From: an uncultured Verrucomicrobiae bacterium
GTDB taxonomy: Bacteria > Verrucomicrobiota > Verrucomicrobiia > Chthoniobacterales > UBA10450
Length of the DNA: 64,000 nucleotides
Reading direction: 5' to 3'
NCBI GenBank assembly: GCA_963726745.1
Contig: CAVSDR010000006.1
Location: forward strand, 384,001 to 448,000
Below the pieces are notes generated by a model. It made no database searches and was not told the DNA's origin. It saw nothing but the letters and a program-made list of their open reading frames with translations. Each line of letters starts with the position of its first letter. The first letter of the stretch is position 1. Shown here piece by piece: positions 1 to 64,000 of this stretch. The position numbers and the translations under genes were made by a program.

Positions 1-512
1 TCTTGTTCTCGTGCACGAACTCGATCGGCTCCTCGATCGTGACAATGTGCCGGGAGAAGTTGGTGTTGATGTAATCAATCAAGGCCGCCAGCGTGGTCGA
101 CTTGCCGCTGCCGGTCGGGCCGGTGACGAGGACGAGCCCGCCGCGCAGGTGGCCGAATTCCTTCACCACCGGCGGAATCCCAAGCTGCTCCAGCGTGGCA
201 ATCTTCGTGGGGATCAGACCGAAAGACCGCGCCGTAGCCGTTGGCTTGCTTGAGGAAATTGCACCGGAAGCGCGAGTGCGCGTCCATCTCGTAGGCAAAA
301 TCGAGGTCGCCCCGTTCCTCGAAGAGCGCCCAATTATCGACGCCGGCGATCTCGCTCAACATGTAGGCCGCTTCATCGCGCGTGACCGCTTCCTCGCGGA
401 TCGGCATGACGTCGCCATGCTTGCGGATCTTCGGCGGCTGACCTTCGCCGATATGCAAATCGGAAGCGCCTTCGCTTACCAGCACCTCGAAAAAAGCGTC
501 GATGTAAGCCAC
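1..512 (-). CDS. pilT: PilT/PilU-family type IV pilus retraction ATPase (runs off window start; 1-nt frameshift near 218)
   Basis: N-terminus [13 protein letters not shown]...DLDFAY...RFRCN. After the shift the other frame reads [13 protein letters not shown]...[19 protein letters not shown] (Walker A)...TIEEPIEF. Confidence 0.9.
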
Positions 513-514
513 GG

Positions 515-1630
515 CTACTTCTCCATCCCGAGATGCTGCCGCATCATCTGTTTTTGTTCGGAGCGCGCATAGGCTTCCTCGGCGGAAATCACTCCGGTGT
601 CGTAAAGATTGGCCAGCGCGTCATCCATTAATTGCATCCCGAGCTTCTTCCCGGTCTGGATGATGCCGGGAAGCATGTAGGTCTTGGCCTCGCGAATGAC
701 GTTGGCCACCGCCGGCGTGTTCGTGAGTGTCTCGAGCGCGAGCGCACGGCCGCTACCGTCCGCTTTCGGGACAAGTTGCTGGCTAATGATTCCACGCAGC
801 GATTCGCTCACCATGATGCGGATTTGCTCCTGCTGGTCGACCGGGAAGACGTCGAGCAAGCGGTCGAGCGTGCGCGAGGCGTTGCCGGTGTGGAGCGTGC
901 CGAGCACGAGGTGACCGGTTTCCGAGGCGGTAATAGCCAGCGAGATCGTCTCCAGGTCGCGCATTTCGCCGATCATGATCACGTCCGGATCTTCGCGGAG
1001 CGCGCCGCGCAGGGCCGCGCTGAACGAGGCCGTGTGCGTATGCACTTCGCGCTGGGTGATGTGGCAGCCTTTCGGCTGGAAGATGTATTCGATCGGGTCT
1101 TCCAGCGAGATGATGTGCTCATGGCGCTCGCGGTTCACCTGTTCCACGAGCGCAGCCAGCGTGGTCGACTTGCCACTGCCGACCGAGCCGGTGACGAGGA
1201 TGAGGCCGTTGTGAAAGCGAGTCAGCAGCTTCAGGTGCTCGGGCAATCCGAGCTCATCCATCGTCTTGACCTCGGTGTTGATGATCCGGAAGACGAGGTC
1301 GACTCCAAGTCGCTGCCTAACGACACTGGTGCGGAAGCGCCCGAACTCGGTCGCGTAGGCAAAATCGGCGTCGCCTTGCATCCCGAGGTGGGCCTTGTGG
1401 ACGTCCGGCAGGAAACCATCGGCGAGGGCGGCGGTCTCCTGCGCCGTCAGCCTGGGTGCGTCCGGCCAGATGGGACGGAGAATGCCTTGCATGCGCCAGA
1501 TCGGCGGCGCATTGACCCCGAGATGGATATCGGAAGCCCCGGCCTCCTGGCCAATCGCGAGATACTCGTCGACGTGCCGCAGGACATGGTGCGGAGTCTC
1601 AGCGGTGACTTCAACGGAAGCGGGTTCCAT
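515..1630 (-). CDS. pilT: PilT type IV pilus retraction ATPase
   Basis: ASDIHL, GSVGSGKSTT Walker A, EDPIE, ALREDPDVIMIGEMRD, GHLVLGTLH, GMQLMD. Start placed at ATG 1630 (MEPAS). Confidence 0.93.
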   Translation of the reverse strand: MEPASVEVTAETPHHVLRHVDEYLAIGQEAGASDIHLGVNAPPIWRMQGILRPIWPDAPRLTAQETAALADGFLPDVHKAHLGMQGDADFAYATEFGRFRTSVVRQRLGVDLVFRIINTEVKTMDELGLPEHLKLLTRFHNGLILVTGSVGSGKSTTLAALVEQVNRERHEHIISLEDPIEYIFQPKGCHITQREVHTHTASFSAALRGALREDPDVIMIGEMRDLETISLAITASETGHLVLGTLHTGNASRTLDRLLDVFPVDQQEQIRIMVSESLRGIISQQLVPKADGSGRALALETLTNTPAVANVIREAKTYMLPGIIQTGKKLGMQLMDDALANLYDTGVISAEEAYARSEQKQMMRQHLGMEK

Positions 1631-1716
1631 GCAGCAGGTGCGAAGTTCTTTCCCGCAGCCGCGAATGACAAGCCGGGAATGCGCGCGCGCCGCATTTCCC
1701 TGCCGGCCGCGCGCGG

Positions 1717-3322
1717 CTACTCGCACTCGCAGACGATGCGGAAGCCAACGTCGTTGCAGGAATAGCCGGGAAGATTTGAACCGCGCGCGGTCGTGCGCAG
1801 GCTGTTGAAGCGCGACTTCCAGCTGCCGCCACGGTAGACGCGCTTGGCCCCGGAGGTGGCGCCGCGCGGATTCACCCGCGGTGTCCCGCGATAGGTCTCG
1901 AAGAAATCGAGGCACCATTCCCAGACGTTGCCCGCCATGTCGTGCACCCCGAAAGGGCTGGCGCCGTTCGGAAACGCGCCCACGGGCGAGCTTTCGGCAA
2001 AGCCATCGTCGATCTCGCGATCGCTCCAGGCGAAGACGGTGTTCTTGTCGGCAAAATTCGCCAGGTCGCCCCGGCCGTCGTGCTGGCCCCACGGATAGCG
2101 GCGGCTGTCAGTCCCGCGCGCGGCAAATTCCCACTCGGCCTCCGTTGGCAGGCGGTATTTTTTGCGATCGCGCGCGCTCAGCCAGGAGCAGAATTTAATG
2201 GCCTCCAGGCTGCTGACATAGACGACCGGATGGCGATCGCCGGCGCCCGGGGCGCGCTTGCGGGCATGCGTCGGGTCGAAGACTTCATACTCCGCGTTGG
2301 TCACCGGAAACTTCGAGATGAAGAAGCGGCTCAACGTGACCTTCGAGAGCGGCCGCTCGTTCGGGCCAGCGTCGCGCCCTTCGCTACCCATGTGATACTC
2401 GCCGGAGGGGATGAAGAGCATGGGTCCGCCTAACGAGTTTACAAAAGGCGGAAACTCGGCGGCCGGGGCCGCTGCCGGGGCCGGCGCTACTTCCACCCGG
2501 TGCTCGACTGTCCGCGCCGCGGCGGCAGGAGCTGGCGGGGTGGGCGCGGGCGCGGAGGGTTTGTCGTCGTCATCCGACTGCCCGAGGTAGAGATCGACCA
2601 GGTCTTCGGCTTCCCCCGGGTCAATCCCGAGGTTTTCCGCCATGTTGATGAAGGCATCGCGCGTTTCATCGGTCATGCCGTCCTTGTCCAGATTGGTCAG
2701 CTGGAGCATGCGCATGAACTCCGCCTTCGGATCGCCACCGCGCGCCGGCCGGGAAGAGCGTGGGCGCGGAGGCGGCGTCGGAGCGACGGGGGCCGGCGCG
2801 GCTTCGGCGACCTTGCGGCGCGCGCCGCTTTCCTGCAGCTCGGCCTCGATGTAGCGCTCCATCTCCTCTGCGTTCAAGCCATGTTCGCGCCCGAAGCGAT
2901 GGAGATTGCGCTCCTCCTCCGGAGTCAGCACCCCGTCGGCCGTGGCAAAGGTCAGATACTTGTGAAACTCGGCCACGGCTTCGTCGTGCGCCTGGGCGGC
3001 CAGTTCCTGGTCGAGCTGCTGGCGGCGCGCGGGATCGAGCAGGCCGAGGCGTGCCTGCGGCGAGGTAGCGCGACGATTCGTCCAGCCCGGGCCGCAACAT
3101 TTGCGCGATCGGATTGCTCGGCTGGTTCTTCAGCGGAAGCTTTTTCTGCCACCAGCGCAGGAGCTCGCGGCAATGCCCTTCGATGACCTCGTTGGTGGGA
3201 TTTTGCCGCGGGTCGAGACAAAGGCGCTCATACAAGTTGGGCGACTTGTATTTGCTCCAGCCGTCCCATTTGTTGGGATCGTCCGGCAGCGGAATCGGAA
3301 AGAGAGACTTCACCGGAAGCAT
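1717..3322 (-). CDS. Multidomain protein: degenerate J-domain-like N-terminus, helical TerB-like segments, C-terminal FGE-sulfatase (SUMF1) domain; frameshift near 3058
   Basis: ORF 3322 (NLYERLCLDP...SSRYLA) joins by a 1-nt shift to QARLGLLDPARRQQLDQEL, which is in frame with ORF 1717..2976. C-terminus has FGE motifs RLPTEAEWEFAARG, FGVHDMAGNVWEWC, RGGSW, GFRIV. Confidence 0.85.
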
Positions 3323-3325
3323 CGC

Positions 3326-4888
3326 TTAGGAGACGCTCAGGGAAGCGAGTTCCGCCGCGGCTTCGGCCACCTCGTGCGGGAGGAGACCGGTGTTCCGTTC
3401 GATGGACATCTTGGTTTCTTCGCCGCAAATGAGGACCGCGATCTCGAGCACCTGGTTCTCGTTGTACTCGTAGTGCAGCTCCACCGGCGTGCCTTTGGGC
3501 AACAACGGCGGGAGATTGACCGCGCAGATGCCCAGCGGCGTGCACTCTGTCGGGAGGCTGCTCTCGCCCTCGACGATGCGCACGACCGCGCGCGACATGT
3601 TCGCATCGGCGGTGCCGAAGAAGTTGCGCGCGTTCGCCGGGATCGGGCTCATTTTCCGGATCATCGGAAAGACATACTCGGTCAGGAGGGTGTCGTCCCA
3701 GAGAACCACACCGAGAGTGTGCGAGGTGATGTTGTTCACCTGCATAAGCAAGCCGTCGCGGGAGGAAAATTGCTCGCGGGTGTCAGCCGGCAACATCTGT
3801 TCGCCCGAAGTTTCCTCCTCGCGCAGAAGCAGGAGGATGCCCTGGATGGCCGCGCCCACGGCGACCGCCTCATCGGGATTCACTTCATCGACCAAAGCCT
3901 GCGCCGAGAGGTCCTGCACGAGCGCGCGGACCATCGGCATGCGCGTCATGCCGCCGACCAGCAGCACTTTGTCGATTCCGGACCACTCGAGCCCGGCTTC
4001 GTTCAGGACAAGATCGCAGATCCCGCGGCAGCGCTCCACGAGATGCAAGGTCAAGCGTTCGAAGTCCTCTCGGGTGAGCTCGACCTTCAAGCTCTTGCCA
4101 TTGTAGCTGTGGACGATGGTCGTGCGGGCGCGGCTCGAAAGCTGGACCTTGGCTGCGAGCGCGCGGCTCTGCAGTTCCTGGTAGCTCTGCAGATCGAGCA
4201 AGGGATTCTCGCCATGCTCGCGATCGAACTCCTCGGCTACGTAATTGACGATCGCGTCGTCCCAATCTTTTCCGCCGAGGCGATGGTCGCCGTTGGTCGC
4301 GAGCATCTGGATGTTGTGCCCCTCGATCCGCATGAGGGTGACGTCAAAAGTGCCGCCGCCCAGGTCAAAGACGAACACCGTCTGGTCCTGGTCGAGCTTG
4401 TCGAGTCCGTAGGCCACCGCCGCCGCGGTCGGCTCGTTGATCACCTGGAGGACGTGGAAGCCGGCGAGCTGCCCGGCGGTGATCGTGGCCGTGCGCTCGG
4501 CGTCGTTGAAGTAAGCCGGGACGGTGATGACCACGTCGGTCACGTCTTCCTTCAGGTAGCGCTCGGCATCCGCTTTCAGCTTCTTCAGGATCAAGGCGGA
4601 AAGCTCTTCGGCGGAGTAGCGCTTGCGATCGAACTCGCGATGGAAATGCTCGCGCGACTTGCCCATCTCGCGCTTCACAAAATCGACGATCCGCTCCGGC
4701 TCGGCGACGGCGTTGTTCTTCGCCATTGTGCCGACGACTGCGGTCTCGCCCTCGAACAAAATCACGCTCGGAGTGATCCGCTCGCTTTCGCTATTCGGGA
4801 TGATCTGCGGTTTGCCGTAGGCGTCGATGTGCGCCATGGCCGAGAAGGTCGTGCCAAGGTCGATGCCGATTACTTTTCTGTGGGACAT
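3326..4888 (-). CDS. Hsp70-family protein (DnaK paralog lacking the C-terminal lid)
   Basis: GIDLGTT, TVPAYFND, INEPTAAA, FDLGGGTFDV, VGGMTRMP, NPDEAVAVGAA. Only 520 aa. Confidence 0.93.
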   Translation of the reverse strand: MSHRKVIGIDLGTTFSAMAHIDAYGKPQIIPNSESERITPSVILFEGETAVVGTMAKNNAVAEPERIVDFVKREMGKSREHFHREFDRKRYSAEELSALILKKLKADAERYLKEDVTDVVITVPAYFNDAERTATITAGQLAGFHVLQVINEPTAAAVAYGLDKLDQDQTVFVFDLGGGTFDVTLMRIEGHNIQMLATNGDHRLGGKDWDDAIVNYVAEEFDREHGENPLLDLQSYQELQSRALAAKVQLSSRARTTIVHSYNGKSLKVELTREDFERLTLHLVERCRGICDLVLNEAGLEWSGIDKVLLVGGMTRMPMVRALVQDLSAQALVDEVNPDEAVAVGAAIQGILLLLREEETSGEQMLPADTREQFSSRDGLLMQVNNITSHTLGVVLWDDTLLTEYVFPMIRKMSPIPANARNFFGTADANMSRAVVRIVEGESSLPTECTPLGICAVNLPPLLPKGTPVELHYEYNENQVLEIAVLICGEETKMSIERNTGLLPHEVAEAAAELASLSVS

Positions 4889-5027
4889 GGAGACAGGTTA
4901 GGAGATGGACCCGCCCTTCGTTTTTCTCGGAGCGTCGCCACCTAAAGTGCAGCTTTCGTGCCCACGGCGGAGAGGACTTTGCGCGACCGCGAGTTGCGCG
5001 GAAAAAAACTAGCCAGCCAGATGGCGG

Positions 5028-5744
5028 CTACGGGAAACGCTTCGCGATCACTTCCTCGGCGCGGAAAAGCTTCCCGTGCCAGAGAAACCCACGCTTCAAG
5101 CGCTGCACGATGCGGCCGTCTTCTTCGGCAAAATCCGCCAGCTCATAAGAAATGACTTTGTGCCAGCGACGGTCCACGCACTCCTGCGGCTCCAGCTCGC
5201 TCACCTCCACCCGATGCAGAATCTCCAGGAGCGCATCGACGGCGTGGCGGTGATTCTCAGCCCATTGGGCGGTTTGCGCGTTCGCATTTTCCACCCGCAA
5301 GAGCTGCGCGGAAAGCGCACTCATGTCGTCGTAAAGCGTGATCAGGTCGCGCAAAATCGGCTTTTGCAAGGTCTCGCGCATGAAGTCGTCGCGATAGCAC
5401 TTCAACTCTTCGTGCAGCGAATTGAAGAGGCGCTGATTTACGCTCTCGCCTTTCCGGGCCACTTCCAGCTGCGCCTCGATCCGGTCCAGCCGGTCGGCTA
5501 ATTGGTCGCTTCCTGCCGCCGGCGTCGGCGCGGCTACCTTCGCGAAGCCGTGCGCCATGGTCCGCGCGATCGCCGCCAGGGTTTGCTGCATTGCCTCGAG
5601 CCGATCTTCCTCCGGCGAAGCTTCTGCCAATGGTTGCGCGATTTTCGCCGGCGGCGCGCTCTTCGACGCTTCCGCCACGAGCTGCTGCATGGTGCTGGAA
5701 AACTCGTCCGAAAGTTCGATCTCGAGGGTCTCGATGTCGCTCAT
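5028..5744 (-). CDS. grpE: GrpE-like nucleotide exchange factor
   Basis: Coiled-coil N-terminal half, GrpE-type C-terminus (IVQRLKRGFLWHGKLFRAEEV), adjacent to Hsp70. Confidence 0.8.
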   Translation of the reverse strand: MSDIETLEIELSDEFSSTMQQLVAEASKSAPPAKIAQPLAEASPEEDRLEAMQQTLAAIARTMAHGFAKVAAPTPAAGSDQLADRLDRIEAQLEVARKGESVNQRLFNSLHEELKCYRDDFMRETLQKPILRDLITLYDDMSALSAQLLRVENANAQTAQWAENHRHAVDALLEILHRVEVSELEPQECVDRRWHKVISYELADFAEEDGRIVQRLKRGFLWHGKLFRAEEVIAKRFP

Positions 5745-5752
5745 GGTGCCGG

Positions 5753-7276
5753 CTATTTTTTCGGGGCGCGATAATGCCGGCTGATCGCCTCGACCAGTCC
5801 CGGGATGTCGTGTTTCCGTGCTTCCACCGCCACTTCCAGGCCGAGCTCGCGCGCCGTTTTCGAAGTTACTGGGCCGATGCTGGCGACTTGCATTCGCTCC
5901 GGCCAGGGAAGCTCCAGGGCCATGAAATTCTCCACCGTGGAAGAGCTGGTAAAAGTAATCAGGTCCGCGCCTTCCTCCACGAAACGACGGCGCGCGCCGT
6001 TATCATCGCGGGTCTCCGCAACGGTCCGGTAAGCGAACGCTTCATCAACGATGGCACCCATGGCTGTCAGTTCCTTGGGAAGCACGTCCCGCGCCTTCTC
6101 CGCCCGCGCCAGTAAAATGCGCAAGTTCTCCACCCCGCCTTGCTTCGCGAATTCCTTCACCACCGCCTCGGCCACGTATTCCTCCGGCTGAAGATCGACA
6201 TGGAGGCGGAAGTCCTTGATCCGCTGCGCGGTCGCCGGGCCGATCGCGGCGATCTTGGCGCCGCCGATTTCGCGCGCGTCGCTGTAGAGCTTGTAGAAGA
6301 GCTCGAAGAACGCGTTCACCCCGTTCGGGCTCGTGAAGATGATCCAGTCGTAGGCGTGCGCGTCCTGCACCAGCTCGGCAAAGGCGCGCAGGTCGCTTGG
6401 CGGTTCGATGCGAATGGTCGGAAGCTCGAGAACATCGGCCCCCAAGGCTTCGAGCTGTGCGCTCAGCACCCCGGCCTGGGTGCGCGTCCGCGTGACCACA
6501 ATCCGCTTCCCGGAAAGCGGACGGCCTTCGAACCAATTTAGCTTTTCGCGCAGCGCCACCACCTCGCCAAAGACCGCGACCGCCGGCGCTTCGAAACCTT
6601 CTGCCACCACCTTCCCGGCGATGTTTTCGACCGTGCCGGTGAGCGTTTGCTGCCGGCCAGTGGTAGCCCAGCGCACCAGCGCCACCGGCAGGTCCGGGCG
6701 CACGCCGTTCTCCAGGAACTCGCGCGTGATCGCGCCGATCCGCTCCACCCCCATCAGCATCACCTGCGTGCCGCCGAGTTTAGCCAGCGCGCTGAAGTCG
6801 ATCGAGCTCTCGGTTTTTTCCGGGTTCTCGTGCCCGGTGAAGAAGGTCACGTGCGAGTTGTTCCCGCGATGCGTGATCGGAATGCCCGCGTAAGCCGGAC
6901 CGGCGATCGCTGAGGTCACGCCCGGGACGATCTCGAACTCGAGCCCGGCTTCGGCCAGCGCGAGCGCTTCCTCCCCGCCGCGCCCGAAGACGAACGGATC
7001 GCCGCCCTTTAGCCTAACGACTCGTTTCCCGGCGCGCGTTTGCTCGACCAGCAGTTGGTTAATCCCCTCCTGCGAGAGCGTGTGCGCGCCGGCTTTTTTG
7101 CCCACGTAGATGCGCTCCGCATTTTCCGGAGCCCATTGCAGCATCGCCGGATTGCAGAGGTAATCGTAAACGATCACCTCGGCTTGCGTGATCAGTTGCT
7201 TCGCCCGGAGCGTGACCAGGCCGAGATCGCCCGGGCCCGCGCCCACGAGCGCACATTTGGTTGTTTTATCCGCCAT
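5753..7276 (-). CDS. cobA: Uroporphyrinogen-III C-methyltransferase / uroporphyrinogen-III synthase fusion (CobA-HemD)
   Basis: VGAGPGD, RLKGGDPFVFGRGGEE, VPGVTS, then a HemD domain (IVVTR, FTSPNGV, FTSSSTV). Confidence 0.95.
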   Translation of the reverse strand: MADKTTKCALVGAGPGDLGLVTLRAKQLITQAEVIVYDYLCNPAMLQWAPENAERIYVGKKAGAHTLSQEGINQLLVEQTRAGKRVVRLKGGDPFVFGRGGEEALALAEAGLEFEIVPGVTSAIAGPAYAGIPITHRGNNSHVTFFTGHENPEKTESSIDFSALAKLGGTQVMLMGVERIGAITREFLENGVRPDLPVALVRWATTGRQQTLTGTVENIAGKVVAEGFEAPAVAVFGEVVALREKLNWFEGRPLSGKRIVVTRTRTQAGVLSAQLEALGADVLELPTIRIEPPSDLRAFAELVQDAHAYDWIIFTSPNGVNAFFELFYKLYSDAREIGGAKIAAIGPATAQRIKDFRLHVDLQPEEYVAEAVVKEFAKQGGVENLRILLARAEKARDVLPKELTAMGAIVDEAFAYRTVAETRDDNGARRRFVEEGADLITFTSSSTVENFMALELPWPERMQVASIGPVTSKTARELGLEVAVEARKHDIPGLVEAISRHYRAPKK

Positions 7277-8184
7277 GATTCATTTGCTCCCAAAGTTTCG
7301 CCGCGAGCGCTTCCGGGTCGGGCGCGCCCGTGACCGCGCCCTGTCGCGGCGCGGTCTCGCCTTCATCAAAAATCTGCGCGCGCAGGGTCATGATCTCGCT
7401 GTCTAATTTTGCCAGCACGCCCACCGGCGTGCCGCAATCGCCCTGCAACCGCCGCAGGAACTCACGCTCCGCGTGGAGGCAAAGCAGGCTGGGCGCATGA
7501 TTCAGCGGCGCCAAGGACGCGCGCGTCTTTTCGTCCTCCGCGCGAATCTGGAGCGCGACAATCCCCTGCCCGCCCGCAGGCAAAAAGTCGTCCGCCGAAA
7601 GAATCGTCGTCCGGAAGCGCGCGCCCTCGAACTCGATCTCGCCGGCTGCGACCGGAAAGCCGAGCCGCTCGAGCCCGGCGCGCGCGAGCAGGATCGCGTC
7701 CCACGAGTTGCTGGCTAATTTCCGCAGCCGCGTGGGCACATTGCCACGCAAGCCGACGACCTCGAGCCCGGGACGCAGCCAGCGCAATTGATGCGCGCGC
7801 CGCACGCTCCCAGTCGCGATCACGCCGCGTGCCGGGAGTTCCGTCACGGATCTTCGCCACGAGCACATCCTCGAAGTTCGCCCGCGGAAGAGCCGCGGAA
7901 ATCATCAGGCCGTCGCTTCGCTCGCTCGGCAGATCCTTCGCGCTATGCACCGCGACATCGATCCCGCCCGCACGCAGCACCCGCTCGATCTCGGCGGTAA
8001 ACATGCCCTTCAAGCCGGCGTGCCGGTCGACCGGTTCTGGGCTGCGGCCACCGCGTTCGTCGCCGCTGGTGGTGATGATTTTGATTTCCACCTCCACGCC
8101 GTGCGCGCGCAATCCCGCCTCGACCATCGCCGCTTGCGCGCGCGCAAGATCGCTCCCGCGCGTGCCGAGAACAACGCGGCTCAC
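7266..8184 (-). CDS. hemC: Hydroxymethylbilane synthase (frameshift near 7852)
   Basis: GTRGSDLARAQ, KGMFTAEIE, AVHSAKDLP in one frame. ATGSVRR, RGNVPTRL, LARAGLERL, GDCGTPVG in the next. Confidence 0.92.
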
Positions 8185-9260
8185 GATTCGGACGCCCGCA
8201 ACGGCGCGTCGGGTAAAATGCGGTGCGGTTCCTCGCGCTGGCGGCGCACTTCCGTGCCATCCCGCCGCAGCCAGTCGCCGAAATCGGTCACGTGCTCGGC
8301 GATGATCGTCTCGCCCGCGGCGACCTGTTGCCGGCGCAGCGCCAGCGCCTGCTCCGCAACCGAGCGGAGCGAATCGATGTCGTAAAGGTAAACGCCCTCC
8401 ATCTCATTCACGTCGGGTGCAACGTCGCGCGGGACCGCGATGTCGATGATGAAAAGCGGCCGGTCCCAGCGCGGGCGGAGGATCGGGGCCAGCTTCGCCC
8501 GCGTGAGCAATGGCTCCTCGGAAGCAGTCGACGAGATCAGGATGTCGACCTCGCCGCATTCCTTTTCCCAGCCGGCAAACGGGACCGATCTTCCACCCAC
8601 GGCCGCGGCCAGGAGCTCAGCGCGTTCGCCTGAGCGATTGGTCACGCGCAGGTCGGAAACTCCGCGGGAAGCGAGCGCACGCGCGGTCCGCTCGCTGGTT
8701 TCGCCCGCACCGACCACCAGCACTTTGCGCGTGCGCAAGTCGCCGAAAATTTTGACAGCAAGATCGACTGCCACCGAGCCGACCGAGACCGCGCCGCGGG
8801 TGATCTCGGTGTGCGTGCGCACCTGCTTGGCCACGCGAAAGGCGCGCTGGAAAAGCCGATGCAAGACCGGCCCCGCGCCGCCGGAAGTGCGGGCCGCTTC
8901 ATACGCTTGCTTGGCCTGCCCGAGCACTTCGGTCTCGCCCACGACCATGGAGTCGAGCCCGGCGGCCACGCGGAAAAGATGCTGCACACAGGCCTCGGCC
9001 TCGTAGCGATAAAACGCGCTCCCGTCCTCGAATTCCTCCTCCGGCGCGGCCGCGCGCAGGCAGCGCGCGATCGTCTCGTTCGAGATCGTTTGCGGCGCGA
9101 CCGCGTAGACTTCCACGCGGTTGCAGGTGGAAAGCAGGAGCGCTTCGGCACAGCCGCTGCCTTCGCGCAGGGCGCGGTCGGCCTCGAGATTGCGCACGTA
9201 GCGCTCGCGCGTTTCCACCGGGGCGGTGTGATGGCTCAGGCCGACGCAGAAAAGATTCAT
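8181..9260 (-). CDS. hemA: Glutamyl-tRNA reductase
   Basis: LSTCNRVE, AGLDSMVVGETEVLGQ, VGAGE, DIAVPRD. Confidence 0.96.
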   Translation of the reverse strand: MNLFCVGLSHHTAPVETRERYVRNLEADRALREGSGCAEALLLSTCNRVEVYAVAPQTISNETIARCLRAAAPEEEFEDGSAFYRYEAEACVQHLFRVAAGLDSMVVGETEVLGQAKQAYEAARTSGGAGPVLHRLFQRAFRVAKQVRTHTEITRGAVSVGSVAVDLAVKIFGDLRTRKVLVVGAGETSERTARALASRGVSDLRVTNRSGERAELLAAAVGGRSVPFAGWEKECGEVDILISSTASEEPLLTRAKLAPILRPRWDRPLFIIDIAVPRDVAPDVNEMEGVYLYDIDSLRSVAEQALALRRQQVAAGETIIAEHVTDFGDWLRRDGTEVRRQREEPHRILPDAPLRASES

Positions 9261-9263
9261 TCG

Positions 9264-10055
9264 TTAGGCCGGCTGGCGCTGCGAGACAAAAGTGATCGCC
9301 CAGAGCACCGAGACCGCGGCGCTGAAGGCGAAGACGCAAAGCGCGGCCACGTGCTTGGGCGTGAGCCGGAGAAGATGGCGCCCGTGCAGGATCGCCGCGT
9401 AGAGGATCCAGATCCCGAGGGCGTAGGCCATCTTCACTCGCGGGAGCGGTTCGCCGGTAAAGAAGCCGCTGACTAAACCAACGGTATAAAGCAAAAATCC
9501 CAGCCAGAGCAGGCGGGTGATCGCCGCGTAGAGATCGGTCAGCGGCGGGAGGTGATGGAAAATGGAATGGAGTTGCCGGTGCTTCAATTGCCGCTCCTGC
9601 ACGAGATACATCGAGCCGGCGACGCAGGCGAGGGCGAAGGCGCCGTAGGCCACGATCGAGAGCGAGGCGTGCATCTCCAGCCACGGATTCACCGCCACCC
9701 GCGAGGCATGCGGCAGGTCGATCGGGGCGAGGAGCGCAAATCCTTGCATGAGCAGAACCAGCGGCGCGGTGAACGCGCCCATGAGCGAGAGTCGGTAGGC
9801 TGGACCGACAAGCAGATAAATCAGCGACACCGACCAAGCCAGGAAAACGAAGACCTCGAAGAGGTTCGTCAGCGGACAGCGGCCGAGCGCTTTCCCGCGG
9901 ACGTAGAGAAAGCCGGTCTGCAGCGCGAAGCCGGCCGCGATGGCGAAAAACCCGGCACGTCCTGGCTTGAAAACGCCGCCCTGCAGGAGCCAAAGCGACC
10001 GCACGACGGCAAAGAGAAAGCAGCCCGTCGAGGCGATAAGAAGAAGCCGGTCCAT
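9264..10055 (-). CDS. ccsA: Cytochrome c biogenesis CcsA/HemX-family membrane protein
   Basis: Multi-TM protein with PWLEMHASL and MYLVQERQLK, directly upstream of hemA. Confidence 0.8.
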   Translation of the reverse strand: MDRLLLIASTGCFLFAVVRSLWLLQGGVFKPGRAGFFAIAAGFALQTGFLYVRGKALGRCPLTNLFEVFVFLAWSVSLIYLLVGPAYRLSLMGAFTAPLVLLMQGFALLAPIDLPHASRVAVNPWLEMHASLSIVAYGAFALACVAGSMYLVQERQLKHRQLHSIFHHLPPLTDLYAAITRLLWLGFLLYTVGLVSGFFTGEPLPRVKMAYALGIWILYAAILHGRHLLRLTPKHVAALCVFAFSAAVSVLWAITFVSQRQPA

Positions 10056-10112
10056 TTTGCGGACCCGAATTTACGGAGCGCAGCCTTCCGACGCAACCAA
10101 CGCGAGGTCGCG

Positions 10113-11510
10113 CTAGTTAATCGTGACCATCGTTCCCACCGGAATCTCGGAGAAGAGTTTCTGCGCCACATCCGCCGGCAGCCGAATGCAGCCGTGCGAC
10201 GCGGGATAGTTGGGGACGACGCCGGCATGCAGGCCGAAATCGAGGCAATTCAGCCGCATGAAAAAGGGCATCGGCACCTTGTAGATGCTCGAGCGGTGAT
10301 CGCGATTCTTGTCCGTGACGACAAACTGTCCCGAAGGCGTGGCAAAACCTTTGCGCCCGGTGCTGATGGCGGTTTGCAGGATGGGCACGCCGTTTTTGAT
10401 CACCGACGCGCGCTGGGTCGCGAGCGAGATTTCCACGCGCAACTGATCCGGGCTGGGCCCGCGGCCGAGGAGCATTTGCACGCATTGCGGCTTCTGCGTG
10501 CGCGCCGCGAAATAGAGCGCGAGCATTTTGTAGCGCGCGGTCTGGCGGTTCCGCTCCGCGCCCGCATCGAGGAGCGCACGCAGATACTCGCTCTTCCCGA
10601 GCGCGGCCGCGAGCATGAGCACGGTCACGCCCTGGTCTTCGCGGGCGTAGCCGCGAAAATTGTCGGACTTCACTTGCGTGAGGAAGTTCTTCTCCGGCGG
10701 CGTCGGCAAGGTGGTGTTCGGGTCGGCCCCGACCGCGAGGAGTTGGCGGAAAAGTTCGGTGTCGTCCGTTGCGATGGACCACGCGAGCAACGGCGTGCTG
10801 CTGCCGACGGCGGTCGGCGGACCGGCGTGCTTCGCCAGGAGCAGCCGGCTCAGATCCGGCTGGTTATTTTGCAGCGAAAGGAGGAGGGCATGGCGGGTGG
10901 CATCGGTCCAGGGAAGGTTCGCCGGGGCGCGCTCGAGCACCGGCTGGAGGAGTTCAGCCTTCCCACTGGAAGCGGCCATCGTGAGCAGGTCGGGACCGTC
11001 CGCCGTGGGCGTGGCCAAGGACGGCTCTGTCTCCAGGAGGAAGGCGAGCGCGGCGGCTTCGCGCGCAAGCACTGCGTGGTGGGCCGCGGTCCGGCCGGCG
11101 GCATCGACCGCTGCCAGCCGCGCGCCGTTTTGCGCGAGCAAGCGCAGCAGAACCACGTCGCCATGGACCGCCGCGAACATCAACGGCGTGACCCCTTCGC
11201 TGTCGGCCAATTCAAGGTCCGCCTTGGCCGCGAGGAGATGCTCGACCTGGGCGCGATCGCGCTGTTGCACCGCCAGCGCGAGCCGGCTGCGGCCCTCGGC
11301 ATCGCGCACGTTCGGGTCGAAAGGAGTCGGCGCCGGGCTGGCGGCCGCGGCCTGCGCCGCCGGAGATTTAGGCAGCAAGATGGACGGCGCCCGCTGGCTT
11401 TGGTGGAAGGTCGCACGATAGAGCATGCCCCCGACTACGAGGCCAACGAGGACAATAAGGGTGCGGAGGGCGGACATGCGTTGGCGAGGATTTTGCGGCG
11501 GGGCAGGCAT
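10113..11510 (-). CDS. Ankyrin-repeat L,D-transpeptidase (YkuD family) with N-terminal membrane anchor
   Basis: Ankyrin repeats (GVTPLMFAA, GRTAAHHAV, GADPN, GVTVLMLAA) and catalytic FGLHAG...ASHGCIRL. Start at 11510 or ~11478. Confidence 0.88.
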   Translation of the reverse strand: MPAPPQNPRQRMSALRTLIVLVGLVVGGMLYRATFHQSQRAPSILLPKSPAAQAAAASPAPTPFDPNVRDAEGRSRLALAVQQRDRAQVEHLLAAKADLELADSEGVTPLMFAAVHGDVVLLRLLAQNGARLAAVDAAGRTAAHHAVLAREAAALAFLLETEPSLATPTADGPDLLTMAASSGKAELLQPVLERAPANLPWTDATRHALLLSLQNNQPDLSRLLLAKHAGPPTAVGSSTPLLAWSIATDDTELFRQLLAVGADPNTTLPTPPEKNFLTQVKSDNFRGYAREDQGVTVLMLAAALGKSEYLRALLDAGAERNRQTARYKMLALYFAARTQKPQCVQMLLGRGPSPDQLRVEISLATQRASVIKNGVPILQTAISTGRKGFATPSGQFVVTDKNRDHRSSIYKVPMPFFMRLNCLDFGLHAGVVPNYPASHGCIRLPADVAQKLFSEIPVGTMVTIN

Positions 11511-11595
11511 CGGAGTCAAGTGACCGCTCTGCGAAAGCAAGTCTGTGGCCGCCGGGCCGTTGACCTTTCCGGCGCAGCCGCTAGCGTCCGCCCAA

Positions 11596-12129
11596 ATGGC
11601 TCCAGACACGCTCGAAAGATTGCGCAGCGCGATTCGCGATGTGGCCGATTTCCCCAAGGCCGGGATCGTTTTCAAGGACATCACCCCGGTGCTGCAGGAC
11701 GGCGCGCTCTTTCGCTCGGCGATCGACCTGTTTCTCGATCGCTGCGACGGCCTCGAGCTCGACAAAATCGTCTGCATCGACGCGCGCGGCTTCCTCTTTG
11801 GCTCCGCCGTGGCTTACGAATTAGGCATCGGGCTGGTGCCGATCCGGAAGCGCGGGAAGCTCCCCTACAAGACCGAGCGTGCGGCCTACACCCTGGAGTA
11901 TGGCGAAGCCGAAATGGAGATGCACATCGACAGCATCGAGCCGGGCGAACGCATCGTCTTGATCGACGATCTGCTCGCGACCGGCGGCACTTCCGCCTCG
12001 GCGGTTACGCTGGTGCAAAAAGTCGGCGGCGTGCTCGTGGAAGCGCAGTTCTTGATCGAGCTAGAGTTTCTCCACGGCCGGGAAAAGCTCGAACCGGCCA
12101 CGCCCACGGTCTCGTTCCTGCGGTTTTAA
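11596..12129 (+). CDS. apt: Adenine phosphoribosyltransferase
   Basis: DFPKAGIVFKDITP, RKRGKLP, YTLEYG, IDDLLATGGT. Confidence 0.97.
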   Translation: MAPDTLERLRSAIRDVADFPKAGIVFKDITPVLQDGALFRSAIDLFLDRCDGLELDKIVCIDARGFLFGSAVAYELGIGLVPIRKRGKLPYKTERAAYTLEYGEAEMEMHIDSIEPGERIVLIDDLLATGGTSASAVTLVQKVGGVLVEAQFLIELEFLHGREKLEPATPTVSFLRF

Positions 12130-12141
12130 GCGCCGGCTGCG

Positions 12142-12552
12142 CTAGTGGCAGCCGCAGCCGTCGCCGCAGCTTCCGCCGCTCTCGCGCACGACCACTTCCA
12201 ACCCGATCTCCTGGAGCGCGAGCTGGTCGTGGATCGCCTCGAGCAAAGCAAGTGCGCGCTCATCGGGCATCTCGTCGCAATGGAGTTCGATGCGCGATTT
12301 TTTGTCGGCCAATTCCGGATGCTCGCCGATCAACTCGCCATCCAGGAGAAAGGAGGCGTAGGCGTTGAACTTCTCCTGCAGCTGGTGCAGGCGCTCATCG
12401 CTTCCATCCCAGGCGCGGTCTTCTTTCATGATCAAGAGGAGCTGGTCGGTCTTTTGGTCGAGGCCAAAGAGATCGATTACCGCGGGATTGGCCACGCCGG
12501 TGGCCGACTCTTGGGCCGGCGCATGTGTGTGTTCGTCGTGGTCGTGTCGCAT
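12142..12552 (-). CDS. Hypothetical protein (DUF6572-like) with His-rich N-terminus and Cys/His C-terminus
   Basis: LQEKFNAYASFLLDGEL core recalled as DUF6572-like. Termini MRHDHDEHTH and GSCGDGCGCH. Confidence 0.6.
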   Translation of the reverse strand: MRHDHDEHTHAPAQESATGVANPAVIDLFGLDQKTDQLLLIMKEDRAWDGSDERLHQLQEKFNAYASFLLDGELIGEHPELADKKSRIELHCDEMPDERALALLEAIHDQLALQEIGLEVVVRESGGSCGDGCGCH

Positions 12553-12649
12553 TCACAGCTCATAGCGCGCGCAAGGTTCAACGACTCGCGGGCCACGTCC
12601 AGCGAGCTTTGCGATTTGCTGTGCGCAGCGGGAGGCCGCAGGGTTTCCG

Positions 12650-13504
12650 GTGCGCTTCCTCTTCCTTCTTATCGCGACCACTGCCCTGGCCCGGGCCGGC
12701 TTCACCCCCGAGCTGATCCAGAACAACAGCTACTGGGGCGACGGCAAAGCCGAGTTTAACATCTACGGCGGCGAGATCGCGCGCTACGGCACCCCGCGCC
12801 CGGTGGATAACATTCTCCACATCTTCGTGCGCGAACCTTACGATCCGGCGCAGGCGGTGAAGCCGGATGACTGGAACAAGCCGGGCACGGTCCAGGTCTT
12901 GAAGCTCAACCAGATCATCCAGGTCCAGACTGGGCTCTACGTTTACCAGCAAATGCACTCGAACTTCTGGCGGGTGGAAGACAGTGCGCTGGCTAAGTTT
13001 TCCCTAACGAGCAATGACAGCTGCGGGAATACCTATAAGGAAGGCCGCCGCCCCGATGGCGCGCAGCCTTGGGATTACGAGTGGCATACCTATTGGGATG
13101 GAATGGCGCGCGGCGAGGAAAAAGTCACGCCGCCGGCCGACGGGTACTTTTACGACGAGCTTCCGTGGCTCGTGCGCACGATCGATTTTTCCAAGCCGGA
13201 GCCGTTCGAGATCCAATTAGCCGGCACCATGATCAAGTCGAAGAAGGACACCTTCGAATGGAAGCCCGCGAAGATTTCCTTTACCCAAACCGACAAGCTC
13301 ATCGACGTGGCGGTGGAGCACGCCGGTGGCACGGATCACTTCTTTCTCGACCGCGGCGGCCCGCATCTCCTGCGCGAGTGGAAGGCGGCCGATGGCAGCC
13401 ACCTGAAACTGAAGCGCAACCTCAAGGTCGCTTACTGGAACTACAACAAGCCAGGCGATCGCGAGCGGGCCTTCAACGATCCGATGCTGCGACTGCCGGA
13501 CTAA
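12650..13504 (+). CDS. Secreted hypothetical protein
   Basis: Signal peptide MRFLFLLIATTALARA, 284-aa ORF with host-like codon usage (YWGDGKAE, DSCG). Confidence 0.75.
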   Translation: MRFLFLLIATTALARAGFTPELIQNNSYWGDGKAEFNIYGGEIARYGTPRPVDNILHIFVREPYDPAQAVKPDDWNKPGTVQVLKLNQIIQVQTGLYVYQQMHSNFWRVEDSALAKFSLTSNDSCGNTYKEGRRPDGAQPWDYEWHTYWDGMARGEEKVTPPADGYFYDELPWLVRTIDFSKPEPFEIQLAGTMIKSKKDTFEWKPAKISFTQTDKLIDVAVEHAGGTDHFFLDRGGPHLLREWKAADGSHLKLKRNLKVAYWNYNKPGDRERAFNDPMLRLPD

Positions 13505-13514
13505 CGGATCCTCC

Positions 13515-13585
13515 GCCACGGAGCGACACGGATTTTCACGGAGGAAGAGTCTGAAATCCGTGTTTCATCCGGGTTCATCCATGGC
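13515..13585. repeat. Intergenic imperfect palindrome (REP-like)
   Basis: GCCACGGA...ACACGGATTTTCA pairs with TGAAATCCGTGT...TCCATGGC. CACGGA occurs three times in the left arm. Confidence 0.65.
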
Positions 13586-13598
13586 TAAATAGAGCCCT

Positions 13599-14012
13599 AT
13601 GGCGAAAGCAAAAACTTCCAAGCTCACGCTCCTCGGCCGCAGCGAAACGCGCCTGCCGAAATCGCCTAACGAGGCGCGCCTGGAGACCTTCCCCACGCCC
13701 TCGCAGCGGCCATACACGATTCGTTTCGAGACGGCTGATTTCACCTCGCTGTGTCCCGTCACTGGGCAGATGGATTTCGCGCAAATCGTGATCGAGTACG
13801 TGCCCGACCAGCTCTGCGTGGAGAGCAAATCGCTCAAGTTTTACCTCGCCTCCTTCCGCAACGAGCGCGCTTTCAACGAAGCGGTGACCAATCGCATTCT
13901 CGATGATTTCGTGGCCGCGGTGCAGCCGCGCCAGGCGGTCGTGACCGCGGAGTTTTCCGCGCGCGGCGGCATCGCGTTGACCGTGCGCGCGGAGCATTAC
14001 GGCGAGCAATAG
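13599..14012 (+). CDS. queF: NADPH-dependent preQ0 reductase (short type)
   Basis: FTSLCPVTGQMDFA, VESKSLKFYL, ARGGI. Confidence 0.93.
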   Translation: MAKAKTSKLTLLGRSETRLPKSPNEARLETFPTPSQRPYTIRFETADFTSLCPVTGQMDFAQIVIEYVPDQLCVESKSLKFYLASFRNERAFNEAVTNRILDDFVAAVQPRQAVVTAEFSARGGIALTVRAEHYGEQ

Positions 14013-14033
14013 GCGGCATTTTCACCGCGCCTC

Positions 14034-15285
14034 ATGGAAGCCGCGCCTCCGACTTTCGCCGAGGCTTTCCGCTTTTGGCTCAAGCTCGGCTTCATCAGCT
14101 TCGGCGGCCCCGCGGGGCAAATCGCGATCATGCAGACGGAGCTGGTGGAGCGGCGCCGCTGGATCAGCCAGGAGCGCTTCCTTCATGCGCTCAATTTTTG
14201 CATGTTGCTGCCTGGCCCGGAGGCGCAGCAGCTCGCGATCTACATCGGCTGGCTGCTCCATCGGACGGCCGGCGGGATCGTGGCCGGCGGGCTCTTCGTC
14301 TTGCCGTCCAGTTTTCATCCTCTGGGGACTGAGCGCGATCTATGCGGCCTACGGTAATCTCCCGTGGATCGCGGCCCTCTTTTACGGGCTCAAGCCAGCG
14401 GTGCTCGCGATCGTGGCCGCCGCTGTCCTGCGGATCGGGCGCAAGGCGCTCAAGACACCGCTGCGCTGGAGCCTCGCGGCGGCGGCCTTCATCGCGATCT
14501 TCTTCCTGCGGGTGCCGTTTCCCCTGATCGTTTTCTCCGCGCTCGCGCTCGGATTTTTTCTGCCCGCGGAAATTAGACAGCAAGATGACCGCTCGTTAGG
14601 CGCCGAGCCAGCGCCGGGCTTGCGGCGCAGCCTGCTCATCGTCGCGACCTGCCTGGCGCTCTGGTGGACGCCGGTCGCGCTCATGGGACTTTGGCAAGGC
14701 TGGCATTCCGCGCTTTTCCAGGAGGGCGTGTTCTTCAGCAAGACCGCGATCGTGACTTTCGGCGGCGCTTACGCGGTGCTGCCGTATGTGGCGCAGCACG
14801 CGCACGAGACCTATGGCTGGCTGCAAAGCGGGCAAATGGTCGATGGCCTCGGGCTGGCGGAGACCACCCCGGGACCGCTGATCATGGTCCTGCAATTTGT
14901 CGGGTTCATGGGCGGTTGGAATCATCCGGGCGCGCTCCCGCCGTTGCTCGCGGCCACGCTCGGCGCGGTTCTCACCACCTGGGTCACCTTCGTGCCGTGC
15001 TTCCTTTGGATTTTCCTGGGCGCGCCCTATGTCGAAAAGCTGCGCGACCATGCCCGCCTGCGCGGCGCGCTCGGGACCGTCACCGCCGCGGTCGTGGGCG
15101 TGATCTTGAACCTCGCGGTTTGGTTCGGCTGGCAGGTGCTTTTCCCAGGAGGGCGCGGGTTCGATTGGTTTGCCGGCGTGCTCGCCGCGATCGCCCTGGC
15201 GGGAATGGTGCGCTGGCGCTGGGGGGTGATTCCGGTGGTGCTCGGCTGCGGCGTGGCCGGCGTGCTCCACCGCTTCGTCGCCTAG
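14034..15285 (+). CDS. chrA: Chromate efflux transporter (frameshift near 14310)
   Basis: [25 protein letters not shown]. Second half [18 protein letters not shown]. Confidence 0.9.
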
Positions 15286-15351
15286 GCTGATTGACTTGAA
15301 ACCTTTTGATTTTAGCTTCCCGGACCCGCGCGCAACGCTGCGCTCTCCCGT

Positions 15352-17157
15352 GTGAAAAACGTCCTCTTTGTCTGTACCGGAAACATCTGCCGCAGCCCGA
15401 TGGCGGAAGGTCTTTTCCGCCGGATGCTCGGGAAACGCGGCGACATCGCGGTGGCGTCTGCCGGGGTCCACGCGGTGCGCGGGCAGCCACCGAGCACCTT
15501 TGCGGTCCAGGCCTTGCGCGACGAGGGCGTGGACATCAACGGCCTGCGCAGCCAGCCGCTCACGGCCACGCTGGTCGAGCGCGCGACCCACATTTTCGCG
15601 ATGACCGGCGCGCATCTGGAATCGATTCAGATGCTCTTCCCGCAGGCCGCGGAGAAGACTTATCTCCTGCGCGAATTTGAAGAAGCCGGCACCACGGTTT
15701 GGCGCGATGTGCCCGACCCGATCGGCTGCAGTCGCGACGTCTACCTGGTCTGCGCGGCCACGATCAAAAACGCTTTACCGAGTGTGCTCGCGTTCGTAGA
15801 ACAAAGCCCGGCGGCAGTGCCGGCGAGCGCGCGCCCGGGCGGTTCTCTTTCCTACTCTATGGCTGAATTGTCTTCACACACGGCGGGCGGGCCCGGCGCT
15901 TCGGCGACCGGCGGGCAGAGTAGCGGCGGCTTGCGCAAAGCCGATCCGGAAATCTTCGACGTCATCCAGGCGGAGGAAAAACGGCAGCGCGAAGGGATCG
16001 AGCTGATCGCCTCGGAAAACTTCACCAGCCGCGCGGTCATGGAAGCGCAGGGCAGTTGCCTAACGAATAAATACGCCGAGGGCTATCCGGGAAAACGCTG
16101 GTACGGCGGCTGCGAAAACGTCGACGTGGCCGAGCAGCTCGCGATCGACCGTGCGAAGCGCCTCTTCGATTGCGAACACGTCAACGTCCAGCCGCACAGC
16201 GGCGCGCAGGCGAACATGGCGGTCTACTTCTCCGTCCTGAAACCGGGCGACAAGATCCTCGCGATGAACCTGGCCCATGGCGGCCACTTGACCCACGGGC
16301 ACCCGGCGAATTTCTCCGGCAAGTTCTATGAAGTTGCTGCCTATGGCGTGAGCGAGCAGGACGAGCGGATCGATTACGACGCGCTCGCGAAACAAGCCGA
16401 GGAAGTGCGACCGGCGATGATCACCGCGGGCGCTTCCGCCTATCCGCGCACGATCGATTTTCCGCGCCTGCGCCAGATCGCCGATTCGGTGGACGCGCTC
16501 CTTTTCATCGACATGGCGCACATCGCCGGGCTCGTCGCCGGCGGTCAGCATCCGAGCCCGATTCCGCACGCGCATTTCGTGACCACGACGACGCACAAAA
16601 GCTTGCGCGGCCCGCGCGGCGGCATCGTGATGTGCCAGGAAAAGTTTGCCAAGGGGATCGACGGCACGGTTTTCCCCGGCATCCAGGGCGGCCCGCTGAT
16701 GCACGTGATCGCGGCCAAGGCCGTCTGCTTCCACGAGGCGTTGCAGCCGCAGTTCCGCGAATACCAGCGGCAAGTGGTGGTGAATGCGAAGGCGCTCGCC
16801 GCTGGCCTGGCGAAGCATGGTTTCCGCATCGTCTCCGGCGGGACCGACAATCACCTCATGCTGGTCGACCTGCGGCCGAAAGATTTAAACGGCAAGATCG
16901 CGCAGGAAGTCCTCGATCGTGCCGGAATCACGGTAAACAAAAACGGCATCCCCTTCGATACGCTGCCGATCTTTAAGCCCGGCGGCATCCGCGTGGGCAC
17001 ACCTGCGGTCACCACTCGCGGGATGCGCGAGGAAGAGATGCTCGACATCGCCGATCTGATCAACGAAGCGCTCGAGAAACGCGACGACGCCCCGGCCTTG
17101 ACCGCGATCCACGGAAAAGTGCGCGAGATCATGCGGCGCTTTCCGCTCCCGTCGTAG
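15352..17157 (+). CDS. glyA: Fusion of a low-molecular-weight protein Tyr/Arg phosphatase and serine hydroxymethyltransferase
   Basis: [14 protein letters not shown] and DVPDP (LMW-PTP), followed in frame by [36 protein letters not shown] (SHMT). Confidence 0.92.
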
Positions 17158-17172
17158 CGACGGCACGCGCCA

Positions 17173-18705
17173 ATGCAAGACACGGGAAGCAATCCGCTGC
17201 GCGAAGGCATCGCCAGCCGGAGCGTGCCCGAGGCTTGCACGGTGGTGATCTTCGGCGCCACCGGCGACCTGACGCACCGGAAGCTTATGCCGGCGCTCTA
17301 CAATCTCGCGGCCGATGGCGAGCTGCCGCCAGACCTCGCGGTCATTGGCGTCGCCCGCCGTCCGAAAACAGACGACGAGTTCCGCGGCGATCTCGAGGCA
17401 GCGGCGAAGAAATTTAGCCGGCAAACTGTGCGCGCGGACCTGTGGAATGCGTTCGCCGGCTCCGTCTTTTATCACCAGAGCGAGTTCCACGACGCCGCCG
17501 GCTACCAGCGTCTCGCGGAGCGCCTGCAAAAGATGGACCAGGAACGCGAGACCGGCGGCAATCGCCTTTTCTATCTCGCGGTCGCGCCCGACCAGTTCGA
17601 GCCGATCTTGAAGAATCTCGCCGCCGCCGGCTTGAACAAGCCGCAAGGCGACGCATGGGCCCGCGTGATCGTGGAGAAACCCTTCGGTGCCGATCTGGAA
17701 TCAGCGCGCAAGCTGAACGCGCTCGTGAGCGCCGCTTTCCCGGAGCAGGACACTTTTCGCATCGATCACTTTCTCGGGAAGGAGACCGCGCAAAACATTC
17801 TCGTGCTGCGTTTCGCGAACGCGATTTTCGAGCCGCTCTGGAACACGCGCTACATCGACCACGTGCAGATCACCGCCGCCGAGACGCTCGGGGTCGAAGG
17901 ACGCGCCGGCTATTACGAAGGCGCCGGCGCCCTGCGCGACATGGTGCAGAATCATCTCCTGCAATTGCTCTGCCTCGTTGGGATGGAGCCGCCGACTGAT
18001 CTGCGGGCCGACAGCGTCCGCGACGAGAAGGTCAAGATCGTCCGCTCGCTCCGCCGCCTAACGAATGAAGCAGTCGCGACCGATGTGGTGCGCGCGCAAT
18101 ACGCTGCCGGCGCAATTGCGGGCCAGGAGGTGCCAGCCTACCGCGCCGAGGAAAAGGTGAGCAAAGATTCAAAGACCGAGACCTTCGTCGCCCTCCGCTT
18201 GCACATCGACAATTGGCGCTGGGCCGATGTCCCGATCTACATGCGCGTGGGCAAGCGGCTGCCAAAATCCGGCACCGAAATCTCAGTCCATTTCAAGGAT
18301 GCGCCCTCGGTTCTCTTCAACAAGGAGGGGGAAGCGCTCGGCCACAATGTGCTGGTTATTCGCATCCAGCCGGACGAGGGCATCTCCCTCCGAATGCAGG
18401 CGAAAGTGCCCGGCAGCAGCTTCCGCATCGAGCCGGTGAAGATGGATTTTCACTACGGAACTTCCTTTGGCAAAGCCAGCCCGGAAGCCTACGAGCGTCT
18501 CCTGCTCGATGCCATGAGCGGCGACGCCACCCTCTTCGCGCGCCGCGACGAAGTCGAGCAAGCCTGGTCTTTCATCGACGGCATTGAGGAAGCCTGGCGC
18601 GAGCCCGAGGGCCCAAAGCTGCATGAGTATCCCGCCGGTTCCTGGGGCCCGGACGCGGCCGACGAACTCCTCGCCCGCGACGGCCGCGCCTGGCGGCGGA
18701 TGTAG
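17173..18705 (+). CDS. zwf: Glucose-6-phosphate 1-dehydrogenase
   Basis: GATGDL, RIDHFLGKE, RDMVQNH, YERLLLD. Confidence 0.97.
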   Translation: MQDTGSNPLREGIASRSVPEACTVVIFGATGDLTHRKLMPALYNLAADGELPPDLAVIGVARRPKTDDEFRGDLEAAAKKFSRQTVRADLWNAFAGSVFYHQSEFHDAAGYQRLAERLQKMDQERETGGNRLFYLAVAPDQFEPILKNLAAAGLNKPQGDAWARVIVEKPFGADLESARKLNALVSAAFPEQDTFRIDHFLGKETAQNILVLRFANAIFEPLWNTRYIDHVQITAAETLGVEGRAGYYEGAGALRDMVQNHLLQLLCLVGMEPPTDLRADSVRDEKVKIVRSLRRLTNEAVATDVVRAQYAAGAIAGQEVPAYRAEEKVSKDSKTETFVALRLHIDNWRWADVPIYMRVGKRLPKSGTEISVHFKDAPSVLFNKEGEALGHNVLVIRIQPDEGISLRMQAKVPGSSFRIEPVKMDFHYGTSFGKASPEAYERLLLDAMSGDATLFARRDEVEQAWSFIDGIEEAWREPEGPKLHEYPAGSWGPDAADELLARDGRAWRRM

Positions 18706-18707
18706 CC

Positions 18708-19766
18708 ATGCCTGCCGTGGCCGAGAATTTTTCCACCGGTGTGCCGGTCGAGATCGGCAAGATCGAGCGCGAGCTGAAGAAGCTCTGGGAACAAGGGGGC
18801 GAGCAGATGACGCGCGCTTCGCTGGTCAATCTCGCGGTCTATTCCGAGGCGCCGGACTCGTTAGGCCGCAACACCCAGATCGTGGCGCAGTTGACCGAGG
18901 ACCACGCCTGTCGCGCGATCGTGGTCGCGGCCGATCCGGCGGCGAAAGAGAATCGCGTGGAGGCCTGGATCGCGGCGCATTGTCACGTCAGCCGCGCCGG
19001 GAGCAAGCAGGTCTGCTCGGAGCAAATCTCGTTTCGGCTCAGCGGCACGCAGGCCAGGTTGCTGCCTAATGTTCTCTTCGCGCATCTCGACTCCGACCTG
19101 CCGTTCTATCTCTGGTGGCAGGGCGAATTCCACCAGCCGATGGACCCGCAACTCTGGGCCTGGGTCGACCGCGTGATCTATGACAGCCAGGCCTGGCAGG
19201 ATTTCGAAGTCCAGATGCAGCTGGTCGAGACGGCGCAAAAGGAAGCGAACGAGCGCATCGTCCTGTGCGATTTGAACTGGAACCGGCTGGTCCATGTGCG
19301 CCTGGCGCTGGCGCACTTTTTCGACGGCCCCGCGGCGCAGAATCATCTCGTGAACGTGAGCCGCGTCCAGATCGTCCATGGTGCCGGCTATCGCTCGACC
19401 GGCGTGCTTCTCGCCGGCTGGCTGGCCGCGCAACTGGGCTGGACCCTGATCGAAGCGGCGGACGAAACCACCCTCGGTTTCTCCAATTGTGTCGGTGAAA
19501 GCATTCGCGTCACGCTCGAGGAAAAAGCAGGCGACCCGATCGGCCGCTGCAGCATCTTCTCCGGCGTGGCGGAATTTCGCGTGGTCGATCCCGACGACAG
19601 CGACCTGCTCGAGGCGACCATGCTGGTGGACGGTCGCGAGCGTATGCGCCAGCTCATGCCCGCGGGGCAAGACGAGCCGGTCGCGCTCATGCGCGAGGAA
19701 CTGATGCGAGGCGGGCCGCACCGCGTCTACCTGCGCGCGATCGAGACGGTGCGCGAACTACTTTAG
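18708..19766 (+). CDS. opcA: G6PDH assembly protein OpcA
   Basis: IERELKKLW, CSEQI, DLPFYLWWQG, DLNWNRL. Immediately after zwf. Confidence 0.9.
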   Translation: MPAVAENFSTGVPVEIGKIERELKKLWEQGGEQMTRASLVNLAVYSEAPDSLGRNTQIVAQLTEDHACRAIVVAADPAAKENRVEAWIAAHCHVSRAGSKQVCSEQISFRLSGTQARLLPNVLFAHLDSDLPFYLWWQGEFHQPMDPQLWAWVDRVIYDSQAWQDFEVQMQLVETAQKEANERIVLCDLNWNRLVHVRLALAHFFDGPAAQNHLVNVSRVQIVHGAGYRSTGVLLAGWLAAQLGWTLIEAADETTLGFSNCVGESIRVTLEEKAGDPIGRCSIFSGVAEFRVVDPDDSDLLEATMLVDGRERMRQLMPAGQDEPVALMREELMRGGPHRVYLRAIETVRELL

Positions 19767-21214
19767 CCAGCAGGTTCCGCGGCGGCGGGCGCGTAGACCT
19801 GCGGCTCCCGAGCCAGCTCAGGATCCTGCAAACGCGCATCGTACACTTCCGACCAGGTTTGCTGATTCATCGCGCACATCGGGACCGCTTCCCACTGGCC
19901 GTTGCGCTTGACCGCGCCTTTGAAGACGCACGAGTCGAGGCGCGCCTGGATCACCGGATCGGAGTCGGCCCGCGCCACCTGGCTGGCGTCCATGAAGTTG
20001 TGCATCCCCACACCCAGGGTGTGGACTTTCCCCCTAACGAGTGCTGGCAAAATCTCGCGCGGAGCGTTCCGCGCGGTGAAATAGCGCACCATCTGCGCGA
20101 GCACGCGCGCCGCGAGCAGCGGATGCTGAAAGAGAATGCCGGCTAAACGGAAGGGCGGCGTGCCGGCATCGTCGTTCACCAGCGAAAGCCCGCCGATTTT
20201 CTCCAGCACCTCGCCTAACAAGCGGTCAAATTTCACGTCATCCGGGAGCAGCGGGAAGAACTTGCCCGAGGGCCGCGCGATCAGGAGCGAGGCCCAGCTA
20301 TTGCAATCGGGATGGCCAAAGATGGAAACGTCGCGCCGTAGCGGCAGGCCAGTGCCTTCGCAGATTTTCTCCCAGACATCCGCGGAGGTGATCGGCCGCT
20401 GGGAGAAAATCGTGCGCCCGGTATCCGCCTCCGGCTGGAAACTAAGCATGCGCCAGATGTAGCTGCGCTTCGGGTCGGCCAGATACCAGCGGATCACTTC
20501 CGGGACGTCGTCGATATTCCGCCGCGTGACCGTGAAGCTGAGCGCGTATTCGAGAATGCAGCCTGTTTTTTCGCGAATGCTCCAGGCGAGATCGGTGAAC
20601 GCCTGGCGCACCGGATGGAGATCGGCCTCGCATTTGATCCGGCCAATGGGATAGCCATGCCGGCCCGCCTGCGTCATGTCGACATGCACCGAGATTTGCC
20701 GCAGACCGCCTTCGAGCACGAGGCGCTCGAGAAACTCCGGATGCTCGATCAACGTCTGCCCGTGCGTCATCAACATCGGGATCGAGCCGACGGAATACGC
20801 GTAACGCACAATCTCGATCAGCTCCTCGCCGCGGCCCGATTTGTAGTAGGCATCGGCCACGTCGCCGCCGGTGATCTGCAACCCGCCGCCCGGTCCTTGC
20901 AGCCGGCGATTGGCATCGATCTGCTCCTTCACCTGCGCGAGCGACGGGATCGGGATCTCGTTCGCGTTCTTCGGCAGGTAGCAATGCGTGCAATGAAACG
21001 AGCAGTAGCTCGCGCCGAGGGTGAAGCCGCAATGCGTCAGGTGGCGTCCGGAAATCTGGTTCGGCGTGCGCAATTCCAGCGGGAGCGAGTTCCAGCGCTC
21101 GCGCAAAACCCGCGCTTTCTCCTCGTGGATCGGGTGGCGGAAGGCGTGCCAGCGCTCGGCCCAGCGGGAGCGACGCGATTCGTTAGGCGGCAAGTTCTCG
21201 GCGAGGGAAACCAT
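19763..21214 (-). CDS. Radical SAM enzyme, COG1964 / MJ0619 (Tes, GDGT-MAS)-like
   Basis: CSFHCTHC, QITGGD, SFQPEADTGR, HPDC, HNFMD, SCVF, VPMCAMN. Confidence 0.8.
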   Translation of the reverse strand: MVSLAENLPPNESRRSRWAERWHAFRHPIHEEKARVLRERWNSLPLELRTPNQISGRHLTHCGFTLGASYCSFHCTHCYLPKNANEIPIPSLAQVKEQIDANRRLQGPGGGLQITGGDVADAYYKSGRGEELIEIVRYAYSVGSIPMLMTHGQTLIEHPEFLERLVLEGGLRQISVHVDMTQAGRHGYPIGRIKCEADLHPVRQAFTDLAWSIREKTGCILEYALSFTVTRRNIDDVPEVIRWYLADPKRSYIWRMLSFQPEADTGRTIFSQRPITSADVWEKICEGTGLPLRRDVSIFGHPDCNSWASLLIARPSGKFFPLLPDDVKFDRLLGEVLEKIGGLSLVNDDAGTPPFRLAGILFQHPLLAARVLAQMVRYFTARNAPREILPALVRGKVHTLGVGMHNFMDASQVARADSDPVIQARLDSCVFKGAVKRNGQWEAVPMCAMNQQTWSEVYDARLQDPELAREPQVYAPAAAEPAG

Positions 21215-21218
21215 GTTG

Positions 21219-21995
21219 TTACTTCACTTCGTTGAGCGACCAATCGTACTCCTGATAGCCGATTTTCGCGTCCGCCGGGATCGGCGAGGTGCGGCGCTGG
21301 TTGATGAAACCAAGGACGCCTCCCTGTTTCGCAAAGTCGTCTTTGTACCAATCGAAAATCTTCGAGAGCTGCACGCTTTTCCCATCGGCCGCGAGGCGCA
21401 CGCCCCGCTCGGAGTTCACGAAACCGCGCGCGAGCTTCTCGAATTGCGCGTCGAGTTTGTCGCCGCGGAAAGGCTCCGGCTGGAGTGGCGGGCAGGAGCG
21501 GCTGGCGCAGTTGAGCGCGAAGTGCACGTTCGGATCCTGGAACTTCGAGCGGATCGTTTCCTTTTCGAGCGCGTTGAAGCTGGTCTGCTCGCCCGCGACT
21601 TTGATGCGCTTGCTGGTGAAGAAGGTGAAGAGCAGATCCTTCACGCTCTTCGTCGGATATTTTTCCAGAGCCTCGTGCAGGATCCAGGCGTTGTAGGCGT
21701 TCACGTAAAAGGCCAGCTGCTCCTTTGGGTTCATGCCCTTGATCTTCTCCTGCGCGATCCCGTCGACTACGCGCTGCAGCGCCTGCAAGTCGCCCGGGTT
21801 GCTCTTCCACTGCGCGTAGCGCACGCCGCCCGGCGTGGCGTATTTCTCCAGGAGACGTCCGTAGTCCGACACCCACGATGCCTCCGCCGCGTTGGTCGTG
21901 GTCGGCTTGGCGCCCGCGGTCGCCGGCGCCGTGGCCGGGGCAGTCGCGCAGGAGGCGAGCACGACAAAACAGGCCAGCTGAGTGAGCGTCTTCAT
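21219..21995 (-). CDS. DUF547 domain lipoprotein
   Basis: Lipobox VLASC, LAFYVNAYNA, HFALNCASRSCPPL, SKIFDWYKDDF, YDWSLN. Confidence 0.9.
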   Translation of the reverse strand: MKTLTQLACFVVLASCATAPATAPATAGAKPTTTNAAEASWVSDYGRLLEKYATPGGVRYAQWKSNPGDLQALQRVVDGIAQEKIKGMNPKEQLAFYVNAYNAWILHEALEKYPTKSVKDLLFTFFTSKRIKVAGEQTSFNALEKETIRSKFQDPNVHFALNCASRSCPPLQPEPFRGDKLDAQFEKLARGFVNSERGVRLAADGKSVQLSKIFDWYKDDFAKQGGVLGFINQRRTSPIPADAKIGYQEYDWSLNEVK

Positions 21996-22085
21996 CGCAG
22001 GCGATTTCGCACCGGAGCGTTCGCGGGGGCAAGAGCAATCTACTGCAGGCATCTGCCGTTGTCCGCACCACGACCGCGCTTGGAT

Positions 22086-23247
22086 TCAACCGCGCGCGAG
22101 GATTTCGGCCAAGGCGGCGACGTTGCGTTCCAGGGAAAACTTCTCCGCGGCCCGTTCCCGGCCAGCCGCCCCGAGCGCGCGGGCCCGCTCGGGATTAGCC
22201 AACAAGCTGGCCAGCGCGTCGGCCAGCGCGGGGGGATTGCGGTCTGGCACCAGCAGGCCGGTCGCGTCTGGCAGGACCATCTCGGGCACGCCCGCGAGCG
22301 GCGTCGAGACTACCGGCAAGCCCGCGGCCATCGCTTCCATGATCACCGTGGGCAGGTTGTCCATCCCGCCGTCTGTTTCCGTGGTGCACGGGAGCGCGAA
22401 GAGATGCGCCGCGGCCAGGCGCTCGGTGATTTCCGCCTGCGAACGCGCGCCGAGGAACTCCACGCCCTCGACGGCCTGCGCCACGAGCGTCTCGCGCAAC
22501 GGACCTTCGCCGATGATCTCGCAGCGAAATTCCACCCCGCGCTCCCGCAGGAGCGCACAGGCCGCGAGCAGGTCGGCAAAACCTTTTTTCTCGATCAACC
22601 GGCCCACCGAGAGGATGCGCGGGATCGTCCCGGAAAAGTCCGCCGACACGAAAGCGTTCCAGCTCCACGCCGTTATAGACTCGGTGAACTTTGCCGGCAC
22701 TTTCCGGGAAGCGTTCCCGCAACTGCCGCGCGGAAAAGTCGCTCACGGTGACGATCGCGCGCGCTGCGGCAAAGATGCGCGCCAGGCTAACGACAAAGTC
22801 TCGCGGCGCGAAAATGTCGTTCGCGTGCGCTGTCAGGCTAAACTCGATCCCGAAAAACTCGTGCAGCCAAAACGCGGTGCGCGCGGCCATGCCGGCAAAG
22901 TGCGCATGGACCCGCGCGAGGCCCGCGCTTTGCATTCGCAAGCCCACGTACGCCGCCTGGTAAAGGCGGAGGAAATCCGGCTGCCGGCCCCAGCTCTTCA
23001 GCGCCTGCCGGACGGCGCGCGGCAGCTCGGCCCGCTGCACTTCCTTTACCAGGACCGCCTCCTCCGGGAGGTACTGCACCCGGGCCAGCACCGCCGGGTC
23101 CCAGGCTTCCGGCGGTTCATCCTTAGGCTGCCGGATCGAGAACACGGAGACCTCGACGCCTTGCCGGAGGAGCTCCGCGACTTCGCGATACGTGAAATTT
23201 TGCCCGAACGACGGGAAGCGTTCGAAAAGGTAAGCCACGCGCAGCAC
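22086..23247 (-). CDS. GT4 glycosyltransferase, WcaL-like (frameshift near 22652)
   Basis: RVAYLFERFP, HAHFA, TAHANDIF, then SVGRLIEKKG, DNLPTVIMEAMAAG. Confidence 0.88.
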
Positions 23248-23307
23248 GGCCAGACCTTAGCGGAAGATCGCCGCGGGTGAAGCACGCCTCTTGCTCAAGA
23301 GGATACG

Positions 23308-24333
23308 ATGCCGGGCCAGGATTTTTTTGCCTACTGCACGTCGCTCCAGCCGCTGGAACGCCGGCAGCTTGGCCTGCTCTCGAGCGTGCGGCATTTTGCC
23401 GGCACCGAGCCGATCTATCGCGCGGGCGAAAAAAGCGACACCCTCTACATCATCAACCGCGGGATGGTCGAGGTGCTGACAGATGAAGCCGGCTCGGCCC
23501 GGGGCGCGACCTACCTTTCGCGCGGCGATATTTTTGGCGATCTCGAGTTGCTCACGGAGCTCCCGCGGCAGCACGAGGTGCGCGCCTGCGAAGGCGTGAG
23601 CCTGCAGGTCTTCCAACGTCGCGATTTCCCCGAGCTGGAACGCCGCTTGCCCTCGTTCTTTCGCTATCTTTCGCAACAACTCGCGGGCCGGCTCCTGCAG
23701 GCGCGCGACCTCGCGCTCGCGCGGAGCCATTGTCGGGAATTAAGCGGCAGCTTGAGCAATTTCGACCTGGTCACGATCTTCCAGACGATCGCGAATTCCT
23801 CGCAAACCGGCGCGCTCTCGATCCGCGACGAAGCCGGGCGCCTGGCCGCCGCGTTTGCCTTCGAGAAGGGCCAGCCGCTCGGCGGCACCTTCGAGCATCT
23901 CCGGGGGCGGGAAGCCTTCGTCCAGCTGTTCCTCGCCACCGGCCAGCGCGGTTCATTTTCCTTCACCACCGAGGACGAGCTCGCGCAGCGCCCAGCCGTG
24001 GGCGAAGAACTCGGCCTGCCGCTCAACCAGCTCTTGATCGAGGCGCTGCGGGCGCGCGACGAATTTGAGGAGCTGCGTCCAACCCTGGTCGCCCCGGAGG
24101 CGCCGTTGCGGCGCGCCGTGCCGGACCTCGCGCTCACAGACGAACTCGGCCCACTCCGCCCCGTGGCCAAGCGCATCTGGGCGCAGACCGCCAAAGCGCG
24201 GCCGAACTTGCGCGCGCTTTACCACGAAGGCGCTGTCTGCGAATTAAAGATCTTCCGGGCGGTGCAATGGCTCCTGCGCACCGGCCACTTGCAAACCGAA
24301 GCCGCCACGCCCGAACCTGTCTCTGCCCGATGA
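23308..24333 (+). CDS. Cyclic-nucleotide-binding domain plus DUF4388 (PatA-N-like) protein
   Basis: LYIINRGMVEV...GDIFGDLELL...PR (cNMP fold), then LSGSLSNFDLVTIFQTIANSSQTGAL (DUF4388 pattern). Confidence 0.78.
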   Translation: MPGQDFFAYCTSLQPLERRQLGLLSSVRHFAGTEPIYRAGEKSDTLYIINRGMVEVLTDEAGSARGATYLSRGDIFGDLELLTELPRQHEVRACEGVSLQVFQRRDFPELERRLPSFFRYLSQQLAGRLLQARDLALARSHCRELSGSLSNFDLVTIFQTIANSSQTGALSIRDEAGRLAAAFAFEKGQPLGGTFEHLRGREAFVQLFLATGQRGSFSFTTEDELAQRPAVGEELGLPLNQLLIEALRARDEFEELRPTLVAPEAPLRRAVPDLALTDELGPLRPVAKRIWAQTAKARPNLRALYHEGAVCELKIFRAVQWLLRTGHLQTEAATPEPVSAR

Positions 24334-24578
24334 AAACTTTTACCCGCCTTCTCCTCCTCGCCGCGCTCCTGCCCTTGAGCAGTTGTTCGCATTTCTCGCA
24401 ATCGAACCGCCAGCAGCGGGCCTACGCGAAGTATGTCCGCAACTCGAGCGTGACCCGGGCGCGCCAGCAGGTGAAATATCGCAAGTCCAAGGCGGTGGTG
24501 CCGCCGGCGGGGCAGCCGAGCGAACGCTCGATCAGCGCCGAGAGCGGACCGCAGGCGATGGGCTCCGACGGGCAGTAG
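24330..24578 (+). CDS. Small basic lipoprotein
   Basis: MKTFTRLLLLAALLPLSSC lipoprotein signal. ATGA overlap with the upstream stop. Confidence 0.65.
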   Translation: MKTFTRLLLLAALLPLSSCSHFSQSNRQQRAYAKYVRNSSVTRARQQVKYRKSKAVVPPAGQPSERSISAESGPQAMGSDGQ

Positions 24579-24581
24579 CGA

Positions 24582-24971
24582 TTACTCGTTAGGCCGCTCG
24601 ACCGGCGTGGGTCGCCCGTCCTCGCCCAGGGCCACGTAGGTGAAGACCGCGTGCGTGACCAGGATTTGGTCGCCGCTCATGTAGCGCTCGACCCACACTT
24701 CCACCGGGATGCGCATGGAAGTGCGGCCGATTTTTTCCACCCAGGCGTAGCAGGCCACGCGGTCGCCCACCCGCACCGGCTCGAGGAAAGACATCCCGTC
24801 CATCGCCACCGTGACCACGCGGCTGCGCGCGGTCTTGAGCGCGAGGATGCTGCTGCCCAGATCCATTTGCGACATGATCCAGCCGCCAAAAATATCGCCG
24901 CTCGGATTCGTGTCCGCGGGCATCGCGATCGTGCGGATCACGAGCTCGCCCTTTGGCTTCCGGGTTTCCAT
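24582..24971 (-). CDS. yciA: Acyl-CoA thioesterase (YciA family)
   Basis: AMPADTNPSGDIFGGWIMSQMD hot-dog motif. Confidence 0.92.
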   Translation of the reverse strand: METRKPKGELVIRTIAMPADTNPSGDIFGGWIMSQMDLGSSILALKTARSRVVTVAMDGMSFLEPVRVGDRVACYAWVEKIGRTSMRIPVEVWVERYMSGDQILVTHAVFTYVALGEDGRPTPVERPNE

Positions 24972-25952
24972 CTAGAGAATGAGCATGCAATCGCCGTAGC
25001 TGTAAAAGCGATAGCCCGCGGCGATCGCCTGCGCGTAGGCCTCGAGGATGAAATCGCGCCCGGCAAACGCGCTCACCAGCATGAGCAAGGTCGACTTCGG
25101 CAGGTGGAAATTAGTCAGCAAGCTGTCGGCCCGCTGCACCTGCATGGGCGGGTAGATAAAGATGTCGGTGCTGCCGTCCTGCGGGATGATTTTCCCGTGC
25201 ACGCGCTTTGCCGCCTCGAGCACGCGCACGCTCGTCGTCCCGATCGCCACGATGCGCTCCGCGGCGTTGATCTTCGCCGCTGCCGCTTGGCCGATGGAGA
25301 AGCGCTCCGAGTGCATCGCGTGCTCCTCGATTCGCTCGACTTTCACCGGCTGAAAAGTCCCCTGCCCCACATGCAGGGTGATGAAGGTGTGCGGTAATTT
25401 CGCCAGCATTTCCTCCGTGAAATGCAGCCCCGCGGTCGGCGCCGCGACTGCGCCCGGCACATCCGCGAAGACCGTTTGGTAACGCTCGCGATCTTCCGCA
25501 TCGGCCGCGCGATGCATGTACGGCGGGAGCGGAATCAGCCCGCCCTGGTCGAGCGCGACGTCGCTCGCGAAGTGCACCAGGCGGCTGCCATCCGGCAGGA
25601 TCTCGCGCACGCGCGCCTCGGTTGCGTTCACCAGGCAGGTCGCGCCTACGCGCATCTTCCGGCCGGGCTTGACCAGGCAGCGCCATTCGCCGGGCGCGAG
25701 CTTTTCCAGGAAGAGAAACTCGACCGCGCCGTCATCCGAGAAACGCCGGGCCGCGATCACGCGCGCGTTATTCAAGACCAGCAAATCGCCCGGCTGGAGG
25801 AAGCTCGCGAGCTCGCGGAACTGGCGGTGCTCGATCGTCTGCGTCGCGCGGTGCAGCACCATCATGCGCGAGTCCTCCCGGCGCGGGAGCGGGCGCTGCG
25901 CGATCAAATGCTCGGGCAGGTGGTAATCGTAATCGCTCAGGAGCTGGCTCAT
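24972..25952 (-). CDS. queA: S-adenosylmethionine:tRNA ribosyltransferase-isomerase
   Basis: PLPPY, YQTVFA, AAPTAGLHF, TNFHLPKSTL, YSYGD. Confidence 0.97.
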   Translation of the reverse strand: MSQLLSDYDYHLPEHLIAQRPLPRREDSRMMVLHRATQTIEHRQFRELASFLQPGDLLVLNNARVIAARRFSDDGAVEFLFLEKLAPGEWRCLVKPGRKMRVGATCLVNATEARVREILPDGSRLVHFASDVALDQGGLIPLPPYMHRAADAEDRERYQTVFADVPGAVAAPTAGLHFTEEMLAKLPHTFITLHVGQGTFQPVKVERIEEHAMHSERFSIGQAAAAKINAAERIVAIGTTSVRVLEAAKRVHGKIIPQDGSTDIFIYPPMQVQRADSLLTNFHLPKSTLLMLVSAFAGRDFILEAYAQAIAAGYRFYSYGDCMLIL

Positions 25953-25999
25953 GACATTCTTCGCATTGCGGCGCGCAGGAAAAGCTCACAACATCCGGC

Positions 26000-26755
26000 A
26001 TGGATCAATTCCAATCTGCCCTCGGCCTGGTGCTCGATCGCCTCGAGCAGGTGCGCGCCGGCGGTGGACGCTGGCCGCGCGCCTCGCGCAAGGTGCTGGC
26101 TAATTTTCTCGAAAGCGCGCCGCCGGCCCCCGCGGGCAAAAGCGAGCGGCTCGAAGAAGTGCGCGCGCGCGTGGCCGCCTGCGATCTCTGCGCCCATCTC
26201 GCCAGCAGCCGCACGCAGACGGTTTTCGGCGCGGGCAATCCCGACGCCGAGCTCATGTTCATCGGCGAAGCGCCGGGTGCGGACGAGGACCGGCAAGGCG
26301 AGCCGTTCGTCGGTCGCGCCGGGGAAATGCTCACAAAAATCATCCAGGCGATGGGCTTCCAACGCGAGGAGGTTTACATCGCGAACGTGCTCAAGTCGCG
26401 CCCCGACATGCCCGAAGGCGCGCCGGGAAATCGGCCGCCCACGCCGGAGGAGATGCAGCATTGCCTGCCCTTCCTCATCGAACAGATCCGCATCGTGCAG
26501 CCAAAGGTGTTGGTCGCGCTCGGTGCGACCGCGGTCGAAGGTCTGCTCGGCCAGCGTCACCCGATGCACAGCGTCCGCGGGAAGTGGCAGGCGTTCGAGG
26601 AAACGCCGCTCATGATCACTTTCCACCCGGCCTACCTCCTGCGCAGCCAGTCGTTAGGCGAAAAGCGCAAGCTCTGGGAAGACATGCTCCTCGTCCTGGA
26701 AAAACTCGGCCGCCCAATCACGGAAAAGCAGCGGCGCTTTTTCCTGGAACGTTAA
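26000..26755 (+). CDS. Uracil-DNA glycosylase, family 4
   Basis: [33 protein letters not shown]. Confidence 0.93.
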
Positions 26756-27660
26756 GCATTCCGCAAGTCGCGGAAGCTGCGGCGGATGGCGCGCGGATGC
26801 GCCAAAGTAACCAGCATTTTGCACAGGACCGCGCGCACTTCGCTCCGCGGCATTTTGATCTTTCGCTGGCGGATTTCCGGTCCGGCTGCGCGCAATAAGG
26901 CCAGCGTCCGCGCGCCGATCAAGGCCGGCAAAACGGTGGCCAGGCGCAGCCGAAACGAGCGCAGCGCGCAGGAATATTCCACGCCGGCGGCGAGACCCTC
27001 TTCGGCCCGCGCGAGCCACGGCGCAGGAGCGCCATCCGGGAGGTAGGAACGCCCGGCAGCAAGATCCGCCGGGAGGTCGCGCAGGATGTTGATCAATTGC
27101 AGCCCTTTCCCGTAGGCGATCCCCAGCCGCACCATTTCGGCGGGTGGTTTGGTTGCGAAATTCGGCAAATGAAGCGCGCAGATCTTGCTCCAAAATTCGC
27201 CGACCGCTCCGGCCACGAGATAAGTGTAGCGCTCGAGCTCCGCTGCGGTCTGCACCTCCCCGCGTTGCAGGTCGAGCATCTGGCCTTCGGTGATGTGCCG
27301 GAGCACGTCCCGGATTTCGCGTTGCTCGACTGCGGACAGACGATGCAGCCAGGCGAGCACTTCCGGGACGGCCTCGAGCAGCGCGCGCTCCGAGGGATTG
27401 CTCTGCCGCTGCGCGAACCTGGTAAACGACATCTCGCTGCCTAACGACTCGTCTTGGATCAGGCGCGCCAGTCGCTGCAGTTCTGCCTCTCGCAGTTCCA
27501 CCTCGATCGCCACCGTGTCGGCCAGCGTATCGGTCGCCCGCGCCAACAGATACGCCACCGCGATCGGGTCGCGCAGTTTCGCCGGAAGCAGCCGAATCGA
27601 GAGATAGAAGGAGCGCGAGACCGCGCGCAGGATCGGCCCGCGTAGTTTCGCGCGCTTCAT
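26752..27660 (-). CDS. Squalene/phytoene synthase family protein
   Basis: VSRSFYLSI, AYLLARATDTLAD, YLVAGAVGEFW, LQLINILRD, GRSYLP. Confidence 0.88.
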   Translation of the reverse strand: MKRAKLRGPILRAVSRSFYLSIRLLPAKLRDPIAVAYLLARATDTLADTVAIEVELREAELQRLARLIQDESLGSEMSFTRFAQRQSNPSERALLEAVPEVLAWLHRLSAVEQREIRDVLRHITEGQMLDLQRGEVQTAAELERYTYLVAGAVGEFWSKICALHLPNFATKPPAEMVRLGIAYGKGLQLINILRDLPADLAAGRSYLPDGAPAPWLARAEEGLAAGVEYSCALRSFRLRLATVLPALIGARTLALLRAAGPEIRQRKIKMPRSEVRAVLCKMLVTLAHPRAIRRSFRDLRNA

Positions 27661-28694
27661 CGTCCGACCTCCCGCACCGGGATGCGCGCCGGATCGGCTT
27701 CGCCCAACCCGAGTGCGCCGGCCGCGGCCACGTGCCCCGCCTGTTCTTCGAGCGCTGGAAGGTGCGCCCCGCGGCGCAATTGCTCCAGGCGCGCGAGCGC
27801 GAGCGTGTCGATCGCCACCGGGTCGCGGCTGGCGAAGAGCGTGGCCTCGTGCACCGCGTAGTTTGGCTGCGACTCGGGACCGTCGGCGTAAGCCGCGACC
27901 AGGCCGTCCATCAAGTGCAGCACGACTTTCTTGGCGATCGCCGGCTCGGCATAAACTCCGGCGAGCGCGCTCGCGCTCACCCGGCCGTATTGGGTGTAGC
28001 GCCGGCTGTTATCGATGTTCGGCAAAGTCATGTTGTAGAGGCAGCCGGCCACTCCGGTGGTTTCGCTCGCGCTCAGCACCGGAAGGTTGATCACCTTCGT
28101 CACCTGCTGCGTGAGGATCTTTGCCAGGTGGCTTTCGTTGCTCGTGTTCTCGGTTTCGCTGGAGATCGGATTGGCGCCGAAATGCGGCACGTAACGCAGG
28201 TCGCCCCAGATTAATTTTCCGAGCAAGGGCGATGTGATCGCGGCCGTGCCGTCGTAGCCAGTCCGCGGCTCGATCCCCACGAGTCGGTAACCATTGGCTC
28301 GATAGCCAGCAGCCTTGGCCCCTTCGATTTGTCGGTCCCAGACGATGATGTTTTCCGCGGGAACGCCGGCCGCGCGCAGGCCGGCCACGACCGCCTCCAC
28401 CACCGCCGCATGCGTAGTGAAGAGCTCGCCACCCGCGGCGCAAACCTTGAGGCCTACTTTGTCTTTTGGATCCACCAGCGTGCGCCAGGCGGCACCGATC
28501 TCGCGCGCGCCCGTGAGCGCGAGCAGCAGGCGATCGACCATCCCGCGGACCACCGCGCGATCGACCTGGTATTGCCGGATCGCCGCCGGATCGCGCGCTA
28601 CGAAGACCGGCGCCGGCACCGCTTCCGCGGGAAGAATGCCGGCAAAAAAAGCGAGGGCGCAGGCCGCGATCGGCAAGATAGTGGAGCGATGCAA
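27657..28694 (-). CDS. DUF362-like exported protein
   Basis: Signal-like N-terminus ending AEA, DKVGLKV, IIVWDR, KVINLPVL, SRDPVAID. Start approximate (TTG 28694). Confidence 0.7.
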   Translation of the reverse strand: MHRSTILPIAACALAFFAGILPAEAVPAPVFVARDPAAIRQYQVDRAVVRGMVDRLLLALTGAREIGAAWRTLVDPKDKVGLKVCAAGGELFTTHAAVVEAVVAGLRAAGVPAENIIVWDRQIEGAKAAGYRANGYRLVGIEPRTGYDGTAAITSPLLGKLIWGDLRYVPHFGANPISSETENTSNESHLAKILTQQVTKVINLPVLSASETTGVAGCLYNMTLPNIDNSRRYTQYGRVSASALAGVYAEPAIAKKVVLHLMDGLVAAYADGPESQPNYAVHEATLFASRDPVAIDTLALARLEQLRRGAHLPALEEQAGHVAAAGALGLGEADPARIPVREVGR

Positions 28695-29846
28695 AGCGCG
28701 GCCAACTTCCAACGCTCCCCCTCGCCCGTCCAACGGGGAGAACGCGGACCGGTGCGCCATCTCTATGTGCATATTCCCTTCTGCGCGCGCATCTGCCCGT
28801 ATTGCGCCTTTTACAAGGAGCGCGCCGATCCCGCGCAAACGCAGCGTTTCTGCGAGGCGCTGCTTTTGGAACTCGAAGGCCTCAGGGCCGCGCATCCGCT
28901 CGCGCCGGAGACGATCTTTTTCGGCGGCGGCACGCCGACCGCGCTCAGCACCGCGCAGCTGGAGTTTCTCCTTGGCGGATTTAGCCAGCAACTTGACCTC
29001 ACGCGCCTGGCCGAGTGGACCATGGAAGCGAATCCCGGGAGCATCTCGCCGCGCAAAGCGGAGGCGTTGCGCGCGGCCGGGATCACGCGCCTGAGCCTGG
29101 GCGTGCAATCGTGGGACGACGGCCTCCTGCAGCTGCTCGGCCGGGAGCACAACGCCGCGCAGGCCGAGCTTTCGTTTCACCTCTTGCGCGCGGCCGGCCA
29201 CCGGAATTTAAACATCGATTTGATGTTCGGGTTGCCCGGGCAAACGCTCGCGCAATGGGAAGCGACGCTCCTGAAAACCGTCTCGTTAGGCCCGGAACAT
29301 GTCTCCGCCTATTGCCTGACCTACGAGGAGGACACGGAGTTTTTCCGGCGCCAGGCGCGCGGCGAATACCGGCAGGACGAGTCGAGCGATGCGCGCTTTT
29401 TCGAAACGACCATGCGCACCCTGGAGGCGGCCGGGTATCGGCAATACGAGATCTCGAATTACGCGCGGCCGGGCTACGAATCGGTGCACAACCGCGGCTA
29501 TTGGAGCGGCGCGGATTATCTCGGCGTGGGGCCGAGCGCCTTCTCCACGATCGGGCTCGAGCGCCGGCAAAACGTGGCCGATTACCGGATCTACAGCGAC
29601 CGGGTGCATGCGGGCGAAAGCCCGGTCGCTTCGGTCGAGCCGCTCACGCCGGAAATGAAGCGCGGGGAACAGATCGCCCTGCTCCTGCGCACCCGCGAGG
29701 GCGTGCCGCAGGAGTGGCTCGACGCGTGGCCTAACGAGTGCACGGAGTTTCGCGAGCTGGGGTTGCTCGCGGAATTAGACAGCCATTTCATCCTCACGGA
29801 AAAAGGCAAGCTGCTGGCCGACACCGTGGCCGCGGCCTTCGTGTGA
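28689..29846 (+). CDS. hemW: Radical SAM heme chaperone HemW (HemN-like)
   Basis: HLYVHIPFCARICPYCAF, FGGGTP, EANP, RLSLGVQS, YEISNYA. Start ATG 28689 or GTG 28752. Confidence 0.92.
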   Translation: MQSAANFQRSPSPVQRGERGPVRHLYVHIPFCARICPYCAFYKERADPAQTQRFCEALLLELEGLRAAHPLAPETIFFGGGTPTALSTAQLEFLLGGFSQQLDLTRLAEWTMEANPGSISPRKAEALRAAGITRLSLGVQSWDDGLLQLLGREHNAAQAELSFHLLRAAGHRNLNIDLMFGLPGQTLAQWEATLLKTVSLGPEHVSAYCLTYEEDTEFFRRQARGEYRQDESSDARFFETTMRTLEAAGYRQYEISNYARPGYESVHNRGYWSGADYLGVGPSAFSTIGLERRQNVADYRIYSDRVHAGESPVASVEPLTPEMKRGEQIALLLRTREGVPQEWLDAWPNECTEFRELGLLAELDSHFILTEKGKLLADTVAAAFV

Positions 29847-29853
29847 GCCCTCG

Positions 29854-30567
29854 TTAGACCCCGCCGTAGCGGCGCTGGCGCCGGCCGTATTCCTCCACCG
29901 CGGCGCGGAGGTCGGCGCGGTTGAAATCGGGCCAGAGCTTCGGGGTGATGAACATCTCGGTGTAGGAAAGCTGCCAGAGCAGGAAGTTTGAAATCCGCAT
30001 CTCGCCGGAGGTGCGAATGAGTAAATCCGGGTCGGGATAATAGCGCGTGTAGAGATGTTTCCCGAAGGTCTCGGGATCGATCATGGCGCTGTCTAAATGT
30101 CCCGCCTCGACCTCGCGCAGGAGGCTCTTGACCGCATCCACGATCTCCAACCGGCCGCCGTAGCTGAGCGCGAGCACGAGCGTGAGACCGTTGTTGCCCG
30201 CGGTTTTCTCGATCGATCGATGCAGCTGCCGCTGACAGCTCGCTGGCAAATCAGTCAGCCGGCCGATCGCCTGCAGGCGGACGTTTTTCTCCAGCAATTC
30301 AGGCGTCTTCTCCTTCAGGAACTTTTCCAGCAGATGCATCAAGGCCGAGACTTCCATCTTCGGCCGCTGCCAGTTCTCCGCGGAGAAAGCGTAGAGCGTG
30401 AGGAACTCGATCTTCAGCTCGCCGCAGCCCTCGACGCACTCGCGCACGGCTTCCGCGCCTTGTTCGTGACCCTTGATCCGCGGCAGCCCACGCTCCTTCG
30501 CCCAGCGGCCGTTGCCGTCCATGATAATGGCGACGTGGCGCGGGATCGTCGACGGAATCTCGGCCAT
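29854..30567 (-). CDS. uppS: Undecaprenyl diphosphate synthase
   Basis: HVAIIMDGNGRWA, YAFSAENWQRP, DLLIRTSGEMRISNFLLWQ. Confidence 0.96.
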   Translation of the reverse strand: MAEIPSTIPRHVAIIMDGNGRWAKERGLPRIKGHEQGAEAVRECVEGCGELKIEFLTLYAFSAENWQRPKMEVSALMHLLEKFLKEKTPELLEKNVRLQAIGRLTDLPASCQRQLHRSIEKTAGNNGLTLVLALSYGGRLEIVDAVKSLLREVEAGHLDSAMIDPETFGKHLYTRYYPDPDLLIRTSGEMRISNFLLWQLSYTEMFITPKLWPDFNRADLRAAVEEYGRRQRRYGGV

Positions 30568-30572
30568 GCGCG

Positions 30573-32821
<2,249 letters not shown>

Positions 32822-32961
32822 GCTATTGGGCGAGACCGGGCCAAGCTAGAAGGCGGCCCGGAAAGCGCAAGCCGCTCGCCGTTGGCCTGAAACGCGCTAT
32901 CCTTGGCGCTCGCAAAGACGCGCTCGACGCCTCGTGGCGTGGGCCCTCTTGCCTCTAGATT

Positions 32962-34107
32962 TTGAAAGTGACTTACGATTATCTCATCGTCGGCGCCGGT
33001 TACGCGGGCAGCGTGCTGGCCGAGCGCCTCGCGAGCGACGCCGGCAAGAAAGTCCTCGTGGTCGATCGCCGGCCGCACATCGCGGGCAATGCCTACGACC
33101 ACACCGATGCCGCCGGCTTGCTGGTGCATAAATACGGCCCGCACATCTTCCACACGAACTCGAAAGAGGTCTTCGATTACCTCTCGCGCTTCACCGCGTG
33201 GCGGAAATTTGAGCATCGCGTGCTCGCTTTGGTCGAGGGCAAGTTGCTGCCTATTCCGATCAATCTCGACACCGTGAATCAGCTTTACGGGAAGAACCTC
33301 GACTCCGCCGGGCTGGAGAAATTCTTCGAGAGCGTGCGCGAACCGGTGGCCAATATCCGGACGTCGGAAGACGTGGTCGTGAGCACGGTCGGGCGCGATC
33401 TCTACGAGAAATTTTTCCGCGGTTACACCCGCAAACAATGGGGCCTCGATCCCTCCGAGCTCGGCGCGCAGGTGACCGCGCGCATCCCCACGCGCACGAA
33501 CCGGGACGATCGTTATTTTGGCGACACCTACCAGTCGATGCCGCTGCATGGCTTCACCCGCATGTTCGAAAACATGCTCGACCACGAGAACATCACCGTG
33601 CAGCTGAACACCGATTACCGCGACGTGAAGGATGCTGTCTCTTACCGTTCGATGATCTACAGCGGACCGATCGATGAGTTCTTCGATTTCCGTTTTGGCA
33701 AGCTGCCGTATCGCTCGCTCGAGTTTCGCCATGAGACGCACGACCGCGAATTTTTCCAGTCACGTCCGGTGGTGAATTACCCGAACGACTTCGACTACAC
33801 GCGCATCACCGAGTTCAAATACCTCACCGGCCAGGAGCACCCGAAGACGAGCATTGTCTACGAGTATCCGCGCTCCGAAGGCGACCCGTATTACCCGATC
33901 CCGCGGCCGCAAAACGCCGAGCTCAATGCGAAATACCAGGCGCTGGTGAATGAGACGCCCGGGCTGCACTTCGTCGGCCGGCTCGCTTCGTATCGCTATT
34001 ACAACATGGACCAGGTGGTCGCGCAGGCGCTCACGCTTTACTCGAAAATCCGCGGCGAAAAGCGCGGCGCCCGCACGTCGGCCGCGGACGCCGTCGCCAC
34101 GCGCTAA
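32962..34107 (+). CDS. glf: UDP-galactopyranose mutase
   Basis: VGAGYAG, HKYGPHIFHT, YTRKQWG, RITEFKYLTGQ, GRLASYRYYNMDQ. Confidence 0.97.
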   Translation: MKVTYDYLIVGAGYAGSVLAERLASDAGKKVLVVDRRPHIAGNAYDHTDAAGLLVHKYGPHIFHTNSKEVFDYLSRFTAWRKFEHRVLALVEGKLLPIPINLDTVNQLYGKNLDSAGLEKFFESVREPVANIRTSEDVVVSTVGRDLYEKFFRGYTRKQWGLDPSELGAQVTARIPTRTNRDDRYFGDTYQSMPLHGFTRMFENMLDHENITVQLNTDYRDVKDAVSYRSMIYSGPIDEFFDFRFGKLPYRSLEFRHETHDREFFQSRPVVNYPNDFDYTRITEFKYLTGQEHPKTSIVYEYPRSEGDPYYPIPRPQNAELNAKYQALVNETPGLHFVGRLASYRYYNMDQVVAQALTLYSKIRGEKRGARTSAADAVATR

Positions 34108-34122
34108 CGACTCCCCACGCGC

Positions 34123-34619
34123 ATGGCCATCCGCATTCTCGTCACCGGCGGCACCTTCGATAAGGAATACGACGAGCTCAGCGGCCGGCTCTATTTCAAG
34201 GACAGCCACATGGCCGAGATGCTGCGGCTCGGGCGCTCGCGGGTGGAAGTGACCATCCGCACCGTGATGATGATCGACAGCCTGGAGATGACCGACGGCC
34301 GACCGTGCGCTCATCGTGCAGAACTGCGTTAGCGCCGAGGAAAACCAGATCGTGATCACGCACGGAACCGACACCATGACCGAAACCGCCGCCGCGATTG
34401 CGCGCGAAGTCGATCGGCAAAACCATCGTCCTGACCGGCGCGATGATTCCCTACGCCTTCGGCAGCTCCGATGGGCTCTTCAATTTAGGCAGCGCTTTGT
34501 CCTTCGTGCAGGTGCTCCCGCCCGGCGTCTACGTGGCCATGAACGGCCAGGCCTTCCCGTGGGACCGCGTGCGCAAGAATCGCGAACGCGGCGAGTTCGA
34601 GGAAATCCCCGCCGCTTAA
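34123..34619 (+). CDS. Short asparaginase-domain protein (frameshifts near 34298 and 34415)
   Basis: TGGTFDK, then ITHGTDTM, then VLTGAMIP...FNLG, in three successive frames. Confidence 0.85.
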
Positions 34620-34679
34620 GAGCGGGACGCGCACGACCGTTGTGCGCGAATTCTTTTCCAGCTACACTCCGCGGCTCGC

Positions 34680-35510
34680 ATGACCTCACACGCCCCAGAG
34701 TTGATCATCGAAGCCGGGCATACCGAGCGGAATTACTGGCGCGATCTCTTTCGCTACCGCGAGCTCTTTTACTTCCTCGCCTGGCGCGACGTGCTCGTGC
34801 GCTACAAGCAAACCGTCATCGGCATTCTCTGGGCGGTCCTGCGGCCGCTGCTCACGATGATGGTTTTCACCTTCGTCTTCAGCCGCATCGCCAAGCTCCC
34901 GGCCGACGGCGTCCCCTACCCGGTGATGGTCTTCGCCGCGATGCTTCCGTGGCAGCTCTTCGCCACCTCGCTCAGCGAAGGCAGCGGCAGCCTGATCAAC
35001 AACGCCAACCTGATCTCAAAAGTCTACTTCCCGCGCCTGATCGTCCCCGCGAGCGCCGTCATCGTTTCTTTCGTCGACTTCGCCATCTCCATGGTCCTGC
35101 TCGCCATCTTGATGGCTATTTACCAAGTCTGGCCCGGCTGGCCGGTGCTCATGCTGCCGGTTTTCACTCTGCTCGCCCTGCTCGCCTCCGCCGGCGCCGG
35201 CATCTGGCTCGCGGCCCTGAACGTGAAATACCGCGACTTCCGCTACGTGGTCCCGTTCATCGTCCAGTTCGGCCTCTACATTTCGCCGGTTGGTTTTAGC
35301 AGCAACATCGTCCCGGAAAAGCTCCGTCTGCTTTACGCCCTCAACCCCATGGTCGGCGTGATCGACGGCTTCCGCTGGTCCGTCTCCCAAGGCCGCACCC
35401 CCTTTCCCACCGACAGCCTCGCGCTCTCTCTCATCACCGTCGCGTTCCTCCTCGTCACCGGCATCTGGTACTTCCGCAAAACCGAGCGCACCTTCGCGGA
35501 TGTGATCTGA
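34680..35510 (+). CDS. wzm: ABC-2 polysaccharide export permease (Wzm/TagG)
   Basis: RYKQTVIGILWAVLRP, KVYFPR, NVKYRD, LNPMVGVIDGFRW, ERTFADVI. Confidence 0.93.
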   Translation: MTSHAPELIIEAGHTERNYWRDLFRYRELFYFLAWRDVLVRYKQTVIGILWAVLRPLLTMMVFTFVFSRIAKLPADGVPYPVMVFAAMLPWQLFATSLSEGSGSLINNANLISKVYFPRLIVPASAVIVSFVDFAISMVLLAILMAIYQVWPGWPVLMLPVFTLLALLASAGAGIWLAALNVKYRDFRYVVPFIVQFGLYISPVGFSSNIVPEKLRLLYALNPMVGVIDGFRWSVSQGRTPFPTDSLALSLITVAFLLVTGIWYFRKTERTFADVI

Positions 35511-35583
35511 AGGGGCATTTCTGGCCTGGTCCCATGCCCAGAATTGGCGACGGTTTACGCAAGCCTCTGGATGACGCGAACCC

Positions 35584-36510
35584 TTGCCTTTGTCCCGGTG
35601 GTCTTTACCTTCAGCACCTTTTGCCGTGAGCGCTTCTCCTGAAAATCTGGCACGCACCTTCGAGGCGTTCGACACCGTGGACCGCTGTCCCGGATGTGGC
35701 AGCAAGGCCATTCAAACGAAGTTTTCTCCGGATATAGCGGAGTGTGAGAGCTGTGAGCTTTTATTTCGGAATCCGCGACCAACTCAGAACGAGATCGCGC
35801 GTTCATACAATACGGGCGCGACTTTCTCTGCCTGGCAGAATGAAGAGAAGATCCGCACCGAGATGTGGGCGCGACGTGCTGAGATCGTGGGCCGGTTTGC
35901 TCGATCGGGTCGACTGCTCGACATCGGGACCGGCGACGGCAAGTTCCTCCAGATCTGTCGCGAGCGCGGTTACGAGGTCACGGGGACTGAGGTTTCGGAA
36001 ACGGGCGCCGCTTACGCCCTCGGGCAAGGGTTTGACGTGCGGATGGGACAGTTCATTGATTTGGATCTGCCCGGTGGCTACTTCGACATCGTTACCATCT
36101 GGCACGTGCTCGAGCATGTGCCCGACCCGGGCGCGGTGCTCAGGAAGGCCCGGGAAGTTTTAAAACCGGATGGGCTCCTGATCGTGGCGGTGCCGAACGA
36201 GGAAAACTTCTTTGTGCGCCGAAGGCTCGGCCTTCCGATCCACCTAAACCCGTTCGGGCCTCTCCCGTTTGGAGGCGAAATTCACCTCAATTACTTCCGT
36301 CCGACGACGCTGCAGCGGACCCTCGCGGGCGCCGGCTTCGGCTTGCTCGAGTTTGGCGTGGACGACATCTACAGCCAGCGAGATGTCACCATGCGAGCGA
36401 AGCGTGGTTTGCAAAGACTCCTGGCCAGAAGCTTTCGCTGGCACTTCGCGGTCGCGATGTATGCCGCCTGCCGTAACCAGGGAATGCAGGCAGCCACGAC
36501 AGCGCTATGA
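35584..36510 (+). CDS. Class I SAM-dependent methyltransferase with N-terminal Zn ribbon
   Basis: CPGC...CESC, LLDIGTGDG, WHVLEHVPDP. Start uncertain (35584 or GTG ~35626). Confidence 0.85.
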   Translation: MPLSRWSLPSAPFAVSASPENLARTFEAFDTVDRCPGCGSKAIQTKFSPDIAECESCELLFRNPRPTQNEIARSYNTGATFSAWQNEEKIRTEMWARRAEIVGRFARSGRLLDIGTGDGKFLQICRERGYEVTGTEVSETGAAYALGQGFDVRMGQFIDLDLPGGYFDIVTIWHVLEHVPDPGAVLRKAREVLKPDGLLIVAVPNEENFFVRRRLGLPIHLNPFGPLPFGGEIHLNYFRPTTLQRTLAGAGFGLLEFGVDDIYSQRDVTMRAKRGLQRLLARSFRWHFAVAMYAACRNQGMQAATTAL

Positions 36511-37895
36511 CCTATCTCACCTTGGCGCTGCTGCGCGTGCGCGCTCTCCCCGCTCGCCTCGTGCAGTCGGCGGTGATCTGGATTTGGGCGGTCACCGCGA
36601 TCCGGCTGGCTAATTTCGTCCTCATCCTGCCGATCGCCCTGCGAGCACTCTCCAGCGAAGCCATTGGCCTCTGGTATCTGATGCTCAACATCGTCGGCCT
36701 GGTCACGCTGGTGGAGTTTGGCCTCTCGGCTGCCATCTCGCGTCAGGGGACTTTCTTCTGGGCTGGGACAGGCGACGACGAGAATACGTCCGGCGCCCGG
36801 GGTCCTAATTGGCGCGGCCTGCGCGGGCTGATCGAACTTGCCGGGAAGGTCTATGCTCTCCTGGGGTGGGTCAGTTTGCTCGCTTGCATCGCTGGCGCCG
36901 TCACTTTAGCGCTGACTCATTCGGCAGCGATGCTCCAGCCCTCTTCGCTGGCGGCCTATGGAATGTTGAGTTTTGCTGCCGTCCTGCGCATGCGTGGGCT
37001 GTTTTGGAACCCGCTGCTCTTCGGAATGCAGCGGGTACGCGAGTCGCAGCAGATTCAGTTCACCGCCATCCTCTTGTCTTACGCGGTTTCGCTTGGGGGC
37101 CTTTTGCTTGGCGGAAAGCTTTTAGCGCTCGCTTCCGGCCAAGTGTTGCTCCTTTTGTATCCGTTGTATCGCTCCCGCTACATCGTACGGAAGGAGATGC
37201 CGGAAATCTTCCGTCACGTCGCGGCGTCGGTGGACTGGCGGCCCATCTGGTCGGCTACTTGGCGCGCCGGGGCAACCGTCCTCGGTTCCTGGCTGGGAAC
37301 GCAGGGACTCGTATTTGCCTGCGGCCAGACTGCGGGCTTGAGCATCTCCGCCAGCTTCGCCATCAGCACGCTCGTGGCCTACACCGTGCACTACGCGGCG
37401 CAAAGCTGGCTCCTGGCGAAATACCCAACGATCAGTTCTATGTGGGCCACTTCCGACCGAGTCGGCATTGTGCGTTTGGCCAGTCGTCGAATTGCATTTT
37501 CGGTCGCGACTTACGTGGTGGCCGCAGCAGCGGCATGGTTTGCTTTGCCTAAGCTCTTGATCTTGGTCGGCTCCCGCACTTCTGCGCTGCCACCTGGTTA
37601 TCTCGCAGCCCTCTTCGCTGCGGCCGGCCTTGATCTGTTTGTCGCGCTGCACTCTTCTGTGCTCACGAGTTGCAACCTTTTCCCTCACCTCAAGGTAATG
37701 GTTGCGGGCGGCATTTTGACCATCATAACTGCGTTCATCCTCGGACACTGGTTTGGCGTTGCCGGCGTCCTCGCAGCCCCTCTCATTTGTCAGGGTTGCA
37801 CCACGCTCTGGGCAGTACCGTTAATCTGTTGGCGGACGATCGTGGGCGCCCTACGTCCCTTCCGTGCGCAGACCTTCACCACTGTCACAACCTAA
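36507..37895 (+). CDS. Wzx-like polysaccharide flippase (MOP superfamily)
   Basis: Many TM segments, IGLWY...LVEFGLS pattern, within a polysaccharide locus. Confidence 0.7.
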   Translation: MTYLTLALLRVRALPARLVQSAVIWIWAVTAIRLANFVLILPIALRALSSEAIGLWYLMLNIVGLVTLVEFGLSAAISRQGTFFWAGTGDDENTSGARGPNWRGLRGLIELAGKVYALLGWVSLLACIAGAVTLALTHSAAMLQPSSLAAYGMLSFAAVLRMRGLFWNPLLFGMQRVRESQQIQFTAILLSYAVSLGGLLLGGKLLALASGQVLLLLYPLYRSRYIVRKEMPEIFRHVAASVDWRPIWSATWRAGATVLGSWLGTQGLVFACGQTAGLSISASFAISTLVAYTVHYAAQSWLLAKYPTISSMWATSDRVGIVRLASRRIAFSVATYVVAAAAAWFALPKLLILVGSRTSALPPGYLAALFAAAGLDLFVALHSSVLTSCNLFPHLKVMVAGGILTIITAFILGHWFGVAGVLAAPLICQGCTTLWAVPLICWRTIVGALRPFRAQTFTTVTT

Positions 37896-37908
37896 GAGTG
37901 CCGGGCCT

Positions 37909-38574
37909 TTGAACTTCAACGAATACAATTTCAATCCTTTTCAGTTCACTCCCTCGGAGGAACTACTTCTCGACGTTCACCGCCGGCACGTGCCCTTTTT
38001 TGCAGGATGCCGGATGGTCCTCGATCTGGGCTCAGGCCGGGGCTTGTTTTTGCGCGAACTCGCCAAGGCTTCGATCAAGGGCATCGGGATCGAAAATCAC
38101 CGCGAATCCATCGCCGAGGGACAGGCCCACGGCGTGCAATACTTCGAATCGGATATCTTTGAGTTTTTCTCCAGCGAAGCGGGACAAAAAGTGGCCCGGC
38201 AATGCGACGGCGTTTATTGCTGCTTTGTGCTCGAGCACCTGGATCCGGAGGAGGTGTTCCGATTGTTGCGCGCCATCAAGAGCGCCTGCGCGTCAGACGT
38301 TCGCTGCCGTTTTATTACCCACAATCCCGAAGACATTGATGCCTTGGGGACATGTCTTTACAGCGATCTTACTCACAAAAGACTTTATCCTCCGGCGATT
38401 CTTGCGGCGATGGCTCGGAGCCAGGGTTTCTGCCGCACTGAGTTTGCCACTTTCCTCGGAATCCGGTTAGGCATGCGCGATCAGATTCGGCGTGCCTGGG
38501 ACCGCCTCTTCTGGGGGAAGCACAAATGGCGACCGAATTACCATCTCGATTGCTTTGCCTCGAACGGCCGCTAA
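37909..38574 (+). CDS. Class I SAM-dependent methyltransferase
   Basis: VLDLGSGRG, FVLEHL, DLTHKRLY. Start approximate (TTG). Confidence 0.8.
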   Translation: MNFNEYNFNPFQFTPSEELLLDVHRRHVPFFAGCRMVLDLGSGRGLFLRELAKASIKGIGIENHRESIAEGQAHGVQYFESDIFEFFSSEAGQKVARQCDGVYCCFVLEHLDPEEVFRLLRAIKSACASDVRCRFITHNPEDIDALGTCLYSDLTHKRLYPPAILAAMARSQGFCRTEFATFLGIRLGMRDQIRRAWDRLFWGKHKWRPNYHLDCFASNGR

Positions 38575-38576
38575 GC

Positions 38577-39314
38577 ATGGACGCCAGCCATTTTTATTAC
38601 CTCAAGCGGTTTTTGCGGCTCTGCGACTCCCGCTTTTGCCGCCGCCAGGAAAGCGTCCACTTCGGCGGAGAAGATTTTCGATTTTTCGAGACCTACTGGT
38701 GGCCAAATGCCTCTCAGCCAATCTTCGAACAGGAGATTGGTCCTTACTTCGAGGTTCTGGACTCCATCTTGCTCAATCCTTCTCTGGTTCTGGACGTCGG
38801 CGCCGCTTCCGGTCACTTTGCCATTCCAATCGCCCGCCGCTTTCCGGAGGCACGGGTGATCTGCTTTGAGCCCGCCTTACGTCAACGCTTACTACTGAAG
38901 CGCAACGCAGCGTTAAATAAGATTACCAACTTTCAGGTGGAATCGGTGGGACTGTGGAACAAGCAAGACCTCCTGGCCTTTCGCACTAATGGCGCCGAAA
39001 GCTCATTCGCTTCCGTCAGTCGCTTTGCCGGAAGTCTTCCCTTCCCCGAACAAGTCCCGGTCATCACCTTGGACCAGTGGGCCAGCGAGCATCGGATTTC
39101 GTCGTTGGACTTGCTCAAGGCTGACGTTGAAGGCGCCGAACTGGCCATGCTCGAAGGCGGCCGGGAGACACTCCAAAAGTTTCATCCGCAGCTTCTGATC
39201 CAGGCTTATCATACAGTCGATGGTAGCCGGACCTTCGAGCGCTGCGCCGCTTTCGTCGAAAAGCTCGGCTATCGCGTTGCGGAACCCCATCCGGGTTTGC
39301 TTTATGCGAGCTGA
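38577..39314 (+). CDS. FkbM-family methyltransferase
   Basis: LDVGAASG, CFEP, TLD, LKADVEGAE. Confidence 0.88.
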   Translation: MDASHFYYLKRFLRLCDSRFCRRQESVHFGGEDFRFFETYWWPNASQPIFEQEIGPYFEVLDSILLNPSLVLDVGAASGHFAIPIARRFPEARVICFEPALRQRLLLKRNAALNKITNFQVESVGLWNKQDLLAFRTNGAESSFASVSRFAGSLPFPEQVPVITLDQWASEHRISSLDLLKADVEGAELAMLEGGRETLQKFHPQLLIQAYHTVDGSRTFERCAAFVEKLGYRVAEPHPGLLYAS

Positions 39315-40417
39315 AGGCAATGGCGGAGAACCATCAGTCGTCTACTTTGTCAGCGGCGATATTTACCAAATATCGACCGGCGGAACACTGTGCGATCGCA
39401 TGGTGGTCGACGAACTTCGCCGGAATTACAGGGTCCGTATAGTCATTCCCCAGAGCCGGTTTTTCGCGAGCTTTCAGCGTCCGCTGTTAGTCGGATTACT
39501 TAATAACGCTCGGAACCTTACCCTGCGATTCCCCAAGGGATCGCTTGTCTTCGTCGACCACGGGATCTACCGCGATCTTTTCCTGGTCGCGCAATTGTGG
39601 AGGTTCCTTTACCGCTGTCGCGTCGTCGCCTTGGTCTACCACCTCGATTACACGGTCGCAGAGGTGAAAGGAGGGCGACGGCTGCGGCGACTGGTGGAGA
39701 AGATGATGGTGCGTGTTTACGATTTTGTCCTAACGATCAGCAAGAGCACCACCGAACAACTCCTGGCGTTGAACTACCCGCCGGAGCAGATCTCTAGGAT
39801 CCCGGTTAGCCGACGCTTTCAGCCTGGGACCCTTGACCGCCCACGGAGGAACCAGGCGGGGCCAACACGCATGCTCTTTGTGGGCACGGTCCAGCCCCGG
39901 AAGGGGGTCCACGACGCGATCGCTGCTGCGGGCTCACTGTTCGGAGGAATATCCAATCGTCCTCCAGATAGTCGGCGATTTTGATCCGCAGTCCGCTTAC
40001 TACCAAAACCTGCTGCAAGCCGCAGCGGAGTTCCCAAAGTTGCAGGTAGAGCTTCCCGGAAGAGTAAGCCAAGACGAACTTTCCGCCTATTTCCGAGCCG
40101 CGGATGTCTTTATCTTCCCAAGCCAGTGGGAAGGCTATGGCATCGCCATTGAAGAGGCCATGTGTTTTGGACTTCCTGTCGTGGCTTACAACGCCGGCTC
40201 GGTGGCGGAATTGGTGGAAGATGGCACCACCGGCTGGCTAGTAGCGCCAGACGACCTCGCCGCTTTAACCGAAGCGGTTCGCGAGTGTGTCCAGGATATC
40301 GCCGAACGCGAGCGTCGCGGGAAGGCCGGCCTTGAGAAAGCGCGCCTGCTTACGGAGGGGCAAGACCTTGGCAAGATTCTAGAGGAAGCAATCGCTGCTG
40401 CTTCATGTGCAAATTGA
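39304..40417 (+). CDS. GT4 glycosyltransferase (frameshift near 39935)
   Basis: STGGTLCD...LFVGTVQPRKG, then FPSQWEGYGIAIEEAM. Confidence 0.85.
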
Positions 40418-41571
40418 TGTCGCCGTCTGCAAAGCTGGTTATCGACGGTCTCCCGCTGTTTAATCCTGCAGTTGGCCTTGGCGCCTACACTCTACGACTT
40501 ATTGAGGGACTGCTGAGACATGCCCCGAGTCTGCCGTTCCAAGTGGTCGTTCCTTCCTGGATCGCCGTGCCTTCGACCTTACCTAATGAGGCAGTCATTC
40601 GACTTTCGGGAGCGCCCCAGTTTAACAACCCTCTGCTCACAGCAATCTTCTGGGGCTTCCGAGTCACTCAATTCGCGGCCAACCTGCCGCCTGAATGTGT
40701 CTTCCACGCGCCGGCTCCGATCACAGGTCTACGGCATGCCCGGATTACCGTAGTCACCATCCACGACGTTCTCTATCGAACACTTCCCGGTTACTTTGGC
40801 CGTTTTGGCATCCGCAAAAGCTACCTGCTTGCGACTGAGCGCTACGCCGCGAACTCATCAATGGTCTTTACGCAAAGCGCCTACAGCCGTCACGACATCG
40901 TTGCCAAAACAAGAATTCCCGAAACTAAGGTGCAGATACTTTCTCCATGGCCGTCACGCGCATTTTTTGAATTAGAATCCGTGGATGAGCGAACCGAATC
41001 GGTCCGCCGCCGGCTCGGATTGCCCCTGCGATACTGGCTTTACCTTGGCGGATACGATCGCCGGAAAAATGTGGAATTCTTAGTCAAGGCTTACGCGCAA
41101 GCGCGTCGGCAAATTCGTTCACTTCCGCCGCTCGTCCTGGCAGGAGACATTCCCTCCCAACGCCATGGCATGATTTGCGATGTCGCCGGGACCATCAGGA
41201 GCACTAAGCTCTCCGCGGAAACTATCTTTTTAGCCGGGGCAATCGAGAACGCTGATCTTCCCTATGTTTATCGCGGAGCGTCACTGCTAGTTTATCCATC
41301 GTTAGCGGAAGGCTTCGGGCTGCCGCCGGTCGAGGCGATGGCCGTGGGGACACCGGTGCTCGTGGCCGATAACTCCAGCCTCCCCGAAGTCACCCGGAAT
41401 TCCCATTGCTTATTTAGCGCAAGCGATGAGGAATCTTTAGTCGACAAACTGGTGGCCGCCGCGACCGACGAAAGCCAGTTCCGGGTGTCGCTACCCCAGG
41501 AATACACCGAGGAACACGGAATCCACCGTTACCAGGTCCTGCTGGCAGAAGCGGCCCGGAAGGCGAAATGA
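40405..41571 (+). CDS. GT4 glycosyltransferase (MtfB-like)
   Basis: VVTIHD, LGGYDRRKN, YPSLAEGFGLPPVEAM. Confidence 0.9.
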   Translation: MCKLMSPSAKLVIDGLPLFNPAVGLGAYTLRLIEGLLRHAPSLPFQVVVPSWIAVPSTLPNEAVIRLSGAPQFNNPLLTAIFWGFRVTQFAANLPPECVFHAPAPITGLRHARITVVTIHDVLYRTLPGYFGRFGIRKSYLLATERYAANSSMVFTQSAYSRHDIVAKTRIPETKVQILSPWPSRAFFELESVDERTESVRRRLGLPLRYWLYLGGYDRRKNVEFLVKAYAQARRQIRSLPPLVLAGDIPSQRHGMICDVAGTIRSTKLSAETIFLAGAIENADLPYVYRGASLLVYPSLAEGFGLPPVEAMAVGTPVLVADNSSLPEVTRNSHCLFSASDEESLVDKLVAAATDESQFRVSLPQEYTEEHGIHRYQVLLAEAARKAK

Positions 41572-42698
41572 CTGCGCGGCTCAAAGTCGGCATTGACCTG
41601 GCCGCGATCGCTTTCCGGCACCGGGCTCCCGGCACGGCCGTGCACATTGCCAACCAGGCGATGGCATTGTTAAAGACGAAGGTGGATTGGGACTGGGTGC
41701 TTGTCGCAACACCCCGCGTGCTGGAAGACTCACCGGAGTTTGCGGCTTGGAACCCGATCATTGTGCCCGACATTCCCTTAAGCCTCCATGCGACCTTCCG
41801 GGTGGGATATCTTTGGGCGCGCGCCGGATGCGCCCTTGGGCTCGCGACAGTTTTTTTTGCGCCCGTATATGGTCCTCCGGTGGTGGTGAACTATTTCGAC
41901 GCGAGTGCGCATTTCACCCATGAATCGCCGCAATACACGATCAAGTTTCGCATCCTGCAGTTGCTCGCCACGTTTTCGCGTTGGCGTTCGCGCGCCTTGT
42001 TTATCCTCTCTGATTATGGACGACGCCGCATGCTCGAAGTGGCGCCCGCGACCGCTGGTAAATGGGTCGTGACCTACTGCGGCTGTCCCGCCATACCTCC
42101 AGCGCCCGCGCTGAGCCCTCCATGGGCTGCTTCTCTCCGTGACCGGCGATTCATTCTCTACAGTGGGGAGATGAACGAGAACAAAAATCAGCGGCGTTTG
42201 ATCGCTGCCTGGGATCTGGCTCGGCGGCGCCATCCGGATTTTCCCGCCTTGGTCTTGATTGGCCCGAGTGTCGCTGCTTACCGCCAAGATATCATCGAAG
42301 CGGCGCGGATGAAGACCGCGTTCCCGGATGAAGTCATCATCCCCGGCTACGTCCCACGATCCGAACTCGCATGGGCTTTCCGCAAGGCCCATGCCTATGT
42401 CCAGCCGTCATTCGCGGAGGGTTTTGGTTTGCCGATCATCGAAGCGATGAGCTGCGGCGTTCCGGTCGCCTGCTCAAATACGACAAGTCTCCCGGAAGTG
42501 GCCGGTGGAGCAGCGCTCCTCTTTGATCCCGCTAACGTGGAGGACATCGCCACCGTCCTGTCTGACTTGGTGAACGACGAGGAGCGGCGGCAGCAACTGC
42601 GGGCCGCCGGGACAATCCGTGCGCAAGACTTCACGTGGGAAGCACACGCCGCGATCGTGGCGGAGCGCATCCGCATCGAGTTGCAACGTCTTCGTTGA
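41568..42698 (+). CDS. GT4 glycosyltransferase (MtfB-like)
   Basis: ENKN, PSFAEGFGLPIIEAMSCG, FTWE. Confidence 0.9.
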   Translation: MTARLKVGIDLAAIAFRHRAPGTAVHIANQAMALLKTKVDWDWVLVATPRVLEDSPEFAAWNPIIVPDIPLSLHATFRVGYLWARAGCALGLATVFFAPVYGPPVVVNYFDASAHFTHESPQYTIKFRILQLLATFSRWRSRALFILSDYGRRRMLEVAPATAGKWVVTYCGCPAIPPAPALSPPWAASLRDRRFILYSGEMNENKNQRRLIAAWDLARRRHPDFPALVLIGPSVAAYRQDIIEAARMKTAFPDEVIIPGYVPRSELAWAFRKAHAYVQPSFAEGFGLPIIEAMSCGVPVACSNTTSLPEVAGGAALLFDPANVEDIATVLSDLVNDEERRQQLRAAGTIRAQDFTWEAHAAIVAERIRIELQRLR

Positions 42699-42774
42699 AG
42701 CGGAAAACGTCCTCGCCGGCGCTGGACGGACGTGGCAGGGTTCGCCTAATCCGGCCAGGTTGCCGGGTCCTGCG

Positions 42775-44319
42775 ATGACTGAAAAACTGCCGCAACTCAT
42801 TCTATTCCTGGCGACCGCCATCGGCTTGCTCTTTGCCGTCATCCTGGGCAACGCGATCGGTTCAGCTGAGAGCTTCTTCCTTCTGATGATCGCCGCCGGG
42901 GCAGCTGGACTCGCCTGGCTCGTTCTGGCCGGGAAATACTGGTGGCTCCCGATGGCTTTCGGTTTGGGCATTGGCGGTTTCTTCACTCTCCCCTTTAAGC
43001 TCTATCCACATGAGATCGCGCTGGCTGCCTGCGTGGCCGCACTGGTGCCGCAGATGGTTTTGCGGCGGACAGGACTTTCTGACTCCCGGCCGCAGTTGCC
43101 GTACGTCTTCTATATTCTGGCGCTTTATCTCGCGGTTCACTTCTGCATGTCGATGGTCGTCAATGATGGAGACGGATGGGGTAACGTTTCCCGGGCCTAC
43201 ATGAACATGCTCTGGCCCTTCGTCTTCGGTTACTACTTCTGGCGCCACGGATCGACCAAGGTTTTGCAGGCGGCCCTCAAGGTAATTTACGGCGCGGCTC
43301 TGGCCCGGATGGCGTTCGGCTTGGTCAATTACTACGCCGGCTACACCTACACGATTCCACTTATCAACTACTCGATTGACCCACAGGATCTTCGAGCCTC
43401 TGGAAGTATCGTCTTGGTGCTGGCGTTCATCTTCACCGCCATGCGCGGCAATATGGTCCTGCGTGCCTTGAATGGAGCGATCACGCTTTTCGCCGTGTGG
43501 GTCATCCTCTTGGGAGGATCCCGCACCGGGGCGGCGACTCTGCTGATGCTCCCTCTGTTTGCTTTTGCCATCCGTCGGAAATGGCTGGGGCTGGTTGCCA
43601 CGGTGGCGTGTTCCGGAATTCTCATCCTGGCATTAAACGAATACCCCAAGGTCATCGAAGCGCTGCCGAAACGTGCCACCCGTGCCATGAGCGTTTTTCT
43701 GTTGAAGGAGCGTCTCGATATCCAAGAGGAAACTAGAGACAGCAATATGTGGCATCGCGTAGCGCTTCCTGAGGAAGCGCAGAAGCGGTGGTCGGAGTCG
43801 ATTAGGACCAGGGCGTTTGGCACGGGAATCAAGCCCTATCGAGGTTTGACTCCTGGCATATGGTTTGGTCCTGAAACCCTTTTTCTTTGGGCAAAAGTTT
43901 CCGGAGACATGGGTGCGTATGAAAGCGCTTTCTGGACGGTCCTTGCTGTCCTCGGGGTCACCGGATTGGCGCTTTACGCCTGGCTGCTGGGCTGGCTCTT
44001 GCGGCGTCTAGGAATTGCACTCTTAGCTCGCAGGGAAAAGGACATCACTTGGGGCGTCTTGTTCTGGGCCTGCTTATCCATTGTCCAATGGGCTGTTTTT
44101 GCCATCCCCGGTGGCAGCTACCCTTCGTGGGAAGTTTTCCTGGGTCTTATCGCCCTTGCCAGGATCACTGACGACGGGTGGACGCTCCCGGCGGCGCGTC
44201 CTCGGCAGTTGGCGGTCAGGCGGCACCATGAATCGGAGATGCCTGAGCCCGCGCTTACGTTAGCCGGCCGCCAATTTCCGGTAGCTGGCAACCGTCGCCT
44301 CGGCACAGGCGCTCCATGA
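42775..44319 (+). CDS. O-antigen ligase/polymerase (Wzy/WaaL-like) membrane protein
   Basis: Multi-TM, LGGSRTG motif, large periplasmic loop with FGTG, located among glycosyltransferases. Confidence 0.7.
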   Translation: MTEKLPQLILFLATAIGLLFAVILGNAIGSAESFFLLMIAAGAAGLAWLVLAGKYWWLPMAFGLGIGGFFTLPFKLYPHEIALAACVAALVPQMVLRRTGLSDSRPQLPYVFYILALYLAVHFCMSMVVNDGDGWGNVSRAYMNMLWPFVFGYYFWRHGSTKVLQAALKVIYGAALARMAFGLVNYYAGYTYTIPLINYSIDPQDLRASGSIVLVLAFIFTAMRGNMVLRALNGAITLFAVWVILLGGSRTGAATLLMLPLFAFAIRRKWLGLVATVACSGILILALNEYPKVIEALPKRATRAMSVFLLKERLDIQEETRDSNMWHRVALPEEAQKRWSESIRTRAFGTGIKPYRGLTPGIWFGPETLFLWAKVSGDMGAYESAFWTVLAVLGVTGLALYAWLLGWLLRRLGIALLARREKDITWGVLFWACLSIVQWAVFAIPGGSYPSWEVFLGLIALARITDDGWTLPAARPRQLAVRRHHESEMPEPALTLAGRQFPVAGNRRLGTGAP

Positions 44320-45351
44320 GTAACGCTGTGCCAGCCGTTCAGCCTGCTGCGTAATTGTTCCGGCATCGAGGCCCAACACCTCGGAGAGCGCCGCGTGGAA
44401 GCTCTCCAAGCTTTCCAACTGAAAGCTCCCCGGAGTCTGTGGCCCCAAGATCTCGGCTACTGCAGTCTCCGCGACAAAAACGACGGGAGTGCCCAAGGCA
44501 TAGGCCTCCACCGCCGGCAGGCCGAAGCCTTCGATTTCGGAAGGAAGAACCACAGCGCGCGCCCGGGCGATCGCTGTCTCTAACTCAGGCCGCGGGAGTC
44601 GCCCGCACAACTCGAATCTCGGATTCGCTTGGGCTGTGCGCGCATCCGCTGGCCGGAGATTCCCCACCAGCTTCAGCTTGGGCAGGTTTACCTCATGGCT
44701 GCTAAGCTTGCGCCAAAAATCGAGGAGAGTCCCGGTGCGTTTGTGCGGCTCCCGTGAAGCCAGGTGGAGGACGTAATCTTCTTTCTCGGCCGCGGTTCCT
44801 GGCGGCCGCGTAACGTGGAAGCCCTCATAGGTGACTTCCATCGGCGGACAGCGGAGACGATGACGCTCGCAGAATTTGCGAATCGCTTGAGCTGAGAACT
44901 GTGAGATCGTCAGGATGGAGTCGAATCGCGCGATCGATCGCTTTAGGACGCCGAGCCAATAGGTGTAAGCCAGCGCCGGCCGCTCTCCCGGATAATGATC
45001 CGCGTAATGCTGCAGGATGACATCGTGCACCGTGCCGATACAAGGCGCTGCAAAACGTCGCACGACTGGCAAGTGACCTTTGGGATAATGCCAGACGTCT
45101 GCCTGAAGGTGGCTGACCGCTGGGTGAAAATTATCCGACAAGATACGCCCGATTGCGCCAGCGGTGGAGAAAGGGAGGGTCTGTCTCTGCGCAAGACTGG
45201 TAGGCGCGAAAGAGCCTTTCGAAACCAGTCCCGCTAGTTCGATTTCCCGATGCCTTTGCAAAGCTCGAAGCAGGCCATCAGTGTAGCCGGTCACGCCTAG
45301 CGTCCGGTCGCGCTGCGGATTTTGGTCCGCTAGGTAAAAGCCAACCCTCAT
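44260..45351 (-). CDS. GT4 glycosyltransferase
   Basis: GTVHD, EPHKR, PSEIEGFGLPAVEA, YSW. Confidence 0.88.
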   Translation of the reverse strand: MRVGFYLADQNPQRDRTLGVTGYTDGLLRALQRHREIELAGLVSKGSFAPTSLAQRQTLPFSTAGAIGRILSDNFHPAVSHLQADVWHYPKGHLPVVRRFAAPCIGTVHDVILQHYADHYPGERPALAYTYWLGVLKRSIARFDSILTISQFSAQAIRKFCERHRLRCPPMEVTYEGFHVTRPPGTAAEKEDYVLHLASREPHKRTGTLLDFWRKLSSHEVNLPKLKLVGNLRPADARTAQANPRFELCGRLPRPELETAIARARAVVLPSEIEGFGLPAVEAYALGTPVVFVAETAVAEILGPQTPGSFQLESLESFHAALSEVLGLDAGTITQQAERLAQRYSWSACAEATVASYRKLAAG

Positions 45352-46430
45352 TCTGAGACTTTGCGATAGGCCGCCAGGGTCTCACGCGCACATCGGTCCC
45401 AGCTGAATTCCAATTCCCGTTGCAGCCCCGCGGCCCGGAGCACCTTCAGCCGGTCACTGTCTTGCACAATGCGATCGAGTTGGTCGCGCATATGGAAGAT
45501 GTCCGTCGGATCGAAAAACGCCGCGGCTTCGCCGGCAACTTCGCGGAAGATCCCGGTATCCGAGCAGATGACCGGGCAACCTGCCCCCATCGCCTCCACA
45601 ACTGTCAGCCCGAAACCTTCATAGAGTGAAGGGGCCACAAAGGCCGTGGCCTGCTGGTAATATCCAAGAAGTGATTCATCGCCCCCTGAGCGGCGATGCA
45701 CTTGCTCCCGCACCCCCAGGCGCTGGATGGCTTCGTCTTCCTCCGTATCCCAAGGCCCGCCTCCAAAACAAATTAACTGGACACCATCTGCCGCCAGTTG
45801 CGACTCAGCGTAAGCGCTCAGGAAAGGCAGGAAGTTCTTGTGCCAACGTCTATTTCCCACGTAGAGCAAAAACTTACGCTTAGAATCCGCGCCGATCTCC
45901 GACGGCGAGACGCCTTTCAGAGCGTTTCCCAACGAAGTAACAGAAATCTTATCGGGATTGATGGAAAGGAGTCGAACCAAGTCTTCCTTTGTTTGATGCG
46001 AAATCGCGCAAATATGCTGCGCGCGTTGGCAGCATTCGGCCTTGTTTACGTGCGTCGCGCGGACCGTGCCGCTTGTCGCCAAAAGCTCGGGAAAGAGCTC
46101 GTGGATCATATCGTAGACCGAAATTACCAATGGCTTGCGCCTGGAATAGCGATGACCGGAGTAGTAAGTCTGATGAACAATCGCCGCTTCCGAGCAAGCG
46201 ATGTAGGATTGTGCTGCAATCGTATTAACCGCCGCCCTCGCGAGGCGTGGAAACCGCGGCGTATACCTCCCGACCACCGAACGATCGCGAATATACTCAT
46301 TGATGTATAATCCTGCAAAAATGACCGTCTCACATCCGAGTGTCGGTAAGCGGGATGCGAGTTCGGAGAAAACTCGGCTGATCCCACCAGCCGGTTGGTT
46401 GAAGGCTTCTGGCGTAAAGACTACCTTCAT
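45348..46430 (-). CDS. GT4 glycosyltransferase (MtfB-like)
   Basis: GGISRVF, YDMIHE, YVGNR..HKNF, PSLYEGFGL, FSWDRCA. Confidence 0.9.
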   Translation of the reverse strand: MKVVFTPEAFNQPAGGISRVFSELASRLPTLGCETVIFAGLYINEYIRDRSVVGRYTPRFPRLARAAVNTIAAQSYIACSEAAIVHQTYYSGHRYSRRKPLVISVYDMIHELFPELLATSGTVRATHVNKAECCQRAQHICAISHQTKEDLVRLLSINPDKISVTSLGNALKGVSPSEIGADSKRKFLLYVGNRRWHKNFLPFLSAYAESQLAADGVQLICFGGGPWDTEEDEAIQRLGVREQVHRRSGGDESLLGYYQQATAFVAPSLYEGFGLTVVEAMGAGCPVICSDTGIFREVAGEAAAFFDPTDIFHMRDQLDRIVQDSDRLKVLRAAGLQRELEFSWDRCARETLAAYRKVSE

Positions 46431-47230
46431 GCCGAGCTCTCCTTGCAGTCGGCTGCGAGCGCCTTGACGGCTTTATCATAGTCGGGCCAAAGCAAGGATT
46501 CCCTGCGATAGAGAACGTCGATTAACCGCTTGGACACTCGGTGCAGGGCTACATTCCATCTAAGTGCCGAAGCCTTCTTTTTCGTTAATAGATGCAGGTA
46601 ACTCCCATAGGATAAGACGTGAAGTCCAAAGCGCTGGGCGATTCGCTCGAGCGAGTTACGACTGTAAAAAGCCACATGTTGCCCATGGTCCAGCCCATAA
46701 TAGAACCACTCGTCGATCGACGGCGGCGGTTCAGGAACAAGCTCCGTCGAAAAAAGGATGGAATCTGACAGAGTCAGCATCTCACTGATTGTTCCGATTG
46801 GGTCAACGAGATGTTCGAAAACCTCGAAAGCAGTGAGCAGTTCGAATCGGTCATTGGAGGTAGGATCGACCCGGTGTTCCGCGGCAAATAGGTTCTCGCA
46901 GTAGAGGTCATGCCACCAAAAGTCATAACCGGCGTCTCGCATGAGACGAACAAACATGCCGTAGCCCGCGCCGAAATCGATAAAGCGACCGTCGCTCTCG
47001 AAGAGCATCGTGATTACTCCTTTGACCATTTTGGAATAAACGACATTCCTATTCACATAGCCGACGTCTGTCCGATTGATCGCAGAGGAGTAGGATTCAC
47101 TCAGCCAGTAAGGGTCCTCTGTCTGCATAAAGCCGCAGGAAGGACACCGAAGAAACGTGACATCGTATCTCTTCAAGATTCGCCCTCGCACATGCGACAA
47201 ACTTTCCACTCCGCAGATTTTGCAGTTCAT
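46427..47230 (-). CDS. Class I SAM-dependent methyltransferase with N-terminal Zn ribbon
   Basis: CKIC...CPSC, DFGAGYG, FEVFEHL, GQHVAFY. Confidence 0.85.
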   Translation of the reverse strand: MNCKICGVESLSHVRGRILKRYDVTFLRCPSCGFMQTEDPYWLSESYSSAINRTDVGYVNRNVVYSKMVKGVITMLFESDGRFIDFGAGYGMFVRLMRDAGYDFWWHDLYCENLFAAEHRVDPTSNDRFELLTAFEVFEHLVDPIGTISEMLTLSDSILFSTELVPEPPPSIDEWFYYGLDHGQHVAFYSRNSLERIAQRFGLHVLSYGSYLHLLTKKKASALRWNVALHRVSKRLIDVLYRRESLLWPDYDKAVKALAADCKESSA

Positions 47231-48210
47231 CAATTGCTTTCGAGACGCTCGGCGATCAGTTGGTCCACCTTTTGCACAAAGTGCTTAATCTGATGATTTC
47301 GTTCCACGGACTCAGAGTTTCTCGAGATCAAAGCTTCATGCGGCGAAGGATTAGCTGTAGCCTTTCTTAACTGCCCGACTGGATCAGCCCAGTCGACCTC
47401 GACCACCGGGTTGTAGCCAAACATCGCCTGCCCGTCCGCAGGACAACTTCCGAGGACGAGGCAGCCGGCGGCCATGGATTCCAGATACCGCAAGGTAATG
47501 GTGGAGATGCTCCCGGCATCGTCGGGATGTGTCAGTGCCCTTGGAAAGCAGATTGAAACACGGGCGTTCCCCAAGGCTTCTTTAAACTCTGCTGTGGTAG
47601 CAAAGCGCGCGTGGACATAACGTATACCCAGGTGTTCGCAGCCGGACGCCACAGCCTCGTGATACCGGGCATAGGTTCGACCAAATGCGAGCACATCGAT
47701 CGTGCGCTCGGCCCAGGGTCGCTGTGGGAAATCAGTGGTCTCGATTGCTTCCGGCACCCAGTGAACCGCGCATCGAGCAGGCATTTGAGCCTGCAACTGT
47801 TCTGCTCCCTGCTGGCTAGAGACCAACAGCAAATCGATTCGCGCCTCCCTCACGATGCGCAACAAGCTGTCAACATGTCCCGGCCAGACGTCGTAGGTCC
47901 AGAGGACGCGCAAGGTGGAATCGAAGCCGAAGAACGGGAAAGTTTTCCCGAAAAAGTAGTGCCGATAAGGAAGTCCGAGACTTAGGAAGACACAATCAAC
48001 CCGGCGGCGGCGCAGGAGTGGCCGGAGGGCCGTCTGTAGGATGGTATAAATTCTTGTCGATATCTTCGTGGGAGGAAAAAGCAGCGGTCCCTCGCGGCCT
48101 TTCCAGTTGCTCGAACGGAGGCAAGCTTGTTCCAGTGATTGAAGGAGGAGAATGTCCGGCCGATCATCGCGGAAACGCGAGGTCACAAGGATTCGGACTG
48201 GGCTAGGCAT
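47230..48210 (-). CDS. Glycosyltransferase (GT-B, CgeB-like)
   Basis: WVPEAI, DVLAFGR, TLRYLESMAAGCLVLG. Confidence 0.7.
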   Translation of the reverse strand: MPSPVRILVTSRFRDDRPDILLLQSLEQACLRSSNWKGREGPLLFPPTKISTRIYTILQTALRPLLRRRRVDCVFLSLGLPYRHYFFGKTFPFFGFDSTLRVLWTYDVWPGHVDSLLRIVREARIDLLLVSSQQGAEQLQAQMPARCAVHWVPEAIETTDFPQRPWAERTIDVLAFGRTYARYHEAVASGCEHLGIRYVHARFATTAEFKEALGNARVSICFPRALTHPDDAGSISTITLRYLESMAAGCLVLGSCPADGQAMFGYNPVVEVDWADPVGQLRKATANPSPHEALISRNSESVERNHQIKHFVQKVDQLIAERLESN

Positions 48211-48330
48211 GCGGCGTCATTCTAATTGCCTCTCGAGAGAAAAAGATCAAATTCTGCCGGAGCCGTTCTCCAGGCATGGCCCCCCGCCATGGCCCAGGTT
48301 TGCCGTGGGCGATGGACGGTGGAGCCAAAC

Positions 48331-49074
48331 ATGTCGCGCGTCCTGAACCTTCTGCTTACGCACCAAGCACCCTCCGCGGTCGAGCGGATGGTCCGGCATT
48401 GGGAGAAGTATGTGGCGCCGGAGAGCATCCTGCTCGCCTACGGCGGAACAGCCGACAACTTCACCAAGCTCGCGCATCGGCGGAAGTTCTACGTCGAGGA
48501 TCCGCGTTTGCGAACACGGGATCATCAACGGGAGTTTCAGAGCTACAGCGGGATCTTCCACCAGGCGGCGACGGCTTTGCTGGATGAGCGGCACGCATTC
48601 GATTTCGTCCATTTCGCTGAGTACGATCACCTGCCCTTGGTGGCCGATTTGAACGCGCGACAGATTCGTTTCCTGGAGGAGGAGCGCGCCGATCTGCTGG
48701 GCTATCACGTGCAGCGGATCGATGGGACGAGCCATCCCCACTATCTCTACCATCTGGCCAACCCTGATTTCCTGCCGCATTGGGCAGCGAATACTCGCCG
48801 GGAGGAGCCGGAGGTGATTCTATCGATGTTCGGCAGCGGGAGCTTTTGGACGCGCGATGCTTTCTGCGAAATTGCCCACTGCCAAGAGCCGTTCCCGATC
48901 TACATGGAAGTTTATCTCCCCACCGTGGCGCATCATCTCGGCTTCCGAGTGCGCGACTTCGGCGCGCAAAACAAATTTGTCACCGCCCTCGGCGAACGGA
49001 GCGCACAGCAGGAAGAGGCACGCGCTGCCGGCGCCTGGACCCTGCATCCGGTAAAAAAGCTTTGGACAGCGTGA
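48331..49074 (+). CDS. Hypothetical protein, possible GT-A-type glycosyltransferase
   Basis: ATG 48331 MSRVLNLLLTHQ, FVHFAEYDHLP, C-terminal HPVK. Confidence 0.6.
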   Translation: MSRVLNLLLTHQAPSAVERMVRHWEKYVAPESILLAYGGTADNFTKLAHRRKFYVEDPRLRTRDHQREFQSYSGIFHQAATALLDERHAFDFVHFAEYDHLPLVADLNARQIRFLEEERADLLGYHVQRIDGTSHPHYLYHLANPDFLPHWAANTRREEPEVILSMFGSGSFWTRDAFCEIAHCQEPFPIYMEVYLPTVAHHLGFRVRDFGAQNKFVTALGERSAQQEEARAAGAWTLHPVKKLWTA

Positions 49075-49343
49075 TGCGAAAACATTTCCGAGCTGTCATT
49101 CTGGCGATTGCGCGTGCGGTGGGCACGCCGATCTCGGATTGCCGCACCGGGAAATTTCTCGGTCGCGCGTTGCTCCTGCCGTGGCGCGGGATGGTGCACG
49201 TGATCGGGCTTGAGACGGCGGTCCGGCCGGTTTTTCAACCACAGGAGAGGCTGACCTACTGGAAGCAGAAGCTCGCCTTTACCGTGCACGAGGCGCCGGA
49301 TTTCCCAAACGTTCGCCGCAGCGAGCCTGCGAGCGATCAGTGA
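49074..49343 (+). CDS. Small hypothetical protein
   Basis: Start overlaps the upstream stop (TGATG), 89 aa MRKHFRAV...LTYWKQKLAF. Confidence 0.55.
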   Translation: MRKHFRAVILAIARAVGTPISDCRTGKFLGRALLLPWRGMVHVIGLETAVRPVFQPQERLTYWKQKLAFTVHEAPDFPNVRRSEPASDQ

Positions 49344-50474
49344 TGCATCTGCGTCGCGGACGGCGTTGGGGTGTTCTTGCGTTTGCCTGGATGATCGCGG
49401 GCCCCGCGAGCGCGACGGAGATTTGGATCACCGCTCAGCGATGGGGCAACCAGGGAAAAGTTCGACCAGGCCATGGCCCGCGCGCCCGCGGGCGCAGTGA
49501 TTCACCTGGGCGCCGGCACTTTCGAGACGCGCGGCGTGAAGCTCAAGGAAGGCTGGCGGCTACTCGGCGCGGGGAAAGACCGCACCAAGATCCGGCTGGA
49601 AAAAGATGCCCTCACTGTCGCGGGAACCTCGGCCGCGGTCGTGGCTAATTTCGATGCCGCCGGCTTCTTCGACCACGTCGAAGTCGCGGACCTGACGATC
49701 GACTGCAACCGCGAGGAGCAGCCGGTTTTCGTCCGCGGAGAAAAGGGCGATCTGACCGCTTTGACCACGGCCTGCCGAAATGCCCGCATCCGCCGGGTTC
49801 GCGTCCTTGGGACTTGGTCGAATCCGGGTGAAGGCTTTCCCTTAAGCGTCATCTCGGCCGGCTCGAGCGACGGCTCGAACCGGGTGGAGATCGACGAGTG
49901 CGAGAGCATCTCCCCGCGCGGTTCACAGACGGCAATCTCTGCGTTCGACCAGAGTGGAAGCGGCCGGCTGAGCGGCTTCATCCGCAATTGTCGGGTGGTC
50001 GACGGCCCGGAAGCGGTTGGCTTCGGCGCCGGCGGCTGGAAGAATTTTCGCGTGAGCGGCAACACCACTATCGGCTTGGCCGCCGGCATCGTGATTGACA
50101 CGCACGACTACGAGAACGTGCTGATCGAAAACAACCGCTTCTACGAAACCCGGCGCTGGGGCTTGATGTGCAACGGTTCCGGCATCTACCGCGGCCTGGT
50201 CATCCGCGGAAACCGCTTTGAGATGCTGCCGACCGCGGAGTGGTGCCTGGCCACGAGCAAAGCAAAGGCGGAAGTCCAGATCGAAGGAAACACGTTCATC
50301 CAGGGCAGCACCTATCGGCCGGTCTTTTGGATCGGCCGGCACACCCGGGGAGTGATCCGCGGCAACGTCATCGACGGCCTGCGGCTAAATGAGTCGACGC
50401 TGCCGGTCGCGCTCCGCTTCGTGGACAATGTCGACCTGCGCCAGCGACCCGTGCGGGCGCGGCGGAAGAAATAG
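49343..50474 (+). CDS. Secreted right-handed beta-helix (pectin-lyase-like) protein (frameshift near 49440-49475)
   Basis: Signal peptide ending ASA in the first frame, then IHLGAGTF, GAGKDRT, LTIDCN and repeated IxxNxF strands. Confidence 0.75.
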
Positions 50475-50492
50475 CCGGCGAGATCGCAGCCG

Positions 50493-51185
50493 CTAAAGCA
50501 GCGCCGCGCCGTTCGGCCGCTGGAGATCGGGGACGAGCTGGCGGATGAAGTCCTCCAGGATCGCGGCCGTCTCTTCCTCGCTCCGCTGCGGGGTGGTCCA
50601 GCCATTGGTCACGATCGCGGCGATGGTCACGTAGGCCCAGCGCTGGTTGTAGCCGTAGAGAATGCGGTCGCGCAGGTCGATGCGGGTGCGGGTCAGGTGC
50701 GAGGGGGTCATGTCGTCATAGCCGACGAACCAGTAGTAGCTCAAGTTTTCGAGCGTGCCCCGGGTGCCATCCTGCCGTTCCATCGAACGGCCGCTGCGAA
50801 GCTTGGTCGCAGTGATCGTCTTGTTTCCGGCCAGGGATATTTTGCGAACCTCGCTCGCCTGCAGGCCCCAGCCCTGCGCCGGGAGGCAGCGCTCGGGGCG
50901 GTGGATGCTGTTGGTCATGTCGTCGCCCGACAGGACGATGGAGACGTAGACGCTGTCGCCGGCGAGGTTGGTGTAAATTTTGCGCGCGAATTGCGTGTCC
51001 TTTGCCAGCACTTCCTTCTCGCGCTCGGTCACCTCGGTGTCGCGGCCGATCCAGTCGCCCACATAATTAGGCAGCGACATGGCAATGCCGGCCGGGCTGC
51101 TTCTGCCCGATTTCGGCAGGAGGAAAACCGACCCGAAGCCAACCAGCAGGATGACCACAACGGTCGTGAGGCGCCTAGTAATCAT
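50493..51185 (-). CDS. epsI: Exosortase-associated EpsI-family protein
   Basis: N-terminal TM, IHRPERCLPAQGW, YYWFVG, follows the exosortase gene. Confidence 0.88.
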   Translation of the reverse strand: MITRRLTTVVVILLVGFGSVFLLPKSGRSSPAGIAMSLPNYVGDWIGRDTEVTEREKEVLAKDTQFARKIYTNLAGDSVYVSIVLSGDDMTNSIHRPERCLPAQGWGLQASEVRKISLAGNKTITATKLRSGRSMERQDGTRGTLENLSYYWFVGYDDMTPSHLTRTRIDLRDRILYGYNQRWAYVTIAAIVTNGWTTPQRSEEETAAILEDFIRQLVPDLQRPNGAALL

Positions 51186-52131
51186 ATTGCACCTTCTCCT
51201 TTTCGGTGGCGCGCGCGACCGAAGCGCGGACCGCGCGCGGCTGGAGATTGATTAATTTCCCGAAGAGGAGCATCGCGCCGATCGCGAAGGGGAAGGAAAG
51301 ATAGCCGGAGACGTTGTGATATGGGCCGCCGGCGATGTCCTGCCCGAAGAGTTTCGCGACTACGAAAATGGAAACCAGGCGCCCGGCATTGCCGATGATC
51401 GCGAAGAAGAGCGCGGCGCAGAAAAGAGCCAGCTTCTTCCAGATCCGATCCTGCGTGAGGTGGCCATAAATAGCCGACAACATCGCGATGGCCATGAGCG
51501 AGCGGATGCCGCTGCAGCCTTCATCGACCTCGAACTGGAAGTTCGAGGCGTGGACCGCGGTGCCGACGGTGTAGAGATTCATCCCGAAAAAATTGCAGAC
51601 CGCGGCCGCGGTGTTGGTCTCGAGGAATTGCAGCCGCGCCGTCGCCTGCGTGAGGAAATTCAGCGGGACCATGAAAAGCAGGAAGGCGATCGGGAAAAGG
51701 AGGACCCGCGCAACGTGCCGGCCCCAGACGTAAAGGACGATGCCGTAGAGCAGGAACGGGATGGAGGTGAGCGCGAGCCGCGCCTGCAGAGTGCGCGCTC
51801 CGCCGACGAAGAGAAGCAGGCCGAACCCGATGAAGAGCCAGCCCCAGCGCGACGAACCGACCGGGGCCGCCTTGAGTTTGTCGCGCGCGTTCCAGACCAG
51901 GAAAGCGACGATCAACGGGATGAGCTTGGCGTGCTCGTAATTCGTTTCCGGGTTCCAGGCCTGCCAGGCCCAAACCCAGGTCGAGAGGTGGCCGTTGGTG
52001 AAGAGCGGCACGAAGCCGAAGAAGTAGACCAGGAGCGCCACGATCGCGGCCACCAGGGTAGCGGCGGCGGGGTTGCGCTGCATCCATTCGAGCAGCGAAG
52101 GCCCTCCGCTCGTCTTTGCTTGAGTCGTCAT
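51175..52131 (-). CDS. Exosortase (EpsH family)
   Basis: YEHAKLIP, catalytic Cys (EGCSGIRS), Arg (NAGR) and His (YHNVSG). Confidence 0.92.
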   Translation of the reverse strand: MTTQAKTSGGPSLLEWMQRNPAAATLVAAIVALLVYFFGFVPLFTNGHLSTWVWAWQAWNPETNYEHAKLIPLIVAFLVWNARDKLKAAPVGSSRWGWLFIGFGLLLFVGGARTLQARLALTSIPFLLYGIVLYVWGRHVARVLLFPIAFLLFMVPLNFLTQATARLQFLETNTAAAVCNFFGMNLYTVGTAVHASNFQFEVDEGCSGIRSLMAIAMLSAIYGHLTQDRIWKKLALFCAALFFAIIGNAGRLVSIFVVAKLFGQDIAGGPYHNVSGYLSFPFAIGAMLLFGKLINLQPRAVRASVARATEKEKVQYDY

Positions 52132-52217
52132 GCGGACGGCAAGAGTAAAGCGATGGGCCAGCCAGTGCAATTGCGCAAAGCTCCGCGCCCTGCCACCTTC
52201 CGGCTTCGCCCCCCCCG

Positions 52218-52950
52218 ATGAGAAAGCTTGAGCTCCTAGGCACCCCGCTGGCGGCCACCAGCTATGCCGAATTTACCGCACACGCGCAGGAGCTCGCGAG
52301 GCAGGAGGGCCGCAGTTTTGCCGTCGACCTGACGAACACGCATATCGTCACCCTGCGCCGAGAGGATCCGCAATTCCGCGAACTCACCAGCCAGGTGGAT
52401 TACTTCGTGCCTGACAGCATGCCGCTGATCTGGTGTCTCAATGCGAAGGGCGCCGGGCTGCGCGACCGCGTCTACGGGCCGGCCTTCATGGATTATTGCA
52501 TCACCCACTCGCCCGCGCCCTGGACGCATTACCTGCTCGGCGGCTCGGCGGAATGCGTCGCGCGCTTGCAGGAGCGCTACGGAGCGAACGCGCAGATCGT
52601 GGGCGCGCACGACGGTTACTTCTCCGGCCGCGGAGGAGCCGGCGATCGTGGCGGAGATCAATCGCCTTGCGCCCGACTTCATCTGGATCGGGTTGGGCAC
52701 GCCGAAGCAGCAGGCTTGGATTCATCGGCACAAAGGCTCGATCGCGCGCGGGGTGCTTTTCGCGGTCGGCTTTGCCTTTGACGTAAATGCCGGGATGAAA
52801 CGCGATGCGCCGGCGGTGCTCCAGCGGCTCGGGCTGACCTGGGTCTTCCGCATTTGCTCAGAGCCGCGCCGGCTGCTCGGGCGCTATCTGCGTTACAACA
52901 GTCTCTTTCTCTTCTATCTCGCCAAGGATGCGCTTTTCTCCCGGAAGTAA
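52218..52950 (+). CDS. WecB/TagA/CpsF glycosyltransferase (frameshift near 52625)
   Basis: VPDSMPL, RVYGP, HDGYF, then IWIGLGTPKQ, VGFAFD, SEPRRL. Confidence 0.9.
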
Positions 52951-53948
52951 TTTAGCCAGCGCTTTCCTGCTCGGCCTGGCGCTCGCCGGCCCGCTCGCGG
53001 CCGAGCCGTTCTTCAAAGGCGTGACCGTCTCCGCGCAGACCTGGGGCACGGAATGGCAGACGCCGCAGATGGCCGCGACGCTCGACGAGTTGAAGTCGTT
53101 AGGGGTGAACAGCATCGCGATTCATCCGTATGCACGGATCGAAAACGACGGGCACGTGACCTACCGGGTGCGCGACGAGAATCGCCACATCACCGTCCCG
53201 CTCGACTGGGCGCGCGAGCGCGGGATGTCGGTCATGCTCATCCCGCACATTGCTTATTGGGGCTCGAATTTTCTCTGGCGCGGCGAGATCGACTTCAAGA
53301 CGACCGAGGAATGGGACCGCTTTTTCGGCGACTACGAGTTTTGGATCGTGGAGATGGCGAAGACTCGCGGAAGCGCACGGCGCGGCCGTCTTTTGCATCG
53401 GGCTGGAGTTCACCCACGCGCAGGAATTCGACCAACGTTGGCGCAAGATCATCCGCGAGATCCGCAAGGTGTATCACGGGAAGCTGACCTACGGCGGCAA
53501 CTGGGACAGCTACCAGACGGTCAAGTTCTGGGATGCGCTCGATTACCTCGGCGTGCTCGCTTATTTCCCGATCTCGCAGGCGGCCAACCCAAGCATGGAC
53601 GATCTCGCCGACGGCTGGAAAAGAATGGGGCGTGAACTTGCTGCCTATTCCCGAAAGAATGGCGGCAAGCAGGTCCTCTTCGTCGAGGTGGGCTACAACG
53701 AAAGCGCGAAAGCGGCGAAGCAGCCGTGGAGTTTCGAGACTGGCGGCGAAGGCGCGTTTGAGATTCAGCAGCGCTGTGTCGCCGCGGCCCTCTCGTTAGG
53801 CGCGAACCCGCCGCCGTGGCTCGCGGGGATGTATTTCTGGAAGTGGTTCCCGGAAATTCCCGGCCGCGAGGAAAAGGAAAATTTCCGCCTGCAGACGCCG
53901 GAGGTGAAAGCGCTGATTAAAAAATACTGGGCCGCCGCAGAGCGCTGA
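52928..53948 (+). CDS. Secreted glycoside hydrolase, GH113-like (frameshift near 53362)
   Basis: Signal peptide, FKGV, VMLIPHI, WRGEI, then IGLE, LTYGGNWD, FWDALDYLG, AYFP, VEVGY. Confidence 0.78.
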
Positions 53949-53957
53949 ATCTTTTTC

Positions 53958-54106
53958 TCTGGGGAGCGCAGGCTGCCAGCCTGCAGTTTCCGGCAGCTTG
54001 CCGGAAACACCGCGCGACGCTCCCTCACCTCCCGAGCGACCGATGTCTCTCAGTGGTCGCGGCAAGGCTGCCGCGCCCGACAGGCTGGCAGCCTGTGCTC
54101 CCCAGA
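53958..54106. repeat. Composite REP/REPIN-like palindromic element between convergent genes
   Basis: 26-bp inverted arms TCTGGGGAGCGCAGGCTGCCAGCCTG (53958-53983) and CAGGCTGGCAGCCTGTGCTCCCCAGA (54081-54106), 1 mismatch. Internal hairpins at 53986-54008 and 54058-54075. Confidence 0.85.
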
Positions 54107-54118
54107 AAAGAGAGCCGC

Positions 54119-55876
54119 CTAGACCTTGCGCCCAAACTTCCGCTCCAGTTCGCCGTGTGAGATCTGGATCATCGTCGGCCGCCCGTGCGGGCAGCAATAG
54201 GGCAACTCGCAGGCGAGCAGGTCGCGAATGAGCTTCTCCACTTCCGGGTAACGCAGCGGATCGTTCGCCTTGACCGCGTGCCGGCAAACGGTCTTCGCGA
54301 TCATGTCCTCGCCCAGGCGCAGCGCGGAGCTTTGGCTGCTCACGCTCCGCAGGCCATCGATCACTTCGCGCATGAAACGCACCGGATCGCTCGCGGTCAG
54401 GAAGGTCGGCAGGCTGTCGATCTTGAAGGTCTGCGGGCCAAACGGCTCGATCCCGATCCCCATTTTTTGCAAGGTCCGGAGGTTGCGCTCGACCCACTCG
54501 GCATCGCGCGGCGCGAGGTCGAAGGTCTGCGCCAGCAGGAGCCGCTGCGAAGGCACGCCCTCGGCCTCCATCCGGCGGCGGAGTTCCTCGAAGAGGATCC
54601 GCTCATGCGCCGCGTGCTGGTCCACCAGCACCAGGCCGTTGGCGTTTTCCATCAGGACGTAAAGTCGGTTGAGCACGCCGATGATCTGAAATTGCTGGTC
54701 GCGCGGCGGCGGATCGTTCGGCGGCACCGGCAGGAGCGGCGCGGTCTGGTCGGTCTGGGCAAAAGCGAAGCGCGCGAAAGCGTCGACTGGTTCCGGTTGG
54801 GCCGCGTTTTCCTGCGGCTCGGCGTGCATCACCGGCAGGCTCTCGGCGGTCGGCAGCGGCGCCTGGAATTGTCCCTGCCATTCGGCCCGCCCGCTCTCGA
54901 GCGTCCGGCGAATCGCGGCCACGACCGCTTCCTTGACCGCGCCCGGATCACGGAAGCGGACTTCGCGTTTCGCCGGGTGCACGTTCACGTCGACCGCGCC
55001 GGGGTCCATCCCTAACGAGAGGAAGGTCACCGGGTATTGGCCCTTCATCAGCGCGGTGTGATAACCCTCGCGCAAGGCGGCGTTCAAGACCGCGCCCTCG
55101 ATCGCGCGGCCGTTCACGAAGATGAGCTGCTGCGCCCGGGTCGAGCGGCTCACGCCCGCCTGCCCGATCAAGCCGGAGACGCGAATCTTGCTGTCTGTTT
55201 CCGGGACCTCGAGCAGGCGCTCGACCAACTCGCTGCCATACAAATCGCGCAGCCGCTCGCGCAACGATGAAGCCGCCGGGAGCTGGAAGACCACCCGCTC
55301 GTCCCGCACGAAAGTGAAGGCGACCGACGGATGCCCCGCGGCCTGCAGGTGAAGCTGATGCTCGATGTTCCGGCTCTCGGTATTCTCCGAGCGCAGAAAT
55401 TTCCGGCGCGCCGGAAGATTGAAGAAAAGCGAGCGCGCCTCGATCTGCGTGCCGGGCGCTTCGCCGCCGTCGCGCACGGTCTCGATCTTCCCGCCGGAAA
55501 CGAGAATCTCCGTGCCCGCGACCGCATCCGGTTCACGAGTCGTTAGGCGAAAACGCGAGACGCTGGCAATGCTTGGGAGCGCTTCGCCGCGGAAGCCGAG
55601 GGTGCCAATGGCCGCGAGATCGTCGGCTGTGCGAATCTTGCTCGTGGCATGCCGCTCCAGCGCGAGGAGCGCGTCGTCCCGGTCCATCCCGCAGCCGTCG
55701 TCGAGCACGCGAATGAGCGACATCCCGCCGCGCTTGATCACCACCTCGATCTTGCGCGCGCCGGCATCGAGGCTGTTCTCGACCAGCTCCTTGACCACCG
55801 AGGCGGGCCGCTCGACCACCTCCCCCGCAGCCACCTGGCTGGCGAGGATGTCGGGTAAAAGACGGATGCGGCTCAT
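54119..55876 (-). CDS. mutL: DNA mismatch repair endonuclease MutL
   Basis: AAGEVVERPASVVKELVENS, GFRGEAL, DVNVHPAKREV, DQHAAHER, CPHGRP. Confidence 0.98.
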   Translation of the reverse strand: MSRIRLLPDILASQVAAGEVVERPASVVKELVENSLDAGARKIEVVIKRGGMSLIRVLDDGCGMDRDDALLALERHATSKIRTADDLAAIGTLGFRGEALPSIASVSRFRLTTREPDAVAGTEILVSGGKIETVRDGGEAPGTQIEARSLFFNLPARRKFLRSENTESRNIEHQLHLQAAGHPSVAFTFVRDERVVFQLPAASSLRERLRDLYGSELVERLLEVPETDSKIRVSGLIGQAGVSRSTRAQQLIFVNGRAIEGAVLNAALREGYHTALMKGQYPVTFLSLGMDPGAVDVNVHPAKREVRFRDPGAVKEAVVAAIRRTLESGRAEWQGQFQAPLPTAESLPVMHAEPQENAAQPEPVDAFARFAFAQTDQTAPLLPVPPNDPPPRDQQFQIIGVLNRLYVLMENANGLVLVDQHAAHERILFEELRRRMEAEGVPSQRLLLAQTFDLAPRDAEWVERNLRTLQKMGIGIEPFGPQTFKIDSLPTFLTASDPVRFMREVIDGLRSVSSQSSALRLGEDMIAKTVCRHAVKANDPLRYPEVEKLIRDLLACELPYCCPHGRPTMIQISHGELERKFGRKV

Positions 55877-55987
55877 GGGACCGGGGAATCTAGATTTCCC
55901 GGTTTCGATTGCGAGGGAAACCGCAGCCGCTGCGCGTCCCGGCGGTTTGACCATGCCGACGCGAGGCGATACCCTCTCCCCAGCCCC

Positions 55988-56323
55988 ATGATCACCGTGA
56001 CCGACAACGCTGTGCAGCAATTGCGCGCGCTCCTGGCCGAACAGCCGGACGCGGCCGGCAAGGGCTTGCGCGTGCAGATTGCCAAGGGCGGCTGCTCCGG
56101 GATGCAATACGAGATGTCACTCGACTCGCACCGCGCGGGCGATGCGATTGTGGCGCGCGACGGGGTGGAGTTTTTTGTGGATCATGAGAGCGCCCAGCTG
56201 CTGCGTGGAGCGGTGCTCGATTATCACGACGGCCTGACCGGCGCTGGCTTTCATTTCGAGAACCCGAACGCCGCCCGCACCTGTGGTTGCGGCACCTCGT
56301 TCGAACCCGCACGCCCGGCCTAA
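55988..56323 (+). CDS. A-type Fe-S cluster assembly protein (HesB/IscA/ErpA)
   Basis: GGCSGMQY, NPNAARTCGCGTSF. Confidence 0.95.
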   Translation: MITVTDNAVQQLRALLAEQPDAAGKGLRVQIAKGGCSGMQYEMSLDSHRAGDAIVARDGVEFFVDHESAQLLRGAVLDYHDGLTGAGFHFENPNAARTCGCGTSFEPARPA

Positions 56324-56361
56324 CGAACGCCTGAGCCCGCGCTCGCTCCCCACGCGTTTCG

Positions 56362-57768
56362 ATGGATCACACGCTTTTTCGTTACGACGAGCCCTACGGC
56401 CGAGGCCGGCGCAAAGGCAATCCGTTCGCCTGGACGATTGCGATCCTTCTGCTCATCGGCCTGGCCTTCGCCACCTGGCTGAGCAGTCTCTACATCTTCA
56501 GCCAGCCGGAACGGCCGGACAGCTACCGCATCCTGCAGAAACTGCACAAGCTCGAGCAGCCAAAACGCTTCCAGCTGACCGCCGCGCCTGCCGGCGAATT
56601 CCTGAGCCCAAAGCAATTGCACGAGCGCTACGGCAAGCTCGGCCCGGCGGAGCTCGCGCGCACCAACGCGGAGCTCATCCGCAATTACATCCGCAACTAC
56701 TCGGCGGTGCGGGGCGCGGTCCCGTATGTGGTCGGCCGCTTCACGATCATGGAAGCGCGCGAGCTCGGGCCTAACGACCTCTTCACCACCGGCATGGTCG
56801 CGCTCGGCGGCGCGGTCGATTACGGCGAGGTCTTGCTCGAGCACGTCTACCCCGCGGATGCGCAGTCAGTCCCGCTGATGCAGGAAACGCTGGCAACCGG
56901 CCTGGAGATGAAGCTTGAGCGCGCGCACGACCTTTCCGCGATTATCCATGCGGAACATCTTTCGGATGGCCGGCTTCTGCTGACGGCGGTGCCGCTGCTC
57001 TACGGCAGTTACACGGTCACACAGGGCCGCGGAATGTTCAGCCTCGAGCCGCCCTACGACCTGAACATGGCCGCCGGCTGGCCGATCTTCAAAAGCGAAG
57101 GACGCCGCGCGGCGGAGGCAAAATTCGCCAGCTACCGCGAACGCTACGCGCCCGCCGTGCCGGGAATCAGCATTCCGGGCGTGGGCCCTAGTGCTACTCC
57201 CGTGGCCACGAACGAACTCGTGCGCGTGGAAACCGCCGTCCCGGTGCAGACGCCGACCGCGGCACCGCTCCTTGCGAAGAGCGACAAGGCCGTGAAAGCC
57301 ACGCCCACGCCAGCACCGGCCGCGAAGACGGCGAAGCCCGAAGAGGCATTGCCCGCGCTCCCGGTGAAGCCGGACACCGCGCTCGCTTCCACGGCCGGCG
57401 GCGGCACGTGGAAAACCTATCCTGCCGGCAAAATGCCCGCCGGCCGCCTCATCACCACGAGCGATCTCGGCGACGTGGCCGAGCGCGGTCTCGCGGGCGA
57501 ACGCGTTTACCTGCGCGGCCAATTCGTCGTCAATTTCGCCGAGGGCAACCGCGCCGTCCTCCGTCCGAAGAGCAACATGGCGGAATCGGTGCTGCACCTC
57601 GGCGCCCCCTCCTCCACCCGCATCGTGGTCGAGTTTCCCGCCGGCCATACGCCGCCGGCTCCCGGTTCCACGGTCACGCGGGATCAGGCGCAGCCCTACG
57701 AGATTACCGAAGTGCGCAAGCAGAGCGACGGGCAGTTGAACGTTTTCGTGCGCGAGATCATGCAGTAG
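56362..57768 (+). CDS. Membrane-anchored hypothetical protein with two similar beta-rich domains and a Pro/Ala/Thr linker
   Basis: N-terminal TM, 468-aa ORF with host-like codon usage, internal similarity visible by eye. Confidence 0.75.
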   Translation: MDHTLFRYDEPYGRGRRKGNPFAWTIAILLLIGLAFATWLSSLYIFSQPERPDSYRILQKLHKLEQPKRFQLTAAPAGEFLSPKQLHERYGKLGPAELARTNAELIRNYIRNYSAVRGAVPYVVGRFTIMEARELGPNDLFTTGMVALGGAVDYGEVLLEHVYPADAQSVPLMQETLATGLEMKLERAHDLSAIIHAEHLSDGRLLLTAVPLLYGSYTVTQGRGMFSLEPPYDLNMAAGWPIFKSEGRRAAEAKFASYRERYAPAVPGISIPGVGPSATPVATNELVRVETAVPVQTPTAAPLLAKSDKAVKATPTPAPAAKTAKPEEALPALPVKPDTALASTAGGGTWKTYPAGKMPAGRLITTSDLGDVAERGLAGERVYLRGQFVVNFAEGNRAVLRPKSNMAESVLHLGAPSSTRIVVEFPAGHTPPAPGSTVTRDQAQPYEITEVRKQSDGQLNVFVREIMQ

Positions 57769-57798
57769 CGCGGTCCGGCCAAGACCGGCGACAACTCG

Positions 57799-58509
57799 TT
57801 AGCCGCGCGTCTCGCCGATGACCCGCTCGCCTTCGATCCGGAAGACGGCCACATCGTTGTCGTCCAGCCATTGGCCGATCATCGAGCGGATCGTCGACCA
57901 GCCAAAAAGCCGCCGATCGAGAAATTCCGCCGGGACCGATTGGTCGCCGATCTTGAGGTCGAAAATCTCTGCGCGGGTGGGATCGCCATCCGCAGCCGAG
58001 CGCACCGAAGCCTCGCCGTTGAGATAACGGCCGCCCATGAAAATGATGTTTTTGAGCGGAATGCTCACCTGCACGTGGCCGACGCCGTTGGCCACCGTGA
58101 CAAAGGCTTTCCCGCGCGTGTTTCGGCTGCCCGCGAGCAGGGCGTTGATCTCGTTAGCCGACAACTCGATCCGCGCTTTCTCATGGCGACGCGCCGCTTT
58201 CTCAAATGCTTTCCAGCGTCGCTCGACCGGCTCGACCGGCACCGGGAGCGCCGGCAAGGGCGCGGCGTTTCCGTTGGGCAGCGCCGGCGTGGGCGATGGC
58301 GCAGGCAGCGCCACGCTGTTCTCGGAGAACTCCGGCAACACCAGCGGCTCGGTGGAGGAATAGTTCTGCCGCACATGATGCAGCGCCCAGAAGGCGCCGC
58401 CGACAAACGCGACCGCGAGGAAAAGGAAAAAGCCGATGAAGGCAAGGCAACCAATGCCGAGACAACCGGTGCCGGCGCGAGGTGGAGGGGGAACGGTCTG
58501 GGTATTCAT
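57799..58509 (-). CDS. Hypothetical single-pass membrane protein
   Basis: GCLGIGCL plus TM helix, Pro-rich linker, LSANEINALL. Confidence 0.7.
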   Translation of the reverse strand: MNTQTVPPPPRAGTGCLGIGCLAFIGFFLFLAVAFVGGAFWALHHVRQNYSSTEPLVLPEFSENSVALPAPSPTPALPNGNAAPLPALPVPVEPVERRWKAFEKAARRHEKARIELSANEINALLAGSRNTRGKAFVTVANGVGHVQVSIPLKNIIFMGGRYLNGEASVRSAADGDPTRAEIFDLKIGDQSVPAEFLDRRLFGWSTIRSMIGQWLDDNDVAVFRIEGERVIGETRG

Positions 58510-59000
58510 GAGGGATTCGGGAGGCTGGCCTGCGCCGCGAGGAGTTTGGCATACAAGCTCTCCAAGCCTTCCGAGAGCAGGCGCGTGCCGCTGAGCACCG
58601 GCATAAAATTGGTGTCGCCATTCCAGCGCGGGACGATGTGCAGATGGAGGTGATCGGGCACGCCCGCGCCGGCGCAGCTCCCGAGGTTCAGCCCGATGTT
58701 AAAGCCTTGCGCCTGCATCGTCGCGCGCAAGAGCCGCTGCCCGTGCATCGCCAGGCTCCAGAGCTCGAGCACTTCGTTTTCGCCTAACGAGTCCGCGTCC
58801 GCGGTCTTCCGATACGGCACCGCCATCAGGTGGCCGACCGCATACGGGTAGCGGTTCATCATCAGGAAAGCGTTCTTCCGCCGCGTGAGCACAAGGTGCG
58901 CGGCATCGTCGCTCGCGCGCGCCGCCGTGCTTAGGAAGTCCGGGTCGGCCTTTTCCTTTTCGAAATACTCCACCCGCCACGGGCACCAGAGCGTTTCAAT
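58506..59000 (-). CDS. HIT-domain protein (Ap4A phosphorylase-like)
   Basis: LWCPWR, NRYPYAVGHLM, GFNIGLNLG, HLHLHIVPRW. Start ATT 59000 or TTG 59033. Confidence 0.9.
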   Translation of the reverse strand: METLWCPWRVEYFEKEKADPDFLSTAARASDDAAHLVLTRRKNAFLMMNRYPYAVGHLMAVPYRKTADADSLGENEVLELWSLAMHGQRLLRATMQAQGFNIGLNLGSCAGAGVPDHLHLHIVPRWNGDTNFMPVLSGTRLLSEGLESLYAKLLAAQASLPNPS

Positions 59001-59068
59001 CTCGGCCTTGGGAAAATTTTGCGCGTCGCTCAAAGCAGGGAAACGATTCCCGCGCCCGCAGGCAAAGT

Positions 59069-60478
59069 CTAATGGTTCCGCTGCAGGAGCCGGTAACGCC
59101 GCGGCCGACCGTTGACCGTGATCTCGCCGGCTAATTCCGAGGCGCGCGCTTCCGGCAAGGCCGCGAGCAGGCCTGCGATTTCCTCCTCCGGCGCGACCAG
59201 CGCGTCGATCTCGCCGCGGCGCCAGCGCGTGAGCGCGTCGTCTGTTTTCATGAATTGCGTTCGCCGCAGATAAAGCAGCAGGCCTTCCTCTTTCCCGCCG
59301 ATGACTTCGTAGCGCTCCGTCCGCGCGCGCACATTTTCGGAGAAACGCACCAGGGCGCCGTCGTCGTGCCGGTAGCTCACGATGATTTTTTGCGCGGCGT
59401 ATCCGCCGGTGAAAATGCCGGCTAAAACCAGCGCCCAGATGCTCCAGCGGCGTGCGCGCGCATCGGTCCAGGCCGCGAGCAGCAGGCAAAGCGGCGGCAG
59501 CACCGGGAAAATCCGATCGACCCGCTTCGACGGAATCAGCGACATCACCAGCAAACCGCCAAGGCTCCAGCAGACCAGCCAGCAAACTTCCGGCGAAAAC
59601 TTTTCCCGCCGACGCCACCACGCCAGCGCGAGCAGGAGCACGCTCCAGGGCGCGAACTTGTGCAGGAGATGCGGCAGGTAAAAATAGAACGGCTGCGGGC
59701 GGTGGACGGTCTCGCCGAAACGGCCGGCAAATTCCCGCAGCACCACCTGCTCGTAGAAGCCCGGCATCCACGCGATCCCGCCGGCAGCCCAGAGCAGGAA
59801 GACGGCGAGCGAAGCGAGCCACGGCCACCAACCGCACCATGCGCTCGTCTGCGGCGCGCGTTTCCGCGCCCAGAGTTGATAGGCGACAATCCCCGGCAGG
59901 AGAAAGGCGTAGACGATCGGGCCCTTGATCAACATCGAGGCCGTAAGCAGGGCAAAAATCAGCCAGCGATCTCCGCGCGACCAGGGCTCCGCGGCCGCGA
60001 TTTTGCGCCAGATCACCAGCCCGAGCGCAAAGATCACCAGCGCCAGCGGCATGTCCGTGCGCACCAGCGTGGCCAGCCGCGGCGCGAGCAAGTTTAAGCC
60101 AAAAGCCGCGAGCGCGAGCAGCGCCGCGAGCGCGCCGTAACGCTCCCGCGCCGCGCGCCAAAGCAAAATAGCCAGCAAGATGGCGGCGGTGAACGAAGGC
60201 AACCGCCAGGCCAGCGTCCACGAGCGCGTGACCGCATGGAGCCCGGCCGAGATCCAGCCGACCAGCGGCGGCTTGGTCGCGATCTTGCCGTTGGGCGTGT
60301 GCTGGTAAAACCAGTGGCCCGCTTCGGTCATCTCAAAGGAGGTAAAGGCCTGCTTCGCCTGGTCGTAATCGTCCAGCGTCCAGGGCAGATTCGTTAGGCT
60401 AAAAAGAAGCGCGAGCAACAGCGCCACCGCCACCAGCGGCCCGCGGCGCTCGAGCAAGTCGCCGTCTATTCCTGCCAT
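59069..60478 (-). CDS. ArnT/PMT-family (GT-C) glycosyltransferase
   Basis: KPPL, WRLPS, RTDM, LIKGP, YFYL, SKRVDRIFP, multi-TM. Confidence 0.85.
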   Translation of the reverse strand: MAGIDGDLLERRGPLVAVALLLALLFSLTNLPWTLDDYDQAKQAFTSFEMTEAGHWFYQHTPNGKIATKPPLVGWISAGLHAVTRSWTLAWRLPSFTAAILLAILLWRAARERYGALAALLALAAFGLNLLAPRLATLVRTDMPLALVIFALGLVIWRKIAAAEPWSRGDRWLIFALLTASMLIKGPIVYAFLLPGIVAYQLWARKRAPQTSAWCGWWPWLASLAVFLLWAAGGIAWMPGFYEQVVLREFAGRFGETVHRPQPFYFYLPHLLHKFAPWSVLLLALAWWRRREKFSPEVCWLVCWSLGGLLVMSLIPSKRVDRIFPVLPPLCLLLAAWTDARARRWSIWALVLAGIFTGGYAAQKIIVSYRHDDGALVRFSENVRARTERYEVIGGKEEGLLLYLRRTQFMKTDDALTRWRRGEIDALVAPEEEIAGLLAALPEARASELAGEITVNGRPRRYRLLQRNH

Positions 60479-61110
60479 AGAATCGCGCGCACCGGCGAGC
60501 CGTCGCCGCCCGCGATCTTCAGCGGCAGCGCCGAGAGGCGATAGCGCCCGGCCGCGACCGCGCGCAGGTCTAGCGACTCCAGAATTGCGATCCCCGCAGC
60601 ACCGAGCGCGTGATGATTAGGCAGCGACTTGGAGGTGATCTCATCGACCGAAGGGACGTCAAACCCGAGCAATTGCACGCCCCGCGCCTGCAGCCATGCC
60701 GGCACTTCCGGCGCGATCGTCGGGATCGCCTCCGGAAAAACTTCCGAGTCGGTCCAGACGTTCGTCTTCAGGAGCAAACGCGGGATCGTCCGCAGCTCCT
60801 CGCTCCAGGCCGCGAGATCGTCGACCGTGATTTGCGGAAGCTCGCCGCCGGAATATTTAGCCGACAAATCGGCCACGATCACCGGCCCGAGATAAACCTC
60901 CAATCGCGCCTGCTCGATCGTCCAGCCATCGTCCTCGAAATGGAAACGCGCGTCCGCGTGGGTCCCGTTGTGCAGGCTCTGGGTGATCATCCCGACGTTC
61001 ACGCTCGAGCCGGTGGCGATGGTGCCGTTGAGCTTGAACTCGAAGCCGACGTCGCCTGGCCAGGGCGCGAGCTTCTGCGTGAGCGTGCGGGAAACGTCGA
61101 AGATTTTCAT
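60466..61110 (-). CDS. kynB: Cyclase-family metal hydrolase (kynurenine formamidase-like)
   Basis: PWPGD, HNGTHADARFH, GFDVPSVD, ILESL, ALPLKIAGGDGSPVRA. Confidence 0.78.
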   Translation of the reverse strand: MKIFDVSRTLTQKLAPWPGDVGFEFKLNGTIATGSSVNVGMITQSLHNGTHADARFHFEDDGWTIEQARLEVYLGPVIVADLSAKYSGGELPQITVDDLAAWSEELRTIPRLLLKTNVWTDSEVFPEAIPTIAPEVPAWLQARGVQLLGFDVPSVDEITSKSLPNHHALGAAGIAILESLDLRAVAAGRYRLSALPLKIAGGDGSPVRAILWQE

Positions 61111-61168
61111 GCGGCGTGAGCTTCCAGCTTGCGCAGCAAAAGAAGCAGGCGCAATCCTCCACCTGAGC

Positions 61169-62182
61169 ATGGACGACCGGATCGCACGACTGCACGCCGG
61201 CGGCGTGATCGATCTGCACTTCGATCTGCCGCTCGGGCTTTTCCTCGAGCAACCGCGCCGCGGCCTCATCGCATCCGATTTTCTCCCGCAGTTCGAAGCG
61301 GGCGGTCTGCATTTGCTCGGCCTCGCGCTCTACATCGAGGACAAGCATCTCGGCGAAGCGCTGCGCGTGGCGCTCGACCAGGTGGCGCTCCTGCTCGAGG
61401 AAATCGCGCAGACTCCGCAGCTCCAGCTTTGCCGGTCCTTTGCCGACATCTCGCCGGCTAAAATCAACCTCCTCCTGACCATGGAAGGCGCCGAGCCGCT
61501 CGGTGCACGACCTGCATCTCTTGCGCGTTTTTCACGAGCTGGGATTGCGCGCGCTTTCGCTCACGCACGTGCGCGCGAATGCGGCCGCGGCCGGCGGAGT
61601 CTTCGCCGCCAGCGGCTCGCCGGCAACCGGCCTAACGAGTTTCGGGCGCGAGCTGGTGCAGGAATGCGAGCGGCTCGGGATCATCCTCGACCTGGCGCAC
61701 ATCAACCCCGCCGGCTTCGAGGAAATCTGCGCGCTGACCCGCAAGCCGCTGATCGTCTCGCACAGCAACGCGCGCCGCTTTTACGACATCGAGCGCAACC
61801 TGAGCGACGAGCAAATCCGGATGATCGGCGCGCGCGGCGGCGTCATCGGGGTCAACGCCATCCTCACCAGCGGCACGAAAGCGGAGGCCACGCTCGACCG
61901 TTACGTCGATCACCTCGAGCACATCATTGACCTGATCGGGATTGATCGGCGTCGGGATCGGTTTCGATTTCTGCGAGTTCCTCTGGAAGCTGCTGCCCGC
62001 GGAGGAACTCGCGGCGATGGAGGCAAAACTCACGCGCCCGCATTTCCTGCCCGACCTGACGCACCACGCGCAGGCCGCAAACTTGACGCGGCGAAGCTGA
62101 TCGAGCGCGGCTTCACCGAAGCGAGCAGATCGAAAAAATTTTGCGCGGGAATTGGCTGCGCGTTCTGCGGGAATTGTTATGA
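61169..62182 (+). CDS. Membrane dipeptidase (peptidase M19) with several frameshifts (near 61505, 61945, 62090-62130)
   Basis: IDLHFD, TMEGAEP, then LTH, DLAH, SHSN, RNLSDEQI, GIGFDF, KILRGNWLRVL across frames. Confidence 0.8.
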
Positions 62183-63627
62183 CCACGATCGACGAATTTC
62201 ATCGGCGGAGAGTTCGTCGCGGCCGATCGGCGGGAAATATCTCGACAACATCGAGCCTGCGACCGGCACAGCCCTATTCGCAGGTGCCGGACAGCGAGGC
62301 GCGCGACGTCGAGGCGGCGGTGGCCGCGGCGGAGAAAGCGTTCGCCAGCTGGTCGAAAACGCCCGCCGCGGAGCGCTCGCAAATCATCCTGCGCATCGTC
62401 GATTTGATCGAGCGCGACCTGGAGAAACTCGCCCGCGCCGAGTCGATCGACACCGGCAAGCCGCTCACCCTCGCGCGCACTCTCGACATCCCGCGCGCGG
62501 CCTCGAATTTTCGCTTCTTCGCGACCGCGATCCTGCACACGGAAAACGAAGCGCACGTAACCGACGGCCTCGCCTTCAACTACACCCTGCGCCAGCCACG
62601 CGGGATTTGCGGGCTGATCTCGCCCTGGAATTTGCCGCTCTATTTGTTGAGCTGGAAGATCGCGCCCGCGATCGCCTGCGGGAATACCGCGGTCGCGAAA
62701 CCGAGCGAACTCACGCCGATGACCGCCTTTCTCCTCTGCGAGATCTGCCGCGAGGCTGGCCTGCCCGCCGGCGTGCTCAACATCGTCCACGGCACCGGCC
62801 CGAAGGTCGGGCAGGCGATCACGGCGCATCCGAAGATCGGCACCATCTCTTTCACCGGCGGGACGCTTACCGGACGCAGAGTCGCGGAGACCTGCGCGCC
62901 GATGTTCAAGAAAGTGTCGCTGGAACTTGGCGGCAAAAATCCCAACATCATCTTCGCCGACGCCGACCTCGAGGCGGCGCTCAACGGCAGCCTGCGCTCC
63001 TCTTTTGCGAACCAAGGGCAGGTTTGCCTCTGCGGTTCGCGCGTGTTTGTGGAGCGACCGATCTACCAGGATTTCGTCCAGCGCTTCGTGGAAAAAGCCG
63101 GCCGCTTGAAATTAGGCGACCCTTTGGAAACGACGACCGACCAGGGCGCGATCGTTTCGCAGACCCAGCTCGAGAAGGTGAAGTTTTACGTCGAGCTGGC
63201 GCAGCAGGAAGGCGGGACGATCGCGCTCGGTGGCCACGCCCCGGCTCCGCCTAACGAACGCTGCGCCGACGGTTATTTCTTCCCGCCCACGATCATCACC
63301 GATCTCCCGGTCGGCTGCCGGACGAACCGCGAGGAGATCTTCGGCCCGGTGATTTCGGTTACGCCATTCGACCGCGAGGACGAAGTCGTCGGCTATGCAA
63401 ACGACAACGAATACGGCCTGGCCGCGAGCGTCTGGACGCAAAACCTCAACCGCGCTCACCGCGTGGCCGAGCAAATCCAGACCGGCACCGTCTGGGTGAA
63501 CTGCTGGCTCCTGCGCGACCTGCGCGTCCCCTTCGGCGGGATGAAACAAAGCGGCGTCGGCCGCGAAGGCGGCAACGAAGCGCTTCACTTTTTCACCGAG
63601 CCGAAGAATATTTGCATCGCCCGTTAG
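62179..63627 (+). CDS. Aldehyde dehydrogenase, 2-aminomuconate/2-hydroxymuconate semialdehyde dehydrogenase family (compensating indels near 62190-62270)
   Basis: ISPWNLPL, AKPSE, FTGG, LELGGKN, NQGQVCLCGSR, EEIFGPV, RDLRVPFGG. An alternate frame gives GGKYLDNIEPATG near the N-terminus. Confidence 0.88.
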   Translation: MTTIDEFHRRRVRRGRSAGNISTTSSLRPAQPYSQVPDSEARDVEAAVAAAEKAFASWSKTPAAERSQIILRIVDLIERDLEKLARAESIDTGKPLTLARTLDIPRAASNFRFFATAILHTENEAHVTDGLAFNYTLRQPRGICGLISPWNLPLYLLSWKIAPAIACGNTAVAKPSELTPMTAFLLCEICREAGLPAGVLNIVHGTGPKVGQAITAHPKIGTISFTGGTLTGRRVAETCAPMFKKVSLELGGKNPNIIFADADLEAALNGSLRSSFANQGQVCLCGSRVFVERPIYQDFVQRFVEKAGRLKLGDPLETTTDQGAIVSQTQLEKVKFYVELAQQEGGTIALGGHAPAPPNERCADGYFFPPTIITDLPVGCRTNREEIFGPVISVTPFDREDEVVGYANDNEYGLAASVWTQNLNRAHRVAEQIQTGTVWVNCWLLRDLRVPFGGMKQSGVGREGGNEALHFFTEPKNICIAR

Positions 63628-63638
63628 GGAAAATTCCC

Positions 63639-63920
63639 ATGTGTCGAAACATCAAAACGCTGCATAACTTTGAGCCCCCGGCGACGGAAGACGAGATTCG
63701 CGCCTCGGCGCTGCAATTCGTGCGGAAGCTGAGCGGTTTCACCCACCCTTCGAAGGCCAATGAGGCGGCCTTCGCGCACGCGGTCGAGCGGGTAAGCGAA
63801 GTCGCGCACGAGCTTTTGCACTCGTTAGTCTCGAATGCCCCGCCGCGCGACCGCGTGCTCGAGGCGGCCAAGGCGCGTGCCCGGAATGCGAAACGTCTCG
63901 CCCCCGTGGAGGCGGCCTGA
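63639..63920 (+). CDS. DUF2277 family protein
   Basis: MCRNIKTLHNFEPPAT, ALQFVRKLSG. Confidence 0.88.
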   Translation: MCRNIKTLHNFEPPATEDEIRASALQFVRKLSGFTHPSKANEAAFAHAVERVSEVAHELLHSLVSNAPPRDRVLEAAKARARNAKRLAPVEAA

Positions 63921-63924
63921 GGCG

Positions 63925-64000
63925 ATGAGTGGCGTTCGCGTTTTGGTAGGCACGCGCAAGGGGGCGTTCATCCTCACGGCGGATGGCGCGCGGAAGAACT
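63925..64000 (+). CDS. 5' end of a BNR/sialidase-like beta-propeller protein (runs off window end)
   Basis: MSGVRVLVGTRKGAFILT N-terminus. Confidence 0.65.
   Translation, partial: MSGVRVLVGTRKGAFILTADGARKN

Follow-up and report, generated by a model that had tools for sequence, protein, structure and literature searches.

Two unrelated over-represented DNA words in a soil verrucomicrobial genome, with a distribution resembling that of DNA-uptake tags

The source genome (G000) of the 64,000-nucleotide stretch analysed here (the window) carries two independent words, A (GCCTAACGAG) and B (consensus SAWSTYGCYGGCTAATTY). The original prediction of a recurrent 8-mer, CCTAACGA, was confirmed as word A, and the phenomenon is larger than reported: word B is the more frequent of the two and had been overlooked, while a third word, C (WTGTCGATCTT), is characteristic of other genera of the same Chthoniobacterales family. 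All three words differ from their own reverse complements. By 16S we take the host family to be that of Ca. Udaeobacter, among the most abundant soil bacteria.

Results

Word A in the window

All 28 predicted copies of CCTAACGA were present within 1316..63257, 17 on the + strand (starts 1316, 2429, 7013, 13003, 13665, 16059, 18057, 20033, 27440, 29730, 39729, 55011, 56319, 56770, 58783, 61631 and 63250) and 11 on the - strand (9261, 14593, 18858, 21180, 24586, 26651, 29283, 53096, 53793, 55540 and 60391), and 23 of the 28 extended to the 9-mer GCCTAACGA. Eight more CTAACGA cores, preceded by a different base, were verified at 22787+, 29851-, 32704+, 34104+, 41299-, 57796-, 58151- and 63822-. 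Dinucleotide shuffles gave 0.8 ± 0.9 copies of the 8-mer, and none of 100 reached 28.

The copy at 16059..16066 (+), in the GlyA domain of a gene at 15352-17157, forces CTA-ACG (Leu-Thr) in the SCLTNKY motif, and that at 7013..7020 (+), antisense to the CobA gene (5753-7276, - strand), forces GTT-AGG (Val-Arg), both codon contexts being as first described. Word A provides the TAA stop of a ccsB-like gene (9261..9268, -) and further stops at 56319+, 29851-, 34104+ and 57796-. The lack of strand preference held on recounting, and the figures of 15 versus 13 originally given for it became 11 sense and 12 antisense copies, with 3 more intergenic and 2 at a stop codon. A polysaccharide gene island at 36700..50400 (GC 0.58) contained 2 CTAACGA cores and no strong B site in 13.7 kb. 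A PilT/PilU-family pilus retraction ATPase (515..1630, -; TIGR01420 over cut-off), which would be part of the machinery that an uptake system needs, carries word A at 1316 and also B sites.

Word A across the genome

The 3.41-Mb genome contains 1,514 copies of the 8-mer (790 forward, 724 reverse), or one per 2.2 kb, with every one of the 7 contigs at 3.5-6.3 per 10 kb, and reaches 28-40 times the order-3/2 Markov expectation. The genome-wide profile was YYY-G-C-CTAACGA-G-T-S-S-W, with GCCTAACGA (1,312) far ahead of the 5' variants GTCT (80), ACCT (52) and ATCT (7). Called genes, obtained with our own hexamer caller from an assembly rich in frameshift errors (46 of 237 orthologues tested), held 1,112 copies, compared with 43.1 ± 6.2 in 20 within-gene synonymous shuffles and 109.1 ± 9.2 in 10 dicodon-aware shuffles. 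The predicted enrichment was therefore found genome-wide and outside the window, at 10-26 times codon-aware nulls. That copies usually occur once per gene was an overstatement, as CTAACGA lay in 1,169 of 3,092 called genes and exactly once in 856.

Of the 1,514 copies, 1,106 were coding, and these were read in four frames. Its tripeptides were raised 1.6-1.9 times over low-A relatives (per 10,000: SLG 7.75 vs 4.82, PNE 2.57 vs 1.39, LTN 2.26 vs 1.18), and residue conservation was lower at its sites (0.60 vs 0.71). Of the genomic stop codons, 184 of 912 TAA and 126 of 1,096 TAG (310 together) fell inside word A, and 798 + 864 of 2,910 TTA codons lay inside the words, which thus also reshape coding. 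Density was lower in the most codon-atypical decile of genes (0.42 vs about 0.64 per kb), and no site was found in the 16S gene or in any of 50 tRNA/tmRNA genes. Copies numbered 572 on the G-rich strand, as defined by GC skew, and 616 on the other; 100-kb bins revealed no ori/ter gradient, and stretches of 10-25 kb without word A exist. Only 10 opposed pairs closer than 100 bp, the terminator-type arrangement, occurred among 1,507 neighbours. Single-base variants of the core were at or below expectation; in USS, such variants are over-represented.

Between metagenome contig pairs of 84-92% identity, which are non-independent and mostly from A-poor lineages, 44 of 65 differing sites differed by one base, like the background. 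Of 385 sites, 20 lay near an alignment gap, compared with 3% at random. Word A thus appears to arise by point mutation rather than insertion. No genome pair above about 84% identity over long stretches was found. In orthologues with 70% nucleotide identity, word A was shared at the same position in 8/22, 7/17, 8/14 and 7/21 cases, against a background of 0.12-0.19. The codon-aware nulls, non-polarity, thinness in atypical genes, raised tripeptides and point-mutation origin bear out the proposal that it is the DNA, not the protein, on which selection or drive operates.

Words B and C and the spacing of sites

Word B has about 3,400 strong sites in G000. The window holds 58 (285..63126, both strands; PWM score >= 15) and the reversed window none; the strongest start at 772+, 929-, 5742+, 7392+, 7704+, 8747-, 11364-, 14569-, 17410-, 25107-, 26089+, 28977-, 32321-, 50467-, 51466-, 52948-, 59120+, 60164- and 61447+. 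It was abundant in only 2 of 251 family genomes, and a B-type word was found again de novo in G036, which supplies most of its independent confirmation. Inverted arms, SAWNTY and AAWTTS, flank an asymmetric 7-bp middle. The profile is graded and position-specific, as is typical when a protein reads the DNA. The inverted arms suggested a deposited recombinase overlap sequence, a candidate we set aside: two middle positions are invariant while the others take all bases, which fits read-out, not decay. Words A and C co-occur in G056, G080 and G098, as A and B do in G000. Once A and B were masked in G000, de novo discovery yielded no additional strong word there, and it yielded none in 100 kb each of G002, G003, G005 and G053.

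At 15-50, 50-100, 100-200 and 200-300 bp, the pair ratios were 0.27, 0.24, 0.62 and 0.70 for A-A and 0.33, 0.59, 0.65 and 0.81 for B-B, as opposed to 1.45, 1.22, 1.17 and 1.23 for A-B and 1.04, 0.97, 0.95 and 0.88 for a control word, GAAAGCG (1,813 copies). The A-A deficit persisted within genes (6 vs 30, 15 vs 40 and 45 vs 71) and was alike for same, convergent and divergent pairs. Each word thus avoids itself within about 300 bp and is indifferent to the other, which points to two separate readers. Helical periodicity was not seen, and A and B kept no fixed offset beyond shared cores. In G263 (94 sites) and for word C (105 gaps), both small samples, self-avoidance was slight or lacking.

Taxonomic range

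Word A occurs throughout the family, at 19-5,526 copies among 251 genomes (a 290-fold range) and at least 1,000 copies in about 60 of these independent assemblies. Twelve other families showed background levels only, and in another phylum it was genome-wide in 17 of 221 Gemmatimonadales. No strong word was found in 100 kb of family member G053. A literature search, with supplements outside its reach and subscription papers mostly absent, returned no CCTAACGA, TCGTTAGG, GCCTAACGAG or CTCGTTAGGC as a whole word and no report of such a word in Verrucomicrobia or Gemmatimonadota.

The core of word A is an integron crossover core

In the attC and attI sites of this family's integrons, the crossover core is CTAACGAG, the same as the core of word A. 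The motif, originally described as matching none of DUS, USS and HIP1, thus does match a known element in this one respect. The consensus integron core is GTTRRRY/RYYYAAC. Among 30 intI loci, 11 attI-like sites could be located, each of them reading CTCG|TTAG; the 42 attC ends collected have RYCTAACGAGA. Motif and att sites also agree in the lineage-specific part, as this family has GAG in both and Gemmatimonadales are less strict at those positions in both; the weak flank of word A, T at +12 and G at +14 (z +22 and +5), matches invariant attI positions. On the 5' side, however, att sites are R-Y (A 45%/G 52%, C 50%/T 50%) and genomic word A sites G-C, and at position +9 93% of attC ends have A, but 44% of genomic sites have T. 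Only 12 of the 1,514 8-mers lay in attC clusters, the rest being single sites in ordinary genes. IntI was rejected as an on/off switch, since its presence does not track word A in the family (20/25 A-rich vs 15/25 A-poor genomes) or in Gemmatimonadales (11/12 vs 11/13), and intI is only a fragment in G000 and intact in motif-free G053. A search for dif-like patterns gave nothing convincing.

Competence machinery and the search for a reader

ComEC was present in 30/31 and 79/80 genomes in two surveys and did not separate genomes with and without words. DprA, PilT, PilA-like proteins and minor pilins are present in G000. The only ComEA-like protein was a nuclease-HhH fusion, found in 21/25 A-rich, 11/25 A-poor and 5/13 of the C-rich genomes searched, and its gene is split in G000 and lacks the HhH end. 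Pilin repertoires were alike in G000, motif-rich G013, B-bearing G036 and G015, and motif-free G053; no pilin among these five was common only to the B-bearing genomes or absent only from G053, and the pilins of Gemmatimonadales gave no more than generic GspG-like matches. ComP_DUS (PF16732) exceeded its cut-off in 0/5 genomes, with two weak matches. The weakly matching pilin is an orphan; the predicted fold (pLDDT 92.9), obtained for its orthologue, resembles GspG/PulG and lies closest to EpsG/PulG (Z 7.6 and 6.8, against 3.5 for ComP), and the pilin may still have a role despite its low ComP score. Within 164 kb of G036, about 7% of that genome, no gene pair with G000 stood out as unusually close. 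These searches gave no candidate protein reader of A or B, and the literature searched contained no account of transformation in this family.

Discussion

Our leading explanation, held tentatively and at somewhat less than an even chance, is a molecular drive that stems from sequence bias in DNA uptake or recombination, with several readers stacked. The words would be binding sites multiplied by this drive in the manner of DUS and USS: word-bearing fragments would be taken up, or survive and recombine, oftener than homologous fragments without the word, so that word-creating point mutations would spread until protein damage halts them. If one copy per fragment is enough, a second within about 300 bp would gain little, and this scale would then be a fragment or tract length. 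In contrast to Neisseria and Haemophilus, the lineage would stack several readers, of A (family-wide, with variable strength), B (sporadic) and C (a group of genera); as these would act at separate steps or independently, A and B would be no substitutes for each other. That the words have protein readers, and that the bias lies in uptake or recombination, is our inference; the pattern matches the USS and DUS hallmarks set out in section 8 of PMC7811141 and in PMC2817400. Counting against the uptake-drive view are the fruitless reader search, the alike pilins, the patchy ComEA-like gene and uninformative ComEC, the lack of terminator pairs of A, the weak or absent self-avoidance in G263 and of word C, and core variants that are not in excess.

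Less probable is a role inside the cell instead of in uptake, with A and B recognised by proteins of the cytoplasm, either on the chromosome or on DNA that has entered, and some 300 bp around each site protected or organised. This could take the form of shielding from a nuclease or mobile element, loading of recombination proteins or nucleoid coating, and the sites would be fixed by weak selection or drive, soil populations being very large. Such readers would explain the stacking of independent words, the orientation-independent spacing, the patchy ComEA-like gene and the missing matching pilin, and the inverted arms of B might suit a dimeric protein. However, the 10-25 kb gaps mean that A cannot be a strict immunity mark, and the absent ori/ter gradient, the wide copy variation in the family, the lack of a strong word in the 100 kb of G053 and a search that gave no candidate protein also argue against them.

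An unlikely but further-reaching extension is modular multi-tag DNA sorting, in which at least three unrelated words with their own readers can be combined. The reader of A would have evolved on the att cores of soil integrons, allowing cassettes to be harvested by transformation, and the genome-wide word would be a by-product; a shared target or a transferred reader gene would explain Gemmatimonadaceae.

We consider it distinctly unlikely that the integron integrase itself makes or selects A, through footprints of cassette integration and excision at attG, decoys or entry points for allele exchange. The att core, the lineage-specific GAG agreement and the match at +12/+14 speak for such an origin, and integrases insert cassettes genome-wide without strand bias, as described in 10.1101/2022.09.11.507474. 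The failure of IntI to track A, the mismatched 5' side and +9 position and the scarcity of A in attC clusters speak against it, and differences between close contigs are mostly single bases, not blocks; words B and C would be left unexplained.

The proposed methylation-linked mark, with an orphan methyltransferase and mismatch repair creating and keeping the word as modelled for HIP1 in PMC4390886, now seems improbable. A beta-class orphan methyltransferase (G000 C3:981293-982042) occurs in 52/52 family genomes and 0/12 other families, the same outer limit as A, and the window encodes MutL. Yet the enzyme is equally present at 19 and 5,526 copies and also occurs in G053, and this query did not find it in 5/5 motif-rich Gemmatimonadales; it was rejected as an on/off switch. 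None of the words is a palindrome, and their flanks are graded. Nor do the frameshifts of the assembly cluster at sites, since of 63 none fell within 12 nt of A and 1 within 12 nt of B, and methylation offers no reason for self-avoidance. GTAC and CTAG depletion was also seen in other families.

We give similarly little credence to drive by some other means of transfer, such as a gene-transfer agent, a generalized transducing phage or a conjugative system, with the word as the point where packaging or transfer begins. Any sequence-biased kin transfer would yield the same drive, and a two-copy scan gave 15 viral loci, in one of which (L333) the density of A resembled that of the host across 20 kb, but the 15 were mostly chance or repeats, with no host assignment, and phage head sizes far exceed the 300-bp exclusion scale. 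A polar translocase signal of the Chi or KOPS type, to which an abundant non-palindromic word might have belonged, is highly improbable: replichore polarity is absent, and opposed pairs are as depleted as same-strand pairs. A codon-usage effect or sequencing or polishing artefact, suggested by the frameshifts of G000 and the rarity of B elsewhere, is already refuted for A by the codon-aware nulls, the many A-rich assemblies and the shared orthologous sites, and the B-type word of G036 leaves it next to no weight.

The uptake-tag signature extends to a whole family of soil Verrucomicrobia; in the papers cited here, sequence-specific uptake tags are described from two host-associated proteobacterial families. 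Stacked independent tags, one tag in two phyla and the identity with an integron core go beyond the DUS and USS accounts in those papers. If biased uptake holds, it would show how these uncultured bacteria sort DNA, provide a handle for transforming them and link transformation to cassette capture. The patchy distribution of A, B and C makes the reader hunt a direct presence-absence test.

Among known systems, Chi and KOPS are abundant, non-palindromic, octamer-size words read by a protein; word A resembles them in these dimensions and differs in having neither replichore polarity nor orientation-dependent spacing. The HIP1 and exceptional HIPs of cyanobacteria (PMC4390886) are likewise present in thousands of copies in genes and sporadically replaced by other words in scattered lineages, but they are palindromes tied to methyltransferases, whereas A, B and C are non-palindromic and no enzyme tracking them was found. 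With integron attC/attI and attG sites (10.1101/2022.09.11.507474 and PMC12614218) word A shares the invariant core, although its dispersed sites are single, lack a hairpin partner, prefer G-C and do not track IntI.

The closest comparison is with the DUS of Neisseriaceae, read by ComP, and the USS of Pasteurellaceae, with ComN/PpdA as predicted reader (PMC2817400, PMC7811141, PMC3630211, 10.1101/2025.10.24.684340 and 10.1101/2025.06.16.659825). About half of DUES lie in terminators, according to 10.1101/2025.10.24.684340, whereas A lacks terminator pairs. Two unrelated words in one genome are not dialects of one core, the same word occurs in two phyla with the core of integron att sites, and our searches found no ComP-like reader. 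Word A thus departs from DUS and USS in terminator pairs and in the rule of one tag per lineage, but resembles them, as originally proposed, in its distribution: it is a non-palindromic word of 9-12 nt, over-represented at about one per 1-2 kb on both strands. Most copies lie within genes, in frames that tolerate them, and the tripeptides are about doubled; the core is strict and the flanks are graded, and the word apparently originates by point mutation and is thin in acquired DNA and structural RNA genes.

Word A exceeds expectation throughout its genome

All 28 exact 8-mer copies of word A (core CTAACGA), their 23 extensions and eight extra 7-mers were found in the window at the positions given by the original prediction. 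The window belongs to G000, an uncultured Verrucomicrobiae genome assembled into 3.41 Mb on 7 contigs, and the suspected over-representation held beyond the window, with 1,514 8-mers in G000 at a density alike on every contig. Word A was the top-ranked 8-mer of this genome against both order-2 and order-3 Markov models. Gene calls from our own caller (3,092 genes) placed 1,106 of the 1,514 copies in coding sequence, 223 between genes and 185 at gene ends. Against the codon-aware null that had been proposed as a check, 1,112 copies were observed vs 43 in synonymous shuffles and 109 in dicodon-aware shuffles, the latter a null that itself soaks up some of the signal. The full profile in G000 reads YYY-G-C-CTAACGA-G-T-S-S-W, and its core is nearly all-or-none: single-base variants were at or below expectation at most core positions, position 8 being the exception, where A in place of G occurred 104 times against 16 expected.

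The window also holds a gene triad encoding GrpE-like, short Hsp70 and FGE-domain proteins (1717-5744), a low-molecular-weight phosphatase-like domain fused to the N-terminus of GlyA (15352-17157) and an apparently shortened hemC (7266-7847). With 46 of the 237 orthologues tested frameshifted, this assembly cannot be relied on for calling pseudogenes.

Range of word A within the family and beyond it

G000 belongs to the Chthoniobacterales family UBA10450, which, judging by its 16S sequence, is probably the one holding Ca. Udaeobacter. A two-copy scan of GTDB genomes for word A returned Chthoniobacterales, Spartobacteria, Verrucomicrobiae or Verrucomicrobiota titles in at least 97 and Gemmatimonadota in at least 15 among the 120 matches listed. 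The 9-mer occurred in 138-2,291 copies in all 18 congeners drawn; 12 families sampled elsewhere in the order had 1-19. Across 251 family genomes (36 genera), the 8-mer ranged from 19 copies (G053) to 5,526 (G200), and hand counts gave at least 1,000 copies in about 60 genomes and fewer than 100 in 11. Orthologues of about 70% nucleotide identity, from about 100 kb sampled per genome, carried word A at the same position in 8/22, 7/17, 8/14, 7/21 and 5/20 cases in relatives rich in the word (background 0.12-0.19), and in 0/37, 0/22 and 0/24 cases in the poor relatives G053, G002 and G036. Word A is a real, family-wide, protein-independent DNA tag, for which G053 is a natural negative control. 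This near-complete family member, with its 19 copies, has an intact IntI, ComEC and pilins, and no further strong word was found in 100 kb of it.

Among the Gemmatimonadota, GCCTAACGA reached 1,283-3,882 copies in three of five genomes tested vs 32-80 for controls, and GCCTAACG reached at least 500 copies in 17 of 221 Gemmatimonadales (maximum 7,821), the majority having fewer than 100. The Gemmatimonadales form, yGCCTAACG(A/C), is genic and read in multiple frames. Over 20.5 kb, an IMG/VR viral contig (L333) carries 15 CTAACGA cores and eight copies of GCCTAACGA, a host-like density.

Further words and their spacing

Mixture modelling of all CTA-centred windows in G000 yielded two components of similar size, the second of which defined word B, with consensus SAWSTYGCYGGCTAATTY. 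At a PWM score of at least 15, word B had 2,734 coding sites in G000 vs 163 in shuffles, and 3,375 sites genome-wide. Pattern counts were 860 in G000, 357 in G036, 62 in G015, 59 in G011 and at most 37 in the remaining 247 genomes, and a de novo motif search of 100 kb from G036 recovered a variant of the same architecture. It is on G036, an unpublished genome, that the presence of word B in a second genus depends; other unpublished genomes were used in tallies only.

A third word, word C (WTGTCGATCTT), was derived from G064, G063 and metagenome contigs. By hand count it reached at least 500 copies in 46 of 251 family genomes, the reversed control containing the rare CTAG and being too low to use; its peak was 4,514 copies in G056, which has 2,255 of word A, and G000 has 17. 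Bearers include G035, G056, G080, G098, G114 and about 40 more genomes, as well as the loci L436 and L489, and the peptides that it encodes are KID and VDL.

In G000, copies of word A avoided one another over about 300-400 bp, as did copies of word B, in every orientation and also within genes, while mutual avoidance of A and B was absent and control words showed no deficit. Self-avoidance without cross-avoidance suggests that, for either word, a single copy every few hundred bases is enough, and that the benefits of the two are not interchangeable; two putative readers, acting in series or independently, would be the simplest account. The short-range deficit was slight or absent in G263 (94 sites, 60 kb) and for word C (105 gaps), which counts against self-avoidance being general. 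In G000, long gaps between copies coincided with low-GC polysaccharide and surface-protein regions, word spacing showed the codon period only, and no terminator pairing of word A was seen.

Mechanisms that could maintain the words

The reading that we tentatively prefer, at somewhat short of even odds, is that the words spread by drive through biased DNA uptake or recombination, either of which would raise copy number. ComEC was near-universal among the family genomes searched, and G000 encodes DprA, PilT, PilA-like pilins and several minor-pilin cassettes; no pilin tracking a word was found in the repertoires compared. Only one protein resembled ComEA, a secreted nuclease-HhH fusion with a patchy distribution in the family; it is shortened in G000, where the frameshift count given above means that single broken genes signify little. 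The fusion (L189, L205 and related loci) joins a secreted staphylococcal-nuclease-like domain to a ComEA-type HhH in about 300 aa; the G000 gene (C4:17,230-17,907) is without the HhH part, and an HhH fragment stands by itself at C2:230,178.

Intracellular readers with a protective or organising role, to which the A/B spacing could also belong, are a less probable explanation than drive, though one to be taken seriously.

Same-strand clusters of word A in motif-poor genomes proved to be attC arrays with termini CGTTAGGC. In G000 the termini of an array at C6:736,300-744,900 and of smaller clusters on C2, C3 and C4 were all CTCGTTAGRY, as in arrays of six more fetched family genomes. The C6 array comprises some 17 attC sites, each 117-127 nt long, and has no intact intI; an intI fragment adjoins an attC at C2:58,739. 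The site upstream of intI, recovered at 11 of 30 loci and by its position probably attI, read CTCG|TTAG in 11 of 11. The core of word A is thus the family's integron crossover core. Sites with this end also occur in G053 and G265, which lack the genome-wide word, making the att core the more widespread of the two. IntI presence did not track word A, and the recombinases of G000 are XerC, XerD and the intI fragment only. Dispersed copies were considered as att sites and rejected, being single, preferring G-C where att sites have R-Y, and differing at +9. An integrase origin of word A we consider unlikely.

A methylation-linked mark is improbable. Of the methyltransferases found in G000, three are type I HsdM pieces, one is a C5 enzyme lying close to the end of a contig, and one is a beta-class orphan with an SPPY motif (C3:981,293-982,042; also L078:17861-18607). 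The orphan enzyme is family-wide: 52 of 52 family genomes carry it at about 70% identity, whereas searches of 12 further families in the order did not find it. Its presence is independent of how many copies of word A a genome has, and it did not turn up in the motif-rich Gemmatimonadales searched. GTAC and CTAG are strongly avoided throughout G000 (0.16 and 0.28 of expected), GTAC being low also in other families of the order. Some other transfer vehicle driving the words is just as improbable. The Chi-like option of the original prediction gained no support, no polarity being seen for word A in G000, and a polar signal of Chi or KOPS type is accordingly very doubtful; an artefact is extremely improbable.

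Comparison with known systems

Word A is stacked in G000 with a second independent tag, is common to another phylum and coincides with an integron core. In the main texts searched, no literature match was found for word A as a whole word, nor for such a word in Verrucomicrobia or Gemmatimonadota. For comparison we drew on sources on DUS and USS (PMC3630211; 10.1101/2025.10.24.684340; 10.1101/2025.06.16.659825), integrons (PMC12614218; 10.1101/2022.09.11.507474) and HIP1 (PMC4390886), and on a further source (PMC8618304). The hallmarks of uptake sequences, as described in PMC7811141 and PMC2817400, are an origin by point mutation, scarcity in rRNA and in acquired DNA, and an excess of the tripeptides encoded, and word A displays all three. 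It differs from DUS and USS in forming no terminator pairs and in there being more than one tag per lineage, while a minor-pilin reader and a complete competence machinery are putative here; on these grounds we do not class it as such, and the likeness lies in the genomic signature.
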